Source: a virus. From it: DNA of 64,000 nucleotides. The stretch covers positions 1 through 64,000 of IMG/VR virus record IMGVR_UViG_3300012924_000001, one strand, 5' to 3'. This document shows positions 1 through 64,000 of this stretch, piece after piece. A program made the position numbers and the translations under genes. The notes beneath the pieces are model-generated. The model saw nothing but the letters and a program-made list of their open reading frames with translations, ran no database searches and had not been told where the DNA came from. Position 1 is the first letter of the stretch; every line of letters starts with the position of its first letter.

Positions 1-185
1 AATTCATATGCACAATCAGCTAGTGTCTCCTGCGCTAATGTATAGAAAAGTCCCTGTAAGGTTGGTTCGTTACGTTGTTCTTTTGCTTCATTGACGGCCT
101 GAAATAACCAGCGCTTGCCCTGCTTGTGTAGTGCTTCGCGGATGTCTTCCCAGCCTTCAGCAGATATTGATATTGACCATGCCAT
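1..185 (-). CDS. hypothetical protein, runs off window (MAWSISISAEGWEDIREALHK...)
   Basis: Hand-translated open frame from ATG at 185; in series with other leftward ORFs; not in ORF track. Confidence 0.6.
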   Translation of the reverse strand, partial: MAWSISISAEGWEDIREALHKQGKRWLFQAVNEAKEQRNEPTLQGLFYTLAQETLADCAYE

Positions 186-196
186 AGTAATGTAGT

Positions 197-373
197 TTAC
201 AGGTTATTAATAGTGTTACGCTCAGCAACCAGCTTACACATACGTACCTGATTGTTCAGCGCACGTGTACGCTTTATCAGCCCAGCACGGGTAGACTTAG
301 GCGCAATGAGTAGGCGAAGCAACAAGAGCGCTGAGCGCCGTTGAAGGATGGGTAACTGTTCGTGTGGTGTCAT
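197..373 (-). CDS. small basic hypothetical protein (58 aa, MTPHEQLPILQRR...)
   Basis: Hand-translated; packs tightly between neighbouring leftward ORFs. Confidence 0.55.
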   Translation of the reverse strand: MTPHEQLPILQRRSALLLLRLLIAPKSTRAGLIKRTRALNNQVRMCKLVAERNTINNL

Positions 374-391
374 GGTAATGTGGTTTAGAGA

Positions 392-613
392 TTAAAGTTT
401 ACGGTAGTGGCCGCTATCTGTAATGATCCAATAGTCTTTTACCTGAATAGTACAGGGCTTACGACATTTATTGCACACATGATAAGGATCATATGTTTTA
501 TTAGCGGCTGCCTTCCCAGGGATAAAGGATACTGAACTTTGACAGCAATCGCTAAGCGTTGCCTTTACCAGCTTGCCGCTGTCCGGATGGGGTAATGAAT
601 TGGTTGCTTTCAT
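392..613 (-). CDS. small Cys-rich, putative Zn-binding protein
   Basis: SDCC...CNKCRKPC motifs; operon packing. Confidence 0.6.
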   Translation of the reverse strand: MKATNSLPHPDSGKLVKATLSDCCQSSVSFIPGKAAANKTYDPYHVCNKCRKPCTIQVKDYWIITDSGHYRKL

Positions 614-617
614 ATGC

Positions 618-875
618 CTATGCGTCTAGTGTTTGGATAAATCTTAATGCGTCCTTTATCTCCCCCGTGCGGCTTAGGTTACCGCAATACAATACTGGCT
701 CCTCTTCCAGTATACCGCTTGCAGCACTGGTAGCGGTACATAATGCCTGTCTAATGTCGTCGTCTGGTTTATTCAGGCCTAATAGCTGCGCCTGTGCCTT
801 CATGTTGAAGTAAGCGGACGCATTGCGGGCAGCGTTGAACAGTAGTTGCATGATAGCGCGTTCTTTGGTAGTCAT
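618..875 (-). CDS. hypothetical protein
   Basis: First ORF after leftward promoter; A-rich start context. Confidence 0.65.
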   Translation of the reverse strand: MTTKERAIMQLLFNAARNASAYFNMKAQAQLLGLNKPDDDIRQALCTATSAASGILEEEPVLYCGNLSRTGEIKDALRFIQTLDA

Positions 876-918
876 ATGTGTATATTTTATAATGTAAGTA
901 ATCAGGTTATTCTACAAG

Positions 919-950
919 CAAAGGTATATACTATATAAGTCAATAGATGT
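919..950 (-). promoter_or_regulatory. Bacteroidota primary-sigma promoter for leftward genes
   Basis: TACCTTTG (-7 consensus TAnnTTTG) at 919-926 on the minus strand. Confidence 0.65.
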
Positions 951-1125
951 TATCAACTGTCATATTTGTGTCAGATTCCTAAAAATAATGTACCAGGGAA
1001 GGGCCTGAGAATCGCGTATACGGAAGCAAAGAAGGCTGTCGTACGCTATAGCGCAAAGTGCAGTATGTTGATAGACAATGAGTTGTGAGATAATGGTTTG
1101 AAATCAAACTAATCTAGCGGAAAAT

Positions 1126-1139
1126 ATACCGATCGGTAT
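1126..1139. promoter_or_regulatory. 14-bp perfect palindrome ATACCGATCGGTAT, possible operator
   Basis: Palindrome read directly, in non-coding region. Confidence 0.4.
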
Positions 1140-1283
1140 GGAAACGGAAATTGTGGGGAATAAGGGACGATCAGAGCAACGCGAAGCGGTGGAAAAAGGG
1201 TAGTAGCGATACAAAGGAGACTTAGTTACTAATAATAACTGACATAGACTGTCATTGTGCATAATCATCGATTTAGACATGCA

Positions 1284-1352
1284 GCCTGTAACGAGCCATG
1301 GTAGCGAGTCTTGTGGTGTGATGATATGTTGTATGCCTAAGTGTATGCCTAA
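1284..1352 (-). repeat. inverted copy of integrase arm-type repeat plus core-like site
   Basis: Reverse complement of 1329-1352 (TTAGGCATACACTTAGGCATACAA) matches 53743-53766 at 23/24; GCTACCATGGCT follows at nearly the same spacing as GCCACCATGGCT after the 53527 arm. Confidence 0.75.
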
Positions 1353-1615
1353 GCTCAGAGTGTTTGTCTCAGTATCAGTGTTTTATACTTACAATAATTA
1401 TGTAATGAATATAATCATCATCTTCAATCAGTAATGGATTAGTTTATGTTTGTGTAATACGTTTGCTATTGATAATCAATTGATATTGCGAATATCTTTC
1501 ACATGATCGAGACCCACCCGGTCAAAAGTTTTCGGTTCCCCTGTGGCGGCCATCGATCAGGCGCAGGGGGTTAACCCTAAGCACATAAACTGTTTCTACT
1601 ATTTTACCCATATAC

Positions 1616-1692
1616 CCTACGTCTACGACTCGGTTATGCTTTTACTCTCTCCCCATGTGTGTTCTGCGTATACCTACGTCTACGACTCGGTT
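1616..1692 (+). repeat. 20-bp direct repeat CCTACGTCTACGACTCGGTT x2
   Basis: Exact copies at 1616-1635 and 1673-1692. Confidence 0.85.
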
Positions 1693-1850
1693 CTATTCCC
1701 TGGTAGTACCCCATTTGTATTTCCGTCCCCGTACCCACTACGTTGTACCCCTATCCGGGTACTCTATCTCTAAGCGAGTACTCATGTTATACTCTCCTGG
1801 GTCTGTTTGTATATTTTGGGATATCCTTATCTTGCATATAAACTTGTTTT

Positions 1851-2162
1851 ATGGACTTATCGGATATTGAATACAGTAGGCGTGTATGGGATACGGCGGA
1901 GGAGCTTGCCAAGGTGACTAATCCTGCGTTATGGGCTACGCTGGTAACCAGTTATGGTAATGATGCCATTGCTGCGCTTTCTACGCCCTTTAATAAGACG
2001 ATGCGTAAGAAGTGGAATAACTATGTCAAGAAGATGGAGGCAGCGGCTCATTTGGCTATTAAATGGCGAATAGAGGGTATTTTAGACGGGATTTGCATGG
2101 CAAAAGATCCTGATGGGGAGGATCTGGATGATTATTTGAAAAGACGGGGTTATGTTTCTTGA
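1851..2162 (+). CDS. hypothetical protein
   Basis: ORF directly downstream of TTTG...TATCTTGC promoter. Confidence 0.75.
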   Translation: MDLSDIEYSRRVWDTAEELAKVTNPALWATLVTSYGNDAIAALSTPFNKTMRKKWNNYVKKMEAAAHLAIKWRIEGILDGICMAKDPDGEDLDDYLKRRGYVS

Positions 2163-2196
2163 TTTGCGTTATATCCCTTATCTTAGAAATAAAAAC

Positions 2197-2430
2197 ATGA
2201 GACTTACACGACCTAAAGACTTTGTTTCGGATTTGGATTTTATCAATGTATATGACAGGGATATTCATAAGTTACTGGAGGCATACGGGAAGTATGTCCG
2301 GGATTGTACGATTATATGGGCTGCTGAGAATGTAACGGCGAAGCTAGAGCATGATGAAGGTCGGTCTTTTTGCAACGTAGATATAATGACGTTGCTTGAA
2401 GGAAAAAACTCTGAGGATTTAAGGATATGA
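2197..2430 (+). CDS. hypothetical protein
   Basis: ORF track 2152..2430; start moved to ATG preceded by AAATAAAAAC. Confidence 0.65.
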   Translation: MRLTRPKDFVSDLDFINVYDRDIHKLLEAYGKYVRDCTIIWAAENVTAKLEHDEGRSFCNVDIMTLLEGKNSEDLRI

Positions 2431-2478
2431 GTTGTGTATATTTAATGCTATATCTCTTATCTTTCACATAAAAACACT

Positions 2479-2643
2479 ATGACAGCACAGACAATTATTG
2501 ATCAGGTTAAGTTCTTGTTGTTTCAGCAGACAGCACATCTTTCGCGTAAGGAGTATAGGGATTTGCTGGAAGAGGTAGGCAGTGATATAAATAATGCTTT
2601 GGAAGCGCTAGAGACAGATGAGGATGAGGAAGATCCCTATTGA
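2479..2643 (+). CDS. small acidic protein (54 aa, MTAQTIIDQVK...ETDEDEEDPY)
   Basis: Hand-translated; own promoter-like TATCTTTC and A-rich start; below ORF-track cutoff. Confidence 0.7.
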   Translation: MTAQTIIDQVKFLLFQQTAHLSRKEYRDLLEEVGSDINNALEALETDEDEEDPY

Positions 2644-2666
2644 GGATAATGACTAAAAAACCATAA

Positions 2667-2975
2667 ATGAACGATACTTTACTTTTGAAGTATGTAGGTT
2701 ACCAGATACAGCAGCGGCGTATACAAAAGGGGCTAACCCAAAGAGAGCTATGTTTGCATATCTCCTTGTCAAGGAGCGCATTAAGTAATATTGAAAAAGG
2801 CAGGCATTGGATGAACATAGAGGCGCTATGGAAGCTTACGCAGGCATTAGGCTGTAAGATAGATGATTTGTTTCCTGATGAGATGCCTGTTGAAATGATA
2901 GTGAAAGTAATAGATATCCCGGTTACTACAATCAAGAAAAAGCGTATAGTGAGCTTCAAAAGCCGTAATACATGA
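2667..2975 (+). CDS. XRE-family HTH transcriptional regulator
   Basis: RIQKGLTQRELC...SRSALSNIEKGRH...LTQALGC HTH_3 pattern. Confidence 0.85.
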   Translation: MNDTLLLKYVGYQIQQRRIQKGLTQRELCLHISLSRSALSNIEKGRHWMNIEALWKLTQALGCKIDDLFPDEMPVEMIVKVIDIPVTTIKKKRIVSFKSRNT

Positions 2976-3403
2976 GTAAAAAAGAAAGCTTTATCATAAA
3001 GCTGCATGATACATCTTACCATAAAGGTGAAGTAGTAATGACATCATGCGGTAGCGTGATGATAGTAGACAGGGAATATAATAAAGTATGGTGGCGTAGA
3101 TTGTTACTTTATATAGGAATAAAAACCAGTCGGTATAATAATATACGTCTTACAGAATATAAAAAAAATAAGCTGATGAGTAAACATTCGCAGGAAACGT
3201 ACCAGATATCAAATCTTATCAGGTTGGTAACAGTGTTACCTCACACGCTAAAAGTAGCCTCCGTGCGAGTAAGGGTAGAGGGATTGTGGACTAATGAGGA
3301 TATCCAGCAGTTAACAGAGGCTGGGTATGTAGTAGATATAACGGGGTTTGACTTTGAGACTTGTAGTGATTTTCTGGAGTTGATATTACCAAAGGCTTTG
3401 TAA
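2972..3403 (+). CDS. hypothetical protein
   Basis: ATGA-coupled to upstream ORF. Confidence 0.6.
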   Translation: MSKKESFIIKLHDTSYHKGEVVMTSCGSVMIVDREYNKVWWRRLLLYIGIKTSRYNNIRLTEYKKNKLMSKHSQETYQISNLIRLVTVLPHTLKVASVRVRVEGLWTNEDIQQLTEAGYVVDITGFDFETCSDFLELILPKAL

Positions 3404-3414
3404 ACCACTTATTT

Positions 3415-3630
3415 ATGGAAGACTATACACACAAGTGGAGTAGGGATATACTATCCTTATCTAAGCTAATATCTCCTAAGTCAGCGGAGCGTTACCGTAG
3501 AGGGATGTTGCTATCGGGAAGAGTTTGTGAGGAGTTACAGGTGTTCGGATTAACCACCGATCAACTAACTGTGATCTCTACATCTATAGAGACCACCTTT
3601 TTCGGGTTGGACTTGGATGAGTGGAAGTAA
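3415..3630 (+). CDS. hypothetical protein
   Basis: ORF in operon packing. Confidence 0.55.
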   Translation: MEDYTHKWSRDILSLSKLISPKSAERYRRGMLLSGRVCEELQVFGLTTDQLTVISTSIETTFFGLDLDEWK

Positions 3631-4034
3631 AAAATCAAACTGTTTTCATGCAAAAAATATATTTTACTGAGTATCTTTCTGTCTCTGGAAATATTTGTGA
3701 CGGTGATACTTATAGGTTTAAAGGCGTTGTGAGGTGTTGTAGGCAGGCTATTCTGCCTGTACTTGAACAGTATTATGGTAGGGAATTGTATGAGTATCAG
3801 AAAGTAGCCTTGTTCCTTTGTTATTTAGATATTGAGATAGGGAGCAGTATCACTATACCCGTAGAGTATAGGATTGATCCTGATTTATATTATACAACAG
3901 AGGGTATAGTAACAGAGATAAATCACAAAAATAATGTTGTTCATTTTGACGCACCCTGTACGGTTGGGGGTACTATACACTCAGGTGTGTATATGAGGGA
4001 TCTTCCCTTTAAGATCAGGTTTAAAGTGTGGTAA
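3621..4034 (+). CDS. hypothetical protein (start may be ATG 3648)
   Basis: ORF in operon packing. Confidence 0.55.
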   Translation: MEVKNQTVFMQKIYFTEYLSVSGNICDGDTYRFKGVVRCCRQAILPVLEQYYGRELYEYQKVALFLCYLDIEIGSSITIPVEYRIDPDLYYTTEGIVTEINHKNNVVHFDAPCTVGGTIHSGVYMRDLPFKIRFKVW

Positions 4035-4222
4035 GCGCATGCGTAATCTTCCAGTCTTTAAAAATATTGCAATAATACTAAATAGAGACGATGTAATCGG
4101 TTGATTAGTAAGTAGTTGAAAATCTACGAAATATTCGTATTGGATACTAAGAGTATACATTTTGGATAGTCAGTATAAATGAGATAACTTGGGATATCAT
4201 ATATCTAATTCACTGTTGAGTC

Positions 4223-4252
4223 CCTTCTGCTTGTTTAAGCGGGAGGTTTTTT
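4223..4252 (+). terminator. intrinsic terminator
   Basis: CCTTCTGCTT-gttt-AAGCGGGAGG followed by T6. Confidence 0.75.
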
Positions 4253-4285
4253 ATTTATATTGCAAATTTTACAGGAATATAATGG

Positions 4286-4477
4286 TTGGTACTTATGAAA
4301 AGAGAAAGAGCAATAATCGTTATGGTACTTGTTTGTATTATGAACATGGTATTACTGCGTATTGCATACCAAATAGTAGACGAGTGTCCTTTATTAGTTT
4401 ATATTATGGGAGTTTTTAGCTGGATCGTGGGTGCTGCTGTTAATATATACTGGAAAGATAGGGGAAGAAAATATTAA
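4286..4477 (+). CDS. small two-TM membrane protein
   Basis: Two hydrophobic stretches; TATATTGC promoter at 4256-4263. Confidence 0.6.
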   Translation: MVLMKRERAIIVMVLVCIMNMVLLRIAYQIVDECPLLVYIMGVFSWIVGAAVNIYWKDRGRKY

Positions 4478-4487
4478 TTTATAACAT

Positions 4488-4937
4488 ATGCATATGAGAC
4501 CTTTGTTAATTGATGAAAAAGCCAGGGCGGCTATAAAGGTGCTAAAGGAGAATGCAGAGAAAAACATTCTCACAGTTAGAGACATATTGGATATGTGGGA
4601 AGGAAGACAGTCTGTTTGGGGGGACAGGCCCGGTAATAGTATCAACCTGTTGGTGGGTTATAAAGTGGTCTTTGGTATGGAACAACAAAAAATAGGATTG
4701 TGTAGGCATCTTTCTGTATCCGTGAATAGCGGCAATAGAATACCAAGTTCTCATGCTATGGAAGTGTTGTTGAAAGAGTTTGGCTTCACAAATACACTCA
4801 AAGATTGCCTCCTAAGAATAGAACCAAATGATGCATTTTATGCTATAGAATGCGTAGATCCTGTAGCACATGAAAAAGTCCTTAACAATATGCATAGAAT
4901 AAAGCATCTTCCAAAAAACAACAGTAGCCCCAATTAA
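4488..4937 (+). CDS. hypothetical protein with RHLSVS motif (resembles 14219 protein)
   Basis: CRHLSVSVNSGNRIPS vs WEHVSVSIIPQMRCPT. Confidence 0.65.
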   Translation: MHMRPLLIDEKARAAIKVLKENAEKNILTVRDILDMWEGRQSVWGDRPGNSINLLVGYKVVFGMEQQKIGLCRHLSVSVNSGNRIPSSHAMEVLLKEFGFTNTLKDCLLRIEPNDAFYAIECVDPVAHEKVLNNMHRIKHLPKNNSSPN

Positions 4938-4963
4938 GGAAAGAGAAAGATCTATATTGCAAG

Positions 4964-5035
4964 ACTAAGCTGTATATATGGGTCTGGGGGGCATACCGAG
5001 AAGCATCCATGTCTGGGTTCGGGATATAGCTTAGT
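4964..5035 (+). ncRNA. structured RNA or 5' leader directly after promoter
   Basis: TATATTGC at 4953-4960; ACTAAGCTGTAT/ATATAGCTTAGT closing stem and ATATGGGT/ATCCATGT inner stem, both with G-U pairs on + strand. Confidence 0.55.
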
Positions 5036-5072
5036 AGGCTGATTTACTTTTATAATAAACACACATTGTCTT

Positions 5073-5264
5073 ATGGAAACAAAGATTTTTTGGTTAGATG
5101 GCCTTGAAAAAGAACAACGCAAGGGTTTTTATGGTTCTAAGGAGATCGCTCCCGCTGATTTATTGAAGGAGCTTTCTGAATTGCGTCCTGGTATTTCGCT
5201 TGCTGCAATACAGATACCTGTTGATTTAACGCAAAATAAAATAGTAATAATTGTACGTAAATAA
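5073..5264 (+). CDS. hypothetical protein
   Basis: ORF track; plausible start context. Confidence 0.6.
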   Translation: METKIFWLDGLEKEQRKGFYGSKEIAPADLLKELSELRPGISLAAIQIPVDLTQNKIVIIVRK

Positions 5265-5273
5265 CATAGGCAT

Positions 5274-5705
5274 ATGAAACAAAATATTGAAGATTACTTT
5301 AAGGTAGATCCTGCTACAAGGAGACAAATGCATATAGATAAGCTTAGGGAATCAGGGTGGTTACAAGGAGCTGAAAAAATATTTAATTCATCTACTATGG
5401 AGGAAAATAACTTTAAAGCACAACAAATGAATAAGATCCAGCCGGAAACAATTATTGCCCTGGTAAAAAACGTTGGTAGAGACATTTCCACCGAAGAGGC
5501 CATTCGCCTACTGGAAGCCATGGAGACAATGGTGGAGATAGCAGGAACCGCCCCTGTGATCACAAAACAGGTATTAGATCCCGTAGACAATGAGCGCGTG
5601 ATGAATGCCCGGAGAAATGAGACAGATGATACCCTTCTCCGTATGCAGCTTCTCCAGCTACATTACGTTGTGCAGGACTTAATTGCAGGATGGATAGTAA
5701 GCTAG
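5274..5705 (+). CDS. hypothetical protein
   Basis: ORF track; followed by hairpin at ~5745-5775. Confidence 0.7.
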   Translation: MKQNIEDYFKVDPATRRQMHIDKLRESGWLQGAEKIFNSSTMEENNFKAQQMNKIQPETIIALVKNVGRDISTEEAIRLLEAMETMVEIAGTAPVITKQVLDPVDNERVMNARRNETDDTLLRMQLLQLHYVVQDLIAGWIVS

Positions 5706-5808
5706 GAATCGGTATAATTTAATTTTACGTATAATTGTCATGATAACCCCGTGGCTAATCCTGGCCCTGGGTTTTATATAATGATCATTGTCTTTTAATA
5801 TAAATAAA

Positions 5809-6228
5809 ATGAAGCAGCTAGAAGAAATAATCAAGAGTTATAAATCACAGGCATTAGATGGCCGTGATGTATTACGGCTTACACAATTTTTAACAGAAGA
5901 GCAGATGTCTATAGTTGGGTGGGCACCTATTAACCTGGGGGAATGGGAGCGTGTACCATTTACCAAGGAGAATGTTTTGGTTCAACTTGAAAAAGATATA
6001 GCTTTTGGTTTTGAAAAGGCGCTCAATAAGCGTAGTCTATCTGCTGCGTCTATGTTTGAAACGGTTAAGATGTGGAATTGGATCTTAGAAGAAGGGTTGG
6101 AGAACTGGGAAGAAGATCAATACGCCATGTATGGTCTGCCACTTTTTAAGGCAACTGCAATAAAATATGGATTTGATAATCCTATAGGAGAAGACTCAGG
6201 CAGTGAGCTTAAATACAACGAAGAGTAG
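5809..6228 (+). CDS. hypothetical phage protein
   Basis: ORF track 5788..6228; ATG after TAAATAAA. Confidence 0.75.
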   Translation: MKQLEEIIKSYKSQALDGRDVLRLTQFLTEEQMSIVGWAPINLGEWERVPFTKENVLVQLEKDIAFGFEKALNKRSLSAASMFETVKMWNWILEEGLENWEEDQYAMYGLPLFKATAIKYGFDNPIGEDSGSELKYNEE

Positions 6229-6261
6229 TTTGAATGAGTATAATTTACTTATCTTGCGACT

Positions 6262-6326
6262 ATGTTTTTTTTTATTTAGAAAAATGAGAGATGGCACCCC
6301 CTGGCTATTTTTAGCTGGGGGTTTTT
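6262..6326 (+). ncRNA. candidate sRNA A
   Basis: TTTG(6229)-N17-TATCTTGC(6250); terminator 6296-6326. Confidence 0.6.
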
Positions 6327-6392
6327 GTCTCTGTGGTCCAGTATTAACTATCTGATTTGGATAGTATGGGTAGAGTAAGTATATTTGGAAAG

Positions 6393-6450
6393 TTATTTAA
6401 TTTATTTTATTATGTTTATGTGAAACATCCTACTTTTCCAAGTGGGGGGT
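6393..6450 (+). ncRNA. candidate sRNA B
   Basis: TTTG(6356)-N20-TATATTTG(6380); hairpin 6429-6446, weak U tract. Confidence 0.5.
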
Positions 6451-6468
6451 TGGCTTATTTTGCACTGT

Positions 6469-6525
6469 ATAGTGCAATGTTTATACACAACGAATCGCCC
6501 AGGTCAGTTTTGGTCTGGGCTTTTT
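6469..6525 (+). ncRNA. candidate sRNA C
   Basis: TATTTTGC(6456); terminator GCCCAGGTCA-gttt-TGGTCTGGGC-T5. Confidence 0.55.
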
Positions 6526-6575
6526 ATAGTTTATCCTACTTTCATTATTTTACAATAAACAATAAAGATAAATTT

Positions 6576-6836
6576 ATGGGCAATAAAGAAAGAGAATCAC
6601 GTCTAGTTTATCGTATGAATACATACTGTATTATGTATGTCGATAGCGCTACTAACGACTCAATAAAAGTATTAGAAGTGCTAACACTTCCACATTATAG
6701 GTTAGATCAAGATATAATAATTGATGGGATTATGTATAAGGTTATTGATACGGCTGATCACATTGACACCGAAGATTTTTCATACATAATATCTGTTCTG
6801 GTTGAACTTGTGGATGATTCCGAATTAGAAGATTGA
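6576..6836 (+). CDS. acidic hypothetical protein
   Basis: 3' part of ORF 6357..6836; ATG after A-rich leader; upstream part overlaps sRNA cassettes. Confidence 0.6.
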   Translation: MGNKERESRLVYRMNTYCIMYVDSATNDSIKVLEVLTLPHYRLDQDIIIDGIMYKVIDTADHIDTEDFSYIISVLVELVDDSELED

Positions 6837-6839
6837 ATT

Positions 6840-7079
6840 ATGGACAATATTGCAATTTTCAAGACTCGTTTAAGGCGATTGGGGATTGAGGTAGAGTTTT
6901 TCAGCAACTATCCTTGGATCTACCTGGAAAAGGTAAATGGAATAAGAGTAAATGAGCGATACCATGCCAATCATGGATTCACGGCATTCTGGTACACCAA
7001 AGACGGGCCTGAGATATCTGACATTGGAGAGGTGTTCAAGGTCATAAGAAAAACACTTTTATCGAAGGATTTTACGTAA
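6840..7079 (+). CDS. hypothetical phage protein (NYPWIYL motif)
   Basis: ORF track; tight packing. Confidence 0.7.
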   Translation: MDNIAIFKTRLRRLGIEVEFFSNYPWIYLEKVNGIRVNERYHANHGFTAFWYTKDGPEISDIGEVFKVIRKTLLSKDFT

Positions 7080-7120
7080 AAATTAGGTTATAAAATATCC
7101 TTTCAGTATTATTGCAATAA

Positions 7121-7180
7121 TAGATATAAAAAATAAGGTTATGAACGATATCCCGGTATTCTTATCGGGATACATTTATT
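7121..7180 (+). ncRNA. candidate sRNA D, or leader hairpin of the HigA-like gene
   Basis: Weak ATTATTGC promoter; TATCCCGGTA-ttct-TATCGGGATA hairpin at 7149-7172. Confidence 0.35.
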
Positions 7181-7201
7181 TATGTTACAAATACAATAAC
7201 C

Positions 7202-7543
7202 ATGGATAAATCATTTGACCCTCATGATGAGCGAACCGTGCTATCCTGTCCTGGAGATACGCTTTTAGAGACTATGGAGATTTATGGCATAAGTAAAGAA
7301 GCGTTGGCTCATAGTTTAAAGATGTCTACAGGGCAGGCTCAGCAATTATTGGATGGTGTGCTTCCACTTACCGAAGAGATCGCAATAGGGCTGGAAAGGC
7401 TTGTTAAAATTGATAAGCAGTTTTGGATTAACAGTGAGGAGCTTTATAGAGAAAAATTAAAACAGATCACTCAGGCTGAGAATGAACAGACACTGGATTG
7501 TGTAGGGAATAAGATATATCAACTTGGCCGAAAAAAGAAGTAA
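7202..7543 (+). CDS. HigA/VapI-like antitoxin HTH protein (orphan)
   Basis: PGDTLLETME..ISKEALA..LLDG..LTEEIAIGLERL..QFWINSE..Y pattern. Confidence 0.8.
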   Translation: MDKSFDPHDERTVLSCPGDTLLETMEIYGISKEALAHSLKMSTGQAQQLLDGVLPLTEEIAIGLERLVKIDKQFWINSEELYREKLKQITQAENEQTLDCVGNKIYQLGRKKK

Positions 7544-7546
7544 CAA

Positions 7547-8071
7547 ATGACTGATCATGATGTGTTTATTCAAGAGATTGCAGACTTACTCTTAGAAAAA
7601 GCAAAAATTGAAAGAGAAAAGCAAGCACTACCTCCATCTTGTACTATAATTGGAATGGATAAAAATGGACACTCTGCCGTTGCCCCACTAATCGGCACTC
7701 CTGATTTTTTCAGTGGTCATCTGAGTATAAAATACCGATTCCCTGCAATAGTAAGAAAGTGTTGTCAGGGATTGAAGACGAAGGGGGTTACGCCAATAGG
7801 AATTATTACCATCATAGATATATGGTTTACGTATTACCTTACTCCAGGGAAAGGAGAAATTGTATTTGAGAAGACTATGCCGTCTCAATCTCCAAATAAA
7901 ATGGAAGCACTTGTGCGAAGAATCGATAAAAAAAATCAAGCTATTTTTTTATTAACCCCTTATGAGTCGATTGACAAAAAAATAGTGTATTCAAGCAGTA
8001 TTCAGCCTGATGCACAGACAGGGATGGCGTTTGTAGATTTACCAAAATATCTTTTCCCTTCAGACTTATAA
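7547..8071 (+). CDS. hypothetical protein
   Basis: ORF track. Confidence 0.7.
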   Translation: MTDHDVFIQEIADLLLEKAKIEREKQALPPSCTIIGMDKNGHSAVAPLIGTPDFFSGHLSIKYRFPAIVRKCCQGLKTKGVTPIGIITIIDIWFTYYLTPGKGEIVFEKTMPSQSPNKMEALVRRIDKKNQAIFLLTPYESIDKKIVYSSSIQPDAQTGMAFVDLPKYLFPSDL

Positions 8072-8088
8072 AGGAAATATCTGTATAT

Positions 8089-8295
8089 ATGACAAGAACC
8101 CTTATTAAATTTCGCGTAGTGACAGATGGAATGGCTGTTCATCATGAATACTGGCACAGACTTTTTTGGTTTGTAGGCTATTGGTTGCCATATAAAAGTA
8201 CTGCGTATAACAATCGAGATCAGATAAGAGAAATAGAAAGAATAATAGCCGCGTTTGTGAAAGATCCAGATGGAAAAGACATCCCTGTTATATAA
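8089..8295 (+). CDS. hypothetical protein
   Basis: ORF track. Confidence 0.55.
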   Translation: MTRTLIKFRVVTDGMAVHHEYWHRLFWFVGYWLPYKSTAYNNRDQIREIERIIAAFVKDPDGKDIPVI

Positions 8296-8356
8296 CAAAA
8301 CACCTCCCAAGAAAAGGAGGTGCAGAAGGTATGGTGATAATTCAAAAGAAAAATTA
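8296..8356 (-). ncRNA. candidate sRNA E (minus strand)
   Basis: Minus-strand TTTG-N19-TATATTTA (8392 to 8362); hairpin CACCTCC/GGAGGTG followed by TTTT. Confidence 0.6.
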
Positions 8357-8466
8357 CGATGTAAATATAGGATATCCGGAGATATTGACAAAATAAAAAG
8401 CATCAATAAACATGACCCATTTTAAAATACAGTTTTGGTAGTTTATTAACTATTAAAACTGGCTCA

Positions 8467-8712
8467 ATGAAAAGACCTTATTATCTTAGAGATTCTGCTA
8501 AGAGGAACAGATGGGTAAAGGCTCATACTATTCGTAAATATAGGCATAGGATTAATCAGCTGGTAAGTCTGTATTGTAGAAACAAAAGGTATCTACTATT
8601 TTATCAGTCTGATCTGGAATGGGAGAACGAACCTGCTGATCCTATACATGGCTGGAATGAGTTACATCTGCCGCAATGGAAAGATATTAATGATCCCTGG
8701 TCTTGGGATTAA
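8467..8712 (+). CDS. hypothetical protein with basic N-terminus
   Basis: ORF track; terminator at ~8738-8772. Confidence 0.6.
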   Translation: MKRPYYLRDSAKRNRWVKAHTIRKYRHRINQLVSLYCRNKRYLLFYQSDLEWENEPADPIHGWNELHLPQWKDINDPWSWD

Positions 8713-8803
8713 AAACTTTATATAGTTGGATTTATGCTCTCTGGCTAATCTTGGCCGGGGGATTTTATTTTTGGAGATAAGAAAAAAGGTTATCTTTGAC
8801 ATC

Positions 8804-8862
8804 TTCGAACAAATCACTCTATAACGAATATGATAGCCCCCAATAGGTCTCTATTGGGGGGA
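8804..8862 (+). ncRNA. candidate sRNA G, or leader hairpin
   Basis: TTTG(8770)-N17-TATCTTTG(8791); 10-bp stem at 8837-8860 without U tract. Confidence 0.45.
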
Positions 8863-8871
8863 AATTAAATC

Positions 8872-9540
8872 ATGTTAGGGCCTAGTAATATGAAACATAT
8901 GAGCGTATCACCGTTGGAGTTGTTACTATTGGACAAGGTTCTATTAAATGAAGATGGTCTTCCCAAAATATTACCCGCTGCAACGTATAACAATATTCCA
9001 CATGAACTGCTCCAAGCTTGGACTAATATACGAGGTATTTATCAGGTAATTACAAAAGAACAAGTAGAGTGGACAAAAATGAAAATTGCTGATAGGTCTG
9101 CAATTGAAATATGTGCTGGATATGGCACCCTGGGACGAGCATTGCAGATTCCTTTTACAGATGTTAAATTACAAGAGGATGAATCTATCGCTTCAATATA
9201 TAGAAAGCACAAAACGTTTACTATCAACTATCCAAAAGATGTAATTAAAATGGAGGCTATTGAGGCTATAAGGCATTATAGACCACAGGTAGTAATAGGT
9301 TGTTTTGTTACTCAATGGGGGTCACATGAAATGCCCCTTGCGCCGTCATCTCCCTATGGACCAAAAGAATGGGAATTTTTTGATGAAGGGGTAGAGACTT
9401 ATATAAACTTTGGCAACAAGGCACCTCATTTTAATAAACGCCTTTATGCAATGCCGCACGAAGAACTTTGGCTTCCGTGGTTGGTAACAAGGTGTAATTA
9501 TCCAAATTTAAATCGCGTATGGATCTTTAATAAAAAATAA
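8872..9540 (+). CDS. putative class I SAM-dependent methyltransferase-like protein
   Basis: Motif-I-like AIEICAGYGTLGRAL. Confidence 0.55.
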   Translation: MLGPSNMKHMSVSPLELLLLDKVLLNEDGLPKILPAATYNNIPHELLQAWTNIRGIYQVITKEQVEWTKMKIADRSAIEICAGYGTLGRALQIPFTDVKLQEDESIASIYRKHKTFTINYPKDVIKMEAIEAIRHYRPQVVIGCFVTQWGSHEMPLAPSSPYGPKEWEFFDEGVETYINFGNKAPHFNKRLYAMPHEELWLPWLVTRCNYPNLNRVWIFNKK

Positions 9541-9582
9541 AATGTTGTTTTTTATTTATAATAAAGTATTATATTGCACGTA

Positions 9583-9647
9583 TTATTAACAACCGGGGAA
9601 TAAGCATTTAAACAGGCCTCACCTAGAAATAGGTGAGGTTTTCTTTT
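9583..9647 (+). ncRNA. candidate sRNA H
   Basis: TATATTGC(9570); terminator CCTCACCTA-gaaa-TAGGTGAGG-TTTTCTTTT. Confidence 0.6.
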
Positions 9648-9681
9648 ATAGAAGATTTTGTTATATTGCAATAAACATCTA

Positions 9682-9987
9682 ATGCGCTCACCAATACCGG
9701 GATACGAGTCTTATACTATCACAGAAGAGGGCAAAGTATATAATAAGCATGGTCGTCAAGTTCATCCTTATGTACATGAATCCGGATATCTGCGCCTCCA
9801 ATTAAGAAAAGAGCATAAGACCAAGCCACTTTTTGTCCATAAGCTCGTTGCCCTTACCTTCATACCCGATCCAGGCGATCTGCCGAATTTGAGGCCAATA
9901 GACGGCAATAAACGTAATCTGCGTTATTCGAATTGGGAGCGGTATCAAAAGAATAAAATTAGTCTCTGTAGTGATATTGCTGAATAG
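9682..9987 (+). CDS. degenerate NUMOD4/HNH endonuclease-like protein
   Basis: IPGYESYTITEEGKV..GYLRLQL..VHKLVALTFI; catalytic HxDGNKxNN reads PIDGNKRNL. Confidence 0.75.
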   Translation: MRSPIPGYESYTITEEGKVYNKHGRQVHPYVHESGYLRLQLRKEHKTKPLFVHKLVALTFIPDPGDLPNLRPIDGNKRNLRYSNWERYQKNKISLCSDIAE

Positions 9988-10032
9988 TCAATTTTATTTT
10001 TTTGTTCTCTAAATAAATTTTACTTTAGATCA

Positions 10033-10102
10033 TTGCACCTAAAGGCTGCAATAAATATTGATTACAAAGAACGGCCCCGCTAAATCTTTAGTGGGGGATT
10101 TA
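10033..10102 (+). ncRNA. candidate sRNA I
   Basis: TTTG(10001)..TACTTTAG(10021); 5' hairpin plus CCCCGCTAAA/TTTAGTGGGG stem. Confidence 0.45.
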
Positions 10103-10168
10103 AAAAATTACACCTCCCAAGAAAAGGAGGTGTTTTGTGTAACGCCGTAAGACCTCATAGAAATCTTG
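10102..10168 (-). ncRNA. candidate sRNA J (minus strand, convergent with I)
   Basis: Minus-strand TACCTTGC (10174-10181); same 23-bp hairpin as sRNA E. Confidence 0.55.
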
Positions 10169-10210
10169 CATTTGCAAGGTAATATTTTCTAACAAATAAA
10201 AACATATAAA

Positions 10211-10435
10211 ATGAGCGACAAAATAATCGGTCCATTAGAGGTGACTCCGACTCCAGATGATGCCTTTAAAAAGTTAGAACTTTTGGATCGTAGCTTTATG
10301 ATAAGCAAGATATTTCACGATTTTGTTTTAGATCACCTTTTTACTTCAGAGGATGAGGAGATTTCCACATTAGCAAATAAAATTTCTGAAGACCTGGGCG
10401 AATTATATCAGCTTATTGGCGCAAAGGCTATGTAA
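10211..10435 (+). CDS. small acidic hypothetical protein
   Basis: ORF track; A-rich start context. Confidence 0.7.
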   Translation: MSDKIIGPLEVTPTPDDAFKKLELLDRSFMISKIFHDFVLDHLFTSEDEEISTLANKISEDLGELYQLIGAKAM

Positions 10436-10478
10436 AAAAGATTTTGTGGTTATTATTATATCCCATAACTTCGCTTTG

Positions 10479-10557
10479 TTGTTCTCTACCTCCGTAGATA
10501 ATTAACGAAACTGCGAAAATATTCCTCAGTCCTTTTTAGGTACTGAGGTTTTTTTTT
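10479..10557 (+). ncRNA. candidate sRNA K
   Basis: TTTG(10443)-N19-TAACTTCG(10466); terminator 10524-10557 with T9. Confidence 0.65.
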
Positions 10558-10591
10558 GAGAAAGCGAAAGACCAACCATAAGTTGCTCATG

Positions 10592-10692
10592 TGCAGCTCT
10601 CCAGACCCCGTAAGGTTTGGACTTTTTATTTTGGCACTCTATAAATACGTGGAATTTTTATCGCCCTGGCAGATTTCTGCTAGGGTTTTTCT
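10592..10692 (+). ncRNA. candidate sRNA L
   Basis: TTTG(10555)-N20-TAAGTTGC(10579); hairpins 10600-10621 and 10664-10685, each followed by a T run. Confidence 0.6.
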
Positions 10693-10740
10693 TTTGAGAT
10701 TCTGAGAAAGGAATGGATTTTTTACTTTATCTTACAGTTC

Positions 10741-10839
10741 TTCCAATTGTGGAACTTTGGGATAGTGCTCTTTATTGTCAGAGCTTTGGTCATAGTAACA
10801 GTAACATAAGACTGCGCTTATTCTTGGGCGCAGTTTTTT
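10741..10839 (+). ncRNA. candidate sRNA M
   Basis: TATCTTAC(10728); two small hairpins and terminator 10811-10839. Confidence 0.6.
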
Positions 10840-10876
10840 ATTTGGTAGAATCAAATAATTTTTTATATTTACGCTG

Positions 10877-10958
10877 AATTGGTTTAAATCCTTTTTATAG
10901 ATAGGGACTTTTCTATTATTATAGAATTGAATAACCTGGATTTTTATCCGGGTTTTTT
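10877..10958 (+). ncRNA. candidate sRNA N
   Basis: TTTG(10841)-N19-TATATTTA(10864); terminator 10933-10958. Confidence 0.65.
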
Positions 10959-11027
10959 ACTATATAATTTGTATAATAATAGTTGGAATCTTTTCCGTAT
11001 ATTCGACCCGTTATAATAATACTCAAA

Positions 11028-11432
11028 ATGACTATCTCAACTTCGGGCCTCCTGACATCTGTATGTCTTATTATAATTCTCATCTCCGTACTTGGGTCAC
11101 ACTTCTTTTTTAAGATAAGGATATTGAGACGTCAACTGGACAAGTACAAGAAAAAGATAATATTTGCCGATGAGAAGGATCTGAATGAGTATGTTAACTC
11201 AAAAGTTATCCATATCAAAAACGCTACGTATAATTTGGCTTTTGAGCAAGCTACGGCGGCAGTAAAGAGCTATCCAGCTGTAACAGATACAAATGCTCTT
11301 GCAAAAACTATTTGTTCTTTGTTAGAAAAAAAGTCTTTTTATACTGAAGAGCAAGCTAAACAATTAGCATTAATGGCTTTTACTTGGGATCGTGATTTTG
11401 AATCTTTTTGGGAAGGCAATGAGGAGATATAG
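11028..11432 (+). CDS. membrane-anchored hypothetical protein
   Basis: N-terminal TM helix; promoter TATATTCG at 10998. Confidence 0.65.
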   Translation: MTISTSGLLTSVCLIIILISVLGSHFFFKIRILRRQLDKYKKKIIFADEKDLNEYVNSKVIHIKNATYNLAFEQATAAVKSYPAVTDTNALAKTICSLLEKKSFYTEEQAKQLALMAFTWDRDFESFWEGNEEI

Positions 11433-11790
11433 TACAGCATTTGAGCGAGATTTTTGTTGGTACTTATCTAAGCGGCATGTCTTTACATTTGATGGCCGCT
11501 TGCCCAGGGATATACCATTTGATAGAAACGGTATGGATGGTAGGAAGGCCTTCTTTCTTTATGATAGTCATGGAAAGGTAATGCCAACCAGACATCCACT
11601 TCTTGTGGCTTCTTTAATGCGTACAAAGGGATCTGTTAATTTACACATAAAAATGTGGGCAGAAGATCGCGCTAATGGCATTTTACCAAGAGTGCTGTTT
11701 GATGATATCTGTGTACAGTTGAATCTACTTGATTGGATCATAGAGGCTGTAGAAAAACAAAAGGGAAGATATTATACAAAAGCGGATTGA
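11419..11790 (+). CDS. hypothetical protein
   Basis: ORF track 11392..11790; ATG start chosen. Confidence 0.65.
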   Translation: MRRYSTAFERDFCWYLSKRHVFTFDGRLPRDIPFDRNGMDGRKAFFLYDSHGKVMPTRHPLLVASLMRTKGSVNLHIKMWAEDRANGILPRVLFDDICVQLNLLDWIIEAVEKQKGRYYTKAD

Positions 11791-12308
11791 TGCCTATAGA
11801 ATATTATCACAAAATATCTCCTTTCCGTAAGGACGTTAATAACTATCTGGACGCGGTGCGGAAAGAAACAAAGAGGGTAGTATATTTAATGGATCGTGAT
11901 TCGCATGAATTAATTATAGAACCAGGGAGTAGTGACTTGATGAGATTGGTTCATGTAAATGGGTCCAAGTTGAGTATAAATGATAACCAGCAATACATAA
12001 AGCTCTTTACTTCCGGATTACCATTGTTAAAGGAGTTGTCTGCTCCGGGGTTAAAAGTGTTTATCTGGATACTCGCTAATCTGAAGCCCAAACAAGACCT
12101 GATAATACTTGTACCAAACAAAGTAGCCAAAGAGTTAGCGTATAAGATAACAAAGCCTATACATGATGGTGTTAAGGAGTTGATTAATCATCAAATTATT
12201 GCTCGGGCGTATACAGGAAATAGAAATAACCCAGCTTATTACATAAACCCTGCTGTGATATTTAACGGGAATAGGAGACATCTGTGGGATGATAAATATC
12301 ATAAATAG
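11790..12308 (+). CDS. RepL-like winged-helix protein
   Basis: YIKLF..LSAPGLKVF..GVKELI..IIAR..YYINPAVIFNG pattern. Confidence 0.65.
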   Translation: MPIEYYHKISPFRKDVNNYLDAVRKETKRVVYLMDRDSHELIIEPGSSDLMRLVHVNGSKLSINDNQQYIKLFTSGLPLLKELSAPGLKVFIWILANLKPKQDLIILVPNKVAKELAYKITKPIHDGVKELINHQIIARAYTGNRNNPAYYINPAVIFNGNRRHLWDDKYHK

Positions 12309-12314
12309 TTAAAC

Positions 12315-12620
12315 ATGACAAAGAGAATAGACAATTTATTGCGGGTGGTTGCTCCTGATCAACAACAAGAGATCGATGTTAAGCGGGATATTGCCAGAGC
12401 CATATGTTATGGCATGAAGGCAAAGGGTTTAACGCAGGCACAGCTGGCGGTAGCGTTAGATAAGTATGATTCAACCATATCCATTTGGCTGAGTGGAAAG
12501 CATAACTTCACTATCGAAACATTATTGGAGATAGAGAAGGCTCTTGATATAAAACTCCTTTCTTATAATGATGATCAGGATAGGCATAATTGGCTCAAGG
12601 TCGATCCGAGAGAAATATAA
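12315..12620 (+). CDS. XRE HTH protein (antitoxin-like)
   Basis: KGLTQAQLA..ISIWLSGKHNFTIETLLEIEKALD. Confidence 0.8.
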   Translation: MTKRIDNLLRVVAPDQQQEIDVKRDIARAICYGMKAKGLTQAQLAVALDKYDSTISIWLSGKHNFTIETLLEIEKALDIKLLSYNDDQDRHNWLKVDPREI

Positions 12621-12951
12621 GATCTATGCACTATTAAATAAGATCTTTAGAAGGTATCCGGATGCCGAATTAGTATCTGGAGGTGCGGAAGGGCCTGATT
12701 CCTTTGCATATGATTATTGTATCGATTATGGCCATGATATTATGGTATGTGGTGCTGGTTGGAAGGTACATGGCAAGAAGGCTGGATTCATAAGAAATAT
12801 GCGTATTGCTAAAAGAGCCGATATAATAATAGCATTTTGGGATGATACGTCCGGTGGTACCAAGCATTGTATGGATTATGCTAAAAATATGGGCAAAAAA
12901 GTATACAAGTATGATTTTAAAACTGATAAATTAATTTTATATGGAGCTTAA
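12568..12951 (+). CDS. SLOG-family protein (YspA/DUF2493-like)
   Basis: IIGSR..VSGGAEGPD..GKKAGFIRN..IAFWD..SGGT motifs. Confidence 0.8.
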   Translation: MMIRIGIIGSRSIREKYKIYALLNKIFRRYPDAELVSGGAEGPDSFAYDYCIDYGHDIMVCGAGWKVHGKKAGFIRNMRIAKRADIIIAFWDDTSGGTKHCMDYAKNMGKKVYKYDFKTDKLILYGA

Positions 12952-13249
12952 TACCGCACTTGATGTTATTAAGAAAGAGCTTTCCCAGAATCAGGCTTTC
13001 TTCACTGCTTACGAAAGTATGATATTTTACTGTGTATATCGTGAAATTAATAAGCATGGCACATATGAAGTATTTACAGCCAATGAACAAGTTTTAAAGG
13101 ACATAATTTTGGAGGGAGCGAGAAATTTTCTGAAAGAATGGGTCGGTCTGGATGAAAGACCAATGATCTCCAGCTTAGCTGCTCTCAATGAACTCAAGCA
13201 GTCCCAGGATGAACCCTTAAAAAAAGACCTAAAGAGTAAAAAGAAGTAA
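12941..13249 (+). CDS. hypothetical protein
   Basis: ORF track; overlapping packing. Confidence 0.65.
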   Translation: MELNTALDVIKKELSQNQAFFTAYESMIFYCVYREINKHGTYEVFTANEQVLKDIILEGARNFLKEWVGLDERPMISSLAALNELKQSQDEPLKKDLKSKKK

Positions 13250-13253
13250 CACA

Positions 13254-13285
13254 GATATGGACGCTATGTTAAAACATAGCTTATG
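13254..13285 (+). repeat. 32-bp hairpin element, copy 1, abutting start codon
   Basis: GATATGGACGCTATGTTAAAACATAGCTTATG; 31/32 identical to 14665-14696. Confidence 0.85.
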
Positions 13286-13627
13286 GAAAAAGTAAAGCGG
13301 CCTGACCTCAGAGATCTTAAACCAGAGGTCGTAGCATATATTGAATGGTTAGAGAAGATTGTTGATGGTTTTAATGATAACGGCGCTGTATATCTTGTAG
13401 CTGCTCTTAACAATCAGCTTCGGGTATTAGCTGATCAGGTCCAGGTAATAGATATTGATGTTACAAAAACGGAAGATAAAGTATTTGATCGTTTTGTACA
13501 ACTGGTAAAACTTGCCAGGGATATGACAAGTGATTTTAAGTTTATGCTGAACGAGTATGGAGAGGTAATGAAGGTGAGCGATAAAGATGTGATCCCTCTC
13601 ATTGAAAGATTGGCACGTAAAAAATAA
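13283..13627 (+). CDS. helical protein, possible terminase small subunit
   Basis: Size, position upstream of TerL, and upstream element shared with TerL. Confidence 0.45.
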   Translation: MEKVKRPDLRDLKPEVVAYIEWLEKIVDGFNDNGAVYLVAALNNQLRVLADQVQVIDIDVTKTEDKVFDRFVQLVKLARDMTSDFKFMLNEYGEVMKVSDKDVIPLIERLARKK

Positions 13628-13631
13628 TTGT

Positions 13632-14219
13632 ATGCCACGAGTAAAAGATTATGTTTTATCAGAAAGGCTAATAGATAAGGTGCCAATAGCCGAACTCAGA
13701 AAGGAATACAGAAAACTCATGGCTCGGTATAAGATATACAAAACAGAATTGGGCAATAAGAAAAAAAGTGTAAGTAAATTCAAGACAAAAAGCGCCGTAA
13801 GGCATTTGATATATAGACAAGGGAAGGCTGATGGGAAACAAGCCGTCAAGGAGCATGTAAGACAAACCAGAAGAGGTGAAATTAATAGGAGTAATGTAGT
13901 AGACTCTATTGCGCGTACTGCCATTCTTATTAATAAGCTAACAATAGCTACCCATATATCCTCACAACACGTTGCTATATTGTTATGGGCTGGGGAGTAT
14001 GACACTTTCTTTTTTGCTGAGTTAAAGGCTGCGATGGAACTGATAGGTGAAACATTGGTATATAGCAAGGTAGCATTCTTGCGTAGAAAGAATTATATCC
14101 ACACAGTCGCTAGGATGGATAATACGGGAATTTGGGCATTAACTCCACTTGGAAAGGAGTTATATTTAAGGATGATGGCGTATATTAAAAAACATATTCA
14201 AGAAGTAAAACCTGTTTAA
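13632..14219 (+). CDS. basic protein with C-terminal winged helix (MarR-like)
   Basis: LRRKNYI..IWALTPLGKELY wing pattern. Confidence 0.6.
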   Translation: MPRVKDYVLSERLIDKVPIAELRKEYRKLMARYKIYKTELGNKKKSVSKFKTKSAVRHLIYRQGKADGKQAVKEHVRQTRRGEINRSNVVDSIARTAILINKLTIATHISSQHVAILLWAGEYDTFFFAELKAAMELIGETLVYSKVAFLRRKNYIHTVARMDNTGIWALTPLGKELYLRMMAYIKKHIQEVKPV

Positions 14220-14659
14220 TGAAAGTGCCAAATCAATATCGTATAGGACAAGCCATTAAATTTGGAGAAACGACTAACGATCCCCGTATAAAAGCCGCCT
14301 CTATTTATAATAGTACCGATGATGAGGGGAATAATGGGGCATTTGTATTACCAAGGCAGGGGTCAAAAGTGGGATTCTATTTCTTTATTATTGCATCCTC
14401 TGGAATGGATTGGGAGCATGTGAGCGTTTCTATTATACCACAAATGCGCTGCCCTACCTGGGAAGAGATGTGTTATATCAAATCTTTTTTCTGGGAAGAT
14501 GAAGATGCGGTCATGCAATTACATCCTCCCAAAAGCGAATGGGTAAATAATCATCCATATTGCTTACATCTTTGGAGGCCAATTCTTAAAGAAATACCTC
14601 TTCCTCCTAAAGGAATGGTTGGGCTTCAAAGAATGAATACAAAGAAAAACCTTACATGA
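14219..14659 (+). CDS. conserved phage protein (DUF7694-like)
   Basis: WEHVSVS..RCPTWEEM..QLHPPKSEWVNNHPYCLHLW. Confidence 0.75.
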   Translation: MKVPNQYRIGQAIKFGETTNDPRIKAASIYNSTDDEGNNGAFVLPRQGSKVGFYFFIIASSGMDWEHVSVSIIPQMRCPTWEEMCYIKSFFWEDEDAVMQLHPPKSEWVNNHPYCLHLWRPILKEIPLPPKGMVGLQRMNTKKNLT

Positions 14660-14664
14660 TATAT

Positions 14665-14696
14665 GATATGGAAGCTATGTTAAAACATAGCTTATG
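14665..14696 (+). repeat. 32-bp hairpin element, copy 2, abutting TerL start
   Basis: GATATGGAAGCTATGTTAAAACATAGCTTATG. Confidence 0.85.
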
Positions 14697-16733
14697 CAAA
14701 CAGTGCATGTATATGGAGTAGATTACAATACTCCCGCCTATCCTAAAAGAGAAACTGTCTCTAATTGTAGAGAGGTTTTGGGAGACCAAAAATGGATACG
14801 TGCTCCTATTCCCGAATCATTTGATGAAATAGAATTTGATGAGGAAGGGAATGCTATTCTTTCTCTTGAGCAGGAAGATTTTGTTGTCTCAGAACTTGAA
14901 CGAATAAATCACGGATTTTTCTTCTTTAACCGTGGAGAGTTAACCTATATTACAGGCGTTCATTATTTTTACTTACAGTACTATACTCTTGAGGACGGTA
15001 ATGCCCCTGATTACCGCGATGCAGACCGCAAATGGTTTTACTTTCTCGAACATTGTTACAGTAAGCCTTATATAAAAGGGATCATCCGCATTAAGAAGCG
15101 TAGGGAAGGTGCCAGCTCTCAAGCTGCATGTTTTCTACTATGGATGGCGCTCACTAATCCACAAAGCAACTGTGGTATTATTTCTAAGACAAGAGATGAT
15201 GCCAAGGCTGTTTTCTCAGATATGGTGGTCCGTGCCTTTAATTCGCTCCCTGCTTTCCTGCAACCCCGCGTAGAAGACTCAGAAAGTAAAAGCCAGCTTG
15301 TATTTGCAAAGCCCAAAAATAAAAAGAGAAATGTAATAAAAACTAAAGGGCAGCTGTATAATAAAGATCGTGGTTTGCAATCCAGGATCGATTATAAAGC
15401 TACGGCGCTTAATAGTTATGACTCTGGCCGTGTAACGCTGCTCATGTGTGATGAGTCTGGCAAATGGGGTGTAGAGGTGCCTATTAATCAGTATTGGCCC
15501 ATTGTGCGTAAGTGTCTTACCCAAGGTGCAAAGCGTGTAGGCTTTGCACTATTGATATCAACAGTGAATGATGCGGAGAACGGAGGTAGTGCTTACAAAG
15601 AAATATGGGATGAGTCTAACCATTTTGAAAATAAGATAACAGCTACAGGGTTATATAGATATTTTACTCCGGCTTACGAAGGCTTTGCAGGCTTTATTGA
15701 TCCTTATGGTTTTTCTATTATAGATAAAGCCACCCCATCAATGCGCAATATGTTTTCTGAGCAGTATGGTGTAGAGTATGATGGGGCTGTAGACTATTTG
15801 ATGAAGGAGCGTAAAGCGATCAAAGATCCTGTAGCGCTTTCTGAGTTGGTGCGTATGATGCCGTTCAATGAGAGAGAGGCATTTATGATCAGTCAAACAA
15901 AGTGCCACTTTTCAGTAAACAAACTTAACGAACAGATTGAGTATTTAATAGAAAATCCTCCCTACCTACGGAGAGGAAAGTTTTATCAAAAGGAAGATGG
16001 AACTGTTGATTTCCTTGATATGGAGGATGGGCCGTGGCATGTTTATAAATTTCCTACTAATGAAGAGCGCAATAGGCGCTTTATGACGGACAAGGGATGG
16101 AGTCCCGCAAATACAGCAAAGTATTGCAATGGCATTGACCCCCATCGGCATAATTTTACAAAAACTCAAAGGAGCCTTTCAAAAACTTCCGCCTGGATAG
16201 GAGAGCGCTTTGATTCTAATGATCCGGAAAATACTGGTATGCCTGTAGCATGGTACTATGACCGTCCTGCATTAAAGGCACAAATGTATGATCAAATGCT
16301 GTTTGCTGGTATTTTTTGGGGGACGCGAATGCATTTTGAAACAGATGCTGGAGATGACTACTATACTTATATCAAAAGTAAAGGGCATCTTAATTATATT
16401 CGCTGGACGCCTACTTGCGCTATTGATCCTTTAAAACCAGGACGGCGTGTTCCTGGGACCAGCTCAAGAGATCCATTTGCACTTTCTAAGCAGCTGGAGC
16501 TAGGGATTGCCTTTATTGAACATCATTGTCATAAAGTATTCTTTATTGCCTTTTTGAGGGAAGCGCTCCTTTATGAGCACGATGACAGGCAGATATATGA
16601 TACCGTTGTATCCTTTCTTATTATGCTTATTGATATGATGGGGGATACCAAGGCCAAAGTGGCAGATGAAAAGAGGGAAGTCCCAATCATAAATATATAT
16701 AATTTATTGAATGCGAACCCTCGCACTAATTAA
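14694..16733 (+). CDS. terL: terminase large subunit
   Basis: KKRREGAS Walker-A variant, LLMCDESGKW Walker B, GIDP and YDTVVS nuclease motifs; upstream of portal. Confidence 0.9.
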   Translation: MQTVHVYGVDYNTPAYPKRETVSNCREVLGDQKWIRAPIPESFDEIEFDEEGNAILSLEQEDFVVSELERINHGFFFFNRGELTYITGVHYFYLQYYTLEDGNAPDYRDADRKWFYFLEHCYSKPYIKGIIRIKKRREGASSQAACFLLWMALTNPQSNCGIISKTRDDAKAVFSDMVVRAFNSLPAFLQPRVEDSESKSQLVFAKPKNKKRNVIKTKGQLYNKDRGLQSRIDYKATALNSYDSGRVTLLMCDESGKWGVEVPINQYWPIVRKCLTQGAKRVGFALLISTVNDAENGGSAYKEIWDESNHFENKITATGLYRYFTPAYEGFAGFIDPYGFSIIDKATPSMRNMFSEQYGVEYDGAVDYLMKERKAIKDPVALSELVRMMPFNEREAFMISQTKCHFSVNKLNEQIEYLIENPPYLRRGKFYQKEDGTVDFLDMEDGPWHVYKFPTNEERNRRFMTDKGWSPANTAKYCNGIDPHRHNFTKTQRSLSKTSAWIGERFDSNDPENTGMPVAWYYDRPALKAQMYDQMLFAGIFWGTRMHFETDAGDDYYTYIKSKGHLNYIRWTPTCAIDPLKPGRRVPGTSSRDPFALSKQLELGIAFIEHHCHKVFFIAFLREALLYEHDDRQIYDTVVSFLIMLIDMMGDTKAKVADEKREVPIINIYNLLNANPRTN

Positions 16734-16788
16734 TCTATAAAATTGGTATATTTGTTTTAACTAAATTTGTTACAACAAATATTAGGAG

Positions 16789-19152
16789 ATGATTGATAAC
16801 AGGCTTATTGAGTTCCATAAAGGTACGAACAGGGACAAGGAAGACCCCCGTTTTGGGATTAAGCTGGCCCAGGCGATCAGTTCTACAGTTGATAGGGGAT
16901 ATAACGGGTATTATACGCGCCGCAATGGTAAGATCAAGATTAGCCGTGATATCGCAGCGGGGCATCAAAGCATGACCCAGTTTCTTGACTTAATGAACAT
17001 CGATGGAAAAAAAGCCTTTGTTAACCTGGACCTTAGTCCTCCCTGTATAGCCCCCAAATTTATGGATATCATGACGCAGCGTTTTATGGAGCGCAGCGAA
17101 GAGGTCAAAGTATCTGCAATTGATCCGCTATCCATGCGCAAACAGGCGCGTGAAAAAGAGGAAGCTGAATTCAGGATGGGGAACAAGGATCTAATTAATG
17201 CTATCCAGCAGGAAGCGGGTGTTCCTGTAGAAGATCCTACCGCGTATACTCCAGAAGATAAGGACGACCTTGAATTTTACTTTGGATATGAATATCAGCT
17301 TCCAGAGGAAATAAAGTTTGAGAAGGCAGTGTCGTATGTTTTAATTGATAATGATTGGTTACCCGTTTGTAAACGTAAGATCATCGAAGATATGGAGGAA
17401 ACTCCCTTCGCGGCCACACGTACCTATGTTGATGTTAATGGTAAAATAAAGATAAGAGTCTGTGAACCAGAAAATACTTTTTACTCTTGGAGTAAATTTA
17501 ATGATCTCAGGGATATAGCATGGTGTGGAGAGTTGTATAAAATGAAGGTCACAGAATACCGTGCTAGATTTGCAGAGGACTATATAAGGAAATATGGACC
17601 TGAAGAAGCTGAGAAAAAATTGTTTGAAGATGTAATGACAGCCGCGAGTCAGTTCCCTGACTATACCGCTCTTAGTTGGAACTATGATTGGTCCTTTTCT
17701 TATTACCGGCCTTATGATGATTGGGAAATTGAGGTAATGGATTTTGAGTTTAAGACCGTGGATAATGATATTTATACTACAAAAACTAATAAATACGGTA
17801 ACCTTATTGCCGTTGATAAAAGGAATAAAATTCCACAAAATTTAGGCGAAAGTAAAGAAATAGTCTCCAAGCAGGTATATAATGTATACAGGGGATATTA
17901 TGTGCGCAAACTGGATAAACTTTTTTGCTGGGGGCTGGCCAAGAACATGATCCGTCCTCAGAGCAACCTGAGTGATGTCTATTTCTCCTACAGCTTCTAT
18001 ATGCCTAAAAACCGGAACATGGATAATGTCACGCTTCCGGAAAGAATGAAGTCCTCTATAAACCAAATGACGCTCTCCCACTTGAAGATTCAGCAGCTCA
18101 TCGCCAAAATGCGTCCCGCTGGTATCCTGGTGGATATAAATGGACTACAGGATATAGACCTTGGCTTAGGCCATACCGTAACTCCCCTGGAGATGCAGGC
18201 TGTTTATGATCAAACAGGTAATGTTTACTATAGAAGTATAAAAGAGGACGGAGAGACCCGTCAAATAGTCCCTATCCAGGAACTGCCGAATGCTGGCTCA
18301 GTTGCCCAAATCCAGAACTGTATTAATATATACAACTTCTACCTGGAACGTTTGCGTCAAGACCTTGGCACTAACGAATATGTGGAGGGGCAGTCTGTCA
18401 ATCCAAAGCTCGGACTTGGTGTAATGGAAAATCAAATGGCCTCTTCTAACCGGGCAACAGCATATATATATGAAGGTTATCTTTCTCTTATGCAGAACAC
18501 CTGTAGAAAGGTGGCCATGTTGCTCTGGGACAATGTTATGTTCGGCGGTAAGGAATACAGGCATTTTATCGGTGATGAAGAGCTAGAGGATAAATATTTT
18601 GATGTAAACATTGAAATGTTGCCTGATGAGATGGAACGTGCTAAGATCGATCAGAAGGTAGAAACGGCACTTTCTGCTGGGATCATTGAGTTCCAGGATG
18701 CCTTCAAGATCAATAACATCAAGAACGTTAAACTGAAGGAGCTTTATTTGTCTCGTGCTCAGAAGCGTAACCAGCAAATGAAGATTCAGGAGAATCAGGC
18801 CAACATCAAAGCGACCTCAGACGCTCAAATTGCTTCAGCCCAGGCAACTACCCAGGGTAAACAGCAGGAGCTTCAAACTGACTATAGGGGTAAGGCTGTT
18901 ATTGCTCAGATGAATGCGGATGCTAGTTCAAAATTGGAACTACAAAAGTTCGTTCAGCAGTTACAGTTAGTATCTTTTGAAACAGGGACGCCGATCCCTG
19001 CGGACATGCAAGCTATTGTTGATGGTTTCTATGATTCAATGGCTGAACAGGAAACGCAGCAACAGGAAATGGCTGATTCTGTGATGGAAGCGGATGAACA
19101 GCAGCAGCAGCAGCAACAAATGCAACCAGGACAAGCACCACAAATGGCATAA
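16789..19152 (+). CDS. portal protein
   Basis: 787 aa after TerL; P22-like size with Q-rich coiled-coil C-terminus. Confidence 0.85.
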   Translation: MIDNRLIEFHKGTNRDKEDPRFGIKLAQAISSTVDRGYNGYYTRRNGKIKISRDIAAGHQSMTQFLDLMNIDGKKAFVNLDLSPPCIAPKFMDIMTQRFMERSEEVKVSAIDPLSMRKQAREKEEAEFRMGNKDLINAIQQEAGVPVEDPTAYTPEDKDDLEFYFGYEYQLPEEIKFEKAVSYVLIDNDWLPVCKRKIIEDMEETPFAATRTYVDVNGKIKIRVCEPENTFYSWSKFNDLRDIAWCGELYKMKVTEYRARFAEDYIRKYGPEEAEKKLFEDVMTAASQFPDYTALSWNYDWSFSYYRPYDDWEIEVMDFEFKTVDNDIYTTKTNKYGNLIAVDKRNKIPQNLGESKEIVSKQVYNVYRGYYVRKLDKLFCWGLAKNMIRPQSNLSDVYFSYSFYMPKNRNMDNVTLPERMKSSINQMTLSHLKIQQLIAKMRPAGILVDINGLQDIDLGLGHTVTPLEMQAVYDQTGNVYYRSIKEDGETRQIVPIQELPNAGSVAQIQNCINIYNFYLERLRQDLGTNEYVEGQSVNPKLGLGVMENQMASSNRATAYIYEGYLSLMQNTCRKVAMLLWDNVMFGGKEYRHFIGDEELEDKYFDVNIEMLPDEMERAKIDQKVETALSAGIIEFQDAFKINNIKNVKLKELYLSRAQKRNQQMKIQENQANIKATSDAQIASAQATTQGKQQELQTDYRGKAVIAQMNADASSKLELQKFVQQLQLVSFETGTPIPADMQAIVDGFYDSMAEQETQQQEMADSVMEADEQQQQQQQMQPGQAPQMA

Positions 19153-19153
19153 T

Positions 19154-19354
19154 ATGGCGACAATTCATGTAGTACCTATTGGAGAGACTGACAAACACAC
19201 AAGAGGAAAGGATTGTAAGTGTGTTCCTTTAGAATCGGACCATAATGGAGGTCTGCTTGTAATTCACATAGCCTTCGATAATTCCATGAACCGTTCTGAT
19301 TCTGTAAAGGAATTACTCGATAGACCAATGATGGCGCATTATATGCAAGAGTAA
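19154..19354 (+). CDS. small His/Cys-rich protein
   Basis: HVVP..H..CKCVP..VIHIAFD; ATG right after portal stop. Confidence 0.65.
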   Translation: MATIHVVPIGETDKHTRGKDCKCVPLESDHNGGLLVIHIAFDNSMNRSDSVKELLDRPMMAHYMQE

Positions 19355-19442
19355 AATTAATTTTTCACTATAATAAAAAATGATTATACTTTTGTTTAGT
19401 AAGTCTATTTTATAAACTTATTTATAACATAAACTAAATTCT

Positions 19443-20618
19443 GTGAATTTATTCAATCCTGCACCAGGAACGAGTTTTGATCAAAATGGAAGTGTTATAG
19501 CGCCTCCTGTAGAGACAGAGACGACTGAAACAGCTGAAGTAAAGATAGACACTCCAATAGCGCCCCCTGAAACCACTGAACAGAAGCCGGAGTCTATAGT
19601 TACTGAGCCTGCCGCTCCGATAGCACCAAGTTCTGATATCAACTGGGAGCAGGTATTGACAGAAAAAACAGGTGGAAAATTTAAGACCTGGGATGACGTT
19701 TCCGCAAAGCTTGCTGAAGAGAAACAGGATATTACCTTTTCAAATGAAGAATCCAAAAAGATCTTTGATTACCTGCGTGAAGGAAAGGTGGATGATGTAT
19801 TGCAAGTATACAATGAGCAGAAGCGTCTTTCTTCTCTGAAGGAGATGTCAGACGAAGAAGCGGTCAAGCTTTCCATGGAATATAAGCAAGCAGGATTGAA
19901 GGGTAGTGATATTGACGATGAGTTTTCTGTTATATATCAAATCGAAAGACCCGAGGCTCCTAATCCAGATGATTATTTAGATGAGGATGCACAGGCAAAG
20001 GCAGAAAAGACTTATCAGAAAGAGCTGAAGGCTTATGAAAAAGAACACAAAGCCTTACTTCGTAAGTTAAAACAAGACGCGGTAGATGCGCGTGATTATT
20101 TAGGTGGCCTTAAAAAAGACATTTTATTACCGGACATACATCCTAAGCAGGAACAAGAAGTCGATGAGGCTGAAATCAACCAAAGGGTCGAAGAAGCCAA
20201 TCGGGAACGGGAAAGATACCTCAATAGTCTCAACCAGACCTTTAACGAGTTCAAAGAAATACCATTAAAAGTAAATGACGGGGGAGTCAGCTTTGATGGG
20301 AAATTTGAAATTGAAGAAAGTGAAAGAGTGCAGTTAAAGAAGGATTTGGCTGAAAAAAATGTTATTGATCTTTTGTTATCTCGCTATGTCAAGGAGGACG
20401 GCTATGATACCAAGCAACTAATGGAGGATGTCTATTTGTTGCAGAATAAAGAAAAGATCATTAACAGTATTATCAAGCAAGCCGTATCAAAGGGGAAACT
20501 TGAGAAGATCAAGGAAGCCAAGAACGTTGACCTTGATTCGACCAGCAAAGGTAATTTCGAACCGTCCAAGGAGGCTGAATATAAAGAGTTCAGCCGCAAT
20601 TTTCTTTTAGCGAGATAA
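19443..20618 (+). CDS. putative capsid scaffolding protein
   Basis: Acidic and helical, between portal and MCP; TACTTTTG promoter at 19387. Confidence 0.7.
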   Translation: MNLFNPAPGTSFDQNGSVIAPPVETETTETAEVKIDTPIAPPETTEQKPESIVTEPAAPIAPSSDINWEQVLTEKTGGKFKTWDDVSAKLAEEKQDITFSNEESKKIFDYLREGKVDDVLQVYNEQKRLSSLKEMSDEEAVKLSMEYKQAGLKGSDIDDEFSVIYQIERPEAPNPDDYLDEDAQAKAEKTYQKELKAYEKEHKALLRKLKQDAVDARDYLGGLKKDILLPDIHPKQEQEVDEAEINQRVEEANRERERYLNSLNQTFNEFKEIPLKVNDGGVSFDGKFEIEESERVQLKKDLAEKNVIDLLLSRYVKEDGYDTKQLMEDVYLLQNKEKIINSIIKQAVSKGKLEKIKEAKNVDLDSTSKGNFEPSKEAEYKEFSRNFLLAR

Positions 20619-20650
20619 TTTATTTTTAACTCAAATTAACCATTAATATC

Positions 20651-22021
20651 ATGGCCGCTCCTCTAATGCCATCCGGTATATCGCTGCCCGTAGCCAACCG
20701 GGCGCTCCTTTTGACGGACATACAAATGCTGGCTCCGCATTGTTACAAGGATTTTGTAGAAATATATGGTCAGCAAAGCTGGATAACAATTCTTGACCTC
20801 CTGGGTAAGAAAGAGTTTGTTCCTGGCCGTGACTTCTTCCATTTTGAATCACGCGGTAAGCTCCACCAAAAAGTAACTGTTCAGACAGCTGTAGTAGCTC
20901 CTGCTGCTGGCGCTGACGTTACCGTAGTAGCAATTGCCGGGGATCACTTTAACAGTGGTACACAATCACCATGGCGCGTGAACGAAGTCGTTAGGATTTC
21001 TTCTAGCGGTATAGAGGGTAAGGTCGTGAGTGTGAATAAAACCACTCCTAACGCCCACTCTGCCGTTATACGCCCAGAGAAAACAACTGCCGCTTTTGTT
21101 TCTGCCGGTTCTGCCAACCTGTTAGCAGGTGAGATGTTGGAATTCAAAGGCGTTACTGAAGCTGGAGAACGTTCAGATGCTCCTGATCCGATCATCAACC
21201 TGACCAACAAGATATCAAATACCACCACGGAGATCCGGGAGGTATGGCGTGAAACTGACCGCTCCATGATTGAGGAACTGATGTTCAATTATGACGGGCA
21301 GCCTTATTATAAGTATAAGGGTATGGATGAGTCTCAGAGGAAGTTCCTGAATAACAAAGCATTCAAGTTGTTCATGGGCGACACTGCTGACAACCTTGGT
21401 GCTTTGGGCGGTTCTGTGGGTACACAGGGACTTATTCCTCGCGTGCGGACAGGTGGACAGACCCTTACTTATACTGCCGGTTCCTTGGATATCCCCAAGA
21501 TCCATGAAGTAACACGCACCCTGGATTTCTACGGTGGTGCTCAGGAATATCACTGGCTCCCGGATGTATACCAAAACCAGGAGTTCAATGATGAGCTATT
21601 CACTCAGTATAACGGTGGTGCGATCATCTGGAACAGTGTTGGTGGATCTGCTGATATCGCAATCGGCTATGGTTTCTCCAGTGTTGCCATTGATGGGTTT
21701 GTGTTCCACGTACGGAAGGAACTGATATTTAGTCCGGAAGCTGTATATGGTGCTGCTCCTACCGTAGGGGTTCCTGAGTTCCGCAACTTTGGTCTTTTCG
21801 TACCGCAGAAGAACTTCACTGACCCGGTTCGTAAACAAACTATACCGGCTGCGCAGTTGATTTACAATGCAGTGGAAGGGAATAGCGAAATAAAGGTTTG
21901 GGAGACTGGCGGATATGCAAAAATTCCGAACACAAACATCGCTGAAGTGTGTATCAATTGGTTGCAATACTGCGGCCTTCGCGTATTCGGTGCAAATCAG
22001 TTCCTTATTCTCGAAGCATAA
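20651..22021 (+). CDS. major capsid protein
   Basis: 456 aa, position, GTQGLI and terminal GLRVFGANQF patterns of Bacteroidota podovirus/crAss-like MCPs; hairpin follows. Confidence 0.85.
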   Translation: MAAPLMPSGISLPVANRALLLTDIQMLAPHCYKDFVEIYGQQSWITILDLLGKKEFVPGRDFFHFESRGKLHQKVTVQTAVVAPAAGADVTVVAIAGDHFNSGTQSPWRVNEVVRISSSGIEGKVVSVNKTTPNAHSAVIRPEKTTAAFVSAGSANLLAGEMLEFKGVTEAGERSDAPDPIINLTNKISNTTTEIREVWRETDRSMIEELMFNYDGQPYYKYKGMDESQRKFLNNKAFKLFMGDTADNLGALGGSVGTQGLIPRVRTGGQTLTYTAGSLDIPKIHEVTRTLDFYGGAQEYHWLPDVYQNQEFNDELFTQYNGGAIIWNSVGGSADIAIGYGFSSVAIDGFVFHVRKELIFSPEAVYGAAPTVGVPEFRNFGLFVPQKNFTDPVRKQTIPAAQLIYNAVEGNSEIKVWETGGYAKIPNTNIAEVCINWLQYCGLRVFGANQFLILEA

Positions 22022-22031
22022 TAATCATAAT

Positions 22032-22061
22032 AGCATAGCGTACTCATTAGTACGCTATGCT
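22032..22061 (+). terminator. hairpin after MCP
   Basis: AGCATAGCGTACT-catt-AGTACGCTATGCT. Confidence 0.7.
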
Positions 22062-22091
22062 CATTGTAGGACAAGGTAAAAATTTATAGTC

Positions 22092-22619
22092 ATGGCAGAA
22101 CAACGTTTAAGGATATTACCTGGAAGTGGCGCTGTAACATTCGATGCGGATTTTGCATCGAAAGGATTTGCTACACTTACAGGTAACATGACGCTCACTC
22201 TGACAGGTATGAATATTGGCAAACAAGTGACTCTTTGGTTTACCCAAGATGGCACTGGTAGCAGAACGCTAACGCTGACCGCTTTTTCAGGAGGCGCAAA
22301 CGTGACTGTAGGTACGAATACATTTAATGGTGCAGCTGGTACAACCACAAAAGTAATGTTGATTAATATTAACAACATTTTGTTTGTCGAATATGGCGGC
22401 GCTGGCGGCAGCGCATCTTCTGTTCCATTTGCTAATGTTACGGGTAAGCCTACCACACTGGTGGGATATGGTATCACAGATGCGATTCCTACCACGCAAA
22501 AGGGCGCTGCGAATGGTGTTGCCACTTTGGATGCAACGACTCATGTGCCGACTGCTCAATTGGGAAGTGGGTCAGCAACTAACGTAACAACGCTGCATGG
22601 AGATAATAGCTGGAGTTGA
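22092..22619 (+). CDS. putative capsid decoration/head fibre protein
   Basis: G/T-rich; TQDGTGSRT domain and fibre-like PTTLVGYGITD, KGAANGVATLD motifs. Confidence 0.65.
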   Translation: MAEQRLRILPGSGAVTFDADFASKGFATLTGNMTLTLTGMNIGKQVTLWFTQDGTGSRTLTLTAFSGGANVTVGTNTFNGAAGTTTKVMLININNILFVEYGGAGGSASSVPFANVTGKPTTLVGYGITDAIPTTQKGAANGVATLDATTHVPTAQLGSGSATNVTTLHGDNSWS

Positions 22620-22637
22620 TTCGTTAAATCTTACATC

Positions 22638-22961
22638 ATGGCAGAGCCAAGAATAAGGATACTTACTGGGACAGGCATTGTAAATTTTGATATCACCTTT
22701 TCGCGCAGGGCTAAGATTACCTTGACGGGTAATGTTGTGTTCACTTTTAGCGGAATGACGGAAGGAGCTACCGCGATTGTATATATTCAGCAAGATGCAA
22801 CTGGCGGTCGTACAGTTGGGGTACTTCCCCCATTGGGCACGCAACTGGTGATCCTGGGAGATCAAACAGATATTTCCACAACCGCCAGCGGCCGTTCAAT
22901 AATTACAGTCACATTGGCACAAGGAGCTTATGAGGTAACTTTTGCACCGCAAGCTCCATAA
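22638..22961 (+). CDS. paralog of the upstream decoration domain
   Basis: Aligns by eye with N-terminal ~100 aa of 22092 ORF (LTGN..QDxTGxRT). Confidence 0.65.
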   Translation: MAEPRIRILTGTGIVNFDITFSRRAKITLTGNVVFTFSGMTEGATAIVYIQQDATGGRTVGVLPPLGTQLVILGDQTDISTTASGRSIITVTLAQGAYEVTFAPQAP

Positions 22962-22987
22962 TATATTTTTTACTTAAATAATAGTTT

Positions 22988-23893
22988 ATGGCCGGACCGG
23001 GCAGACCTCCTAAGACCATTCAGGATCTGGATGCTCAATTAGGAGCAGATGGACAAATTCAAGAGGTGGATGTTTTAGAGCCTCCTAAGAAAAATAGACA
23101 AAAGGATCGTGCAACTTATACGTTTGAGATGGTGGGACCATTCCCCAAAGATCCTCAGAACGGTACAATAAGATATCCTGGGTTAAGCCTGGATAACTGT
23201 CAGGTAGTGTTTGATGAAGAAACAGGAGTCCAGCGGACTGCGAGACTTATTCGCGGCCTTAATACGTTTTGGATGGATGAACAAAAGGACATCGATCCAA
23301 AATATATTGCCCGTAATAAGCCTACATTGAGCTTTAACAACGGCCAGATACACATACCGGCTACAGAAGCGCTTACTGTACGTTTTCTCATGCTTCGTTC
23401 GGATTTTGTTGGTTGTAAACAGCCAACTGTAAATCGTAAGCCACGCTATAAGCTGGTGGACACCGAAGCTGAAGAGGCTTTAATATTCGATTTGAAGAAA
23501 AAGGTTAAAGATGCTGCTGACAAAGCCTGGGGAACGAGGATGGAAGATCTTATCCCGCACGCTGAATACCTGGGTATACGTATGATCAACGATAAGGGCT
23601 TCCCTAAGTCTGAGGATGCATTGCGTACAGACTATGTAAATAAAGCGGAGGCACAGCCAGATCTTTTCCTTCGTACCTATGAGAACCCCAAGGTGAAAAT
23701 GTATGGTCTTGTGAAGAAGGGATTTGAGCAGAACGTGGTTATCTACCTGGAAGGTCAGGCGCTCTGGGCTGATACAAAGTCTATGATTTGTCAAGTTCCT
23801 CATTCCAGGCAGGACAATGTGGCCGACTATCTGGCCGAATTGATGCTGACCAAGGAAGGGTACGCGCTCAGGTCACGTTTAGAAAAAGCATAG
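22988..23893 (+). CDS. hypothetical protein of the capsid module
   Basis: 301-aa ORF followed by terminator. Confidence 0.75.
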   Translation: MAGPGRPPKTIQDLDAQLGADGQIQEVDVLEPPKKNRQKDRATYTFEMVGPFPKDPQNGTIRYPGLSLDNCQVVFDEETGVQRTARLIRGLNTFWMDEQKDIDPKYIARNKPTLSFNNGQIHIPATEALTVRFLMLRSDFVGCKQPTVNRKPRYKLVDTEAEEALIFDLKKKVKDAADKAWGTRMEDLIPHAEYLGIRMINDKGFPKSEDALRTDYVNKAEAQPDLFLRTYENPKVKMYGLVKKGFEQNVVIYLEGQALWADTKSMICQVPHSRQDNVADYLAELMLTKEGYALRSRLEKA

Positions 23894-23931
23894 TTTCCGT
23901 ATCTGAAATATGTAAGTAGATTAGGTCTATT

Positions 23932-23958
23932 ACCCCGGATTTTTATCCGGGGTTTTTA
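23932..23958 (+). terminator. intrinsic terminator
   Basis: ACCCCGGAT-tttt-ATCCGGGGT plus T run. Confidence 0.8.
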
Positions 23959-23973
23959 TTTACGGAGGGCAAT

Positions 23974-24054
23974 AAAAAACCCCCTCCTATAAAGGAAAGG
24001 GGCGTTTCACACCACACCTTTAACATCCATGTAAAATCGCCGGACATTAAAGTA
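23974..24054 (-). ncRNA. candidate sRNA O, or 3' UTR of GroES-like gene
   Basis: Minus-strand TAAATTTAC promoter-like (24059-24067); terminator 23974-24002. Confidence 0.45.
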
Positions 24055-24088
24055 CAGTGTAAATTTAGTGTTTTATTTAAAATAAAAA

Positions 24089-24727
24089 TCAAAATTCATA
24101 TTCTAATCCTTCCACCGTAGCTCCCAAGAAATCCCGATCAAAGTTTACTCTTATAATAGACTGGTGAACATTCTCCCAAACATACTTCAGTTCTACGTCT
24201 GCATGTTTGGCTATCGCAATAACATCCCCTTTCTTTATCTCATCGACCTGATCAGGCACCTGTTCTACATATACAAGGTTATCCCATTTTTCTTTTGTAA
24301 TACCGCCTATCACTCCTGAAGGAGTAATAGGGATGGGTTTGTAGATACGCCTGCAAATGACGCTCTTATCGATGCAGTAAATCTCTCCGGTAGGCTTCAC
24401 TCCAAGCCAACATAAGGGCTTTTCAATAGCAAACAACCTTTCGCCCTCATCTAACAGTGATCCCATCCCAAAGACCTCTTTCCGCTCGTTTTCAAAGGCA
24501 TTGTGCTGCGTAAGGACATAATCTCCCATTTCTATCTCATCGCAGGATGTAACAGCACGCCCTACAGTAGGATTGCCATCCCATCCATTTTCTTTCCAAT
24601 CCTTTTCTCCCATGTAGATATCCAGGTGAGAGCCATCTAGCATCTTAATTCTATGGCTTGTTTTTTGGGCAGGCCATACCGCAACCAAAAGTCGCTTTTG
24701 GTTAATGTGATTATTAGGTACTTGCAT
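24089..24727 (-). CDS. GroES-like co-chaperonin (tandem domains)
   Basis: Two GroES-like units: IEMGDYV..HNAF and TPSGVI..IKKGDVI. Confidence 0.65.
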   Translation of the reverse strand: MQVPNNHINQKRLLVAVWPAQKTSHRIKMLDGSHLDIYMGEKDWKENGWDGNPTVGRAVTSCDEIEMGDYVLTQHNAFENERKEVFGMGSLLDEGERLFAIEKPLCWLGVKPTGEIYCIDKSVICRRIYKPIPITPSGVIGGITKEKWDNLVYVEQVPDQVDEIKKGDVIAIAKHADVELKYVWENVHQSIIRVNFDRDFLGATVEGLEYEF

Positions 24728-24731
24728 TTGT

Positions 24732-24899
24732 TTATCCTTTACCTTTACCGCTTACTTTTTTTAATGCAGGATTGGCGGCCTTTGCGGCAGGAGATGCCTC
24801 ACGGGTTTTCTTAGCCAGAATGGCACCCGCTGCTGCTTTAGAATAACCTTCTTTTTGGATCTTTTTTTGTACGGCACCAAAGCCAGGATGGTTTTTCAT
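24732..24899 (-). CDS. small basic Ala/Lys-rich protein (55 aa)
   Basis: Hand-translated MKNHPGFGAVQKKIQKEGYSKAAAGAILAKKTREASPAAKAANPALKKV...; below track cutoff. Confidence 0.75.
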   Translation of the reverse strand: MKNHPGFGAVQKKIQKEGYSKAAAGAILAKKTREASPAAKAANPALKKVSGKGKG

Positions 24900-25045
24900 T
24901 TCCCTTTCTTTTTAACGGTTATTGGTTTGGGAGGAGCTGCTTTCTCCACAGGCATTTCACGCGATCCCATAAGGGCGCGCCCTTTCTTGTTCATCTCTTT
25001 GAGGGACTTATTGGTCTTTGCGATCCCTTTGCCATAGTTGATCAT
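24896..25045 (-). CDS. small basic protein (49 aa)
   Basis: Hand-translated MINYGKGIAKTNK...KKKGK; ATGA-coupled to next ORF. Confidence 0.65.
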   Translation of the reverse strand: MINYGKGIAKTNKSLKEMNKKGRALMGSREMPVEKAAPPKPITVKKKGK

Positions 25046-25137
25046 AGCCCAAGGTTTTCTCAAATGTAATATAAAATATTGTCATTCTTATACAGAATTG
25101 TATAATTTCTATCAACCAAAAAAATTATATTTGTGTA

Positions 25138-25806
25138 ATGGATATAAATGAAATATATTCCTTGGTTCGGTTCATTGCCAATAAATCCCAATCCGGATAC
25201 ATCACGCCGGAGGAGTTTAACAATGCCTTTAATCTATCCCAGGATCAATATTTTCATCAACTCATAGAGGCGCTTCAGGGATGGGACGCAAATAGACGGC
25301 GCATTCGTTTGCCAATGGGGAATGCCCAACAAGTCATCCAGAAACTTGCTCCATTTATCGTAAAAGATACATCTGTTGTTGTTCCTGGTACAGGAGTATA
25401 TCCAAAACCGGGAGACCTGTCAAATCTTCTTGCAATAAGAAGCGCTGATAATACGCAGCGTGTATGGCGCGTGGAGCACGACCGGGTTTTTTCTCATGCC
25501 TCCTCTACAATTGATCTCCCGGAGGAGACTCCCTTTTACACGGAATACAATAATAACTACCAGATCTATCCCATCACGATTGGTACTATCAATGTAGATT
25601 ATTTACGTACTCCTCCGAATGCGCTATGGGCGTATACAGTAGTCAGTGGCAGACCTGTATATGATATAGGGAGTAGTATACAACCATTATGGCAAGACAC
25701 GGAGATTACAGAGTTGATTATTCGTATCCTTTTTATGTTTGGTATAAGTATTCAGGCAAGTCAGCTAGTTCAATATTATGGTAGCGTAAAAAATGATGGT
25801 CAATGA
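25138..25806 (+). CDS. tail ring/tubular protein
   Basis: IANKSQSGYITPEEFN..Q and DYLRTP..W patterns of crAss-like/Bacteroidota podovirus ring proteins. Confidence 0.7.
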   Translation: MDINEIYSLVRFIANKSQSGYITPEEFNNAFNLSQDQYFHQLIEALQGWDANRRRIRLPMGNAQQVIQKLAPFIVKDTSVVVPGTGVYPKPGDLSNLLAIRSADNTQRVWRVEHDRVFSHASSTIDLPEETPFYTEYNNNYQIYPITIGTINVDYLRTPPNALWAYTVVSGRPVYDIGSSIQPLWQDTEITELIIRILFMFGISIQASQLVQYYGSVKNDGQ

Positions 25807-25853
25807 CAGGATATATCTATATGGGCATCGTAAAAATAAAACTGATTTAATAT

Positions 25854-26492
25854 ATGCCGACTAGCAGGTTACAGGTTTTAGAAACCGTTCAGAGATTATT
25901 GTTAGGGGGAATGGCCTCTGATGATACTGAATTGACGCTTGCCCTTATTAATCAACATCTCAATGCAGCCATAGGTTACGCAGCAAAGACAAACTATAAA
26001 GAAGAGATTGAGCTAAATGGTATCGAGAATGTAGCCGATGCTTTTTATGCTGACTTTAAGAGCATCACAATTACTAAGGACAATACAACAGGACTATATA
26101 CAGCAACGCTGCCGCAACAACCAGTAGGATTAGGTGCAGGGTGGGACATTTCTACTTTTATGTTAATAACAGGCAGTGGAGCAAAGATGTTTGCACATGC
26201 CATTTCCCCGCGAGAGGTTGAATTCCTTTATAATACATCGGGATCGTGCAGTGAGGTTTTTTATTGGATTACTGGATTGACAGTATCTCTACATGCCTGT
26301 AAGGACATTACGCAGTACAAGGCAAATATAAGAATGATCAGCTCACAAGCAACGGATTGGACAACTCCTGTTACGCTTCCTGATGGATATCTCCCACTTG
26401 TAGTGGAATATATGACAAAGGTATTGGGAGTAGAAGTTCAAAGGCCTATTGATATTTCAAGCGATGGTGTAGAAACTCCTCAAGTAAAATGA
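25854..26492 (+). CDS. putative tail ring protein
   Basis: Size and position. Confidence 0.6.
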   Translation: MPTSRLQVLETVQRLLLGGMASDDTELTLALINQHLNAAIGYAAKTNYKEEIELNGIENVADAFYADFKSITITKDNTTGLYTATLPQQPVGLGAGWDISTFMLITGSGAKMFAHAISPREVEFLYNTSGSCSEVFYWITGLTVSLHACKDITQYKANIRMISSQATDWTTPVTLPDGYLPLVVEYMTKVLGVEVQRPIDISSDGVETPQVK

Positions 26493-26493
26493 A

Positions 26494-27273
26494 ATGGGCG
26501 AGACAGCAAGACATAAAGAACTAAAAGACATCATTTATGATTACATGGATGAGGCAAAACAGAACTCATCGGTGTTCAGGCGCTTGTGGCGTATAGCCGT
26601 TAGGGGCGTCACGGATTTATCTTTAGATATAATCCCTAATATAAAAAGTCGCAGACTGTGCGTAGATGGAAATAAAACTGTTCAGCTACCTGTAGACTAT
26701 ATCGATTGGAGGAAGGTTGGCGTATTAAACGCAATGGGGGAAGTGTGTACGTTAAAATATAACAGCACCTTGACCTTGTATGGCGCTACGGATGTTAACA
26801 GGTTGAGTAAGAATACAGATTCAGTGGGTATTGATCTGAACCGGATCTCTGATCTTTTCTACCTTAATTATTTTGATTATGCTTATGGCTATGGTCAGAT
26901 TAATCTTTTTGGGATATCTGGTAATGAAGCCTTAAAGGTGGGCGATTTTAGGATTGATGATCAGTGTGGGATACTCATTCTTGATAACAGCTTCCCGACA
27001 GACTACATTATCATAGAATACTTGGCAGCTCCTTCTGAAGAGGATGGTATAAAGGTGCCGGTACAAGTATATGAAGCCATGATTGCTTGGCTTTCCTGGA
27101 AGGATAATATTCAATTGGCAGCCTCCAGGAAGGTTAGCATATACGATAAGACTGCTAGGAGGCGAGAATACTATGCACAAAAAGAGCTTTCCAGGAATAG
27201 GATGAAGCCCTTCAGGATACAAGATGCAATTAATGTTTGTCAAGACGCAATAAGGTTAGTTCCTAAAAATTAA
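26494..27273 (+). CDS. putative tail ring protein
   Basis: LPVDYIDW..IIEYL pattern; position. Confidence 0.65.
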   Translation: MGETARHKELKDIIYDYMDEAKQNSSVFRRLWRIAVRGVTDLSLDIIPNIKSRRLCVDGNKTVQLPVDYIDWRKVGVLNAMGEVCTLKYNSTLTLYGATDVNRLSKNTDSVGIDLNRISDLFYLNYFDYAYGYGQINLFGISGNEALKVGDFRIDDQCGILILDNSFPTDYIIIEYLAAPSEEDGIKVPVQVYEAMIAWLSWKDNIQLAASRKVSIYDKTARRREYYAQKELSRNRMKPFRIQDAINVCQDAIRLVPKN

Positions 27274-30200
27274 TGAATGAGGTAAAAATATTTACAGGAG
27301 GCGGTCTCAATTATGATACTGAACTGCATTTGCTGCCAAATGGGGATTGGATAGATGCTTTAAATAGTCGTATGGCTGCCTCTGATGAGCGACAGGAGGG
27401 CGCTGACTCTAATATCGAAGGAAATGTAAGAATAGGCAATTACAATTATCCTGATGGAGATAATAAATGCATTGGTGCGTTTGCCGATGAGTTTAGAAAT
27501 GTGATCTATGCTTTTATCTCTAACTCATTTCAAAGTGATGAGATTGTTGAGATCAATCCTGAAACGGGTATAATTACGCCTGTTTTTAGAAATCTTGTTT
27601 GGACGAATGCAGCAGATGTAACACAGTTTGAACCCTGGATCAAGATACCAAGTATTGATGTTATTCATCGAACGGATGAGGAAGGGGATCTTATGTTTTG
27701 GACTGAAGGGAATACTCGCCCCAGAAAGATAAACATAAAGAGAGCCAAGGCCTTTGGTTCTCCGGATGGATATCCCTCTCCTATTGTCATGGCTTATACG
27801 CTTGTAGCCAAAGCACCTCCTCCTTCCCCTTCAATACTTGGGGGATACGCCAGTGATTTTAATCGTACAGTAAATAATTTACGTGGAAGATTATTTCAGT
27901 TTCAGATACGGTACGTTTATGATGATTTTGAGAAATCTACTTGGAGCGGTTGGGCTGATTTCGATATTCCCCCCCGTCCATTTGCTCCGGACCGTGATAG
28001 TGATCCGGCGGTTAATAATGAAATATTTGTAGCTGTTTTCACAGGAGGCCCACAAGTCAAAAAGATAGAGGTGGCATTCAGACAAAATATCGGTTCTGTA
28101 TGGGGAGATGCTTATCTGTTTGAAACTATGGACAAGGTGGCTCAAGATATAGATGACAATGTTGTCTACGCACTTCCTTTCTATAATGACACAATAGGCG
28201 TTTTACAGCCCCCCGAGAAGGTGAATCAGGTATGGGATTTTGTTCCAACGAAAGCAGGAAGCCAAGCGCTTGTAAATGGGAATACGCTTGTTTATGGGGA
28301 CGTTACAGAGGGCTTACAGTTCACTGGTCCGCTAACTGTTACGATTGATGTCCTGATGAATTTGTTAGTCCAAGACTTTGGCAATGACTTTTTATTTTGG
28401 AAACTAAATGGGAAGTATCGATTGGGACTCGTTTACTTTGATGAGTTTAAACGGACTGATGGGGTGCATACATATACAACTGGCCAAGGAGATAACAATG
28501 ATTTTGAAGTAACCATCCCTGCCTATGATGATGATAATGCCACAGATAATTACAGTATTTACGCGGCAACGTTAAATGCTGCTATATATCATATACCCCC
28601 TATTTGGGCCAGAACCTTTAAATGGGTTAGAACGCCGTGCTTAACCTATACGCGCTTCTTTTACTATATCATGCACCTCATCAAGACGGATGATTTAGAG
28701 AATATGTATTTTGAAATAAATCCATTCGTCAATTCTGTAGCGCTTAACGGACAAAATGTTATATCATACAGTACGTTCACGCCAGGGGATCGTTGTCGGA
28801 TAGTACGCAAGATGGATACAAAGGTGCCTCCGGATACCTTTCCTGGCTTCATAGTAAATGTAGACCTGCCCATACAGAATCTCGTAACAGATCCAACAAT
28901 AGTAAATACCGACTATATAGGCACATATTTAGTGGTAAAGCGTAATAGCACTGTTGATGACTATGGTCCGGCTCTTTTTTTACTTGAGATATACAATACG
29001 CTCAAGACGGGCAATACTTCAGAATTCTTTTATGAGTTTGACAGAGAATATCCTATATTAAGTCCAGGCGATGTCAATAACATGCGTCATGGTGGAATGA
29101 TTCAAAATCAATCACGTCCTTCCAACACTCCTGCTACGTTTGCTTTTGACAAAGGAGACGTGTATGTTAGAGAGCGTGATAAGATGGAATATAAAAGTCC
29201 CGATTCAGCAGATCATTGGAATCTTATAAATATTCCTATTGAAGATCCTAATTTTTCTGACAAGTATCCGAGTGCTGTTAATGGGAATGGAAGAGGTTAC
29301 ATCGTTGATGATAATCAAAAAGAACAGCGATTACCATCATTTATCAGGTTTGGTGGAGCATATATACAAGACACTTTTATAAATGAAACTAATAATTTCC
29401 CGGCTGGAAGTTTTGTAGATAATTGTGATAGATCATTTGGCACTATTAAAAGGATGACAGTTAGAGACCGCCAACTTAGAATCTTTCAGGAGATGAAGTG
29501 TGGATGGATACCTATCTCACAAAATGTGCTTCAAACCACAACCGGAAACCAGATCGTTTCACAAAGCGAACAGTTACTTAATAACATACAATATTATGAA
29601 GGCGATTTTGGAATAGGCAACGCACCGTGTTCTTTGGCAACTAAAAATTTTGCTGATTACTTTCATGATACTAATCGGGGGGCGATATTAAGACTGTCCA
29701 GGGATGGGTTGACTCCTATATCTATTACGACCAGAATGAACAGGTTTGCGATTATAGAAGATTTAAAATATAAGAATACAGTTTATTTGGGGGAATATCC
29801 GGTCAACGCAAGTGACATTCCGGGACGTGCTCAGATATATGGTGTATTTGATACAAAAAACAATGAGTACGTATCCGCTTATGAAGAGATTGCTTCCTAT
29901 GAATTGGTCGTAGACCCTCCAGGAATTATAAGAACAGTTGTTAGTCCGGCAAAAACACTCGCATGGGATGAGGTGCGTAATAGATTTGTTTCATTCTATT
30001 CTTATGATCCGGAGTGGATGATATCATTGAAGAATGACCTTATAACCTTTAAGCAAGGTATACCATATATTCATAACGACAAAGAGAATAGAAGTACTTT
30101 TTATGGTATTAACTATGATTGGTATATAGAGCTTGTGTTCAATGATAAGTTTACACTGAAGAAGACTTTTGAGGCTATTGATATTATCTCGAACATAGCT

Positions 30201-30473
30201 CTTGAATGCCCGTCAATAATAACATCATTAACGGAGCCGGATAACATTACCCTTCAGGAATCTAATTTAATAACTTCAGATTTTCAGCAGCTGGAAGGCC
30301 ATTTTCATGCTGTGTTTCAGCGAGACATTAATAGTCCCGGTGGAATTATAAATGGTGATGTGCTGAAGGGGAGTTATATCAGAATACAAATACGGTCTGC
30401 CAATACGCAAGAATTAGTTTCTTTGCGATCCGCAGCGGTACGATATATAAGTAGTCAACTCGATAACCAGTAA
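27273..30473 (+). CDS. tail stabilisation (muzzle/nozzle) protein
   Basis: GGLNYD..DALN, FWTEG..PRKIN, FQIRYVYDD..S, GNTLVYG, GLVYFDE motifs; 1066 aa. Confidence 0.8.
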   Translation: MNEVKIFTGGGLNYDTELHLLPNGDWIDALNSRMAASDERQEGADSNIEGNVRIGNYNYPDGDNKCIGAFADEFRNVIYAFISNSFQSDEIVEINPETGIITPVFRNLVWTNAADVTQFEPWIKIPSIDVIHRTDEEGDLMFWTEGNTRPRKINIKRAKAFGSPDGYPSPIVMAYTLVAKAPPPSPSILGGYASDFNRTVNNLRGRLFQFQIRYVYDDFEKSTWSGWADFDIPPRPFAPDRDSDPAVNNEIFVAVFTGGPQVKKIEVAFRQNIGSVWGDAYLFETMDKVAQDIDDNVVYALPFYNDTIGVLQPPEKVNQVWDFVPTKAGSQALVNGNTLVYGDVTEGLQFTGPLTVTIDVLMNLLVQDFGNDFLFWKLNGKYRLGLVYFDEFKRTDGVHTYTTGQGDNNDFEVTIPAYDDDNATDNYSIYAATLNAAIYHIPPIWARTFKWVRTPCLTYTRFFYYIMHLIKTDDLENMYFEINPFVNSVALNGQNVISYSTFTPGDRCRIVRKMDTKVPPDTFPGFIVNVDLPIQNLVTDPTIVNTDYIGTYLVVKRNSTVDDYGPALFLLEIYNTLKTGNTSEFFYEFDREYPILSPGDVNNMRHGGMIQNQSRPSNTPATFAFDKGDVYVRERDKMEYKSPDSADHWNLINIPIEDPNFSDKYPSAVNGNGRGYIVDDNQKEQRLPSFIRFGGAYIQDTFINETNNFPAGSFVDNCDRSFGTIKRMTVRDRQLRIFQEMKCGWIPISQNVLQTTTGNQIVSQSEQLLNNIQYYEGDFGIGNAPCSLATKNFADYFHDTNRGAILRLSRDGLTPISITTRMNRFAIIEDLKYKNTVYLGEYPVNASDIPGRAQIYGVFDTKNNEYVSAYEEIASYELVVDPPGIIRTVVSPAKTLAWDEVRNRFVSFYSYDPEWMISLKNDLITFKQGIPYIHNDKENRSTFYGINYDWYIELVFNDKFTLKKTFEAIDIISNIALECPSIITSLTEPDNITLQESNLITSDFQQLEGHFHAVFQRDINSPGGIINGDVLKGSYIRIQIRSANTQELVSLRSAAVRYISSQLDNQ

Positions 30474-30477
30474 AGAC

Positions 30478-31191
30478 ATGATACTCTTTTTCATTTATTT
30501 AGTATTTATCATAATACTTTCTGTGCATTATTCTTTAAATAAGAAAGAATATGAAGGAAGGCTTATGTTCTTACCTGCTCTTATTCCATTAATAATTACG
30601 GCCGGAAGTGCCATATATCAAGGGATCAAAGGGGCGAAACAGAAGAAGGAGGCCCGTAAGATGCAAGAGAAGGCAGACCAAATGGACGCTTCAAATCTTG
30701 CAGAGTCGCGGCGTATTGCTTTATCGGGACTTCCTACAGAAGAATATCAACAGGCATTACAACAGATCTACCGTAATCAGGCGGTCTCACTTTCTGCGCT
30801 CCGTGATAGACGTATGGCATTAGCAGGGGCAACAAACGTACAGCAGGCGACAAATGATGCTTTGCAAGGCTTAGCCTCTCAAGATGCAAAAATGCGTTTA
30901 CAGAATCAGTACAATGCATTGGGACAGGGTAATAGAGCGGCGGCGATACAGGGAGATCGTGCCGCTCAGGAGAGGTACAGTGGTGAAGCTTTAACTGGCG
31001 CTGCCATGCAGAACGCCTTTAATGCTGCCGGATCAGCTGCTTCATTAATGGGTAGTGGAGATAATAACTCTTCAGGAGGAGGATTGTTTGGCAACTCAAA
31101 AGGATTTGGCGGCTTCAAACCATTGGATAGTTCTTTATATGGAAAGGGTGGCTATAAGGGGGGATTGGGCAAGTATTCAAAAGCTTTTTAA
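30478..31191 (+). CDS. internal virion/ejection (pilot-like) protein; start may be 30565
   Basis: Hydrophobic N-terminus, A/Q-rich coil, Gly-rich tail. Confidence 0.65.
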   Translation: MILFFIYLVFIIILSVHYSLNKKEYEGRLMFLPALIPLIITAGSAIYQGIKGAKQKKEARKMQEKADQMDASNLAESRRIALSGLPTEEYQQALQQIYRNQAVSLSALRDRRMALAGATNVQQATNDALQGLASQDAKMRLQNQYNALGQGNRAAAIQGDRAAQERYSGEALTGAAMQNAFNAAGSAASLMGSGDNNSSGGGLFGNSKGFGGFKPLDSSLYGKGGYKGGLGKYSKAF

Positions 31192-31194
31192 AAA

Positions 31195-31902
31195 ATGCCA
31201 GATAACGAAAAAATCAAGAAAACCGCTGCTCAGGATCAGTCAATAAAAGACTGGATGAGTTCCTATGTTGGATCGCCCAAGTATAAGGAACGCCTTTCTA
31301 ATTTTTATAAGTACCCTGATTATATTAAAAATCAACGCGCAAAAATAATAAGCGGTCTCACGATAAAAGATGATACCAAAGGAGATTCGGGATATGATGA
31401 TAACTTGAATCAAATAAAAATAAATCCCAATGAAATAAAGGGATTAGGGTCTACGAGAGAAGAGGCTTTGGTGCATGAAGCGGGTCATAGTTTAAACGTA
31501 AACGAGAAGAACAAAGCAGCTTTTTTAAATACACCAGAGCGGCGATTTATTATTCAACGTAACAAGGCGTTAATACCAGAATTAAAAGAAAGTGTATTGG
31601 AGTCCTCTTCTAATCCGGATGCTGCATCAAGATTAAGTAATAGCGTTATGCATGACGTAGCTCCTGCCGAAAACAAAAGCGATATCGATGCTTTCCGTTT
31701 CCTATTGAAACAACGTAATATCTATGATGCCGGAACACAAAATATCACTCCTGAGATACTGGAGAAAGCAAAGAAAGATCCTGTACTAAGGAGATCTTTT
31801 ATATTTAAACGTTTAAAAGAATCTTTTAATGATGATAGCCTGATGGATATTATGAACAAAGTGGCTAAGAATAAAAGTAAAAAACAATCAAATACTGCAT
31901 AA
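31195..31902 (+). CDS. zincin-like metallopeptidase
   Basis: LVHEAGH plus downstream PAENKSD third-ligand motif. Confidence 0.65.
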   Translation: MPDNEKIKKTAAQDQSIKDWMSSYVGSPKYKERLSNFYKYPDYIKNQRAKIISGLTIKDDTKGDSGYDDNLNQIKINPNEIKGLGSTREEALVHEAGHSLNVNEKNKAAFLNTPERRFIIQRNKALIPELKESVLESSSNPDAASRLSNSVMHDVAPAENKSDIDAFRFLLKQRNIYDAGTQNITPEILEKAKKDPVLRRSFIFKRLKESFNDDSLMDIMNKVAKNKSKKQSNTA

Positions 31903-33342
31903 ATGGCGAAGGGGAATTACGGTAATCCGGAAGCAGTTGTTTTAAATCCGCAGGCATACACTAACTTTTTCTTGAAGCAACAGCAACAGAAAAAGTTAGA
32001 GAGGCAGGCATTGGACAAACAAGTCAGCGATGATATAGCAAAGTTATCTCCGGACGGTATCCGTCAACCGGACGTAGAACCTTTTTTAAAACAATACCAA
32101 TACTTAAAGAATTTATCTATACAATACAAGGATGCCATCCGCAATCCTAATAAGAATCCACAAGTATGGCAAGAGTACCAGAATTCTAAGGCAAAGCTAA
32201 TGGGTCTCATTGCCGAGTCAAAAGCTGCCAAGGAGAATAAGAAAGCTCTTATTGACTTCTATGGCAAGAATGTAGATAGGGTTGACACTGATAAGTTTAG
32301 GCAATCATTAGCGGATTACGATGCTCCAATTGGTTCACCTGAATATGAAAAGATGAAAAGCTTTGATCCTACGGACGTGTTGCTCAAAGCGCCTAAGACG
32401 GATCTTAATAAGCTGTTTCAACCACTCAATCAATTAAAGCCAGAGGAGAACCAGGAGGAAATAAAGTTACCTAGTGGAGAAACAAGAAAGATAAGGACAA
32501 AGCAAGTTAATCCGGGACTTGTGGCAAATCATATGGGGCTTCTCTATGACTCTGATCAATTAAATGCTAAGAGTTTCTTCGATAATGAGTTCAACAATAC
32601 TTCTGAAGATCGTATCTCCAAACTGGAGGATTATGCGCAGAAGAATTATGATCCTGATTTTGTGATAAAGGATGCCAGGGATTTGGCCATTGCTAGTGGA
32701 TTGTATGGCCGCGTGAATAAAAATGTGATTAGTGATTTAACAGGATCTGATATAAGCCGAAGGGAAGCATTCCAGCAGCGTATGCAGAACCAGCGCCTTG
32801 ATCGTGCTGATCTTCGAGCAGAACGTACTGCTGCCCGTAAGGATGCTAAGGATAGTTATATCTGGGAGAATGATATAGCCAATGCTATGCAGAACGGTGA
32901 TACTGAAAACGTAAGAAGATTGGCTTCCAGATTAGATACTTCTACCCCAGGCGTGGAAAAGGTTTTTCTGAAAGAAGGACAAACCACCCAAGGTGCCATG
33001 AAAACATTTATGCGTGAGCTTAGGGAACGGGGATTAGATGGTAAAACTAAAAACTTGAAGCCAGCAGATTTTAAGGCGGGTGTGTTAGTCGTTGCTGTAC
33101 CCAAAACGGATAAAGAGGGGAAAAGAATAAAGAATAAAAATGGATTGGACGAATTTGAGTACTTAGCAGTTTCGTCACGAGATCAATATATACAAAGCAG
33201 GTTGAATAAGTTAAAATCTTATGCAGCTGGGACATCCCTTAAAGGACTTCCAGATAAAGCCTTCAAACAGCAGGAAGCTGTTGTCCCAACCTTTGAAGAG
33301 GATGGTTATGAGCTTGATCCAACAAATGAAGAAGAACAATAA
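31903..33342 (+). CDS. putative internal virion protein
   Basis: Helical, Q/K-rich; position. Confidence 0.65.
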   Translation: MAKGNYGNPEAVVLNPQAYTNFFLKQQQQKKLERQALDKQVSDDIAKLSPDGIRQPDVEPFLKQYQYLKNLSIQYKDAIRNPNKNPQVWQEYQNSKAKLMGLIAESKAAKENKKALIDFYGKNVDRVDTDKFRQSLADYDAPIGSPEYEKMKSFDPTDVLLKAPKTDLNKLFQPLNQLKPEENQEEIKLPSGETRKIRTKQVNPGLVANHMGLLYDSDQLNAKSFFDNEFNNTSEDRISKLEDYAQKNYDPDFVIKDARDLAIASGLYGRVNKNVISDLTGSDISRREAFQQRMQNQRLDRADLRAERTAARKDAKDSYIWENDIANAMQNGDTENVRRLASRLDTSTPGVEKVFLKEGQTTQGAMKTFMRELRERGLDGKTKNLKPADFKAGVLVVAVPKTDKEGKRIKNKNGLDEFEYLAVSSRDQYIQSRLNKLKSYAAGTSLKGLPDKAFKQQEAVVPTFEEDGYELDPTNEEEQ

Positions 33343-36300
33343 TGCCCGATAAAAAATACATACAGAAGGTTTATGATTTTATGAATACTGCCTATGGTGA
33401 AAAGGGGGCAGTAACAAAAGGTGTTTTCCGGGGATCTTTTAATGATTTCTATGACAGAATAAATACTGATTCCAAGTACGCCGATAAAATATACGGTGCG
33501 CTTTCAAAAGCTTATGGACCAATGGGGTCTTTGAAGAGAGATGCATTCTCTTCTGATATTACAGGATTTCGAGAGAGGGTATTAGCGCCATCAGGGACAC
33601 AACCAACTACTAGGGATATTCCTACGGGTCTTCCTGAAGAAAACCCCGTACAGGCAGTTTTACAAACGGGCAAAGATCTTTCTATTCCTGAGCAACAACG
33701 TCCTGGTTACTTCCAGGATATCAAAGCTTTTGAGCCGGATATCCAAGCAACTGAACTTGTAAAACAAGCACAATCAGAGCAGGCTTCCCGGAACGCAGAA
33801 AAGTATTTATTGCAAGATCAGTCCGTTGTTCCTATAAACATGGCCGGGCAGCTGAATGGAGAGCAAACACGTACTTTAATAGATAAAAACCTGAACGATC
33901 CTAATGTTCAGTATCGCAATAATATTAAACAGGTCTTAGAAAAAGTTGATGAGGAAGATAAGAACAGACTTGCTAATCAGCAGGTAGCTGATGAGATGTA
34001 TAAAACTCCACAGGGTAAGTTCTATTATGATTTTGTTCGCCCTGTCTATAAAGAAGCGCTTAATGTAGGCAAGAATACAGCGGCCTTTGGTGCCAGGGCC
34101 GTGGGTGCTGACAAGGTAGCCGATAAGATAATCGATTATTTTGACTTCGATAGATTGGCGCGGGAAGGTAATCCCACAGCAGCCCTGAATATGGAGCCTT
34201 CTAAGCAACAGGGAAAACTAGGCATGAACAACATCCTTCCAAGAACCATGGAGGGCCTGACTAATATGGCGGCCCTTATGGGTGGTTCGTCATTATTAGG
34301 AGGGGGAAACGCTGCGCTTATGGCTACTTCCTTTGTAAGCCAGTACGAAGACTACAGAAAAACGGCGAAACAAAACGGGCTGAGTGATGCGGACGCTGAC
34401 AAGTTTGCTACAGTGAGCGCCGGTCTTAATTCAGCGCTTGAATTAGTGTCTCCTAATAAGGTCATTACAAAAGAGCTGCCGCAGGCGCTTACTAAAAAGG
34501 AGATATTCAATTACATTAAAAATGGAGCAAGTGCAAAGGATGCGATAAAAAAGTTCATTGTCCGCAGCGGAGATGAGGTATTAAAAGAGAATATGCAGGA
34601 GTTCGCTCAGAACATGGGAGACAAGACCGCGAAGTATGCTTTTGATAAGTATGTCTTAGATGATCCCCGCTTTGGCGAAGAGACAATATTGCCTTCTTTA
34701 CAGGAGTCTTTAGAAACAGCGGTTATTACTACGCTGGTTACGGGCCTTATGTCCTCTCCGCATCTGGTAGCACGCAATAAGCCTTCCAGTCTTGAACGTA
34801 GCGCCTGGGCTGCCGCAGCACAGAATCCTGGAATCATAGAAGGGGGTTTAAAGAATGCAGTGGCACAAGGGCAATTAACAGAAGCGAAGGCAGACCAGAT
34901 TAAACAGAATGTAGGGGAATACACAGAGATATATGACGCTCTTTCTGCTAAGGGATATAATCCTGAGATGGTGGAGAGAGTTGCTATGAACGCCTTTAGA
35001 GCTAAAAAACTGGATGAACATAATAAACCTTTGTCTGGAATTGAAATTCTGACGCCTATCACAGCACAGGATGATGCTACAAAGATTGATCTTGAGAAAG
35101 GAGTTTTATCCGCTATAGCTGGGGAATCAGAAACGGATTATGATACAGAACCTGAAAGTAAAAAAGTTACAGTTCAGCAGCCTGAAGAGGTATCACACCC
35201 GCAAGTTATTGCTGTTGGGCAAAAAATTACTGAACCATCTCAACCTGAACAAAATGCCATTCAAGAGCAAACAGCAAGAAAAAGCGTGCTACGCGAAGAA
35301 AGACCCGAACTGGGATTGCAAGAAGTGGGCGAAGGAAACGCCGAGTCCCAAATCCCTCCCACAGAAAGTGAAACAGAGCAGCCCAAAGTCCAAGAAGAAG
35401 TAAAAGTAAAATCAGGAACTAAGGAAAGCCGGGATCAGGCGGTTGCCAACTTAAAAAATAAGTTTGATCCTTATAAACACGTTGGTATTATAAGCGATCC
35501 TAAGCAGAACCTGAAACGAGATAAAGAATTTTATTCTGCTTTGGCAAATTACATTAAAGAAGAAATTCTGTATCGTGCAAATCAAGTGAAGGGCTTTGCC
35601 AATGAAAAGAAGGCAAAAATTAAAAGAATGATCACTTCTTCTCTTAAAGAAGAAGGAATGACCATTCAGGATCTTTCTATGCTGAATGATGCATTTGATG
35701 ATGCCTTTTCTCAGATAAAGAAAATACCTGGCGTATTACCAGAGCAGCCGAACGATAGGATTTCATTTAAGGATTATGTGCGTGATAGGATAAAGGTTAG
35801 AGAGGCAGGTTTTAAGGAAGGGAGTAAGGGGCCAACAGGACGGATAAAGGCGGTAAGGGCTGTCATTGGTGATATGTTGAAGGGGAAGCAAATTAATTTA
35901 AACATTACGCAATTACGTTCAATAACTTCTCTTTTACAAAAAGCGGTTGGCACAAAAGATAAGATTGAGAATACTGAGCGTACTGTAAAGACAATAACCA
36001 ATATTCTTTGGCAGGCACGTAATAAGCAAAAGATATCAAGAACAAAGGGACTCATGAGGTCTCTGGGAAAGCTGAAACGGTCTAAGTCAATGGTCGCTCA
36101 GGATATAGATTGGATCAAAGGCCTGCAACTTCCTTCCCCTTCAAAGGTGGACGACCTGGATTCCTATATGGATATGCTGAAGGATTTTATTGACTCCAGA
36201 AAAGGGAACGAGCTAAATCAAAAATATACTAAAGAAGAAATCTCTGAGTTTGTAGATCAGGAAAATGACCGGATATATACAGAGCGTAAAGAGTCAATGC

Positions 36301-39191
36301 AGGATGACCTGGATGATCTCAAAGAAGAGGGAATTATACCGAAGGATGTTACTTTGGATGAGTATATGGGAATGTTAAGCAATGAAAAGCCGCCAAAGCT
36401 TTCTGAAGGTATAAGTAAAAAGGAAGAGATTTTAAAGCAAGAATTAAAAAAGAAACTTGGTTATTTAAAGAATCGGCTACCTGAGTTTTATGGATATGAA
36501 AGAGATCTTGCTACACAGTTAGCAGATGTAGATCCTTCATATCTGAAAGGGCCTGATTTGATCAAGCTGAATAATGTATTAAACAATATTGCAGAATTCG
36601 GTTCCTTGGATTCAGCCGGAGATATTGTCACTTCATATGAAGCACAAAAAGCAAATGAATCGCTGATAGCTGGAGGAGAGAAGATACGGGAACTGGCGCA
36701 TGAAGATGTTATCAGTAAGAAGAATCTTTCCAATATCATGGCGGGATTGTTTTATAACGATAATGCTGTTGCCGCTTTCAGATCTAAAACGATAGGTCCA
36801 ATTGAAAGAAAGCTTTCTCCTGTGTTTAGAAAAACTCAAAATGTTGTAAAGGCATTTGTCAATCTTAACAAAAAACATAAAATAGGAGCGGCAGCCAATG
36901 CGCGGCTCCATGCATATGCTTATCTTAATCAATACAAAGGCATAGAAAGCGGTGAGGTTTCAGATAACCTGTCTCAGCGCCTGGATGATTTAGTGGATGA
37001 TGCAAAATATTTTATTGAGGAAGCCAATAGGATTCGGCCAGCTGTACGTAAGAAGTACCTGGAAAATGCTACAGACCGGCTGGACGCATTGAAGGACTTT
37101 GGATTAATTGATTATGGGATATCAAAATCACAAGTTGAAGATGAAGGGAAGACAATTAGGGGTAAGCCACGTAAGAAAACTAAATTTGACTTATGGGTCA
37201 AGGTCAACGATAATTTTGATAGTCAAGATCCTACAAAATCGCTTGAGACTGCTTGGGATAAAATGAGTGCGGGAGAAAAAGAGGTTTATGATTTTGCTCG
37301 TAATGCTTACGACGAATTGACCGATAAGGTTGAGTTTGTTACCCGCGCTTATGCGGGTAAAGACTTCCAGAGAGAACGAAACTATATTTCCCTGGTAGCC
37401 AGAAAAAAAACTGGAGAAAATTTTGCCGACACAGAATTATCAGATCAAACGGATCTAACATATGATTTGCGTTCTATAAACAGCAAGCCAGCGGGAATGA
37501 CAATGCGGAGGGTGGCTAAGAAGCCTGAGAACATCTATTATGACGGTGACTTCTTTTCAAATTTTGTTAATCGGTATTATCAATCGCTATATACTGCTGA
37601 GGTGTTGCCGGGATTGCAGGTCGTGGCCAAGACTGTTAATAATCCTGATTTTAAGCGCTATATAACGGGGCAGCTGGACATAGGGTTTAACAAAGAAAAG
37701 GGAGCACCTAATTATGATAAGTTTAAGAACAAACTTATCCAGGCTGTTAACCAGGGCAAGTATGCTCCTTTCTTTAAACCCAATCCCAAAAGTGCGCTTG
37801 ATAATGCAGCCACTCAACTGATGAGTGCGGGAGTAAAGATGGCCCTTCATAATATATGGCAAGGACCGGCACAGTTGGCACCCGCGCTACTTCATACTGT
37901 TGCTATCTCTAACGCGAAAGCAACCGCTCTTGCATTAGGTACGGGCTTTAGAGCTTTGGTGGATGGGCAATACGCGAAAAATCGAGCAAAATTTCTGGAG
38001 AACTTCACAGCAGTAAAAAGGAGCGCTTTAGGATCGGATGCATTTAATTCATATGTTAAAAGACTAGGAGATGAACCAGGATGGTGGACAGATACCAAAG
38101 GATATGCAAATAAAATGCAAAAGATATCTGCTTTTTCTTTAGAGAAGGGAGATCAGGCAGCACAGAATACAGCCTTGATAAGTGGTTATATTACATCTCT
38201 CCTTCGCCAAGGCAAGATAAAGGCTGTTAGTGAGTTCGATTTTGCTAAGGAGGCTAAGAATCCTAACAACGAAGCATTAGCATTTGCCGAGCAAACGGCA
38301 TCTGCTGTAAATAATGAGTCTGCCAGAGAGTATAAACCTGATGTGCTCAAGGATTCTGAGAAGGCTAAATATTTATGGATGTTGCAGGGATTCTCTTTGA
38401 ATGCCTATCAAAATGCCATGAACAAGGCTAAAATTATGTTCGACAATAGGCGAACCACTCAGGAGAGAAATGAAGCACGTTTGCATTTTGCAGGATATTT
38501 AGGAGAGATGGCGGCCTATCAATTTGTCAAACATGCTTCTCGTGGTTTTCAATTAGCGCTTGCTGGTGCGCTTGTTTCTGCGTTGTTCGGTATAAAGCAT
38601 GAAGAGGATGAAGAAGAAAAGAGGAAAAGGAAAGAAAAGGAGGCTATCCGCACTGCTACAAATATCTTAGCAGATATTACATTATCAAATACAAATGCGC
38701 TTGTCCAAGGTGGCGCAAAAAATTTGATTAATCAGGGCTATAAAGAATGGGCTAAAGCAAAGGTACGAGAGAAGAAGAAAGCGGCGAAAGAAATGGGTAA
38801 GAAGTTTGATCCACGTGGAACTTATCTCAGTCCTTATTTTGCTCCCTATTATGGAGTTGAAGGAGCAGGAGGTGGGGTAGAGTTCTACACTTCAGCCGGG
38901 GAGAAGGCCGTTAAATTAATGTCCAGTGTAATGGGATGGTCTGATGATCCGGATGCACAAAAGAAAAAGTCTGAAGAAAAGAAAAGAATTGAGGATATAA
39001 GTAAAAAGACAAACGTTACATTGAACGCAGCGGCAATGCTTCTGCGCTCTAGTGATTTGATAATTCTCAATAACAGGATACAGCAGCAATTGCAAGCAGC
39101 AGGCAAGAAGAAAGCCCCTACGGGCGCAGCGACTACTAGAGGAGCCTCAAGGAGCAGAAGAGCGAAACGAAGAAATACAAATAAGAGATAA
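33342..39191 (+). CDS. large internal virion/ejection protein (1949 aa)
   Basis: Size and position; E.LKENMQEFAQ motif and hydrophobic G/A-rich helices; no RNAP motif seen. Confidence 0.7.
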   Translation: MPDKKYIQKVYDFMNTAYGEKGAVTKGVFRGSFNDFYDRINTDSKYADKIYGALSKAYGPMGSLKRDAFSSDITGFRERVLAPSGTQPTTRDIPTGLPEENPVQAVLQTGKDLSIPEQQRPGYFQDIKAFEPDIQATELVKQAQSEQASRNAEKYLLQDQSVVPINMAGQLNGEQTRTLIDKNLNDPNVQYRNNIKQVLEKVDEEDKNRLANQQVADEMYKTPQGKFYYDFVRPVYKEALNVGKNTAAFGARAVGADKVADKIIDYFDFDRLAREGNPTAALNMEPSKQQGKLGMNNILPRTMEGLTNMAALMGGSSLLGGGNAALMATSFVSQYEDYRKTAKQNGLSDADADKFATVSAGLNSALELVSPNKVITKELPQALTKKEIFNYIKNGASAKDAIKKFIVRSGDEVLKENMQEFAQNMGDKTAKYAFDKYVLDDPRFGEETILPSLQESLETAVITTLVTGLMSSPHLVARNKPSSLERSAWAAAAQNPGIIEGGLKNAVAQGQLTEAKADQIKQNVGEYTEIYDALSAKGYNPEMVERVAMNAFRAKKLDEHNKPLSGIEILTPITAQDDATKIDLEKGVLSAIAGESETDYDTEPESKKVTVQQPEEVSHPQVIAVGQKITEPSQPEQNAIQEQTARKSVLREERPELGLQEVGEGNAESQIPPTESETEQPKVQEEVKVKSGTKESRDQAVANLKNKFDPYKHVGIISDPKQNLKRDKEFYSALANYIKEEILYRANQVKGFANEKKAKIKRMITSSLKEEGMTIQDLSMLNDAFDDAFSQIKKIPGVLPEQPNDRISFKDYVRDRIKVREAGFKEGSKGPTGRIKAVRAVIGDMLKGKQINLNITQLRSITSLLQKAVGTKDKIENTERTVKTITNILWQARNKQKISRTKGLMRSLGKLKRSKSMVAQDIDWIKGLQLPSPSKVDDLDSYMDMLKDFIDSRKGNELNQKYTKEEISEFVDQENDRIYTERKESMQDDLDDLKEEGIIPKDVTLDEYMGMLSNEKPPKLSEGISKKEEILKQELKKKLGYLKNRLPEFYGYERDLATQLADVDPSYLKGPDLIKLNNVLNNIAEFGSLDSAGDIVTSYEAQKANESLIAGGEKIRELAHEDVISKKNLSNIMAGLFYNDNAVAAFRSKTIGPIERKLSPVFRKTQNVVKAFVNLNKKHKIGAAANARLHAYAYLNQYKGIESGEVSDNLSQRLDDLVDDAKYFIEEANRIRPAVRKKYLENATDRLDALKDFGLIDYGISKSQVEDEGKTIRGKPRKKTKFDLWVKVNDNFDSQDPTKSLETAWDKMSAGEKEVYDFARNAYDELTDKVEFVTRAYAGKDFQRERNYISLVARKKTGENFADTELSDQTDLTYDLRSINSKPAGMTMRRVAKKPENIYYDGDFFSNFVNRYYQSLYTAEVLPGLQVVAKTVNNPDFKRYITGQLDIGFNKEKGAPNYDKFKNKLIQAVNQGKYAPFFKPNPKSALDNAATQLMSAGVKMALHNIWQGPAQLAPALLHTVAISNAKATALALGTGFRALVDGQYAKNRAKFLENFTAVKRSALGSDAFNSYVKRLGDEPGWWTDTKGYANKMQKISAFSLEKGDQAAQNTALISGYITSLLRQGKIKAVSEFDFAKEAKNPNNEALAFAEQTASAVNNESAREYKPDVLKDSEKAKYLWMLQGFSLNAYQNAMNKAKIMFDNRRTTQERNEARLHFAGYLGEMAAYQFVKHASRGFQLALAGALVSALFGIKHEEDEEEKRKRKEKEAIRTATNILADITLSNTNALVQGGAKNLINQGYKEWAKAKVREKKKAAKEMGKKFDPRGTYLSPYFAPYYGVEGAGGGVEFYTSAGEKAVKLMSSVMGWSDDPDAQKKKSEEKKRIEDISKKTNVTLNAAAMLLRSSDLIILNNRIQQQLQAAGKKKAPTGAATTRGASRSRRAKRRNTNKR
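35254..35403 (+). CDS. nested out-of-frame small basic protein (49 aa, MPFKSKQQEKACYAKKDPNWDCKKWAKETP...)
   Basis: Resembles, from memory, MPFKSxAQ..W..ETP..LP phage proteins; A-rich start context; host frame is a low-complexity linker here. Confidence 0.65.
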   Translation: MPFKSKQQEKACYAKKDPNWDCKKWAKETPSPKSLPQKVKQSSPKSKKK

Positions 39192-39240
39192 AACTATAGG
39201 CATTTTTTAGTACATTTGTTTCAACAAATATTCCCTCAAA

Positions 39241-39810
39241 ATGGCTGAAGCCTGGAAAGACATAGAAGGCTATGAAGGTCTATATCAGATTAGCTCCAAT
39301 GGAAGATTAAAAGCTCTTTCTAAACAAGTATTCCCCTCTACGCATCCTTGGAGAATAAGAAGTTATCCCGAAAGGATAGTTGATCTGCTGCAAAACGAGT
39401 GCGGATATAATTTTTACTATTTAAGTAAAGGTGGAACCAGTAGTAAGCGGACTATTCACCGTTTAGTTGCTAAAGCTTTTATGGCAAATCCTCTAAATAA
39501 ACCTCACGTAAACCATAAAAACGGGAATAAGATCGATAATAATATTTCTAATCTTGAATGGGCGACTCCAAAAGAAAATATGGTTCATGCAAGACGTAAT
39601 GGATTGATAAAATGTGGCGAAAATGCAGCAAATGCAAAACTGACAAATAAACAAGCTGAAGACATTAGAAATAGTGTTGAAGGGCCGCTTGCATTATCAA
39701 AAAAATATAATGTGACTCAGACTATTATAATAAATATCAGACAAAACAAAACATATATGCCGAATATATATTTTGGAGAATTGCCGGCTATTATGAGTTC
39801 AAGATATTAA
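39241..39810 (+). CDS. NUMOD4-HNH homing endonuclease
   Basis: WKDIEGYEGLYQISSNGR; VNHKNGNKIDNNISNLEW intact. Confidence 0.9.
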   Translation: MAEAWKDIEGYEGLYQISSNGRLKALSKQVFPSTHPWRIRSYPERIVDLLQNECGYNFYYLSKGGTSSKRTIHRLVAKAFMANPLNKPHVNHKNGNKIDNNISNLEWATPKENMVHARRNGLIKCGENAANAKLTNKQAEDIRNSVEGPLALSKKYNVTQTIIINIRQNKTYMPNIYFGELPAIMSSRY

Positions 39811-39823
39811 AACAGATATTATT

Positions 39824-40330
39824 ATGGCATTTTTAGTCAGTTTTTCTGTTTCACAAAGCGCTGACGGTTCTGTAATCACACTGACCGATTTGAGTAACTA
39901 CGGTGATGGGTCTGCCTTTCATAAGGTTGATTTTACTTCCCGTACATTATATATAACACGTGGCGATACGCTTATAGAAGAAACTGTGCCCTTCCCGTAT
40001 ACAAACACAGTTGACAGTACGCAAGATGTATATACTTGGACCATTGATCAGGATTATGTTTACTCTATAAGAATGGTACTGGTGGATAATACAGCGGTTA
40101 CCTATACTTTTATTGCGCAGGCGATTACCACTGAATTTACATTGAAAAAACTCCGACAGATACTTTCCGAATTCTCTACCTGTGGATGTGATTCTGAATG
40201 CCGTATTGCGCAACAGATCCAGTGTGGGATAGATGCTGCAACGGCTAGAACCTGTGCCGGAGATATTGCCGAAGCGCAGCAAATACTTTTCTATATAAAT
40301 GAGTTAGCGGATAACCATATCAATTGTTAG
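39824..40330 (+). CDS. putative tail hub/structural protein
   Basis: Beta-rich N-terminus, Cys-rich helical C-terminus; position. Confidence 0.55.
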   Translation: MAFLVSFSVSQSADGSVITLTDLSNYGDGSAFHKVDFTSRTLYITRGDTLIEETVPFPYTNTVDSTQDVYTWTIDQDYVYSIRMVLVDNTAVTYTFIAQAITTEFTLKKLRQILSEFSTCGCDSECRIAQQIQCGIDAATARTCAGDIAEAQQILFYINELADNHINC

Positions 40331-40333
40331 AGA

Positions 40334-41164
40334 ATGCCTTATATAGATGCAACAAAAGCAAAACAAATAGTAGCAATTGCCAAGGACTATATTGGCACTA
40401 CCTACTATTCGTATGTTGCCAAGGCTGCAAATGGGTGTGGAAAAGGAGATTGGAATTCCCTTCTTTGCTTTTATGAACTATACCGGGTAGCGGGACACAA
40501 TGTTGACGATCTGATAGATGAGGAATCCTATCAAAATATAATTTTAAAACTACTTTCTAAGGTAGCGCTTACTCCAAATTACTCTCTTGCGACTTGCAAT
40601 AACAGTGTGATAGTGACAAGCGGAGGATGTGGTTGTCAGGGGGGATCTAGTACGACTGGCCCGGTATCAGGGTGTACAGATAGTATTCTTCCTTTCCACA
40701 TGAATTTTGGAGAGGTTTCGTTTAGCAATCCCCAGCTGATAGGAGTGGATATCTTGATAGCGATCCGGGAAGGAATGGTAATGAGAGCGAACCCGGCTGC
40801 GATTGATGGTTTTTTATTCGATAATGTAACAGGAACGTTTATTCCAAACGCACCTGTCTCAGATGGAGGAGAGGATTTTATCATCCTTTATAAGGATTGC
40901 AATACTGGTGGTGTTCCGGTCCCTCCTATAGGACTCGTTACGGGTACTTCTATTTTTTCTGGAGATGGGGTTACTACGCAGTTTCTCATAGTTCATGGAA
41001 GCAGCAGTCCAACACCGCCAGATTTTTATATTGTAGGTGCAGGATCTGTAGGAGCATTGGGTTGGACTACCTTATCTATTGACATAACAAATATAATTGT
41101 GAACTATGATGTTGCGCCTCCTGCTGGATCTGGCAACATCATTTTAACCTGGGCAGCTAGATAA
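40334..41164 (+). CDS. putative tail hub/fibre-attachment protein
   Basis: Cys-rich; FSGDGVTTQF motif; position. Confidence 0.55.
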   Translation: MPYIDATKAKQIVAIAKDYIGTTYYSYVAKAANGCGKGDWNSLLCFYELYRVAGHNVDDLIDEESYQNIILKLLSKVALTPNYSLATCNNSVIVTSGGCGCQGGSSTTGPVSGCTDSILPFHMNFGEVSFSNPQLIGVDILIAIREGMVMRANPAAIDGFLFDNVTGTFIPNAPVSDGGEDFIILYKDCNTGGVPVPPIGLVTGTSIFSGDGVTTQFLIVHGSSSPTPPDFYIVGAGSVGALGWTTLSIDITNIIVNYDVAPPAGSGNIILTWAAR

Positions 41165-41394
41165 TGGCATACAGTGGAGCGACACGAACGTTTGATACGA
41201 TAACCGATTTGCGGTTGCAGAAAGGTACTCCAAATGTAAGAGTAAATATACTTGGAGGAACAACCATATCGGATGGCTTGGGTGGAGATTTTTATTGGAA
41301 TAATGTTTCAACGGCTGCTGATGATAATCAAAGTGTAATTCAAGTAACGGGAGTCGTCACAGGACGGTGGATACGTGTTGGTGTTTCTCCCTAA
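41164..41394 (+). CDS. stand-alone tailspike N-terminal-type module
   Basis: [22 protein letters not shown]. Confidence 0.6.
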
Positions 41395-41408
41395 GATTTT
41401 CCCTCAAA

Positions 41409-44400
41409 ATGATCAGATATTTAACCATATCCCTTTTACTGCTTCTTACATTATCTGTAAGGTCTCAGACTGCTGTGCCAATAGTACAAGGTGGCAAGTA
41501 TTATGAGTTTAGAAATGCAGCTCGCTTTGATTCGGCTTTTTTCTTGCCACGTCGAGATACCGGAAACAATGATCCTACCTTACTGGCTCCTGGTGAGATA
41601 ATCTACCGGGTTGCGGATGATAAGCTCTATTACCGGAAGGGAACAGCTATGACTCCCCTGGCGGAGGCCACTGGAAATGTAGTCGATAGAGTATTTACGG
41701 TAGCGCAACTAATGGCATATGCTGGAACGGCTACGGCTGTCTTTGTGGTTGATAGCTTCAGAGGGGGATATTTTAATTATGTACCGGCAGGCCCTTCTGC
41801 TCCAGCTGTAGACAGTGGGATCGTATTTCCGGCAACAGGTAAGGGAGGTGGTGTATGGCAACGTCCGTGGGACCGGATGACGGTGAACGCAAACTGGTAC
41901 GGCGTACTGCCTGATGGCAATGATTACAGTTATAGACTACAAAGGATCATTGATAAATTCTCTTTCCCAACGCTGTCAGATACCGTAGGAATTGCCATCT
42001 TATTGCCAAAAGGAATATATCGCTTTAAAGATGTTTTAATAAAAAGAGGAATAAAGCTCTATTCAGAACAAAGGAGCAAGAATAACGTAAACGCATACGT
42101 CCCCAGTAAAATATATCCTGCACCTGGAGCGATATACGTTTTTGATTTTGTAGATACCTGTTTGAATGCGGAACTGTCACATCTCTATATAGATGGAGAT
42201 TATACTAATAATCCAAATCTTCAAGCTGCGATTAGGTTGAGGGGATATTCCAATGTCCTCAATGATCTGAATGTCATTAATTGTCCAAATCATGCATTAT
42301 ACGGAGTGCTGGGCCTCAACGGTAGGGTAGAGCATAGTAATTTCCAGGGGATGTTCGCTCCGAATATTCCCTTTACCGGGTTCAATGACTTCCATGGCGC
42401 AGTTCATTTTACTGCTATGGGAGATGCTACTTTACACGATAATGAGATTGGGGCAGCGGCTCCTTATCTTATAGGTCAAGTACCAAATCCTATTGACATT
42501 ATTCGTGATCCGGTTAACTACAGGATCGTTTCTTTCTGTGGTGATATTGTAGTTAATAGTTGGATTACAAACAACTTTTTTGAAAATGGAGATCAGGGAT
42601 GTGTAATAAAAGCTGGAGTCCATAATAATTTTGGCAAGAACAGATATGAAATGAATGCCTTCAGGGGTTTGCTCTTGAAGGGTATGCAATCAAGTTTATT
42701 TACAGATGAAGAATTTGCAAATAATTCTTTGGCCATAAATGGTGGTGGAGAAGATGTTCGCCTAGATACCGGCGCAGTTGCTTTTTGCGATTTCAAGAGT
42801 CCCACATTTTTAAAGCTAGTAAGTCCGATCATTCCTTCCAGTACGTTTAAAGTAAAATATAATATCGTAAACTATTCCGGGACAGGAGGGAATTCTTTAT
42901 ATGAGCCTACCTTTTCTGATACTTCATTACTTGCCCGTTATGATAGTTTAGGTCATTTCGATACTACTTCTCAATCTGTAAAATTCCGGCAAGTATCCGG
43001 CCAGCTAGACCCGGACAATCCGGCATTCAGTTCTATTGGTGTAGGCCGTACTGGTATTATTGATCCCTGGAAGACAAAACCTTACAAGGGAGGGATAGAT
43101 ATTGGTGCCGGGACCGATGCGGCCAATGGTAGCCGGGTGGGTATTATTAGGGCCTTTAAACCCAACGAGAGTGTTCCTTGGCAAATCGGGTTCGACAATG
43201 GCAACGATATGACGTTTGCCATCTTCAATCCTTTAGGGCGATACATATTTGGAGGAGGCGAAGCTGTCTTTGCAAAAAACGGTGCAAGTGGTATCTCGAT
43301 CCAAAGCAACGATGGTCTTGCGGATACTCATATTAATTTGTATTCGGACCCGGCTTTAACGTTTAATGCAGGATTGTCACTTGACCGGAATACAGGAGGG
43401 TTAAATATTATATCTTCAAACGGTATAACTTATACGAGTGCGGTAGCAAGCACTGCAACCTTTATTAATACTGGATTTACTGTTGCCAAAGTGAATGGTG
43501 TTCCTGTAAACCTGATTTCTAATAATCTGGGCTTTACGGATGTCGCTTTTTCTTCTGATCCTATTCCCACCAGATCTGCAAGGATAAGGTTTGATAATAC
43601 AAATGGTGATTTCTCATTAACGGGAAGCGGTAATATATACATTGGAGCGAACAATAATTGGCGATTTAATTTTGATGGATCAAACGCTATTCCGGTGCCT
43701 CCTGCCCCCGCTCCTGCCGCAGCTGGTGATACGACGACATCATTTGTGCTGCGTACAAATAATGGTGGCTTGTTGAGAGTAAGGCCGAATGTATATTGGG
43801 ATAGCACACAAGTGAAGCATTATGCAGATAGTGTTAGCGCCGCAGCAGGGGCCGTCGATCTTCAGGCAGTTACAGATGTTGGTAATACTACCTCTAATCC
43901 GATAATTGTAAATAAAATAGGCGTAAATACTACACCTATTAACCATCTGGATGTGGACGGGTCCATAGGCTTTCCTCTGTTTATTTTTTCCACAGATAAT
44001 TTGCCATTTGGCAGCAGTGATTATGCATTAGGTATAAATAATACCGGGACGGGGACCGTCACTTTGCCAGATGCTACCTTATATCCGAATAGAATTTGTG
44101 AAGTAAAAAAGGTTAGTGCTACCGGCATTATTGTAAACATTGTTACGTTAGGAGGGCAGACTATTGATGGGGCAGCATCTAAAACGCTCACGGTTCAAAA
44201 TAGTTGGGGACGTTTTCAATCGGATGGGAGCAATTGGCATGTTATGGGTGAAACACTCCTTTCAAGTGTACCTACTTCCAGACTTATAAATACAACGTCT
44301 CCACTTGCCGGTGGCGGCGACTTATCTGCCGATAGAACGTTGTCGATAGCCAACGCAGCAGCAGACGGCACAACAAAGGGAGCCGCAAGCTTTACAGCGA

Positions 44401-45488
44401 ATGATTTTGATGCGACCGCTGGGAATATAGGTATAGATTATACGAATGGGCAAACGGCTGGAACAGCCACAAAAGGATTCCTTTCTGCAACAGATTGGAA
44501 TACTTTTAACAATAAGATCGGTACATTAAATACGCTGACTGGTGCTTCACAAACATTTGCTACTGGAACTGCCGGTACAGATTTCGCAATAAGCTCTGTT
44601 GGAACCACACATACTTTCAATCTACCGGACGCTTCTGGCACTGCTCGTGGATTGATGACTACAGGTGCTCAAACTTTTGCCGGTACGAAGACTTTTGCTA
44701 CTGCGAATGCCACCACTTTTGGAGCAACGACTTCTTTAACGTGTTCCTCTAACAGTGCAAATATTTTTATTCCTCTTTCTTCTTCAGCTCAATCAGTAAG
44801 TGCCACTGATAAATATAATAGTTGGGGTGGTTCGTCTGTTGCCTTTTTACGTGTGGGTTTTGCGGGGGCGACATCAACAACTTTAACGGCTAATGCAAGT
44901 TATGCCAATGTGATTGTCGGAAAAACTGATATCACGACAGCAGCTACCGGCACTCATCCCTTTATGGCAAATTTCGTAGCGCTCAAGCCAACAAGAACAA
45001 GTGGTGGCGCTACTATAACTAACTTTGCAAATATCCTTACGCTCAGCGCTCCTACAGGAGGAACAAATAACTATACGCTATATGCTGATAGCGGAAACGT
45101 AGCGCTGTCACCAACTTCCGGAAATGTCGGCGTTGCAACAAATGCTCCAACTTCAAGGCTGCATGTGGGAGGATCATTTGCGCTACCCATTACGACAGTA
45201 ACGACAACCACTACGCTGGATGCCACGCACGGTACTGTCGTTGTTAATAATACTGGTGGCGCGGCAACGATAAATCTGCCAACAGCTGTTGGCATCTCAG
45301 GACGGATTTATGTAATCAAAAAGATATCAGGTGCAGCGTTGAATGTTACCATTGACGGAGCCGGTGCTGAACTCATAGATGGCGCGGCTACTAAAACGTT
45401 AACACTACAATACTCGTCAATGATTATACAAAGTGATAATGTGGGCTGGCAGATACTTGGCGCTTTTGGTACAGGGATAACGCTTTAA
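41409..45488 (+). CDS. tailspike/fibre with pectin-lyase-like beta-helix (putative depolymerase) and N-terminal signal peptide
   Basis: [24 protein letters not shown] beta-helix cap; duplicated LP..G/NR...KK...IDG...QSD..W domain; [20 protein letters not shown]. Confidence 0.8.
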
Positions 45489-45498
45489 AACTAATTAT

Positions 45499-45999
45499 AT
45501 GCTTACGGTTCCTTTTTGCTTAGACGTCCTTAGTGACCTTTTATTTTATGATTCTTTTCCAGATGGGTTCATAATTTTTATAACTAATAGCCAGAATAAA
45601 CCACCTGTTCCTTATAGATGGGATTTGACATCTACGGCTACAGTAGACGGTGTTAATGTTATAAAGCCCACTACCATTATTTCAGGTGATCCCGGAAGGT
45701 GGATCAATCAGATTGGTGGCAATACAAGGGTGGAAATTATTACCGGAACAACGGACGCCAATGGTAATATAACAACAACATGGGCGACTGCGTTTGCGGG
45801 TATTCCTCATCTGTCCCCTACTATTGAAGGAGGAGCGGCAAATCAAACCTTAACAGTGACTAGTAACACGGCCTCTGGATTTACTGTAAATGTAAAACAA
45901 AGGAACAGTGTTTCCTTGCTCGGAATAGATGTATTATTGTCCACCACTGTGAATGTGGCTGGAATATTCGTTAGGATAATGGCAACAGAAAAAATATAA
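45499..45999 (+). CDS. short fibre/adaptor protein
   Basis: YRWD.TSTATVDG..VI...GRW module plus beta-rich C-terminal domain. Confidence 0.6.
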   Translation: MLTVPFCLDVLSDLLFYDSFPDGFIIFITNSQNKPPVPYRWDLTSTATVDGVNVIKPTTIISGDPGRWINQIGGNTRVEIITGTTDANGNITTTWATAFAGIPHLSPTIEGGAANQTLTVTSNTASGFTVNVKQRNSVSLLGIDVLLSTTVNVAGIFVRIMATEKI

Positions 46000-46003
46000 T
46001 GTC

Positions 46004-46264
46004 ATGGCAGACAAAAAAACAATCATCAGTATTCTGCATCCTACGCCTGCATGGGCTAATTGGGCCTTTAGGATTGTTTTCCTATTAAATAAGGTAGTGA
46101 TTGGTATGGTTGCATCAGATCCAGGAATTGATGCAGAAACAAAAGTGCGTATAGGGTTGTATCTCTCAGGCCTGGATACCTTTGTATGGGGTATTAGTAG
46201 GATTTTTGGAGTGAAAGTACAAGATGAGGAAGCCCCTAAGCCAGAAAACACACAAATTAAATGA
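46004..46264 (+). CDS. holin-like small membrane protein
   Basis: TPAWA motif, two hydrophobic segments, charged tail; position after tail genes. Confidence 0.5.
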   Translation: MADKKTIISILHPTPAWANWAFRIVFLLNKVVIGMVASDPGIDAETKVRIGLYLSGLDTFVWGISRIFGVKVQDEEAPKPENTQIK

Positions 46265-47217
46265 GAATATTATTATTGTTATGTAGTCTTTTGCAGTTAA
46301 ATATTTGTTTTGCTCAGGGCTATGAGTTGATTAAGATTCCGACAGACTCTTATCATGGTGTCTATACTATGATAGCTACCCCTCCTGACTATAAGGATAG
46401 TGTTGATAAGACATATCCAACGATCATTTATTTTCATGGTGGTGGCGCTAAGGGGACAGACGGAACAAAGTTATTTATTGAAGCAATCCCGCAGCGCATA
46501 AAAAATGGTTGGCAACCCCAGGCCATTAGTCCCTTGACCGGAAAATTAGAATACTTTATTGTAATCGCAGCCCAGGATCAATGGGGCACCCCGTGGCCTT
46601 CTACGATGACTCCAGTAATGAAGTACCTCAAAGAGGTGAAACATCTCCGTATTGACACAAATAGGCTCTATACGACCGGCCTTAGCTTCGGCGGCTCCGG
46701 ATGTATGCTTTTTGCCGGATGGGACTCTATAGCGCCTAAAAAGGTGGCCGCTGTGCTTTCCTGTTCACCTACGGCAGATGTTAACCTGATCCAACCCAAC
46801 TTTAAATATATTGCAAAAGAGAATTTCCCTGTTTGGTTTTACTGTGGTAACCAGGATGGATCTGCTACAGAAAATGCTACACGTTATAGCAAGGAGTTAA
46901 ACCATTTGGCAGACAGCTTAGGAAATGGTCCAGAATCGTGGGTCCAGATGTATGCAGGTGGCCATTGTTGTTGGAATGATCTGTATAATTCAAAAGTAAA
47001 AACCAACTTCAATGGAGAGCAGATCGATATGTATCAGTGGTTTTTGACCAATAGTAAAAAAGTTCTTCCTCCCGATCCTACCCCTACCGACTATCAAATT
47101 TGTATTGGGAATGCGCAGGATATAAAGAAGGTGATCGTATTGCTAAAAAGTGGGAAGTACGTAGAATATGATAGTAGTGCGCTATCCATTCCTAAAATAC
47201 AGATTCAGCTAAAATGA
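46261..47217 (+). CDS. secreted alpha/beta-hydrolase (esterase)
   Basis: Signal peptide ending CFA-Q; YFHGGG, TGLSFGG nucleophile elbow, GNQD, GGH. Confidence 0.85.
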   Translation: MRILLLLCSLLQLNICFAQGYELIKIPTDSYHGVYTMIATPPDYKDSVDKTYPTIIYFHGGGAKGTDGTKLFIEAIPQRIKNGWQPQAISPLTGKLEYFIVIAAQDQWGTPWPSTMTPVMKYLKEVKHLRIDTNRLYTTGLSFGGSGCMLFAGWDSIAPKKVAAVLSCSPTADVNLIQPNFKYIAKENFPVWFYCGNQDGSATENATRYSKELNHLADSLGNGPESWVQMYAGGHCCWNDLYNSKVKTNFNGEQIDMYQWFLTNSKKVLPPDPTPTDYQICIGNAQDIKKVIVLLKSGKYVEYDSSALSIPKIQIQLK

Positions 47218-47348
47218 CCGCTTGCCCTAAATTTTTTTTCGTATTTAATATAAATAACCTAAATTTAAAGCCAGATTTTAACCTATCGGCTTGGAAGACA
47301 TTACATAAAATCCTATGTTTATTATTCTTCACCTCTAAAATAAGGGTT

Positions 47349-47675
47349 ATGCATGTTGGTAATCTGCTTATAGATCGAGAAACATTATCAATAAGGATAC
47401 CAGGAACAGACCTAGCAAAAGAATGCACCCTGCGCGAGTTTCAGATATTAGAATTTTTATCTAATCATCAAAATCAGGCGGTATTATTTTCAGATCTAAT
47501 TGAAAAAGTGTTCCCAGTAGGAGACTTTTATGCAAAAAGGACCACTGAAGTCTATTTAAATATGCTTCGGAAGGTATTGTGCTGGGATGGCGGCCATTTC
47601 ATTAATATAATAAAAAAGGACAATATAATATCACTTACCGTTTCCCCCATTGCTGCTGAACGGCCGACAGTATAA
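47349..47675 (+). CDS. stand-alone OmpR/PhoB-type winged-helix DNA-binding protein
   Basis: TLREFQILEFL..LIEKVF..RTTEVYLNMLRK; no receiver domain. Confidence 0.75.
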   Translation: MHVGNLLIDRETLSIRIPGTDLAKECTLREFQILEFLSNHQNQAVLFSDLIEKVFPVGDFYAKRTTEVYLNMLRKVLCWDGGHFINIIKKDNIISLTVSPIAAERPTV

Positions 47676-47795
47676 GTTTTTTATCTTCACTATATGTACA
47701 GATTATTTGGTTAATCCTGAATAATCCAGTAATTTTCATAACTCAATAACCTACTCTACTCACGCTTTGTTTTTTTAAGAAAAAATACATTAAAT

Positions 47796-48347
47796 ATGAT
47801 GCAGGCATTTTCAGCTCCTACAGCGAGAGCTATTATTACACATGCAAAGAACAACTTGACAGATCTATTAATTGACATCACAAAGATTAGTGATTACGAA
47901 CGCCACAAGGATGCGCGTTCTGTTAATGAAAAGATACTCGCAGCAACCAGGACATTACACGATATAGACAAGCAGTTGTTCCAGCAGATAATGATAAGGC
48001 TCGAAGAAATAGAAACATCTGAGAACAAACGAGCTATCATGTATATTAATGGGAAGGGTATACTCCAGTTAACGGAGTATTTTTTTATGTCTACACATCT
48101 TGAGTCCGGGTTGAAGTTTCTCCCTCATATCAATAAAGAGAACGAAAGGGATAATGCTATATACTTCGTTGAGGCTACGGATGGTTTTCGTCTGGGCGAA
48201 AAGACAATGAATTTAGCGTCTGTTCTGGAACGCACCCATATATCATGCCCCAGTAAAGTCTTGTGGTCTCCGGTTAATGAGACAATTGAACAACATGAAG
48301 GGCAAAGAGCTTTTCGCTTAGAATTTTCGCAACCAATTTACGCATGA
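47796..48347 (+). CDS. hypothetical protein
   Basis: ORF track; A-rich start. Confidence 0.65.
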   Translation: MMQAFSAPTARAIITHAKNNLTDLLIDITKISDYERHKDARSVNEKILAATRTLHDIDKQLFQQIMIRLEEIETSENKRAIMYINGKGILQLTEYFFMSTHLESGLKFLPHINKENERDNAIYFVEATDGFRLGEKTMNLASVLERTHISCPSKVLWSPVNETIEQHEGQRAFRLEFSQPIYA

Positions 48348-49243
48348 GTACAAAGATACAGAATGAAGGGCAACTTCAGATCACCAAACGTCATCTACGC
48401 AGCTTTAAGGAATCGTGGCGGCAACTAATAACAGAGCCTATTCCTGAGAGCGTTCACCCTCTCGTGCATCAGGCGCAGATAGATGCTATTGAATACAAGA
48501 TAAAGGATTTTGAGCAAGAGATTGATGAATATAATAGGTATCAAGAATCATTAAATAAAAAGACCTTACTTACAATTAAACCCGTACAGATGTTAAAACT
48601 TAAACCTTTAGCCGTACCCTGGAGGCCTTCTAAAGATTTTGATCGAATTACTATTAATGAAATAGGTCGAATCAATTTTTGGTCTAGCAAGATTATGAAT
48701 GAGTTTGAATTTAATGGAGTAGAATTCTTTTCGTTTGCCATGGATACAGCTGATGAGGCTTCTAATAGTTCTGCCGTATTTTTGATGCCGAATTATGATC
48801 CTGAACAAAACAGTAGAATTAATCTTAACAGGACTGATAAACAGCAACCTTATATTATCATGAAAACACCATTGGATGTGTATCGTATACATTATCCAGC
48901 TACGGTTGATTACTCTATCATAAAATACCCTATCTTTGAATGGAGTGAAGAGGAGCAGAAGGAGGTATGGGCTTATGATATACCTGTGATAAAGCTGGAT
49001 ACTTCCTTTAGGAAGGCTAATAGTATACCTCTCACTAGAGATGAAATAGTTCAGCATAAAGGGACATTAGCGGCAAGCACTGAGCCACCACCACCACCAC
49101 CTCCTCCTTCACCAGAAAGCACTAAACCAAATCTGCCCCTCCCGCCACCACCTCCTCCTAAAAGAGCAATAGCAAAGACAACCGGAAAGAGCGCACAACA
49201 AAAAGGAAAAAAAAGAGGCCCATATAAGAAAGGGAAGAGCTAA
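48344..49243 (+). CDS. mosaic protein: antitoxin-like N-terminal coil, unknown domain, poly-Pro and basic tail
   Basis: IQNEGQLQITK..HPLVHQAQIDAI..EQEIDEY; PPPPPPP; KKRGPYKK. Confidence 0.6.
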   Translation: MSTKIQNEGQLQITKRHLRSFKESWRQLITEPIPESVHPLVHQAQIDAIEYKIKDFEQEIDEYNRYQESLNKKTLLTIKPVQMLKLKPLAVPWRPSKDFDRITINEIGRINFWSSKIMNEFEFNGVEFFSFAMDTADEASNSSAVFLMPNYDPEQNSRINLNRTDKQQPYIIMKTPLDVYRIHYPATVDYSIIKYPIFEWSEEEQKEVWAYDIPVIKLDTSFRKANSIPLTRDEIVQHKGTLAASTEPPPPPPPPSPESTKPNLPLPPPPPPKRAIAKTTGKSAQQKGKKRGPYKKGKS

Positions 49244-49259
49244 TTCATTATCTTTGGAA

Positions 49260-49325
49260 TATGGGTTGTGACAGGAAACGCCCATAACAAATGATAATGC
49301 CCACTGTAACAGGTGGGCATTTTTT
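49260..49325 (+). ncRNA. candidate sRNA P
   Basis: TATCTTTG(49249); ATGGG/CCCAT hairpin; terminator AATGCCCAC/GTGGGCATT plus T run. Confidence 0.55.
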
Positions 49326-49360
49326 AGATTCAATATTCACAACTCATAATATATAAAACA

Positions 49361-49897
49361 ATGTCTCCCACTGATAATAACAAACAGATCAAGGATTACT
49401 CATTTAATAATGGGGCGATATGCCTTTCATTTAAAAATGGCGATACTGTAAGATTACCGCTCATTGATATTTTGCAATCACGCGCTGGTGCGGATGTTAT
49501 AGCAAAAACAATGGTGAATATTGAGGAGTGGGGCATTTCCATCAATATTCCTCAAATTGATATCAATGTAGATGCCATTAGATTACTTTCTGACAAAGAG
49601 GGCTACATAAAGATAAAGATTGAAGAGGCGAAAAGTGAAGCAAAAAAGGTAGGAGCGAAGATCCAGTTTATCCGTGAAGAACGAAAAATATCAAAACAGA
49701 CTGTTGCTTCCTTCATAGATAGATCATATCAACATATATCCAAAATAGAAGCGGGGAAAGCTGATTTAACGTATCAGGATCTATTACAGATTCAGGCAGT
49801 TTTGGGATATTCTGAAGAGGAGTTCCTAGCTTTTGAATTGCCTTCGAAGACAGAAGAAACATCTCTGAAAGAAGAAGACCCTGAATTAGAGAAATGA
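49361..49897 (+). CDS. DUF2442-like domain fused to XRE HTH
   Basis: LSFKNGDTVRLPL..I.IPQIDINVD; IREERKISKQTVA..ISKIEAG. Confidence 0.6.
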   Translation: MSPTDNNKQIKDYSFNNGAICLSFKNGDTVRLPLIDILQSRAGADVIAKTMVNIEEWGISINIPQIDINVDAIRLLSDKEGYIKIKIEEAKSEAKKVGAKIQFIREERKISKQTVASFIDRSYQHISKIEAGKADLTYQDLLQIQAVLGYSEEEFLAFELPSKTEETSLKEEDPELEK

Positions 49898-49997
49898 TTT
49901 TGTCTATCTATTGGCTATATACCCGCTTCGGCGGGTATTTTTTAAACACATGCATATGGTTTTCGAAAGGCGTAAATCCGAATCAACTTTCCGACTA

Positions 49998-50414
49998 TTA
50001 TTTAACAGTGACATTTTTTATCATACGCAATTCATCTTCTTCTATTACGAAGGAATCACCTATAACTCGCGATATCATATCTATCAATAATCCCCAATTT
50101 TTTCCATCACTAATAACGGAAACACCTTTCCTTACATAAGGTGGAAATATTTTATTGATATGGGTCTCTCCATTATCAAAATCAATTCTCTTTGCAAAGA
50201 AAAAGACCATATCTTCAGGTGCATTTTTTTGGAGCGGGTCTGCTATTTTAATCAATAATTCCTGTGGAGTGATATTCTCATCGATCCTTCCTTCGATTTT
50301 TATTATTTCAAATTTCCCTATTACTTTAAACTGTTCAAAAACGTCCGCAGCCTGCATCAAAGATGTCATTTTTTTATGCTTAAAAATACAAGAAGCAATT
50401 AAAGTGAACTTCAT
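49998..50414 (-). CDS. hypothetical protein
   Basis: ORF track; operon packing. Confidence 0.6.
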   Translation of the reverse strand: MKFTLIASCIFKHKKMTSLMQAADVFEQFKVIGKFEIIKIEGRIDENITPQELLIKIADPLQKNAPEDMVFFFAKRIDFDNGETHINKIFPPYVRKGVSVISDGKNWGLLIDMISRVIGDSFVIEEDELRMIKNVTVK

Positions 50415-50415
50415 A

Positions 50416-51141
50416 TTAACGTTCTTTTATTCCCGGATAAAGATCTGTTACAAAATCGGATTGCCAGTATTCATGAGTATCCACGTCCATAATGGTAAGT
50501 TTACCATCCCATCCAGCCCCTGTATCTAAGTTCCATACGCCACCAGCATATAGTGGTTTCGCCTCTTTATTATTCCCGTTGTTAACGGCAGTGTGTCCGA
50601 TAAATATTTCAGAGAAATCATCAACAGTTTTAAGCTTGTTATTTTCACCTTTAACGCTTTGTGCTTTCTCCCAAAGGGATCTGTCCCAATAGTATATGTC
50701 TTCTGGTTGTCCTATAAATTGTATTTCCCTGTTGAAGCCTCCATGTACAAAGCATCTTCTTTTGTCATCTATATAGAACAATCTTTGTTTTTTAAAGAAC
50801 ATGCGATGTGACTTAGGGAAGCAATCTGGATTACATATTCCGTTTTCTTCAGAATATGACTTTAATGTTCCTAATCCTCCCTGTCTCCAAAAATCAGGAT
50901 GAAAATATGTTTCAAAGAATGCCCTAAGCCATTCATCGTGATTACCTCTTATAGCTATAAGGTTCTCTATTTTTAAAAGCTCATCTACACATTGTCTTAC
51001 TTCTGCCCATCCATCCGCAATATCACCTAATGGAATAAGTGTATCATTTTGATAGTCAAACGCGCATCTTTCAAGACACTGCATAAGCGCTTTGTAGGCT
51101 CCATGTATATCACCTATTGCAAGTGTGCGGCCTTTCTTCAT
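50416..51141 (-). CDS. calcineurin-like metallophosphoesterase (lambda Ser/Thr phosphatase-like)
   Basis: GDIHG, LGDIADG, RGNHD, VHGG, GHT, LDTG motifs. Confidence 0.9.
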   Translation of the reverse strand: MKKGRTLAIGDIHGAYKALMQCLERCAFDYQNDTLIPLGDIADGWAEVRQCVDELLKIENLIAIRGNHDEWLRAFFETYFHPDFWRQGGLGTLKSYSEENGICNPDCFPKSHRMFFKKQRLFYIDDKRRCFVHGGFNREIQFIGQPEDIYYWDRSLWEKAQSVKGENNKLKTVDDFSEIFIGHTAVNNGNNKEAKPLYAGGVWNLDTGAGWDGKLTIMDVDTHEYWQSDFVTDLYPGIKER

Positions 51142-51145
51142 TCAT

Positions 51146-51601
51146 TTATTGTTTTAACAGTAATGTTATAGCAGAGGGATTATAGTCCCATTTGTTTAAT
51201 GGATTATAGTTCCATTCGTTTAAGATTTTTAATCTCCTTACCCATATGGGTATCGCCGGGTTAAACTGTATTTTACATATTGTCTTCCATCCGCGTGGTA
51301 TTTCAGGCACTAGATTACCAAATTGTGTGAAGCAGTATAATATTTTTACTGAAAGAGCGCAAGGGTCAGATAATAACTGCATTTTGTCTTGTTCTATTAA
51401 GGACGCAAACGAACACCCTGTTGGGATACTTTCATAGGCATAATCAATAAAGAACCATCCTTCATTATATCTTGACATAAGCGCATCCACAATATCCTCT
51501 TTATTGAGCCTTCCCCATTTAAAGTGACCAGTTGCCAATAACGCAGGGAATACATGACCTTGTAATGTTAACGGATAGTATACGGCATCTTCATTTTGCA
51601 T
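51146..51601 (-). CDS. hypothetical protein
   Basis: ORF track. Confidence 0.6.
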   Translation of the reverse strand: MQNEDAVYYPLTLQGHVFPALLATGHFKWGRLNKEDIVDALMSRYNEGWFFIDYAYESIPTGCSFASLIEQDKMQLLSDPCALSVKILYCFTQFGNLVPEIPRGWKTICKIQFNPAIPIWVRRLKILNEWNYNPLNKWDYNPSAITLLLKQ

Positions 51602-52175
51602 ATGGTAAAATCATTTGATGTAAGCGGCCTTCCTTGTGAAAGCTTGTGATGGCTCCCATAAAGGCTTCCCGGTACAAATTAAAGGCTGTGATTGCCGGAA
51701 TAGCCTCTTTATTGTTTTTAATATCGCACAGTTCTGGAGGGCTAATTACATGATAAGACCTGCAAATTATGGGGCGTGCTTCATATATGGTACACTCATT
51801 GTCTTTAAGAAAGACACAGGCCGATACATCTGAGTGTAATAGCTTGTTAATAGAAAGTTTATTCTGACGTAACAAGTGGTTTTTATCTATGGCTATATTA
51901 TGTTTTCTGCAATACTCAACAATGATTGCCACCTCCTCCGTGTAAGTTGGAATATCATGATGACAACAAAAGGAGCATCCTTTTTTGCAAGAATATTGAA
52001 CCTTTGCGTTTGTGGATACCTCTTCATTAATATAATCTACTTTTGTAATAGCCCAACGAAATGCCTGCAACTTGCCAACCATTTTAATGAGTTGACCATA
52101 TTTTATTTTCCATTCAGCATACCAGTCTAATGATTCAGGATTATTTGCTATCCAGGATAAGATTTCTTTTTTCAT
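51591..52175 (-). CDS. YkgJ-family cysteine-cluster protein
   Basis: CKKGCSFCC..CVFL..CTIYEARPIICRSY. Confidence 0.85.
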   Translation of the reverse strand: MKKEILSWIANNPESLDWYAEWKIKYGQLIKMVGKLQAFRWAITKVDYINEEVSTNAKVQYSCKKGCSFCCHHDIPTYTEEVAIIVEYCRKHNIAIDKNHLLRQNKLSINKLLHSDVSACVFLKDNECTIYEARPIICRSYHVISPPELCDIKNNKEAIPAITAFNLYREAFMGAITSFHKEGRLHQMILPYAK

Positions 52176-52199
52176 AATAATATTGGTTTAGATGAAAAA

Positions 52200-52790
52200 G
52201 AAAAGGGGAACATAGCCCACGTTGCCGGATATTGCTCTCGGGTATCTTCCGACCCTCCGGAGGTTGATTTGGCCTTACGCTTTTGGACAGCTGCCTCAGC
52301 CATGTGGACGCACCCGCTATCAGCCCTTTCGGTATGTTCCCAAGAAAATTGGCCACCGTAGTTTTTCGGCATCTTTAGCTACTAGATGTTAGAATCTATC
52401 CGTTAGGACAAGCCCTGATTTTTGCGGCCAATATAATAAAGTGAAGAACTTTTAAAGATTCCTGAGCGTGTCCCTTCGGCAGTAAGCGCCGGACATCCTG
52501 CAAACCCGCCCTGACTTCGACAGTGTGCCAGACCGGAATAAATGGTTAAGAGAAAGACTACTTCCGCGGGCCTCTCCCATATTATTCTAGCTTCCTGGTA
52601 GTAACCCCCGCCGTCCTTACATTTCAGGCTGCCATTGGGATCATTAAATAAAGTTCCCGCATGATATACAGCTCTCAGGAATCCAATAAAATAAAGATCT
52701 TAAAGAAAACCCCCTCCGCACCTCATTTCTCTCAGCGCCGAGATATCCCCCATAAAGACGGATAGCGGAAGGGGTTTAGCAGGAATTGAC
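52200..52790 (-). ncRNA. large multi-domain structured RNA (~590 nt) or tandem structured RNAs
   Basis: Minus-strand TATCTTTA promoter at ~52794-52801; four closed domains separated by U-rich linkers; G-U pairs favour minus strand; GNRA-type loops. Confidence 0.7.
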
Positions 52791-52810
52791 GTTTAAAGAT
52801 AAGAGATTAT

Positions 52811-53140
52811 TTATTTTGTACCAACCTTATTACGAAAAGTATTGTAATCAGCAGCAGAAAGAAATCCTTTTTTACATCCTCCATTTAATGTCTTTTGATA
52901 TTGTACTATTCGGGGGCTGTTTTCTGGTAAAGGAGTCAAATCCGTGCGTAATTGATCAAGAACGCGCTGAAGTATCTTAGGAGGCACTTCTCCCTCTGCC
53001 AGGGTAGCAGTAGTGCAGGTTATGTGAAAGATACAGGCCTTATTAAGAATAAACGCCTTCGCTGTGCTCAGTCCAGGAACTGAATCTATTTTTCTTGCCT
53101 TTACGTGGATACCATCTACAGAAAAATTTGAATTACGCAT
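52811..53140 (-). CDS. hypothetical protein
   Basis: ORF track. Confidence 0.55.
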   Translation of the reverse strand: MRNSNFSVDGIHVKARKIDSVPGLSTAKAFILNKACIFHITCTTATLAEGEVPPKILQRVLDQLRTDLTPLPENSPRIVQYQKTLNGGCKKGFLSAADYNTFRNKVGTK

Positions 53141-53159
53141 AGTGATTGGGTTTAGTGAT

Positions 53160-53453
53160 TTAGTGCTTTAAAAGGTCAACCATATTGATTATTTCGGCTA
53201 ACCCATATTGAAAGAAAAGAAAGTCTTTATAGGGATTGGCCATTAGGGTGAAACGGACTTTTTTATCTGTCAATTCTTTTGCTATTGCTGCTTGTTCGGG
53301 AACTAAGTAAGTATATCTTTGGTTTTTCTCGGTGCCCCAAAGGATACAGGCCATTCCAGATGCCTTACATATTATTACCTTTCCTTCGAGTACTTGAGCG
53401 TAGTATTTGGAGGGTTTAGGAGACCGCAATTGGGAATCGGTATCTTGAGGCAT
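53160..53453 (-). CDS. hypothetical protein
   Basis: ORF track. Confidence 0.55.
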   Translation of the reverse strand: MPQDTDSQLRSPKPSKYYAQVLEGKVIICKASGMACILWGTEKNQRYTYLVPEQAAIAKELTDKKVRFTLMANPYKDFLFFQYGLAEIINMVDLLKH

Positions 53454-53526
53454 TTTGCGCTTTTTCCGTAATTTAATAATATTATATTATAAAATAGGTT
53501 TTTTGGAGTGAAAAATTATGAATACC

Positions 53527-53766
53527 TTGGGCATACAATTAGGCATACAGAAAAACATCGTTTTGAAGATAGGCCACCATGGCTGTCAGGCAAGAAAGTA
53601 GCTAAAATTCCACGTTATGCACAATACTTCCACTCAGTTCCACGTTATCTGCTAAAAATGGCCACAATAAAGGGTTATATGGGAATGGGACAAAAAATAA
53701 AGTGCTGCAAAATGTATTATAATTGAAAGAAAAGAGTTAGTTTTAGGCATACAATTAGGCATACAA
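53527..53766. mobile_element. attP-like region
   Basis: Tandem GGCATACA arm-type pairs at 53527-53550 and 53743-53766 directly upstream of the integrase; TTCCAC repeats at 53608, 53628, 53638. Confidence 0.75.
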
Positions 53767-53782
53767 ATAAACCTCTACAGAT

Positions 53783-55189
53783 ATGGCAGAAACTCCCACT
53801 CTCATTGTGATTAACAAGTATTACTCCGTTTCCTTTTATTGCGACGATCTCAAGCCGATGGACAACCGTTTACGCTACCCGACAGGAGTCAGGGCAACGG
53901 AGTCCATTTCGAAAGCGGGGCAGGAAAAAATAGATCAAATAAAGGATGATATTATGGAATATGTCTCCACCAGGAGGAGGCGAAAAAAAACAGTTCTCAA
54001 GCTGGAGTTAAAGACATTCCTTGACGAACAAAGAGGTATTTTTCTTCCGCTACCTTCTGAATCAATCGTAGCTTCAGAAGCTGAATCAAACGTAGCTTTA
54101 GAGGCCATTAAGGATCTTGTGCAAGATCACAAGGATATGATAGCCCAAATGCGGAAAGGGAATATCTTAAAAAAAGATGGCGGTGTCTATAGTCCCAATG
54201 CGTGTGATCAGTATGAGAGGATAAGAGCGCGTTGGCAAGACTGCGAGATAGCAACCAAAAACGCTGAAAATAAATTTACACTGTCCTATTTGATTACTAT
54301 TGACGACTGTAAGGCCTTACAATTGTGGCTGACCCAGCAAAAGTATAGCAAAAACACCATATATGATACGCTCAATGTTCTCAAGATATACTTGAAGTGG
54401 TCTCACAAAGAAAAATATCATCAAAACGAAGTTTTTAAAGAGATGTGTGACAGAATGAGCTTTTCCCCAGAGGTTGCTGATGCCATTGCTCCTTCTTTTG
54501 ATGAAGTTTATGCTTTATACACAAAGCATTTCGATAATACAAATGAAGAGCGTGCCAGAGACTTTTTTATTTTGGGCTGTTTTTTAGGGTTACGTGTAAA
54601 TGATCTGTATCGTATTAATGATTATTTGCTGCTCCTGCATTCTGATGGCTATTATTATTTTGATATCTTCACTCAAAAGGGGCAGAAGACAGTCTCTATT
54701 CCGGCCCACTATATAGCTCGTGAAATATATAATAAATACAGGGGCAATAAAAGTTTATGTGGGGATAATCAATTTGGGCCATTTGAACTATCAAGAATAC
54801 CAAAACAATGGCGTAAATTATACAAGCCTGGATTATTACCTGTATTCCATAAAAGCAATCTTGCTCAATATCTCCCTAAGATATGTAAAGAGACAATAAA
54901 AGGAAGCGCACTAATAACAATGACAAAAGGAGGTATAAAGGAAGCGCATCATTATGAAAGATGTGATCTAATGACTCCCCATACGATGAGGCGATTTTTT
55001 GCGACTTATATGTACTGTGATATGCATTTGTCTGCTGCGGAGGTAATGGAGTTTACTGGACACAAAACAGAAGAGAGCTTTTTTAGGTATATAAAAATAG
55101 ATCGCCAAAGAACAGTAAAGAAGGTTGCAAATATGATAGCTTTTACGGGACCAGTCGAACTTTCTTCCAATCTTTCCGTGGTAGCGTAA
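53783..55189 (+). CDS. int: tyrosine recombinase/integrase
   Basis: GLRVND, TQK, HTMRRFFAT, TGH..F.RYI catalytic set. Confidence 0.92.
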   Translation: MAETPTLIVINKYYSVSFYCDDLKPMDNRLRYPTGVRATESISKAGQEKIDQIKDDIMEYVSTRRRRKKTVLKLELKTFLDEQRGIFLPLPSESIVASEAESNVALEAIKDLVQDHKDMIAQMRKGNILKKDGGVYSPNACDQYERIRARWQDCEIATKNAENKFTLSYLITIDDCKALQLWLTQQKYSKNTIYDTLNVLKIYLKWSHKEKYHQNEVFKEMCDRMSFSPEVADAIAPSFDEVYALYTKHFDNTNEERARDFFILGCFLGLRVNDLYRINDYLLLLHSDGYYYFDIFTQKGQKTVSIPAHYIAREIYNKYRGNKSLCGDNQFGPFELSRIPKQWRKLYKPGLLPVFHKSNLAQYLPKICKETIKGSALITMTKGGIKEAHHYERCDLMTPHTMRRFFATYMYCDMHLSAAEVMEFTGHKTEESFFRYIKIDRQRTVKKVANMIAFTGPVELSSNLSVVA

Positions 55190-55418
55190 TCTCTTTCCCT
55201 GCTCGAAGGCCTTTAATGTTAAGTTTCTTCATCTTATTACGCAACGTCCTCTTACAACAGTTAAACTCCTCAGATGCTTGTCCAAGCGTAAGCTCCTCCC
55301 AATCGGGAGGAGCTTTTTGTTCTTCCTTCCACCCCTGTTTTGCTTTCTCTATGGCCTCATTGATCATATCCTGTAGATCACTACGAGTGAGGCCTATAAC
55401 TTCAATACGCTGGATCAT
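55143..55418 (-). CDS. excisionase-like HTH protein
   Basis: ELTLGQASEEFNCCKRTL..; converges on int. Confidence 0.7.
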   Translation of the reverse strand: MIQRIEVIGLTRSDLQDMINEAIEKAKQGWKEEQKAPPDWEELTLGQASEEFNCCKRTLRNKMKKLNIKGLRAGKEITLPRKDWKKVRLVP

Positions 55419-55420
55419 GG

Positions 55421-55852
55421 TTATAAATTTACTTGGATATCCAATTTATTTAGTTGCCGTATAATATATAAGCGTTCTGCTTCTTTGTGAGCGACTATTA
55501 CCCCCAGGATCTGAAGTACAATCACCTCCGAAAGTACTATTGAAAACAATTCTTTTTGTTGATCTTTTTTTTGGTTGCCAAGCGTATTCCATGTAGATGG
55601 AAACATTCCCGGTTGAAACATTGCTAAATCATTTAATAGTTGATTTTTATTCATTCCCATAATAAGGCTCCCGTCATCATCAAAAAGGTCTTTTTTTATT
55701 TCTTCCTGTTTTGTGTGCGATAGATCCATTTTTATCTTCAGATCGTTGTCTTTAATATTTGATGCATACTTTGCAAGTGAATTGATTTCTTTGCTTATGA
55801 TTTCAAGGTTACGAAAGAGTAGATTGGCGCTTTCTAAGTCTGTTATTTTCAT
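55421..55852 (-). CDS. hypothetical protein
   Basis: ORF track. Confidence 0.65.
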   Translation of the reverse strand: MKITDLESANLLFRNLEIISKEINSLAKYASNIKDNDLKIKMDLSHTKQEEIKKDLFDDDGSLIMGMNKNQLLNDLAMFQPGMFPSTWNTLGNQKKDQQKELFSIVLSEVIVLQILGVIVAHKEAERLYIIRQLNKLDIQVNL

Positions 55853-55862
55853 GTATTTTATT

Positions 55863-56105
55863 TTACCAAGAAATAATATGTTCAGTTTCGTTATTATGAG
55901 TCATTGTTTTTACATGGTATTCAGCAGCTTCTAACATTGATATTACTTGAAACGGCAACGGCCCGTCTATATTGATGCTATAAGCTTCTACACGTTGTAG
56001 TAGCTCTCTTATCATATCAATTATAAGGGCATATTCTTTTATGTGTTGAGCACTTATTTTCAATGCCATTTCTGTTGCCATTTTTCTAGCTTCTTTTGCG
56101 TCCAT
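55863..56105 (-). CDS. hypothetical protein
   Basis: ORF track. Confidence 0.65.
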   Translation of the reverse strand: MDAKEARKMATEMALKISAQHIKEYALIIDMIRELLQRVEAYSINIDGPLPFQVISMLEAAEYHVKTMTHNNETEHIISW

Positions 56106-56106
56106 A

Positions 56107-56448
56107 TTAATTAACTATATAGTTTAAGAATTTTAGTTGCACTTTTATCTTTGTAATCTCATGTTCCTCCTGCCATTTCTTTAATACCTTCTTTTCTTCC
56201 GGATTCTTACTGTCCAGATATGGACACTTCTCCATAAGATCATTATACTTTTGTTTCAGAGCACGTATTGATCCTGTTATATATTCGGCTTTAGGCGAAC
56301 TTTCCAAATATATTACCACTTTGTTCAAGAACTGCAATCGTTTCTTAGCGGCAGAGATAGCACGTTTGCCATCCGTAACCGGGCTAAGTTGAAGTGCAAG
56401 TTCATGCTGCTCCATGAAGGCTTGTTTAACATCGAGAAGTGTTTTCAT
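56107..56448 (-). CDS. hypothetical protein
   Basis: ORF track. Confidence 0.65.
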   Translation of the reverse strand: MKTLLDVKQAFMEQHELALQLSPVTDGKRAISAAKKRLQFLNKVVIYLESSPKAEYITGSIRALKQKYNDLMEKCPYLDSKNPEEKKVLKKWQEEHEITKIKVQLKFLNYIVN

Positions 56449-56457
56449 GAGTATTTT

Positions 56458-56901
56458 TTATAGTCCAAATACTAATCGTGCGGCGTCTCTTATTTCTGGA
56501 TTGGTACGAGACTGCACGCCTGTTATTTTTTTAAATACATCTGCGTCCCATTTTTTTTGTGTAGGCCTAATGACATGATGAGGTATCATTTCTAGTTCAC
56601 AATATTCCACTAGCAGTTTGCCTACAGCATGATTTTCGCCCACCCTTTTGGCAATAACCTCTCTCACGCTGGCTCCCTGTGCTTTATGGAAATTACTTTT
56701 TACGTTTAACCAGCCACCCTCAATGTATATTTTAACGTCAGGTTCATTACCCTCCATTAGCGCTTCCATTTTTTTAAACTCCAGATAGTCTATCAGCTCA
56801 AAAAAACGCATTATCCCAAGCTGAATGAATTCTTTCCCGTTCCAGGTAGCGACCCCTGATTTGATCAGGTCCGGATCTATCCCTATACATATCTTACCCA
56901 T
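56458..56901 (-). CDS. RuvC-like Holliday junction resolvase
   Basis: IGIDPD..SGVA, YIEG, RDAA motifs. Confidence 0.7.
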   Translation of the reverse strand: MGKICIGIDPDLIKSGVATWNGKEFIQLGIMRFFELIDYLEFKKMEALMEGNEPDVKIYIEGGWLNVKSNFHKAQGASVREVIAKRVGENHAVGKLLVEYCELEMIPHHVIRPTQKKWDADVFKKITGVQSRTNPEIRDAARLVFGL

Positions 56902-57776
56902 TATTCAAATATTCTTTTTTTACCTGCACCTTTCCATACCTTGAAGAGGTCGAGAAGAGCTATTCGCTTGGCGCAATTGATAACCCATTTTTTTTCTGAA
57001 ATAGGTATCTCATTTTTTGCATAATCTGCTAGCAATTGCTTTACCTCTTTATATTCTTGCACATGGGCTATGGACTGTTCATTGAGTATATGCAAACGAA
57101 GCCCCTGAGCCTCTTCCATAAACTTCTTTTTTTGATCTACAGAATAAGAGATTAGTTGAAACTTATCTAAGATATCATAGATCCAATGCGCGTATTCCGG
57201 GCTAACGAATGAAAATTCTTTATTAATATATTTTCTATAATACTCATTGGCTATGTTCTTGTCTTCCATTTCCTGTTCTTCTTTGGTTAATTGAGGTGCT
57301 TCTATCATAAGGTACTCTTCTTCGCGTATTTTCTTGGCCAGATTTGCCCTCTTTTGCATATAGCGAAACAAGATGCCGCCGACATGCTCAATAGTCAAGG
57401 ATGACCCATAGAAATCTATTTTATCCGTCTCCTTCCCGTTGGATGATCCCGGTAACTCCCCCGCAGCATTTAGCGTAAAAGCTAACACTATTTCGCTCGG
57501 AGTGATATTTGCATAGTGAGCATGGATGAACTTGTTGAAAAGCTTCGTGAACTCTTTGCTTACTCCTTCATCCACTTTTAACCCGGTTATCAAGCAAATC
57601 TCCTTGAGGATATCCCCCATTTTAGCCACAAAGGATTGAGCGGGATATTCCCTAATCTTCTGGCTGCTGGCGTGCTGCCTCATCAATATCTCGTATGAGG
57701 TCAGCCGTGGCCCTGTCGATTGCTTGGATGCTATCCGTAGTTGTCGATACTCTTCCGCGTCCATGGTTTTTTTCAT
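56901..57776 (-). CDS. replication-associated protein (possible helicase loader); start uncertain
   Basis: Immediately after initiator; TPSEIVLAF...GEL...FYG pattern. Confidence 0.5.
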   Translation of the reverse strand: MKKTMDAEEYRQLRIASKQSTGPRLTSYEILMRQHASSQKIREYPAQSFVAKMGDILKEICLITGLKVDEGVSKEFTKLFNKFIHAHYANITPSEIVLAFTLNAAGELPGSSNGKETDKIDFYGSSLTIEHVGGILFRYMQKRANLAKKIREEEYLMIEAPQLTKEEQEMEDKNIANEYYRKYINKEFSFVSPEYAHWIYDILDKFQLISYSVDQKKKFMEEAQGLRLHILNEQSIAHVQEYKEVKQLLADYAKNEIPISEKKWVINCAKRIALLDLFKVWKGAGKKRIFE

Positions 57777-58413
57777 TTTCGTGATAATTCACGATAAAGT
57801 TATTTGCATTAGAAGCCCAATTTCGAATAGGCGATCCACGTATTTCCCACTGAACACCCTCCCTGGCATTCCAATATTTTTTTGCCATCTCCTCCGTAGC
57901 CCCAGCACCACGAAAAAATCGGACGACTTCTTCAAGCGATGGAATGTTTGCTTTCGGGCGCGTAATATCTCCCTTCCCTTCCTTTCCCTTCCCTTCCCTT
58001 CCTGTCGTCCTGGGTATTTCCAAAGTGTTTCCAAAGTGATCCGAAGTGTTTCCTCCCGTTTGTTCACTCTTTTGAGCGGCTTTAGGCGGGGCCGGTAAGA
58101 CACTTTCGGATTGGGCCTCAGAACCTGTTATTCTTTGGTGGACTGTAAAATTCTTGATTTGTATCACTTTCAGTTCGCCAACTTCATATCTTTCAATAAA
58201 GCCTGCACTTTGAAGCCGTGATAATTCAACATCAAGATTTACATTGCTGTAAGGGAAAATTTCTGCTTTTAACCTTTTGGGCCGATCCAGCAACCTACCT
58301 TCCTTATCTGCTTGTGTCCAAAGACCTATGAAAAGTAATCTCACAATGGCAGAGAGATCGGCTAAATCTTCATTTAAAAAAAAACTCGGTTTTATAGATC
58401 TTATCCGTGCCAT
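57652..58413 (-). CDS. phage replication initiator (replisome organiser)
   Basis: MARIRSIKPSFF..RLLFIGLWTQADKEGR; GKGKEGKG linker; PSLEEV...NW C-terminus. Confidence 0.8.
   Translation of the reverse strand: MARIRSIKPSFFLNEDLADLSAIVRLLFIGLWTQADKEGRLLDRPKRLKAEIFPYSNVNLDVELSRLQSAGFIERYEVGELKVIQIKNFTVHQRITGSEAQSESVLPAPPKAAQKSEQTGGNTSDHFGNTLEIPRTTGREGKGKEGKGDITRPKANIPSLEEVVRFFRGAGATEEMAKKYWNAREGVQWEIRGSPIRNWASNANNFIVNYHENEKNHGRGRVSTTTDSIQAIDRATADLIRDIDEAARQQPED
57970..58053. repeat. iteron-like repeats within initiator (candidate origin)
   Basis: TTTCCAAAGTG x2 plus ATCCGAAGTG (58017-58048), next to (CCCTT)n run. Confidence 0.5.
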
Positions 58414-58422
58414 TGATCGTTT

Positions 58423-58704
58423 TTAATATAAACACGCTTTCGCCCATCCATTTGCATCGAAGTACCCGTTCTTCTCCCACGGTGCTTTCTTTTCAAAGTC
58501 AAATGGTTCTTCCAGAAGTGGAGGGATACCATCTCCATTGTAAGAGTATATATATCCTCCCCAGAAATTTTCATCCTGAACAAGATGCCTAAACTTAGAA
58601 ACATCCATTCTGATAGAGGCAGCCCCTTCTTTAATAGAAGCGAAGCTATCTATCAACTCTCCTTTTACGTTATACTTAAAAACGGGGATGCCTATTTTTG
58701 ACAT
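58423..58704 (-). CDS. NUMOD1-domain DNA-binding protein
   Basis: PVFKYNVKGELIDSFASIKEGA..GYIYSY. Confidence 0.7.
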   Translation of the reverse strand: MSKIGIPVFKYNVKGELIDSFASIKEGAASIRMDVSKFRHLVQDENFWGGYIYSYNGDGIPPLLEEPFDFEKKAPWEKNGYFDANGWAKACLY

Positions 58705-58970
58705 TATTCCTGTACTAATTTGTATTTTTTACACCTAATCTTATTACCCTGCGAATCCATTACAGTTATCATCTTACCCTCTATATTAATTTTACTTCGA
58801 TGTCGGAGGTCGGCAATTCTACTGTTTAAATAATGTATACGATACAATCGTAAGGCTGAAAGGAAAGTAATTGTTTTCCCACTCGCTAAATGCTGATAAA
58901 TTAATCTGTTCTGTCTTTCTAATTTATCAACATTAATAGGACTTGCAGTTGTCATTTTGAGGGTTGCCAT
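58704..58970 (-). CDS. winged HTH protein
   Basis: IYQHL.SGKTIT.LSA..LNSRIADLR..YKL. Confidence 0.75.
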   Translation of the reverse strand: MATLKMTTASPINVDKLERQNRLIYQHLASGKTITFLSALRLYRIHYLNSRIADLRHRSKINIEGKMITVMDSQGNKIRCKKYKLVQE

Positions 58971-58982
58971 GGTACAAGCTGT

Positions 58983-59393
58983 TTAATATGGAATAGGTTC
59001 TTCTTTATACATTATATCGTGCCAATTTTGAGGAACACCGTTGTGTAATAACCAAAGTATCCTCTTAGCAGCTCCTACAGGAGTATTGTCAGTTCGTTCC
59101 CAATCGGCATCAAAGCACCATCTCCACGCAATAGTAGAGGCTACTATGTTAAGACCAAAGACCCGCGTAATGTATTGACTCCATGTTTCACTGTCATACT
59201 TAGGGATACCGGCATGGGGACCATGTCCCGCAGCGCATCCGATAGTACCACATTCTACGGAATAATCATCATGATCCCAATCAGAATATGCTACCATATC
59301 GAACTTGGCCTTTAATTCTGGCCGCAGGAGATATTCAGCAAGCTTTCTTAGATTATGTTCATGTTGCTGTGAAAGCTTAATTACATTTCCCAT
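58983..59393 (-). CDS. hypothetical phage protein (FDM..CGT.GCA.G motif)
   Basis: ORF track; motif. Confidence 0.7.
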   Translation of the reverse strand: MGNVIKLSQQHEHNLRKLAEYLLRPELKAKFDMVAYSDWDHDDYSVECGTIGCAAGHGPHAGIPKYDSETWSQYITRVFGLNIVASTIAWRWCFDADWERTDNTPVGAAKRILWLLHNGVPQNWHDIMYKEEPIPY

Positions 59394-59395
59394 GC

Positions 59396-59647
59396 TTATA
59401 TATTTTGAAGTTGTTTAGCACCTCCTATCTTATCTCCTTTATAATGTTGTCCTTTTATTACTCCTCCTGTGGCGTTAAACATCTGGTTAAACATACTAAT
59501 GTTGGCCCAATGCTTTCTTTGGTTAATAGGGTCATATAACAGATACATATCCTCTCCATTGTTAGAGAGCATGTCTATTACTTTACGGAAGATTTGCTTT
59601 CCGTTATGTTTGTAGCTAAAGGTGCGATCTTTAAGAGAAATGTCCAT
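59396..59647 (-). CDS. hypothetical protein
   Basis: ORF track. Confidence 0.6.
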   Translation of the reverse strand: MDISLKDRTFSYKHNGKQIFRKVIDMLSNNGEDMYLLYDPINQRKHWANISMFNQMFNATGGVIKGQHYKGDKIGGAKQLQNI

Positions 59648-59649
59648 GA

Positions 59650-60063
59650 TTATAGGGTATTGTTGTTTTGTGAATAAGCTTTGTTCTCTTCTTTTAATGC
59701 AGAAATAGCGGTACGGAGGAAATCAAGTATATGCACACAGGTTCGGTTTGTTCTTTCAATAGACTCCCAAATTGCCTCATAATTACCTGCTTTGGCTGTG
59801 GCGTACCTATTTGCAAGAGTAGCCTGTATCTGCATCCCCTGTGCCATCTTACTGAATATATGGTTATCATATGCTTTTGCGGTTTCATTTCTCCATATCC
59901 TTTTTGCTACCGACATCTGTTCCCCTGTATAAGCAATCCAGGAAGAAAGGACTCCACCCAGATCAATCAATTGGCCTATCGATTGAGTAGAAGTGATGAC
60001 AGTGTTTATGTTTTCCAGTTCTGTCTGGATATCCCTTAATCTGTATAAATGTTCTTGGGTCAT
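59650..60063 (-). CDS. helical protein, possibly UvsY-like recombination mediator
   Basis: Coiled pattern ending LDFLRTAISALKEE; recombination context. Confidence 0.45.
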   Translation of the reverse strand: MTQEHLYRLRDIQTELENINTVITSTQSIGQLIDLGGVLSSWIAYTGEQMSVAKRIWRNETAKAYDNHIFSKMAQGMQIQATLANRYATAKAGNYEAIWESIERTNRTCVHILDFLRTAISALKEENKAYSQNNNTL

Positions 60064-60452
60064 TTCTTATTATTTAATGCATTTTCACAAAGCCTTACAA
60101 CCGTTTTACATTGCTGTTCGTCAAACATGCCCATATGTGTCATCTCTCGCGGTATTCCCATCTGTATAGATAGCCAGTAATATGCATTCTCTCTTGTAAG
60201 CCGTTTGGTTGTCCATATTTTATCAAATGATTCATGCGCTTTAATCTTCCATTGTCGTAAGCTCTTTTTTGCCACCCTCCCAAGCGCTTGATTTGTTCCT
60301 TTGTGTACACCAACCCAGGCCTTACACTTCCTACATATATACATCATCCCATAAGACTTACAATACACCTCTACACTATCGATATACTCTGTTGGTTTAT
60401 TACAATACGGACACTGGTGACCAAGCATTATAGGATCATCAGGTAGTATCAT
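60060..60452 (-). CDS. DUF3268-like zinc-finger protein
   Basis: CPYC..C..C.AWVGVH.GT..LGR.A..AH..FD..W..AY.WL..HMGMF. Confidence 0.8.
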   Translation of the reverse strand: MILPDDPIMLGHQCPYCNKPTEYIDSVEVYCKSYGMMYICRKCKAWVGVHKGTNQALGRVAKKSLRQWKIKAHESFDKIWTTKRLTRENAYYWLSIQMGIPREMTHMGMFDEQQCKTVVRLCENALNNKK

Positions 60453-60988
60453 TTGGGCAACGTGATTTTGTAAGAGCTTTTTGATGATTTACTCGGACCT
60501 ATATAAGTTTCTCCTGTCTGTTCATCAACCAGGAGTTTCCCGGCAGGAATGGTTTTTAATTTGTCCTCTAATGCTCTCATCTGTGCCTTGATCTCGCCTT
60601 CTTTTTCAGAAAGCTCTCTCCATTCTGAGTTAAGCGAATAATCATATCTGGTGCCGAATTCTGCCAGTTCAAACTTTACGCCACGCTCTGAGATATAATC
60701 CCTGCCGTGCTTAGATATCTCAGAAGTTATAAAATCCAACAGTTCTTTATCATCACTAATAAACTCTTTTAGCTTAAACATTAACTGTAGGGTTTCCAGA
60801 TACCTGAACATAGTGTCTCCCCCTTCTAAAATGGCCGCTTTTACCATTCCGTAAAACATCCCTACCATTTCTTTATTGAAGCCGGACAACATAGAATAGG
60901 AGAATCTGTTCGTATCCAAAAGACGTTGATCCTGATCAGGATTTTTACTGAACCTAGCTTGTTCATCAAAAAAAAGATCTTTACTCAT
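60449..60988 (-). CDS. hypothetical protein of the recombination module
   Basis: GTRYDYS..VDEQTGE motif; next to ERF. Confidence 0.65.
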   Translation of the reverse strand: MSKDLFFDEQARFSKNPDQDQRLLDTNRFSYSMLSGFNKEMVGMFYGMVKAAILEGGDTMFRYLETLQLMFKLKEFISDDKELLDFITSEISKHGRDYISERGVKFELAEFGTRYDYSLNSEWRELSEKEGEIKAQMRALEDKLKTIPAGKLLVDEQTGETYIGPSKSSKSSYKITLPK

Positions 60989-60990
60989 GG

Positions 60991-61584
60991 TTATTGAGGT
61001 TTAGTATTTATCATAATTTCAGAATGGCGTTTTATCCCAGCGGCTTTCACCTCTTGATCTTTTGCAAATAGATCTGGATACATTTCCTTTAAAATCGTGA
61101 GGTCTTTTGCCTCCTGGCTCTTTTCGATAAGAAATAAGACCTCTCCTTTCCTGGAGATAATTTCATGTGTTTCCTCTTCGGTATCCTTCTTGTCCTCTGT
61201 GGGAATAAGAAACATCTGCAATAGCACATATTTTAGAGCAGCGCTCATAGCCTTGTTACATCCTTTGTCTCCACTGTCCATTGCCTCCCCGATCATCGTA
61301 GCTTGGATATTGCTACCATCTTGTGTATAGAATGTAAATTCCACATGCACAAGGGTCCATATAAGTGCTTTATCTTTAGAACTTTGACGTTCTTCGCGGT
61401 CAAGCTTTATAACCTTTGGAGATATGAATACATCATTTTTTGCAAAGATGGGATGCAGCTCGTTATAGACATCATCAATGCCCCTGAAGTTATAGTTCTG
61501 TGTTTGATTCCTTTTATCCTTCCCGATAAAATCAATAGCATTGAGGATATTAATGATGCGTTGATATATAAAAGACGGTTCCAT
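60991..61584 (-). CDS. ERF-family ssDNA-annealing protein
   Basis: YNFRGIDDV..GEAMDSGDKGCNKAMSAALKY; start moved to 61584 because the upstream part is tRNA-like. Confidence 0.85.
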   Translation of the reverse strand: MEPSFIYQRIINILNAIDFIGKDKRNQTQNYNFRGIDDVYNELHPIFAKNDVFISPKVIKLDREERQSSKDKALIWTLVHVEFTFYTQDGSNIQATMIGEAMDSGDKGCNKAMSAALKYVLLQMFLIPTEDKKDTEEETHEIISRKGEVLFLIEKSQEAKDLTILKEMYPDLFAKDQEVKAAGIKRHSEIMINTKPQ

Positions 61585-61599
61585 AATAAGATAAGTATG

Positions 61600-61667
61600 A
61601 GCTATGTCCAGGGGTCGAACCCGGATCTCCTCCTTCAGGAAGAATCTTGCCATTAGACCAACACAGC
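61600..61667 (-). tRNA. tRNA-like element with 4-nt anticodon loop (no assignable anticodon, no CCA)
   Basis: GCTGTGT-TG-GTCT AATGGCA AGAT-T-CTTCC TGAA GGAGG-AGAT-CCGGG TTCGACC CCTGG-ACATAGC-T. Confidence 0.75.
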
Positions 61668-61678
61668 TACCATGAGAG

Positions 61679-62038
61679 CTAAAGAGAAGTTGAAGGAGGA
61701 TTAGTCGTAGCAGCTTTTACTGCCCACATTGCCCCTTCTTCATAAGCGGTTTGCGCCAAGCTGGCCAATCTCCCGTCAAGAGACTTTAGTCTTTCACAGA
61801 GATCAATTAAATCAGCTGACTTTTGTTTGATGTCATCTACGAGTGAGTTACTTGAGGGATTGAAAGAGACCCGAACACGCCGCTGCCCGATAGAGATAGG
61901 AGCGGTGTTTGTTTCCGGTGTTACTGTTAATGGTTCTGAGGAGGTGATCATTGCTGTTTTTTTTATGGATTTATCGATTACATATGTTAAAGCGAATAGC
62001 GCAAAAAGAGACGCTGCGAACTGTATAATTATATCCAT
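61679..62038 (-). CDS. Acb2/Tad1-like helical-hairpin protein (candidate signal sponge), possibly with N-terminal TM
   Basis: IKQKSADLID..GRLASLAQTAYEEGAMWAVKAAT. Confidence 0.6.
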   Translation of the reverse strand: MDIIIQFAASLFALFALTYVIDKSIKKTAMITSSEPLTVTPETNTAPISIGQRRVRVSFNPSSNSLVDDIKQKSADLIDLCERLKSLDGRLASLAQTAYEEGAMWAVKAATTNPPSTSL

Positions 62039-62116
62039 TTTGTTTTTTTAAAAACCAGAGCTGAGAACAGCCCCGGCATTTACAATTAATCATGTGTGAA
62101 AATATACCCTTATACA

Positions 62117-62428
62117 CTACTGAGGATAAAAAAGAGGATGATCATTGTTAATGATATCGCTAACACCGTGCCGGTCCAAAAAAGTATCCTGTCCTGTCTC
62201 CGGCTGTTCATCCGGAGTGATGTATATCGCGGATATCTTCTCATACTTGTTTATTGCTTCTTCTATAATATAATACCTGTAAACTTTTGAACGGTAGGCT
62301 TTATTCACCACTTCCTTTCCGTCTACCTCTATCCTTATCCGACCAGATATGCGGCTCTCTGAGGTAGATGTATCTGGCGGGATAAGAAAAAGCCGCTGCA
62401 TGTATGTGATGAGTTTTTGGAAGATCAT
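62117..62428 (-). CDS. hypothetical protein
   Basis: ORF track. Confidence 0.55.
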   Translation of the reverse strand: MIFQKLITYMQRLFLIPPDTSTSESRISGRIRIEVDGKEVVNKAYRSKVYRYYIIEEAINKYEKISAIYITPDEQPETGQDTFLDRHGVSDIINNDHPLFYPQ

Positions 62429-62510
62429 AACAATAGTTTTAAGGTTTAAAATAATACCGGCTGATAGGAATAAAAGCCGGATTACAATACCGTGTAAATA
62501 ACCCTACTGT

Positions 62511-62663
62511 TTATCTGCGGTAATCAGAGTACGCTATACCTCCTATAGTAGCTGAAATGATCAGCCCAATAAGAGTGGGATATAATGAAGTCACATATAT
62601 ACCTAATAACAAGGAGATGGAGAAAAACACTCCTGCAAGGAGAATGATGATTCTACGTTTCAT
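62511..62663 (-). CDS. small two-TM protein (50 aa)
   Basis: Hand-translated MKRRIIILLAGVFFSISLLLG...DYRR. Confidence 0.6.
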   Translation of the reverse strand: MKRRIIILLAGVFFSISLLLGIYVTSLYPTLIGLIISATIGGIAYSDYRR

Positions 62664-62821
62664 TCTTCGTCTGAGGTGTCCAATGGTGCAGGCGCTTGTA
62701 CAGAAAGTTCTACCCAGCCTCCTTTATCGTGTATGGATTCTATTTCGTCCTGGTTCTCATCCGTTACATCTGCCTCCGGATTAACCTGTTTAAGTAAATC
62801 AATAAGTTCTTTTGCTTTCAT
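62660..62821 (-). CDS. small acidic protein (53 aa, MKAKELIDLLKQVNPEADV...)
   Basis: Hand-translated; ATGA-coupled to next ORF. Confidence 0.7.
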   Translation of the reverse strand: MKAKELIDLLKQVNPEADVTDENQDEIESIHDKGGWVELSVQAPAPLDTSDEE

Positions 62822-62855
62822 GATGTATATTTTGAGAGAAAAATGTCTGATATGA

Positions 62856-63107
62856 TTACAGGGCCAGAACAGCCTTTATCTTAGCCTTATATGCCGTTCG
62901 GAATTCGTTAATCCTTTTTACTACATCCAGGTCAAACGTTTTTTGATGAGAAAGCGTGAGGTAGTTGGTAACCACCTGTCTCTTAACACCTATCTCACGG
63001 GCTATCTGGCTATAGGGAACAGCTTCCAGGTCTTTAGCAGCTGCCGCGCTCCAACCTATTAACGATTCTTTAACAACTTTTATTTGACATTTGCAATCCA
63101 TTTGCAC
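62856..63107 (-). CDS. Cro-like HTH protein
   Basis: YSQIAREIGVKRQVVTNYL; divergent from repressor. Confidence 0.65.
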   Translation of the reverse strand: MQMDCKCQIKVVKESLIGWSAAAAKDLEAVPYSQIAREIGVKRQVVTNYLTLSHQKTFDLDVVKRINEFRTAYKAKIKAVLAL

Positions 63108-63258
63108 TATATTAGCGTTGTGTTTGCAACAGGTGATGATGATTATTCTGCGCGATTGTGATGATTTAGCTACACGATGATGACAAATATGCGCTGTAGA
63201 ATTGATAATAACAAATTTATTTTCTGTTTTTTTACATATTTTTAACTGTAATATATTT
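63108..63258. promoter_or_regulatory. divergent switch region
   Basis: Minus-strand TTTG..CATATTTG promoter; GATGAT-containing repeats near 63134, 63159, 63176. Confidence 0.5.
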
Positions 63259-63705
63259 ATGACAAAAGGACAAAGAATTTCAGCAGCAAGGCGCGCTAAA
63301 AGCCTTACTCAGCAACAGTTAGCAGATGCGTGTGGAGTTACTAAGAATACGGTTTCCCGGTGGGAGATTGGTAAGAATAATCCAGATCAGGAGCGGATAG
63401 TTCAAATTGCCACTGCTGTGGGCTTTGATGTTGCTTATTTTGATTTTGAAGATGATATCTCAGTTGGCCATACACCGTTATTAGATATAACTGTTACACC
63501 CGAACGAGCCGTTATGATAATGATAGTCTCTTCGATCTTGGATTTAGGTGAAGCAGTGCAAGATTTATCAATGCAAATAATCGATATGAGGGAAGTGCTT
63601 CTATTTACCGAGCAGGGGGAGACTGGTCAGAAGAAAAAGCAGCAGATGGAGAAGATGGAGCTAAAGATGGAAATGATAAGAAAAGCCATGCAAGCGCTTC
63701 AATAG
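63259..63705 (+). CDS. CI-like XRE repressor without S24 peptidase domain
   Basis: ARRAKSLTQQQLADACGVTKNTVSRWEIGKNNP; coiled C-terminus. Confidence 0.8.
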   Translation: MTKGQRISAARRAKSLTQQQLADACGVTKNTVSRWEIGKNNPDQERIVQIATAVGFDVAYFDFEDDISVGHTPLLDITVTPERAVMIMIVSSILDLGEAVQDLSMQIIDMREVLLFTEQGETGQKKKQQMEKMELKMEMIRKAMQALQ

Positions 63706-64000
63706 CCGATTTACGGCTACTTTCACAGGGGGCAGGGAATTGCTCATCCTTAGATGATTTCATCTTTTTTGAGGGCCTCTTGTTCGTCATAACTTAAATG
63801 TTTACTGGTGTGTAAGCTTGTTACATATCGGTTGTAGGGACAGCCGTTAAGGAAATAAGATTAGAATAGTTAGAAAACAGGATTGTATCAATAAGATCAG
63901 GACAACTAATGTAAGAAAAAGGATTTGATATAACAAGGAAAAAAAATAAAACCTTTAAAAAAATAAAATTGGACTAATGGATGATCTCTTTATGAAGCTA

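Follow-up and report, generated by a model that had tools for sequence, protein, structure and literature searches.

Genome organization and relatives of the phage

The sequence analyzed here belongs to an uncultivated soil phage of Bacteroidota. Its record (78,334 bp) is circular, with a 93-bp terminal overlap that leaves a genome of 78.2 kb, and the window, i.e., the whole stretch of DNA under analysis, covers 64 kb of it. At the left of the window, a 975-bp divergent intergenic region (876-1850) separates an array of small genes running leftward from an array running rightward into the virion genes. This region contains the first of the two sites considered (site A), and the second, the attachment site attP, lies ahead of the integrase gene (int) at 53.5-53.8 kb. 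The distance between site A and attP is 52 kb along one arc of the circular genome and 26 kb along the other. The module layout given in an earlier note on this DNA was confirmed, with virion and accessory genes between the sites and int and the replication genes outside.

Contig WUUC01201117.1 (L083) was the only syntenic relative. The portal protein was 25-27% identical to those of Flavobacterium and Maribacter phages, and the DNA of neither site region was matched among GenBank phages. Among 401 sampled Chitinophagaceae genomes, the portal search found no related prophage and the core-pattern search found no attB. The closest integrases were P0002 (67% identity) and P0004-P0006; in IMG/VR, a search with the integrase as single protein found nothing and the neighbour-gene search returned unrelated phages only.

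Integrase and candidate directionality factor

53783-55189, plus strand: tyrosine integrase, 468 aa, with an N-terminal domain of beta-sheet and helix
55143-55418, minus strand: candidate recombination directionality factor, a 91-aa Xis-like winged helix-turn-helix protein, convergent with int

As judged from its sequence and structural model, the integrase (Int) is an intact tyrosine recombinase: the catalytic residues R271, K299, H400, R403, H427 and Y436 were invariant in 13 homologues, and Foldseek matched the model to Tn1549 Int, XerH, Cre and lambda Int at E = 1e-5 to 1e-7. The modelled N-terminal domain encompassed three strands (6-10, 13-19 and 29-37) and a helix (44-66), with a disordered linker at residues 87-108, and PF17293 was found in more distant homologues. 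A separate N-terminal arm-binding domain is predicted in Int from the model, as in arm-binding integrases.

In each of the five relatives whose available sequence extends downstream of int, the gene of the 91-aa factor was inherited together with the integrase gene. Its product had no match in Pfam, PHROG or NCBIfam; its best fold match was to pSK1 Par (E = 0.02), and weak ones were obtained to Pukovnik Xis, RdfS, Tn916 Xis, BldC and TorI (E = 0.4-1.2). The int-Xis-attP cassette is mobile, as displayed by G001, the Chitinophaga varians prophage, L084 and L086, which otherwise share little or nothing with the phage.

Tandem 12-mers and layout of attP

The 12-mer TTAGGCATACAA (at most one mismatch) occurs six times in the circular 78.2-kb genome, always in tandem pairs. 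The copies start at 1329 and 1341 on the minus strand and at 53527, 53539, 53743 and 53755 on the plus strand of the 64-kb window, in which shuffling gives an expectation of 0.63 copies (none of 100 shuffles reached six); the remaining 14 kb of the genome held no extra copy at the same threshold. The octamer GGCATACA was identical across all six copies.

1329-1352, minus strand: tandem 12-mer pair of site A, TTAGGCATACAC TTAGGCATACAA, presumed integrase arm-type sites
53527-53550, plus strand: tandem 12-mer pair of the P arm, TTGGGCATACAA TTAGGCATACAG
53743-53766, plus strand: tandem 12-mer pair of the P' arm, ending 17 bp before the start codon of int

The inverted arm repeat that had been claimed at 1329-1352 is real, with 23 of 24 positions matching the P' pair at 53743-53766. 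The N-terminal domain of Int is the presumed binder of the 12-mers, the Xis-like factor being an alternative candidate. The sole IMG/VR match to the exact 12-mer pair was L005, a Mu-like transposable phage whose similar repeat was taken as a chance resemblance, and when IMG/VR was scanned with a degenerate tandem motif, chance matches swamped the output.

Comparison of sequences solidly supports the assignment of the two pairs at 53.5-53.8 kb as the P and P' arms of attP. In four relatives with the same integrase family, tandem pairs flanked a core as defined by attL and attR of the C. varians prophage, which bears out the attP proposed at this position. The C. varians prophage, a 50.3-kb element bounded by a 43-bp direct repeat (attL/attR) starting with CTAAAATTCCACG, carried tandem pairs on the phage side at both junctions.

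53471-53625, plus strand: P arm and left part of the core of attP, the homologue of site A (blastn and multiple alignment)
53566-53584, plus strand: CCATGG box of the P arm, AAGATAGGCCACCATGGCT, to which the L083 box AGATAAGCCACTATGGCT matches at 16 of 18 positions
53601-53616, plus strand: left core end GCTAAAATTCCACGTT, invariant in four attP/att sites of the family and including ATTCCACG

For this integrase family of Chitinophagaceae phages, which has received little study, an attP layout is now defined: two tandem 12-mer pairs starting 216 bp apart (215-216 bp in G001 and L083), a spacing between P pair and core of exactly 56 bp in four functional sites of the family, and a core beginning with GCTAAAATTCCACGTT, which falls within the 43-bp attL/attR repeat of the C. 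varians prophage.

A diverged P-arm paralogue in the divergent control region

1254-1406, minus strand: site A, an inverted and diverged paralogue of the attP P arm and left core edge (blastn and multiple alignment with four P arms)
1294-1312, minus strand: CCATGG box of site A, reading AAGACTCGCTACCATGGCT on this strand, a presumed accessory-factor site; the box is also found in the P arms of this phage and of L083
1254-1264, minus strand: 11-mer TTATGCACAAT, common to site A and the attP core region, reading on the plus strand as the near-palindrome ATTGTGCATAAT

Positions 1254-1406 aligned to 53471-53625 with 108 identities out of 162 (blastn; local-search E = 5e-9, or about 1e-5 once we rescaled it to a search of the entire genome against itself). 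Identity between site A and the P arm was high in the 12-mers (21-23 of 24), in the core of the box (11 of 12) and in the 11-mer (11 of 11), and fell to about 6 of 15 in the spacers of 15-16 nt, a pattern of conservation that resembles a footprint. The homology ended in the 11-mer block (1254-1264 and 53615-53625), which had no other copy genome-wide. The three motif blocks were present at both att and the divergent control region (876-1850), and genome-wide only at site A and the P arm (the 12-mers also at P'). The homology extends further than the earlier note had stated.

A second segment said to be common to both sites was also recovered (AAGACTCGCTACCATGGCT versus AAGATAGGCCACCATGGCT), but its partner was the P-arm copy at 53527 and not the one at 53743; the reported 1-bp difference in spacing was found as described, the spacers being 16 nt long at site A and 15 nt in the P arm. 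The interior of site A matched the phage's own P arm at 37 of 56 positions and was thereby more diverged from it than the L083 P arm, which matched it at 42 of 56. Site A keeps the phage's own 12-mer variant GGCATACA, whereas L083 and other relatives use GACATA; since this variant was kept despite the diverged interior, the 12-mers of site A appear to have tracked the specificity of this integrase.

Site A has no P' arm. Where four att sites of the family invariably have ATTCCACG, site A displays TCGATGA, and its arm-to-core spacing is 57 bp. Only CTAAA and the 11-mer were common to site A and attP in the core region, and no inverted core-type sites were recognisable at site A in the alignment. 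Six-frame comparison of 880-1850 with the rest of the genome gave no similarity except the match between site A and attP itself, and a decayed gene copy beside site A was set aside as an explanation.

Candidate promoters and RNA structure

919-926, minus strand: candidate Bacteroidota -7 box TACCTTTG of the leftward operon, whose ATG (875) follows 44 bp further on
1445-1465, plus strand: two candidate -7 boxes, TATGTTTG and TACGTTTG, of the rightward operon, 93-106 bp beyond the 12-mer pair

These boxes are candidates only, as the motif occurred at chance frequency genome-wide (48 and 35 matches, versus about 39 expected per strand). An explanation of site A by RNA was set aside: the Rfam search gave no match, the leader (1470-1850) folded no better than shuffles (z = -0.04), and the P-arm alignment displayed no conserved RNA structure (RNAalifold -2.8 kcal/mol), so that such a structure does not explain the blocks common to site A and the P arm. 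None of the sequencing runs listed as containing the phage was RNA.

Orientation in metagenomes and presence in relatives

Contigs from three soil metagenome studies bridged site A in the reference orientation only. The first (X1), a 76-kb contig at 31x possibly from the source sample, was collinear through both site A and attP, while those from two independent studies, X2 (1120-1617) and X3 (1195-1346), bridged site A without loose ends; X4 gave unrelated short matches only. Comparable amounts of two isomers are thereby excluded, and a rare isomer may persist, as contigs drop minor variants.

Among the int-cassette relatives scanned (G001, the C. varians prophage and Hz27 contig 6), the third 12-mer pair was seen in this genome only. 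Elements that have only the int cassette in common with the phage carried two pairs each: scans over the full length of G001 and the C. varians prophage gave no third, and in the Hz27 contig-6 prophage a third match to the search pattern was not found at one mismatch or fewer.

Site A as a putative regulatory docking site

The explanation that we consider most plausible, and hold tentatively, is that site A would give the recombination proteins (Int through its N-terminal domain and/or the Xis-like factor) a second place to bind, as a P-arm paralogue retained in the control region. Sequence conservation, the position in a long divergent intergenic stretch 93 bp from the candidate rightward -7 boxes, and analogy with characterized elements favour the third option of the earlier note, namely that Int may act as a regulator at 0.9-1.8 kb. 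The tandem 12-mers would be contacted by the N-terminal domain of Int and the CCATGG box by the Xis-like factor and/or a host bending protein, and the resulting nucleoprotein complex would modulate the adjoining promoters, through either activation or repression. The rightward promoter is the likelier target, because site A faces it as the real P arm faces a leftward gene start in three of four relatives. Gene expression would then be coupled to the state of integration or excision.

Similar arrangements were described in coliphages 186 and P2, where Apl (186) and Cox (P2) have the same protein-binding repeats at the attachment site and in the early promoter region. Apl binds att and the region between pR and pL, and the repeats are direct, about one helical turn apart, and tie excision to the transcription switch (PMC7498355). 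In contrast, the present phage carries a whole P-arm paralogue (presumed Int 12-mers, box and core-edge block) and not just boxes for a directionality factor, its host belongs to Bacteroidota, and the putative factor, a protein of 91 aa, is unrelated and matches the Xis fold only weakly.

CTnDOT, like the phage, is an element of Bacteroidota. Its excision proteins Xis2c, Xis2d and Exc bind upstream of tra and mob and activate them, with Xis2c/Xis2d acting on the tra operon as activators bound upstream of the promoter, and IntDOT is a putative negative regulator (PMC3809561). IntDOT and the phage Int fall within one broad Bacteroidota type of integrase that has an arm-binding domain at the N-terminus, a domain predicted in the case of the phage. 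CTnDOT is however a conjugative transposon and not a phage, and in the text considered no P-arm paralogue is described at the tra promoter (PMC3809561).

In KplE1, arm-type sites and sites for the directionality factor overlap the integrase promoter, and IntS and TorI repress intS via these att sites, through attL (PMC2951348). Autoregulation of this kind probably applies at int here, given the position of the P' pair immediately before the int start. The regulatory sites of KplE1 are att itself, whereas the phage has an extra copy 26 kb away.

If site A is functional, the recombination proteins of this uncultivated soil phage of Bacteroidota would also regulate transcription. The principle is already known from the P2/186 coliphages and CTnDOT; its realization here, through duplication of a whole attP arm into the main divergent control region, would differ. 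The system is experimentally tractable, with three short motif blocks, one integrase and one 91-aa factor.

Alternative origins and roles of site A

Alternatively, and with a lower probability that still deserves weight, site A could be an inert relic of a past rearrangement or module exchange, with no present activity, for example left when the attR end of a related prophage, whose integrase had the same arm specificity, took part in recombination, or when the integration cassette underwent an old duplication. The demonstrable mobility of the int-Xis-attP cassette is consistent with such an origin, as are the attR-like anatomy of a half site (P arm and partial core, then unrelated DNA), the loss of the invariant core stretch ATTCCACG and a spacing of 57 bp instead of 56 bp. 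The same block pattern was obtained between the phage's own attP and that of L083, two functional P arms diverged under selection, so that the blocks alone do not prove present function; the pattern could likewise result if site A were the once-functional P arm of another phage, now inert. A draft contig of Chitinophaga sp. Hz27 (contig 7) likewise displayed a P arm and core with no family integrase found on the contig; this integrase may sit on another contig.

A relic is harder to reconcile with 12-mers that stayed at consensus (23 of 24) next to spacers that are near random, since drift would be expected in an old relic, and spacers not yet randomised in a recent one. The 12-mers moreover carry the private variant GGCATACA and not the GACATA of the family, and the DNA beyond the core-like end (876-1253) matched nothing in the relatives' loci compared, so that no donor was identified. 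As a relic, site A would only add a small detail to what is known of mobile integration cassettes.

A role of site A as a recombination site is improbable. Int would pair it with attP (free genome) or attL (lysogen) and invert 26 or 52 kb, and site A would serve as a switch, in a Flp-like amplification or as an alternative attachment site. The inverted orientation, the common 12-mers and the 11/11 match of TTATGCACAAT inside the attP core region fit this role, and integrases held at arm sites can be brought to weak cores, IntDOT tolerating overlap heterology (PMC2817482). However, the second complete integrase site that had been proposed to drive inversion was not supported: site A encompasses a P arm and left core edge only, without P' arm or recognisable inverted core-type sites, TCGATGA replaces ATTCCACG, the spacing is 57 versus 56 bp, the contigs of the three studies (X1, X2 and X3) were all in the reference orientation, and none of the relatives examined carries a site of this kind. 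These points also make an alternative attachment site unlikely. The likeness to the fim switch, the R64 shufflon with Rci, Bacteroides invertons and Flp/FRT of the 2-micron plasmid lies in inverted repeats related to a recombinase site on one molecule; in those systems two complete cores with matching overlaps are present and both orientations coexist, whereas here the conserved core is absent from one site and a single orientation was seen.

Very improbable, finally, is a recombination-proficient P-arm paralogue at which a rare, Int-driven large inversion would lock or reset the prophage, Int and the Xis-like factor pairing attL with site A instead of attR in the lysogen and inverting the 26-kb int/early/immunity segment, with recombination between attP and site A as the equivalent in the free genome.

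Genome layout and host

The window comprises positions 1-64,000 of an IMG/VR virus record (78,334 bp), which displays a 93-bp terminal overlap; the genome is therefore circular, at about 78.2 kb. As homologues of its integrase belong to Chitinophaga and other Chitinophagaceae, the phage probably has its host in this family. Gene arrays diverge from both sides of a 975-bp gap, which encompasses site A, the inverted copy of an attP arm studied here. The main features are:

About 78.1 kb across the origin to 875 (-): leftward array of small genes
1254-1406 (-): site A
1851-50529 (+): rightward block of small genes, XRE-type regulator, large terminase, portal and tail genes
2667-2975 (+): XRE-type regulator, part of the rightward block
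14694-16733 (+): large terminase, part of the rightward block
16789-19152 (+): portal, part of the rightward block
50416-53453 (-): short leftward block
53783-55189 (+): int, tyrosine integrase
55143-62428 (-): leftward early block, replication initiator included
63202-63705: CI-like repressor, facing a small leftward gene

The attachment site of the phage

The integrase is an intact tyrosine recombinase and carries an additional N-terminal domain, predicted as a sheet plus a helix. In relatives, the region 5' of int is composed of a tandem pair of a related GACATA-type 12-mer, an interior of about 56 bp, GCTAAAATTCCACGTT, and a second tandem pair directly adjoining the int start codon. The integrated form of the element was available from Chitinophaga varians, whose 50.3-kb prophage is bounded by a 43-bp direct repeat starting with CTAAAATTCCACG, with host DNA outside the repeats and one tandem pair immediately inside each junction. 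These junctions locate the core in the interval separating the pairs; accordingly, 53527-53550 is the P-arm pair and 53743-53766 the P'-arm pair, and the 53.5-53.8 kb region is the attP of the phage. The geometry varied remarkably little: P and P' pairs were spaced 215-216 bp apart in three genomes, and CTAAA followed the P pair at exactly 56 bp in four.

The attP core region contains TTCCACGTTAT twice (53608 and 53638) with TTCCACTCAG in between (stretch 53608-53649), an internal duplication that relatives lack. Amid the leftward genes adjoining the P arm, 630 bp (52175-52810) are devoid of credible ORFs. On the host side, a C. varians intergenic region (L076, G002:C23:1092319-1095338) carries the attB-like word AAATTCCACGTTATGA twice within 250 bp, each copy preceded by a hairpin. 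The target of this integrase family may be an intergenic element repeated in the host instead of a unique site.

Site A is related to one arm of attP

Allowing one mismatch, TTAGGCATACAA was found six times in the genome, all in three tandem pairs, against 0.63 matches expected by chance, and the inverted recurrence of the tandem repeat at 1329-1352 reported in an earlier note is thus real. Homology extends over about 150 bp (1254-1406 versus 53471-53625, 108/162 positions, E = 5e-9 in a local search) and terminates in an 11/11 block, TTATGCACAAT. The similar segment that the note described beyond the repeat was also recovered, but its partner is the pair at 53527, not that at 53743; the 1-bp difference in spacing holds, the spacer being 16 nt at site A and 15 nt in attP.

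Site A was aligned with four P arms. It displays, in order, the 12-mer pair, the 16-nt spacer, the box AAGACTCGCTACCATGGCT, CTAAA, TCGATGA and TTATGCACAAT, followed by unrelated DNA; TCGATGA stands where the integrase family invariably has ATTCCACG. Given the aligned blocks, the arm-to-core spacing of 57 bp and the missing P' arm, site A is by this alignment a paralogue of the P arm and left core edge, not a second attP.

Conservation with the phage's own P arm occurs in blocks, with spacers near random (about 6/15). Interior identity was 37/56 between site A and this P arm, and higher (42/56) between this P arm and that of L083, a syntenic relative whose integrase is only 48% identical to Int. 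The 12-mers of site A carry the phage's private variant GGCATACA, where every relative has GACATA. Since this variant was retained though the interior diverged, we read it as evidence that these 12-mers were kept in step with their binding protein in this phage; against this, a donor phage of equal specificity would produce the same pattern. Next to site A, at its core-like end, lies a palindrome, TGACATAGACTGTCA (1240-1254, single occurrence in the genome), a possible operator.

Distribution among relatives

Exactly two tandem pairs were found in a complete phage of 56.9 kb (G001) and in the C. varians prophage (whole 55-kb region scanned). Two single inverted matches in G001 were rejected as a third site, being non-tandem and within genes. 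On contig 6 of Chitinophaga sp. Hz27, the search pattern matched at the int side of a prophage and 45.9 kb downstream; the interval between the two contained no match at up to one mismatch. Int, the convergent 91-aa Xis-like gene and attP move as one cassette among phages with little or nothing else in common: L084, a locus with a related int, has no other gene in common with this phage, and one to three further genes, early or tail, are shared by G001, the C. varians prophage and L086 (another such locus). The G001, C. varians and Hz27 elements share little beyond int and the 91-aa gene, and thus give little information on the control region of the phage. The one true relative examined was L083 (contig WUUC01201117.1; syntenic, 35-80% protein identity), whose P arm retains the CCATGG box.

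Another Hz27 locus (L074, G003:C7:476864-479883) harbors a P arm, TTAGACATACAATTAGACATAA, and the exact C. varians core, and no integrase of this family was found on its contig 7. Two readings fit: a distal prophage end with the rest on another contig, or an orphan half site.

Possible function of site A

No RNA structure accounts for the conserved blocks (no Rfam match, no conserved fold in the P-arm alignment), and a similarity search against the rest of the genome detected no gene remnant beside them. In the simplest reading, site A would be a DNA site on which the P-arm proteins also assemble, with the Int N-domain on the tandem 12-mers and, on the CCATGG-type box, either the 91-aa protein (55143-55418, -), whose fold matches to Xis-like proteins are weak, or a bending factor of the host. 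Through its inversion, site A points at the rightward operon in the way that genuine P arms, in three of four relatives, point at a leftward gene whose start lies 20-125 bp away. Boxes of the -7 type lie 93 bp from site A rightward and 328 bp away leftward, and are candidates only, because the motif occurs at chance frequency. Which protein occupies which block, which promoters are involved and the sign of any regulation are all inferences.

There are three established cases of recombination proteins that also use sites at promoters, namely Apl in phage 186 (PMC7498355), Xis2c/Xis2d in CTnDOT (PMC3809561) and IntS/TorI in KplE1 (PMC2951348). Because of these established precedents, and of a P-arm-like site facing the rightward operon, we tentatively prefer a role of site A as a regulatory docking site for recombination proteins. 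No description of a whole att arm copied into a control region in a Bacteroidota phage was found in the literature searched.

Site A could instead be an inert relic, a reading we consider less likely, and a small part of the probability falls on none of the readings considered here.

Orientation of the segment between the sites

Logan contigs from four soil-metagenome runs were compared with positions 1-5000 of the window. Run X1, possibly the source sample (about 31x), yielded a single 76-kb contig collinear across both sites, and contigs from two independent studies, X2 (1120-1617) and X3 (1195-1346), spanned site A in reference orientation; neither loose ends nor joints were found there in the contigs of these runs. 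Comparable amounts of two isomers, as in a Flp-like or freely flipping system, are excluded. A rare inverted isomer would be compatible with these data, as contigs drop minor variants, but with one orientation in the contigs and both the core element ATTCCACG and the P' arm missing, a recombination site is quite improbable, and the reading as a complete second integrase site able to drive inversion is not borne out.

Over 100 bp at window positions 94-194, a second X1 contig (8.7 kb, depth 25) aligns with 12 differences, beyond which the two sequences part; this soil sample seems to contain a related phage as well.

Other repeats

The leader 5' of the first rightward gene (1500-1850) is pyrimidine-rich and ORF-poor, with a direct repeat ATACC(C)TACGTCTACGACTCGGTT at about 1611 and 1670. 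It folded no better than shuffles (z = -0.04), and showed no similarity to the rest of the genome or to the relatives' loci compared.

A 40-nt direct repeat (13254-13293 and 14665-14704, 93% identical) with hairpin AGCTATGTTAAAACATAGCT overlaps the start codons of a gene at 13283 and of the large terminase at 14694, and may serve both as a common operator of translation or transcription. A 29-nt element (16755-16783 and 39204-39232, 86% identical) lies immediately 5' of the portal gene and of a gene at 39241; the first copy reads TAAATTTG, a Bacteroidota -7 box, and the second TACATTTG, consistent with the same box, so that both look like late promoter copies.

In L005 (IMGVR_UViG_3300026531_000053, 12990-13260), a Mu-like transposable phage, two neighbouring modules of about 110 bp adjoin a CI/S24 repressor gene, one with three or four TGTAAACCTAA and the other with four TGTATGCCTAA-type repeats, each followed by TGATTTTTGCGGTAAC; these are probably repressor or transposase sites.

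What the first reader, a model, noticed from the sequence alone, without database searches (positions are those of the whole stretch)
6229..49325. About 15 sRNA-like cassettes genome-wide, several with AACG(A) before the hairpin
Seen: the same layout recurs at 6262, 6393, 6469, 7121, 8296(-), 8804, 9583, 10033, 10102(-), 23974(-) and 49260, besides the four at 10.4-11.0 kb. AACG(A) lies shortly before the terminal stem in C (AACGAAT 6489), G (AACGAAT 8823), D (AACGAT), I (AACG), O (AACG) and K (AACGAAA). Established: Bacteroidota lack Hfq and use RRM-type RNA-binding proteins with sRNAs. Inference: a phage sRNA repertoire sharing a protein-loading motif. B, D, G and I have weak U tracts and may instead be leaders or attenuators.
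Basis: partly seen in the sequence, partly recalled or inferred. Interest (0 to 1): 0.8.

Follow-up and report, generated by a model that had tools for sequence, protein, structure and literature searches.

The report
Promoter-hairpin cassettes bracketing swappable phage genes
The repeated "promoter box, short spacer, hairpin" units in this soil phage are real, but they look like the regulatory joints between swappable accessory genes seen in other phages, not a family of small RNAs sharing an AACG protein-binding tag.

Summary
The window is the first 64 kb of a 78,334-bp temperate phage with terminal repeats. Its start-codon contexts and promoter boxes are of the Bacteroidota type.

**Layout: confirmed.** Terminator-like hairpins are about three times more frequent than in shuffles and are crowded into 6.2-11 kb. 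In six units a -7-type box (TAnnTTTG or TAnnTTGC) starts 41-48 nt before the stem. A 70%-identical relative (L007) shows the same spacing.

**AACG: weak.** It occurs in 6 of 16 upstream windows here, but in 1 of 18 in L007. It sits 0-18 nt from the stem and is not over-represented in the genome.

**Key comparison.** A 91-96% identical soil contig (X4) keeps every cassette. It lacks or replaces whole ORFs between them, with breakpoints mostly at start or stop codons, promoter boxes and terminator U tracts.

**Individual units.** D and G are mRNA leaders. P is an ordinary convergent terminator.

**Best reading (0.55).** These are promoter-plus-stem-loop cassettes in the style of T4 PeSLs or morons. 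They insulate and shuffle ORFan genes, and the units without an ORF are empty slots.

**A true small-RNA set remains possible (0.25).** The strongest single candidate is the antisense unit E(-), whose promoter and terminator are conserved in L007.

No RNA data were available. This scan has reported PeSL-like arrays before on other phage DNA.

The parts
4223..4263 (+). Terminator hairpin 4223-4246 with a T7 tract, followed directly by the box TATATTGC at 4256-4263. This is a composite terminator-promoter and the left edge of a segment replaced in X4.
4953..4960 (+). Second TATATTGC box. It is the right edge of the segment replaced in X4 (4267 to 4960).
6229..6326 (+). Unit A: TTTG 6229-6232, 17 nt, box TATCTTGC 6250-6257, hairpin 6298-6321, T5. 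It has no ORF. X4 keeps it although the upstream ORF 5809-6225 is absent there.
   Evidence: (z -4.98)
6356..6455 (+). Unit B: TTTG 6356-6359, 20 nt, box TATATTTG 6380-6387, then a weak hairpin at 6428-6445 without a U tract.
   Evidence: z -0.75
6456..6553 (+). Unit C: box TATTTTGC 6456-6463, palindrome 6460-6477, AACGAAT 6489-6495, terminator 6497-6520 with T5. A separate box TATTTTAC at 6546-6553 then serves ORF 6576-6836. The X4 breakpoint at 6525 is the end of the U tract.
   Evidence: (D15)
7107..7201 (+). Unit D: box-like TATTATTG 7107-7114 inside a 14-nt palindrome, AACG 7144-7147, hairpin 7149-7172 with no U tract, then ATG at 7202. It is an mRNA leader.
8292..8392 (-). Unit E(-): TTTG 8392-8389, 19 nt, box TATATTTA 8369-8362, a 5' segment of about 33 nt, hairpin 8323-8300, U tract 8299-8292. 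It is antisense to the spacer between ORFs 8089-8295 and 8467-8712. L007 conserves it, with a perfect TATATTTG box.
   Evidence: (z -3.71)
8738..8871 (+). F terminator 8738-8761 of ORF 8467-8712. Then unit G: TTTG 8770-8773, box TATCTTTG 8791-8798, AACGAAT 8823-8829, hairpin 8838-8861 with no U tract, ATG at 8872. G is an mRNA leader, and X4 keeps it without its ORF.
9548..9669 (+). Unit H: box TATATTGC 9570-9577, terminator 9614-9641 with a U tract. A duplicated promoter copy at 9640-9670 (box 9662-9669) serves the HNH ORF 9683-9987. X4 keeps 9548-9649 and lacks the HNH gene.
   Evidence: (D7)
10021..10181 (.). Unit I: box-like TACTTTAG 10021-10028, AACG 10070-10073, hairpin 10074-10097. Next to it is the two-way hairpin J at 10110-10133, which matches E at 23 of 24 positions. 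J's minus-strand box TACCTTGC is at 10181-10174.
   Evidence: (D5)
10436..10982 (+). Tandem run of five terminators: K 10524-10548 with T9, L 10600-10621, M 10663-10686, N 10808-10837, N2 10933-10954. It holds a box-like TAACTTCG at 10466-10473, the box TAAGTTGC at 10579-10586 and AACGAAA at 10504-10510. N lies in the 3' end of a 54-aa ORF (10713-10877). X4 keeps the whole run. L007 has counterparts of K, N and N2.
23932..24003 (.). Convergent terminator pair: plus-strand hairpin 23932-23953 after ORF 22988-23893, and minus-strand hairpin 24003-23979 (P) after ORF 24089-24727. This is an ordinary operon end.
49249..49326 (+). Unit O: box TATCTTTG 49249-49256, starting 6 nt after the stop codon of ORF 48344-49243. 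AACG 49277-49280, hairpin 49296-49321 with T5. The HTH-regulator ORF starts at 49361 with no other box before it.

Best explanation
The 4-11 kb stretch is the phage's variable accessory-gene region, made up of ORFans, an HNH endonuclease and a HigA-like regulator. It is built from small regulatory cassettes.

**How a cassette works.**
- Each cassette has a host sigma-A-type promoter: TTTG, 17-20 nt, then TAnnTTTG or the local variant TAnnTTGC.
- A GC-rich stem-loop forms about 30-35 nt into the transcript.
- Where a U tract follows (A, C, F, H, K, L, M, N, N2, O, E-, J-), the hairpin works as an intrinsic terminator. It closes the upstream unit and insulates neighbours.
- Where no U tract follows (B, D, G, I), the hairpin stays as a leader stem-loop on the next ORF's mRNA.

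**How the region evolves.**
- The boxes and hairpins recur in a few sequence families. ORFs are gained, lost and exchanged between them, while the cassettes stay.
- Units that now hold no ORF are empty slots. They may release short RNAs as a by-product.

**Shown and inferred.**
- Shown: the anatomy, the regular spacing, the hairpin families and the ORF-level mosaic against X4.
- Inferred: promoter activity, termination, and recombination as the cause of the swaps.
For: **Hairpin excess and clustering.**
- One search found 36 terminator-like sites in 1-20 kb, against 12.9 +/- 3.7 in shuffles.
- One search shows them clustered between the small ORFs of 6.2-11 kb.

**Box-to-stem spacing.**
- The box-to-stem distance is 41-48 nt in six units.
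- L007 shows the same range.

**Boxes behave as promoters.**
- The same boxes also sit 21-30 nt before ORF starts. Examples are box 9662 before the ATG at 9683 and box 6546 before the ATG at 6576.
- L007 shows this too: boxes at 458, 3066 and 5777 precede ATGs at 481, 3092 and 5801.

**Mosaic against X4.** The X4 contig is 57,308 nt long and 91-96% identical.
- It retains 6244-6525, 8645-8872, 9548-9649, 9958-10190 and 10432-13000.
- ORFs 5809-6225, 8872-9540, 9683-9957 and 10198-10410 are absent.
- Two segments are replaced: 4268-4959 and 6526-8087.
- The breakpoints fall at the two TATATTGC boxes (4267, 4960), at the ends of U tracts (6525, 9649) and at start or stop codons (5808, 6226, 8088, 8872, 9548).
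- X4 keeps the last 22-30 nt of two lost ORFs, which suggests that units without an ORF arise by deletion.

**Hairpin families within and between phages.**
- E and J match at 23 of 24 positions.
- N2 and the hairpin at 23932 match at 19 of 22.
- A and L007 8392 match at 20 of 24.
- L007 1711 and 8531 match at 22 of 22.

**Selection acts on the plus-strand RNA.** Changes between the hairpin copies at L007 6255 and 6406 keep pairing through G-U wobble.

**Other points.**
- D and G run into ORFs without a U tract.
- The ORFs are ORFans, as in hyperplastic regions.
- PeSLs are defined and shown to shuffle ORFans in PMC2839356 and PMC4122927.
Against: - About half the units have no ORF and still pair a promoter-like box with a strong terminator. 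A pure gene-insulation role does not need that.
- The hairpin lies downstream of the box and is therefore transcribed. In T4-type PeSLs it lies between or over the promoter hexamers.
- ORF-free terminator runs sit at matching positions in L007, at about 70% identity. That suggests retention, not just recent decay.
- E(-) and J(-) point against all the neighbouring genes, so they insulate nothing.
- AACG placement is nominally non-random in this genome.
- Several X4 breakpoints lie at codons rather than inside repeats. Homologous exchange between cassettes is therefore not shown.
- Only one close relative was available.
Confidence: 0.55

Rival explanations
1. The units are a real repertoire of phage small RNAs. 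The units without an ORF (A, C, H, I/J, K, L, M, N2, E-, J-) are sRNA genes. Each has a single-stranded 5' seed, often with a small 5' hairpin, and a terminator. They act by base pairing on phage or host mRNAs. E(-) works like an OOP-type antisense RNA.
For: - The units have a promoter box plus an intrinsic terminator and no ORF.
- The folds show a 5' region, a single-stranded linker and a terminator, with z-scores from -1.85 (C) and -2.3 (L) to -5.0 (A).
- L007 conserves E(-): TTTG, 20 nt, a perfect TATATTTG, the 5' end, the hairpin and the U tract.
- The 5' segment of E(-) matches 71275-71290 at 16 of 16 positions, and about 21 of 22 by eye. That makes it complementary to the mRNA of ORF 71157-71543 (E 4.6e-4; 0 of 200 shuffles).
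- X4 and L007 keep ORF-free hairpin runs.
- The FopS sRNAs of Bacteroides have the same plan of 5' seed plus terminator (PMC11697453).
Against: - Nothing shows that they are expressed.
- No Rfam match was found.
- The 5' segments share no sequence, and apart from E they have no above-chance complementarity within the phage.
- The A-C block is less conserved against X4 (about 91%) than the neighbouring coding DNA (94-96%).
- X4 appears to have created units without an ORF by ORF deletion, so such units need no function of their own.
- The AACG motif is not reproduced.
- The E(-) target match could not be tested in a relative.
Confidence: 0.25
2. The hairpins are promoter-proximal attenuators. 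Early promoters fire into terminators at about +30, and downstream genes are expressed only when a phage or host antitermination factor lets polymerase read through. That factor may recognise the hairpin and its flank. This would give temporal or lysogeny-dependent control.
For: - The hairpin starts at a fixed distance from the box.
- O lies between its box and an HTH-regulator gene, with no other box before the ATG.
- Tandem terminators precede ORF 11028 in this phage and its counterpart in L007.
- AACG lies in the predicted single-stranded linker of C, G, I and K.
Against: - The genes after C and H have their own boxes (6546 and 9662).
- No alternative antiterminator fold is evident in the 30-nt leaders.
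- No antiterminator protein was recognised in the proteins scanned here.
- No flank motif is conserved in L007.
Confidence: 0.12
3. The pattern is chance. AT-rich intergenic DNA with ordinary terminators happens to hold box-like words and AACG near hairpins.
For: - Relaxed -7 words are common: 83 TAnnTTTG in the genome, only 17 of them intergenic.
- AACG fails both replication and the objective-set test.
- B is not significantly structured.
Against: - Hairpins are about three times more frequent than in shuffles.
- The spacing is reproduced in L007.
- X4 retains the cassettes across ORF indels.
- The hairpins fall into sequence families.
Confidence: 0.04

Closest known systems
PeSLs (promoter-early stem-loops) of T4-type phages (Arbiol et al. 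2010, PMC2839356; Comeau et al. 2014, PMC4122927)
   Same: - Small composite units of a host-type promoter and a GC-rich stem-loop terminator fill the intergenic spaces of an ORFan-rich variable region.
- Close relatives differ by insertion, deletion or replacement of ORFs between retained units.
- The units insulate each gene transcriptionally.
   Different: - The promoter here is of the Bacteroidota -33/-7 type.
- In most units the stem-loop starts 41-48 nt downstream of the -7 box and is transcribed, instead of lying between or over the hexamers.
- Copies share only the 8-nt box and 20-24 nt hairpin families, not about 100 bp.
- About half the units hold no ORF.
- Mini-circles and reporter activity were not tested.
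Morons of lambdoid prophages (promoter-ORF-terminator units; Hendrix and co-workers, from my own knowledge and as discussed in PMC2839356)
   Same: - Self-contained accessory transcription units with their own promoter and terminator.
- Present or absent between related temperate phages. This phage has a tyrosine integrase.
   Different: - Morons are not thought to move through their flanking signals.
- Here the flanks recur as families and persist without the ORF.
FopS/GibS sRNAs of Bacteroides thetaiotaomicron bound by the RRM protein RbpB (PMC11697453)
   Same: - Multicopy units in a host group that lacks Hfq.
- Each has a sigma-A-type promoter, a single-stranded 5' stretch and a Rho-independent terminator.
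   Different: - FopS copies share a conserved 5' seed within a 41-nt motif. These units share no 5' sequence.
- No Rfam match was found.
- AACG is not reported there as a binding motif in the passages read.
Lambda OOP RNA (a short antisense RNA with its own promoter and intrinsic terminator; from my own knowledge), compared with unit E(-) only
   Same: - A unit of about 65-75 nt on the strand opposite to the surrounding genes.
- It has its own promoter and terminator and overlaps an intercistronic region.
   Different: - No sequence relation.
- Expression and RNase III-type action were not tested.
- E(-) also has a possible trans site at 71.27 kb.

Membership tests
PeSL (T4-type promoter-early stem-loop cassette) | A composite of a host-type early promoter and an adjacent stable stem-loop, in the intergenic spaces of a variable, ORFan-rich region | tested here: met
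   - Boxes with TTTG 17-20 nt upstream, together with hairpins.
- ORFan content.
- Tested by sequence only; activity was not assayed.
PeSL (T4-type promoter-early stem-loop cassette) | The stem-loop lies between the -35 and -10 boxes or overlaps the -10 box (figure legend in PMC2839356) | tested here: not met
   - The stem starts 41-48 nt after the start of the -7 box in A, C, G, H, J(-) and O.
- Only the pair 4223-4246 / 4256 has the overlapping arrangement.
PeSL (T4-type promoter-early stem-loop cassette) | Copies are conserved over about 100 bp, giving a substrate for homologous recombination | tested here: not met
   - Repeats are 15-32 nt long.
- Hairpin families are 20-24 nt long.
PeSL (T4-type promoter-early stem-loop cassette) | Indels and replacements between close relatives are bounded by the cassettes | tested here: met
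   - X4 joints lie at 4267/4960 (both just after TATATTGC), at 6525 and 9649 (ends of U tracts), and at 5808, 8088, 8872 and 9548 (ORF edges).
- All cassettes are retained.
- Only one relative was available.
PeSL (T4-type promoter-early stem-loop cassette) | Excised mini-circles, and promoter and terminator activity in reporters | not testable with these tools
   This needs PCR and reporter assays.
Intrinsic (Rho-independent) terminator | A GC-rich stem-loop followed directly by a U tract | tested here: met
   - Met for A, C, F, H, K, L, M, N, N2, O, E(-), J(-) and P(-).
- Not met for B, D, G and I.
FopS/GibS-type RbpB-associated sRNA family | Match to the Rfam model, or a conserved 5' seed shared by the paralogues | tested here: not met
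   - No hit reached a gathering score.
- The relaxed scan gave only terminator-driven hits with E of 0.09 or more.
- The 5' segments share no sequence.
FopS/GibS-type RbpB-associated sRNA family | Binding by an RRM-1 protein of the host | not testable with these tools
   This needs CLIP or EMSA. The host has not been isolated.
OOP-like antisense RNA (unit E- only) | Own promoter and own intrinsic terminator, on the strand opposite to the flanking genes | tested here: met
   - The window has TTTG, 19 nt, then TATATTTA.
- L007 has TTTG, 20 nt, then TATATTTG.
- Both have the hairpin and a U tract on the minus strand.
OOP-like antisense RNA (unit E- only) | The RNA is made and lowers expression of the overlapped message | not testable with these tools
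   No RNA run holds this phage.

The most novel reading that the evidence does not exclude
A temperate Bacteroidota soil phage encodes about ten independently transcribed 40-80 nt RNAs of one fixed design: a promoter, a seed of about 30 nt and a terminator. They are kept in relatives even where the neighbouring ORFs are lost. One of them is a conserved antisense RNA, E(-), which also pairs over 16-21 nt with the mRNA of a phage gene 63 kb away. This would be the first phage-borne sRNA repertoire described for a host group that lacks Hfq.
Probability: 0.2. Interest if true: 0.7.

Novelty: new variant of a known kind. Interest (0 to 1): 0.35.

Why it matters
- If the cassette reading holds, PeSL-style modular gene shuffling extends from T4-like coliphages to a temperate Bacteroidota soil phage with a different promoter grammar.
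- The cassettes give a practical way to delimit accessory-gene units in such phages.
- The recurring TAnnTTGC box is a candidate promoter variant that can be tested directly.
- If some units are real RNAs, E(-) above all, they would be an entry point to RNA regulation in Hfq-less hosts.
- The AACG idea should not be carried forward without new data.

Tried and rejected
**Searches that found nothing useful**
- Rfam at gathering score over the whole window found nothing. A relaxed scan of 4-11.2 kb gave only weak terminator-driven hits.
- A megablast of the region against GenBank phages found no match.
- Relatives sought through ORFs 5788-6228, 8872-9540 and 10983-11432 and through the 679-aa protein gave only distant loci or fragments in IMG/VR. 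GTDB genomes gave none. The intergenic DNA of those loci could not be aligned.
- The exact E/J hairpin has no match in IMG/VR. A degenerate version hit 8 unrelated phages, where it is a generic terminator.

**Expression and access**
- No RNA holder is listed for this phage, so nothing can be said about expression.
The X4 contig could therefore not be read directly. Its differences beyond position 6333 are known only as indels and joints.
- The genome search could not draw relatives for a virus record. It does not hold the L007 record either, so the E(-) target site could not be tested in a relative.

**Other tests**
- tblastx of the ORF-free spacers against the related loci found no ORF remnants.
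- The PADLOC scan found no defence families in the cassette ORFs.

**Readings considered and rejected**
- Integron-like attC cassettes: the breakpoints lie at codons and promoter boxes, not inside the hairpins.
- Nut-type sites: there are too many copies and no conserved boxA-like flank.
- Sigma-70 hexamer promoters: 66 sites against 68 in shuffles.

Full report
**Context**

The window is bases 1-64000 of a 78,334-bp IMG/VR virus record with 93-bp direct terminal repeats. The phage is temperate: it has a tyrosine recombinase at 53783-55189.

Its host is very probably a Bacteroidota member.
- Only 4 of 117 called genes have a Shine-Dalgarno-like core. Random windows show such a core in 10% of cases.
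- A reaches 72% at position -12 and 68% at -11 before start codons.
- Exact TAnnTTTG boxes precede the structural operons at 16747, 19387, 25126, 39211 and 64408.
- The DNA occurs in soil metagenomes.

**Observation: the layout is real**

Terminator-like hairpins in 1-20 kb number 36, against 12.9 +/- 3.7 in dinucleotide shuffles. My own scan puts about 14 strong ones in 6.2-11 kb and about 10 in the remaining 73 kb.

- Strict boxes of the form TAnnTT(TG|GC) start 41-48 nt before the stem in A (6250), C (6456), G (8791), H (9570), J on the minus strand (10181) and O (49249).
- One-mismatch boxes lie 42-58 nt before the stem in D, E(-), I and K.
- A scan statistic gives p = 0.03 for six of 20 box-hairpin distances falling in one 8-nt window.
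- The same pre-set window holds 3 of 11 pairs in the relative L007 (p = 0.018).

The folds show a 5' part, a single-stranded linker and a terminal hairpin. Z-scores run from -2.3 to -5.0 in most units. C reaches only -1.85, and B is not significant at -0.75.

**Observation: AACG is weak**

It occurs in 6 of 16 windows against a background of 0.05 (nominal p 8.6e-5). The family-wise p over all 256 4-mers is 0.007.

Several points weaken this result.
- With all 23 objectively called terminators the family-wise p is 0.08.
- AACG is not over-represented in the genome: 231 on the plus strand against 198 expected.
- Its distance to the stem is 0, 1, 4, 10, 16 or 15 nt in I, D, C, G, K and O respectively, counted from the end of AACG.
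- C and G share the 7-mer AACGAAT in similar flanks, so they may be duplicates rather than independent cases.
- In L007, which has the same architecture, only 1 of 18 terminators has AACG upstream, against a background of 0.052.
- That one case is the counterpart of K, and its own paralogue in L007 reads AATG.

I conclude that AACG is not a conserved feature of these units.

**What the units are: the comparison with X4**

Laying soil-metagenome contigs on 4000-13000 gave the most informative result. One run (X4) holds a 57,308-nt contig that is 91-96% identical and mosaic.

It keeps these stretches:
- 4000-4267
- 4960-5277
- 5395-5808
- 6244-6525 (units A, B, C)
- 8088-8596
- 8645-8872 (F, G)
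- 9548-9649 (H; implied by the joints)
- 9958-10190 (I, J)
- 10432-13000 (K to N2 and the genes beyond)

These ORFs are missing:
- 5809-6225, cut exactly from the ATG to the codon before the stop
- 8872-9540
- the HNH endonuclease gene 9683-9957
- 10198 to about 10410

Two stretches are replaced by unrelated DNA: 4268-4959 by 487 nt, and 6526-8087 by 1605 nt.

The breakpoints fall as follows:
- just after the two TATATTGC boxes (4267, 4960)
- at the ends of the U tracts of C and H (6525, 9649)
- at ORF edges (5808, 6226, 8088, 8872, 9548)

X4 still has the last 30 nt of the HNH ORF. By eye it also has a diverged remnant of the last seven codons of ORF 10211-10435. In at least these two cases, units without an ORF therefore seem to arise by ORF deletion. 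As a result, X4 carries F, G, H, I, J and K to N2 as about 1.25 kb of hairpin units with no ORF between them.

**A more distant relative**

L007 comes from a 74.6-kb metagenome contig and is about 70% identical in the shared genes. It has the same design.
- About 16 terminators lie in 10 kb of small ORFs.
- TAnnTTGC boxes are abundant on the coding strand: 18 in the first 10 kb, many of them 21-26 nt before an ATG.
- It has its own ORF-free tandem runs at 6130-6546 and 9235-9557.

The hairpins fall into sequence families, both within and between the two phages.
- E and J match at 23 of 24 positions.
- N2 and the hairpin at 23932 match at 19 of 22.
- A and L007 8392 match at 20 of 24.
- L007 1711 and 8531 match at 22 of 22, and L007 6255 and 6406 at 21 of 24.
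- K shares its stem with L007 6255 and 6406.

Between the 6255 and 6406 copies, both changes in the stem keep pairing through G-U. Selection therefore acts on the plus-strand RNA, as expected for terminators.

Short promoter duplications flank H (9548-9578 and 9640-9670). The promoter of ORF 6576 also resembles that of the HNH gene.

**Unit by unit**

| Unit | Reading | Basis |
|---|---|---|
| D, G | mRNA leaders | No U tract; the ATG follows 30 and 10 nt on |
| P | Terminator of the minus-strand operon 25063-24089, facing the plus-strand terminator at 23932 | |
| A, H, O | Box sits 6-30 nt after the stop codon of the upstream ORF and shares that ORF's terminator | |
| C | Followed by a separate box for ORF 6576 | |
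| O | Stands directly before an HTH-regulator gene, with no other box | |
| N | Overlaps the 3' end of a 54-aa hydrophobic ORF | Only its last 16 residues resemble an L007 ORF, so coding and RNA constraint cannot be told apart |

**The best sRNA candidate**

E(-) points against all the neighbouring genes. The window and L007 align through four features:
- a -33 TTTG
- a 19-20 nt spacer
- the -7 box, which is TATATTTA here and a perfect TATATTTG in L007
- the first bases of the transcript, the CCTCC/GGAGG hairpin and a minus-strand U tract

Its 5' segment also matches 71275-71290 at 16 of 16 positions, and about 21 of 22 with one indel by eye. That makes it complementary to the mRNA of the minus-strand ORF 71157-71543 (blastn-short E 4.6e-4; 0 of 200 shuffles). 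None of the other 15 units gave above-chance complementarity. I could not test this pairing in a relative.

**Mechanism I commit to**

Confidence is 0.55. These are promoter-plus-stem-loop regulatory cassettes of an accessory-gene region.
- Host-type promoters start transcripts.
- A stem-loop at about +30 either terminates the transcript (where a U tract follows) or stays as a leader.
- The units insulate single ORFans.
- ORFs are gained, lost and swapped between retained units.
- Units without an ORF are empty slots that may release short by-product RNAs.

The anatomy, the spacing, the hairpin families and the X4 mosaic are shown. Promoter activity, termination and recombination at the units are inferred.

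Rival readings:
- A true sRNA repertoire (0.25). It is helped by E(-) and by the persistence of ORF-free runs in L007.
- Antitermination-controlled attenuators (0.12).
- Chance (0.04).

**Comparison with known systems**

The closest published kind is the PeSL of T4-type phages. It is a composite of a sigma-70-like promoter and a terminator stem-loop in hyperplastic regions, and it mediates ORFan shuffling (PMC2839356 and PMC4122927).

This phage resembles PeSLs in location, in composition and in cassette-bounded indels. It differs on two defining points.
- The stem-loop is downstream of the promoter box, not between or over the hexamers.
- Copies share only 8-24 nt, not about 100 bp.

I therefore do not file it as a PeSL member. 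I call it a new variant of that kind, overlapping with the moron concept.

The FopS/GibS sRNAs bound by RbpB in Bacteroides (PMC11697453) share the plan of promoter, 5' seed and terminator. They are defined, however, by a conserved seed that is absent here.

Earlier notes of this scan describe PeSL-like promoter-hairpin arrays in several other phages. My reading agrees with them, and I had reached it before seeing them.

**Limits**

- No RNA data exist for this phage.
- Only one close relative and one mid-distance relative were available.

Noticed in passing
window 6460-6477, 7106-7119, 10033-10051, 10165-10178: Inverted TTGCA/TGCAA half-sites overlap or follow the promoter boxes, with spacings of 8, 0, 9 and 2 nt. 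One is a perfect 14-nt palindrome at 7106-7119. They could be operators for one of the phage HTH regulators or small 5' RNA hairpins. TATTGCA/TGCAATA is enriched in intergenic DNA (12 of 32).
   Followed up: partly
window 8324-8346 (minus strand) and genome 71268-71290 (7.3 kb beyond the window end; L018): The 5' segment of the E(-) unit repeats a stretch inside the minus-strand ORF 71157-71543 at 16 of 16 positions (E 4.6e-4). An E(-) RNA would therefore pair with that mRNA. The ORF has no family match.
   Followed up: partly
window 10903-10916 and 42-55 (terminal repeat): A 14-nt stretch before hairpin N2 is the exact reverse complement of a stretch inside the 93-bp terminal repeat (E 0.01).
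   Followed up: no
window 4256, 4953, 6250, 6456, 9570, 9662, 10579; L007 1-10000: The box variant TAnnTTGC (mostly TATATTGC) marks the accessory-gene region in both phages. The structural operons use the canonical TAnnTTTG. These may be two promoter classes, or a host-specific -7 variant.
   Followed up: partly
window 9683-9987: An HNH/NUMOD4 homing-endonuclease ORF sits between units H and I. It is absent from the 95%-identical X4 contig, except for its last 30 nt.
   Followed up: partly
window 7202-8071: A HigA-like HTH protein (113 aa) is followed 3 nt later by a 174-aa ORFan. This may be an antitoxin-toxin or defence pair. In X4 the whole block 6526-8087 is replaced by 1605 nt of other DNA.
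   Followed up: no
window 10713-10877; L007 9112-9282: A 54-aa hydrophobic ORF ends across hairpin N. Only its last 16 residues resemble an L007 ORF (E 4e-4), and several of the differences are synonymous. The conserved stretch may be coding, a terminator, or both.
   Followed up: partly
window 8300-8323 and 10110-10133, minus strand: The shared E/J hairpin reads CACCUCCUUUUCU on the minus strand. From memory, this resembles the 3' end of 16S rRNA. On the plus strand it offers a strong GGAGG, in a phage that otherwise avoids Shine-Dalgarno sequences. Not tested.
   Followed up: no
L008 and L009 (JGI soil contigs): Both contigs match window 11.1-14.4 kb in both orientations at 95-97% identity. 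They are probably fold-back assembly artefacts of a close relative.
   Followed up: no

Follow-up and report, generated by a model that had tools for sequence, protein, structure and literature searches.

Tandem arrays of small RNA (sRNA) genes, such as NsiR1 of Anabaena and LhrC1-4 of Listeria, are made up of copies of one sRNA. In phages, compact combinations of promoter and terminator have been described between genes. The T4-type phages RB49 and phi1 possess promoter-early stem-loops (PeSLs), composite intergenic elements that couple a host-type early promoter to a terminating stem-loop (Arbiol et al. 2010, PMC2839356). PeSLs flank orphan genes and mark insertions and deletions between near-identical phages, and their proposed role is to keep early transcription out of downstream modules (PMC2839356). 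Phage morons, as Juhala et al. (2000) are cited in PMC10914365 and PMC2839356, are autonomous promoter-terminator units positioned between phage genes. More recently, ONT-cappable-seq of Pseudomonas phages revealed promoter-then-terminator units together with 5'UTR-derived non-coding RNA candidates (Putzeys et al. 2024, PMC10914365). Across mapped phage transcriptomes, approximately a quarter of transcription units contain no annotated feature, many of them running from a promoter to a terminator (PMC10914365).

Almost nothing is known of RNA regulators and transcription punctuation in the Bacteroidota phages of soil. Here, we describe a gene-free stretch in a phage of this type, in which five terminators are interspersed with promoter-like sites at the border of the conserved core genes.

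The array lies beside the conserved core block of a soil phage

The DNA analysed (hereafter the window) spans the first 64 kb of a virus record of 78,334 bp that ends in direct terminal repeats and derives from an uncultivated phage in a soil metagenome assembly. A large terminase (14694-16733), a portal protein (16789-19152), virion proteins and an integrase are encoded. A Shine-Dalgarno core was found in only 2 of the 91 ORFs, the start codons being held within A-rich leaders, and canonical TTTG-N17/20-TAnnTTTG promoters are present at 6356 and 8770, the latter with a gene directly downstream. Given these three features, it is a fair assumption that the phage is of the Bacteroidota type and infects such a host. 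A TerL profile search of genome contigs for a corresponding prophage or host found nothing.

The first 11 kb of the genome are occupied by small plus-strand genes from which known families are mostly absent, while the genes from ~11.4 kb onward are common to relatives. The core block downstream of the array comprises a gene for a RepL-like protein (700 bp downstream of the array), an HTH gene and a SLOG-domain gene, followed by the terminase and portal genes. The array occupies the exact seam between the variable accessory (early) genes and the conserved core block. On its upstream side lies a 74-aa gene (10211..10435, plus strand), an accessory cassette situated between two hairpin zones, and on its downstream side a 134-aa gene. 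Neither of the two proteins had a single relative among viral contigs or within a set of 5.8 billion proteins. The neighbouring genes matched no family, and no antiterminator family was recognised among them.

Five intrinsic terminators are stacked within a gene-free stretch

The array occupies the plus-strand interval 10436..11027, bounded on one side by the stop codon of the 74-aa gene and on the other by the start codon (ATG) of the 134-aa gene. This gap is among the longest in the genome; it has a GC content of 33% and contains no ATG ORF of 60 aa or more. A sequence-only reading had divided 520 ORF-free bp of this region into four promoter-sRNA-terminator cassettes (units K, L, M and N), each with one intrinsic terminator. 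The gene-less, back-to-back anatomy is borne out by our analysis, and the terminators are real and strongly enriched. The gap, however, measures 592 nt, and as the array has five terminators rather than four, unit L must hold two of them.

The five terminators, all on the plus strand, fall within 520 nt of the array; ~0.2 would be expected in the whole gap. A scan of positions 9500-12000 returned 9 sites compared with 1.6 +/- 1.1 in shuffled sequences, and a separate scan of the whole genome (78 kb) placed 24 sites on the plus strand, of which nearly half lay within 4.2-11 kb. The stem energies range from about -10 to -17 kcal/mol. T1 (10524-10548, with a T run to 10557; -13.5 kcal/mol) consists of a one-bulge stem and nine T residues. 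T2 (10600-10621, T run to 10633) has a stem energy of -10.3 kcal/mol, and T3 (10663-10686, T run to 10696), which has no convincing promoter ahead of it, one of -17.3 kcal/mol. T4 (10809-10836, T run to 10843) was calculated at -16 to -17.6 kcal/mol and T5 (10934-10953, T run to 10959) at -10.6 kcal/mol. A near copy of T5 is located at 23932-23953, and small dispersed hairpin families are found at 5752/6302/8742, 8300/10110 and 10934/23932. The hairpin-rich stretch also reaches further upstream than previously noted: a plus-strand zone at 10075..10180 contains three more hairpins at 10075-10096, 10110-10133 (two-way) and 10163-10180.

When the stretch was folded as a whole, the plus strand reached -170 kcal/mol (z = -7.4) and the minus strand -133 kcal/mol, a difference that would be expected of G-U-tolerant RNA hairpins in the gene sense. 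Tandem repeats, iterons and a CRISPR-like or ToxI-like layout are absent from the array, and an internal repeat comparison found the units to be unlike one another, in agreement with the earlier view that the locus is neither a CRISPR array nor a tandem repeat. A type III toxin-antitoxin (ToxI-like) array was rejected on the grounds that there is no tandem repeat and that the neighbouring genes lack a family match; a CRISPR array or a solitary-repeat RNA anti-CRISPR was rejected for want of internal repeats. The same lack of repeats excludes a CRISPR-like or ToxI-like layout.

An Rfam search of the array gave no match at the gathering threshold. The best sub-threshold match scored 24 bits where 80 were needed, and such matches were all to sRNA models that bear a terminator. 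NsiR1 appears among these sub-threshold matches only.

Promoter-like sites accompany the terminators

The exact Bacteroidota -7 box, TAnnTTTG, does not occur in the array. The boxes of K, L, M and N (TAACTTCG, TAAGTTGC, TATCTTAC and TATATTTA, respectively) are for this reason classed as relaxed matches, and it is in this relaxed form that the previously proposed -7 box of each unit stands. Bipartite TTTG-N17-21-TAnnTT sites number three (K, L and N), whereas dinucleotide shuffling of the region yields 0.75 (P = 0.03). On the strength of this excess, the promoter support for the array appears real but modest.

Promoter-like site K (10443..10473, plus strand; a regular-expression match) places TTTG 19 nt ahead of its -7 box. 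It is paralogous to the TATATCCC-TTATCTT sites found directly before the genes at ~2197 and ~2479, and it also resembles a repeated promoter in the related phage L006 (unit U1, see below). At site L (10555..10586, plus strand) the spacing is 20 nt and the -7 box is of the TAnnTTGC type, as at 1828, 4256, 6250, 9570 and 9662. The TTTG of L (10555-10558) is supplied by the T run of K, i.e. that of T1, just as had been read from the sequence before. Promoter N had been placed 1 nt after the T run of M; the TTTG of site N (10841-10844; whole site 10841..10871, plus strand, 19-nt spacing) lies within that T run, i.e. that of T4. The -7-like box of M (10728..10735, plus strand) belongs to the TATCTT family, as do intergenic sites at 1828, 2179, 2458, 6250 and 8791, and possesses no good -33 element. 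The promoters of unit M and of the T3 unit are doubtful.

The intergenic boxes of the phage itself are mostly TA(T/A)(C/A)TT(T/G)(G/C) and in many cases draw on the T run of the terminator before them. Sites K, L and N and the box of M fit this family. Joints composed of a T run and a box occur at T1/L and T4/N, and also before the genes at 4256, 6549, 8791 and 9662. The TATCTT hexamer alone is not enriched (45 vs 37.5), nor is AACGA before hairpins genome-wide (60 vs 85 expected), and the phage-specific promoter words TTTTATAGAT and GTAGTACC do not recur across the genome.

Unit bodies and predicted transcripts

The body of K (10480..10523, plus strand) comprises a small 5' hairpin followed by an A-rich single strand with AACGAAA; together with T1, it folds with z = -5.1. 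The body of M (10742..10808, plus strand) combines a hairpin (10767-10785) with a single-stranded tail. A conserved word, CCTTTTTATAGATA (10890..10903, plus strand), stands in the 5' part of N. Ahead of the first downstream gene is a conserved block (10957..11005, plus strand) that includes TATATTCG at 10998-11005 and is likely to be the promoter or leader of the core block.

The predicted RNAs have lengths of ~78 nt (K), ~40 nt (L), ~100 nt (M) and ~83 nt (N), that of L increasing to ~105 nt if T2 leaks to T3. As predicted, the shorter L RNA consists of little beyond a ~40-nt terminator hairpin. A search of sequencing runs with positions 9000-13000 listed no RNA run containing this sequence. 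Duplex scores between the predicted array RNAs and the translation starts of the phage itself were no better than those of shuffles. Nothing in the analysis favours the roles that had been suggested for them, as antisense regulators of host mRNAs, sponges, or decoys for RNA-guided or RNA-antitoxin defences.

The 3' half of the array has a colinear copy in L006

The phage L006, whose TerL is 78% identical to that of the phage described here, contains an ORF-free gap of 529 nt (L006 5328-5856) directly before the orthologue of ORF 11392-11790. Within it are three clear terminators, at ~5474, ~5610 and ~5769; a further hairpin, at 5515, is weaker. T4, the N word, T5 and the leader block are present in the same order, so that this gap matches the 3' half of the array colinearly. 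T4 corresponds to L006 5474-5506 (79% identity over 33 nt), and the N word CCTTTTTATAGAT is found in the colinear place at L006 5671 (12/13 identical, 5671-5683). T5 corresponds to L006 5769-5794, where the stem letters differ but the loop is the same, and the leader block (10957-10981) to L006 5804-5828 (84% identity over 25 nt). In both phages, TATATTCGA follows the leader block at an equal spacing of 24 nt. Neither the 74-aa nor the 134-aa gene occurs in L006, and the array's non-coding 3' half is therefore older than the genes on either side.

Two further gene-less stretches are present in L006 (2293-2805 and 4498-4825). The former holds two paralogous units (U1 and U2) with the same promoter and related terminators, and the 5' hairpin of these units shows one compensatory change. 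The 3' half of the K body aligns with both U1 and U2, the stem of T1 resembles L006 2489 and 2640, and T3 is 75% like L006 2643-2674.

Relatives at 61-71% TerL identity (four whole records) yielded chance-level matches only and no counterpart of the array. A blastn search of the array against the phage collection gave no match, and blastn and nhmmer searches against ~165 loci returned only L006 fragments or self matches. A pattern search with T4 found no match, and one with the leader block found two. A leader-block pattern match in L162 was dismissed as chance, as it resides inside a minus-strand ORF.

The array is retained and K-M is little diverged in a close relative

A 57-kb contig from a different soil study (X2) is ~96% identical to the window over 10432-13000. 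X2 lacks 308 bp carrying an HNH endonuclease gene, and where the window has the 74-aa gene (10191-10431) it carries 25 unrelated bases. The interval corresponding to 8322-9548 is shorter in X2 by ~600 bp. Despite this gene turnover alongside, the whole array (10432-11027) is retained. Two deletion end-points in X2 are located outside shared or repeated modules.

Divergence was gauged against the 134-aa gene, in which 12 differences from X2 comprise 2 non-silent changes and 10 silent ones, equivalent to 10/85 silent sites (~12%). With X2 as the one comparator, and with the differences taken as being in positional order, K-M (10436-10845) carries 6 substitutions in 410 nt (1.5%) among the differences listed. 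This is ~8-fold below the silent sites (binomial P < 1e-8 at a rate of 8%). No substitution among the differences listed falls within the K body, or within M between 10702 and 10810, where ~13 would be expected at the silent-site rate; for the K and M bodies combined, the differences listed include 0 changes in ~150 nt, against an expectation of ~18. N and the leader block, on the other hand, differ at 12 of 182 nt (6.6%) and by indels, again among the differences listed, and the array is thus not uniformly constrained.

The substitutions that fall within stems all preserve pairing, among the differences listed. By the same listing, T2 and T3 are unchanged in X2 and T1 differs solely by having one T fewer. 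In T4, an A-U pair becomes G-U (10811). In T5, a G-U pair becomes G-C (10937), and the paired changes 10940 A>G and 10947 T>C convert A-U to G-C, a compensatory substitution; the loop of T5 is rebuilt, and its stem reaches -17.1 kcal/mol in X2 compared with -10.6 kcal/mol here. Pairs are likewise preserved by the changes at 10078 and 10092 in the upstream hairpin zone. The small hairpin of N is broken in X2 (10914).

Retention, low divergence and pair-preserving changes argue for function and would fit short terminated RNAs. By comparison with X2 as sole comparator, the K-M body appears to be under selection while being non-coding. The low divergence of the array could instead reflect a recent recombination tract, in keeping with phage mosaicism.

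Proposed role of the array

We propose, with a probability of about 0.5, that these stacked gene-less terminator-promoter cassettes insulate the core block and make approximately four short non-coding RNAs. Host RNA polymerase arriving from the upstream small genes would be halted by five serial intrinsic terminators, and the core block would consequently rely on its own conserved promoter or leader (10957-11005). Three or four host-type promoters between the terminators would fire into short gene-less bodies, releasing short non-coding RNAs from K, L, M and N. Because both of their bodies are nearly invariant, the K and M RNAs at least may function as sequence-dependent small regulatory RNAs. 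Promoter activity, transcript ends and RNA function are here inferred from the features of the DNA, and we consider the odds to be about even that at least two of the array RNAs are functional.

The notion of an array of separate sRNAs is accordingly retained in part. The anatomy of the units, their retention, a divergence ~8-fold below that of silent sites and the pair-preserving hairpins all agree with it, whereas the doubtful promoters of M and T3, and an L transcript that would be approximately a hairpin only, do not. The simplest role, that of a five-fold terminator barrier at a module border, had been missed in the sequence-only reading, as had the precedent of the PeSLs.

Alternative explanations

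The array might represent punctuation only, its PeSL-like joints having been left where accessory genes were excised or are yet to be inserted, so as to serve as barrier and recombination seams with the RNAs as by-products. The gene turnover at the joints would suit such an origin (X2 is without the HNH gene and has 25 nt in place of the 74-aa gene, and L006 has neither flanking gene), as would the small dispersed hairpin families, the T-run-plus-promoter joints ahead of real genes and the placement of the array exactly at the border of variable and conserved DNA. For PeSLs, moreover, promoter and terminator activity have both been documented, as has a part in the gain and loss of genes (PMC2839356). 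Spacers of this origin should nevertheless drift at about the silent rate, and the invariance of the K and M bodies among the differences listed is contrary to that expectation; in addition, the two X2 deletion end-points fall outside repeated modules. We therefore regard this explanation as rather unlikely. Far less credible is that selection acts on the DNA itself, the stretch being a replication origin for the RepL-like protein or another protein-binding region. That it is a conserved non-coding stretch of low GC content close to the RepL-like gene would be compatible with this, but it lacks iterons and tandem repeats, and T runs accompany the hairpins on the gene-sense strand only. Furthermore, it is owing to G-U pairs that the RNA of the plus strand folds so much better than that of the minus strand, and the changes in the stems retain a G-U-tolerant pairing that would go unrewarded in DNA hairpins.

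Two more specific explanations strike us as improbable. According to one, the array is a regulated leader with a single upstream promoter, whose stack of terminators is read through only when RNA polymerase is modified by a phage antitermination factor or by an RNA acting in cis, a part for which the pair of adjacent hairpins in M would be the candidate. Precedents for antitermination are provided by lambda pR'-6S-tR' with Q and by the put RNAs of HK022. In both phages the terminators do come immediately ahead of the conserved core block, and the two adjacent stem-loops of M are invariant with respect to X2 among the differences listed. Yet a conserved promoter-like block follows T5 in both phages, neither a recognised antiterminator family among the neighbouring genes nor an Rfam match was found, and five good terminators with internal promoter-like sites exceed the usual load of a leader. 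According to the other, which has a similarly small chance of being correct, unit M is a small protein gene. An ATG ORF of 54 aa (10713..10877, plus strand) reads through T4 and could specify a two-segment hydrophobic peptide, T4 then being a hairpin of the coding region. Its codon score (0.126) equals that of real small genes and exceeds the scores of 92% of spurious ORFs, the one change that it shows in X2 among the differences listed is silent, and a 56-aa ORF of L006 spans the homologous hairpin in the same frame with 16 C-terminal residues alike. Were T4 to terminate, however, the message would lose its stop codon. The protein is absent from the set of 5.8 billion proteins, even as an entry from its own contig, and an ORF of this length would be expected by chance an estimated ~0.3-0.5 times per such stretch. 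The likeness to the L006 ORF is confined to the part encoded by the hairpin, the N-terminal 30-40 residues being unalignable, whereas real orthologues between these two phages are 55-67% identical. In the shared part, third-codon positions agree in 7 of 11 cases, and the constraint there would accordingly seem to operate at the nucleotide level. Finally, the -7 box at 10728, which is of the family type, falls within the ORF and 3' of its ATG. The ORF is probably spurious.

An extension of the preferred reading, in which insulation is combined with short RNAs, can be offered tentatively. The locus may be a selection-maintained 'small-RNA island' of a Bacteroidota phage, producing four different regulatory RNAs from host promoters in early infection or lysogeny. 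It would have been built by stacking mobile terminator-promoter joints and would exemplify a general, overlooked class of phage locus, of which L006 would possess three. If its units make functional RNAs, several sRNAs would be packed into one small locus, in a phage from a phylum where sRNA biology departs from the enterobacterial models; to our knowledge, Hfq is absent from most Bacteroidota. If the array is punctuation only, the PeSL principle of insulators and gene-exchange seams would extend far beyond the T4-type phages, and terminator-promoter joints would be able to accumulate without cargo. In either case, genetic tools for Bacteroidota could draw on the five terminators and the promoter-like sites as ready candidate parts.

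Comparison with known systems

In common with NsiR1 and LhrC1-4, the array has the form of several promoter-sRNA-terminator genes arranged head to tail; the bodies of its units, in contrast to theirs, are unrelated. It also differs from the morons, since a moron carries a gene and the units of the array carry none. The units mapped in Pseudomonas phages resemble the array in being short and gene-less, in extending from a start site to a nearby terminator and in being conserved among close relatives. Those units, however, were seen as RNA and occur mostly singly in the leaders of genes, whereas the array is predicted and consists of a row of four or five.

The closest described system appears to be the PeSL of the T4-type phages, from which the array can nonetheless be distinguished. 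The phage belongs to another lineage and would employ Bacteroidota -33/-7 promoters, not sigma-70 ones. In place of one consensus of ~100 bp repeated many times, its hairpins or boxes form only small families with 2-3 similar members. The cassettes, four or five in number, are stacked without cargo, their short spacers being conserved, and the X2 deletion end-points do not lie inside repeated modules. As predicted from the sequence, the joints of the array unite a host-type promoter with a terminating stem-loop, and they are dense in a plastic region of small orphan genes. Stems composed of a G run and a C run are common in this phage too. At the PeSLs, genes are present or absent between near-identical phages; X2 is without two of the genes adjacent to the array, but with end-points outside shared repeats.

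Gene-less units and predicted terminators

From sequence comparison, the clearest small-RNA-like family observed in this group of phages is a pair of paralogous gene-less units, U1 and U2, located at positions 2391-2670 of L006 (a related phage whose TerL is 78% identical) with a spacing of 151-156 nt. A predicted promoter and a predicted CCTCRGTAG terminator are common to both units, and the 5′ hairpin, with the loop CGGAAC, differs between them by one compensatory pair change.

The window possesses a second gene-less stretch (6229-6576) containing two predicted terminators, at 6298 and 6497. Inside this stretch, at 6356, lies TTTG-N20-TATATTTG, which by sequence match is the region's best promoter of the canonical Bacteroidota type. 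An RNA of ~135 nt with its 3′ end at 6525 is predicted. Additionally, a near copy of T5, the last of the five predicted terminators of the array, was located in the virion module (ACCCCGGATTTTTATCCGGGGT, 23932-23953), 3′ of a 301-aa gene. A strong hairpin lacking a T run (CCCCCAATAGG..., 8838-8862), is positioned downstream of a canonical promoter at 8770 and 9 nt 5′ of the ATG of a 222-aa gene, for which it may be a leader structure.

Conserved and probably mobile genes, and a candidate recombination seam

In the interval separating the array from TerL, the most widely conserved gene encodes a 191-aa protein (11733-12308) with a weak RepL match (E = 1.4e-4). Dozens of relatives from soil and freshwater share it at 25-67% identity. 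For the 1949-aa protein (33342-39191), no PHROG match was found; should it prove to be a crAss- or N4-type virion RNA polymerase, it would be relevant to early promoters.

A free-standing HNH endonuclease gene (ORF 9658-9987; PHROG 959) is precisely missing from X2, a 96% identical relative from another soil study, where DNA comparison with this one relative revealed a 308-bp skip corresponding to window 9650-9957. Such a clean absence is the pattern expected of a mobile homing-endonuclease gene.

A 1.8-kb block of three genes is flanked by a 32-nt direct repeat (8291-8322 and 10101-10132; copies 88% identical), each copy enclosing an identical 23-bp two-way hairpin. Between the copies, X2 is ~600 bp shorter than the window. 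The repeat pair is a candidate recombination seam resembling PeSL, the promoter-early stem-loop cassette linked to gene gain and loss in T4-type phages.
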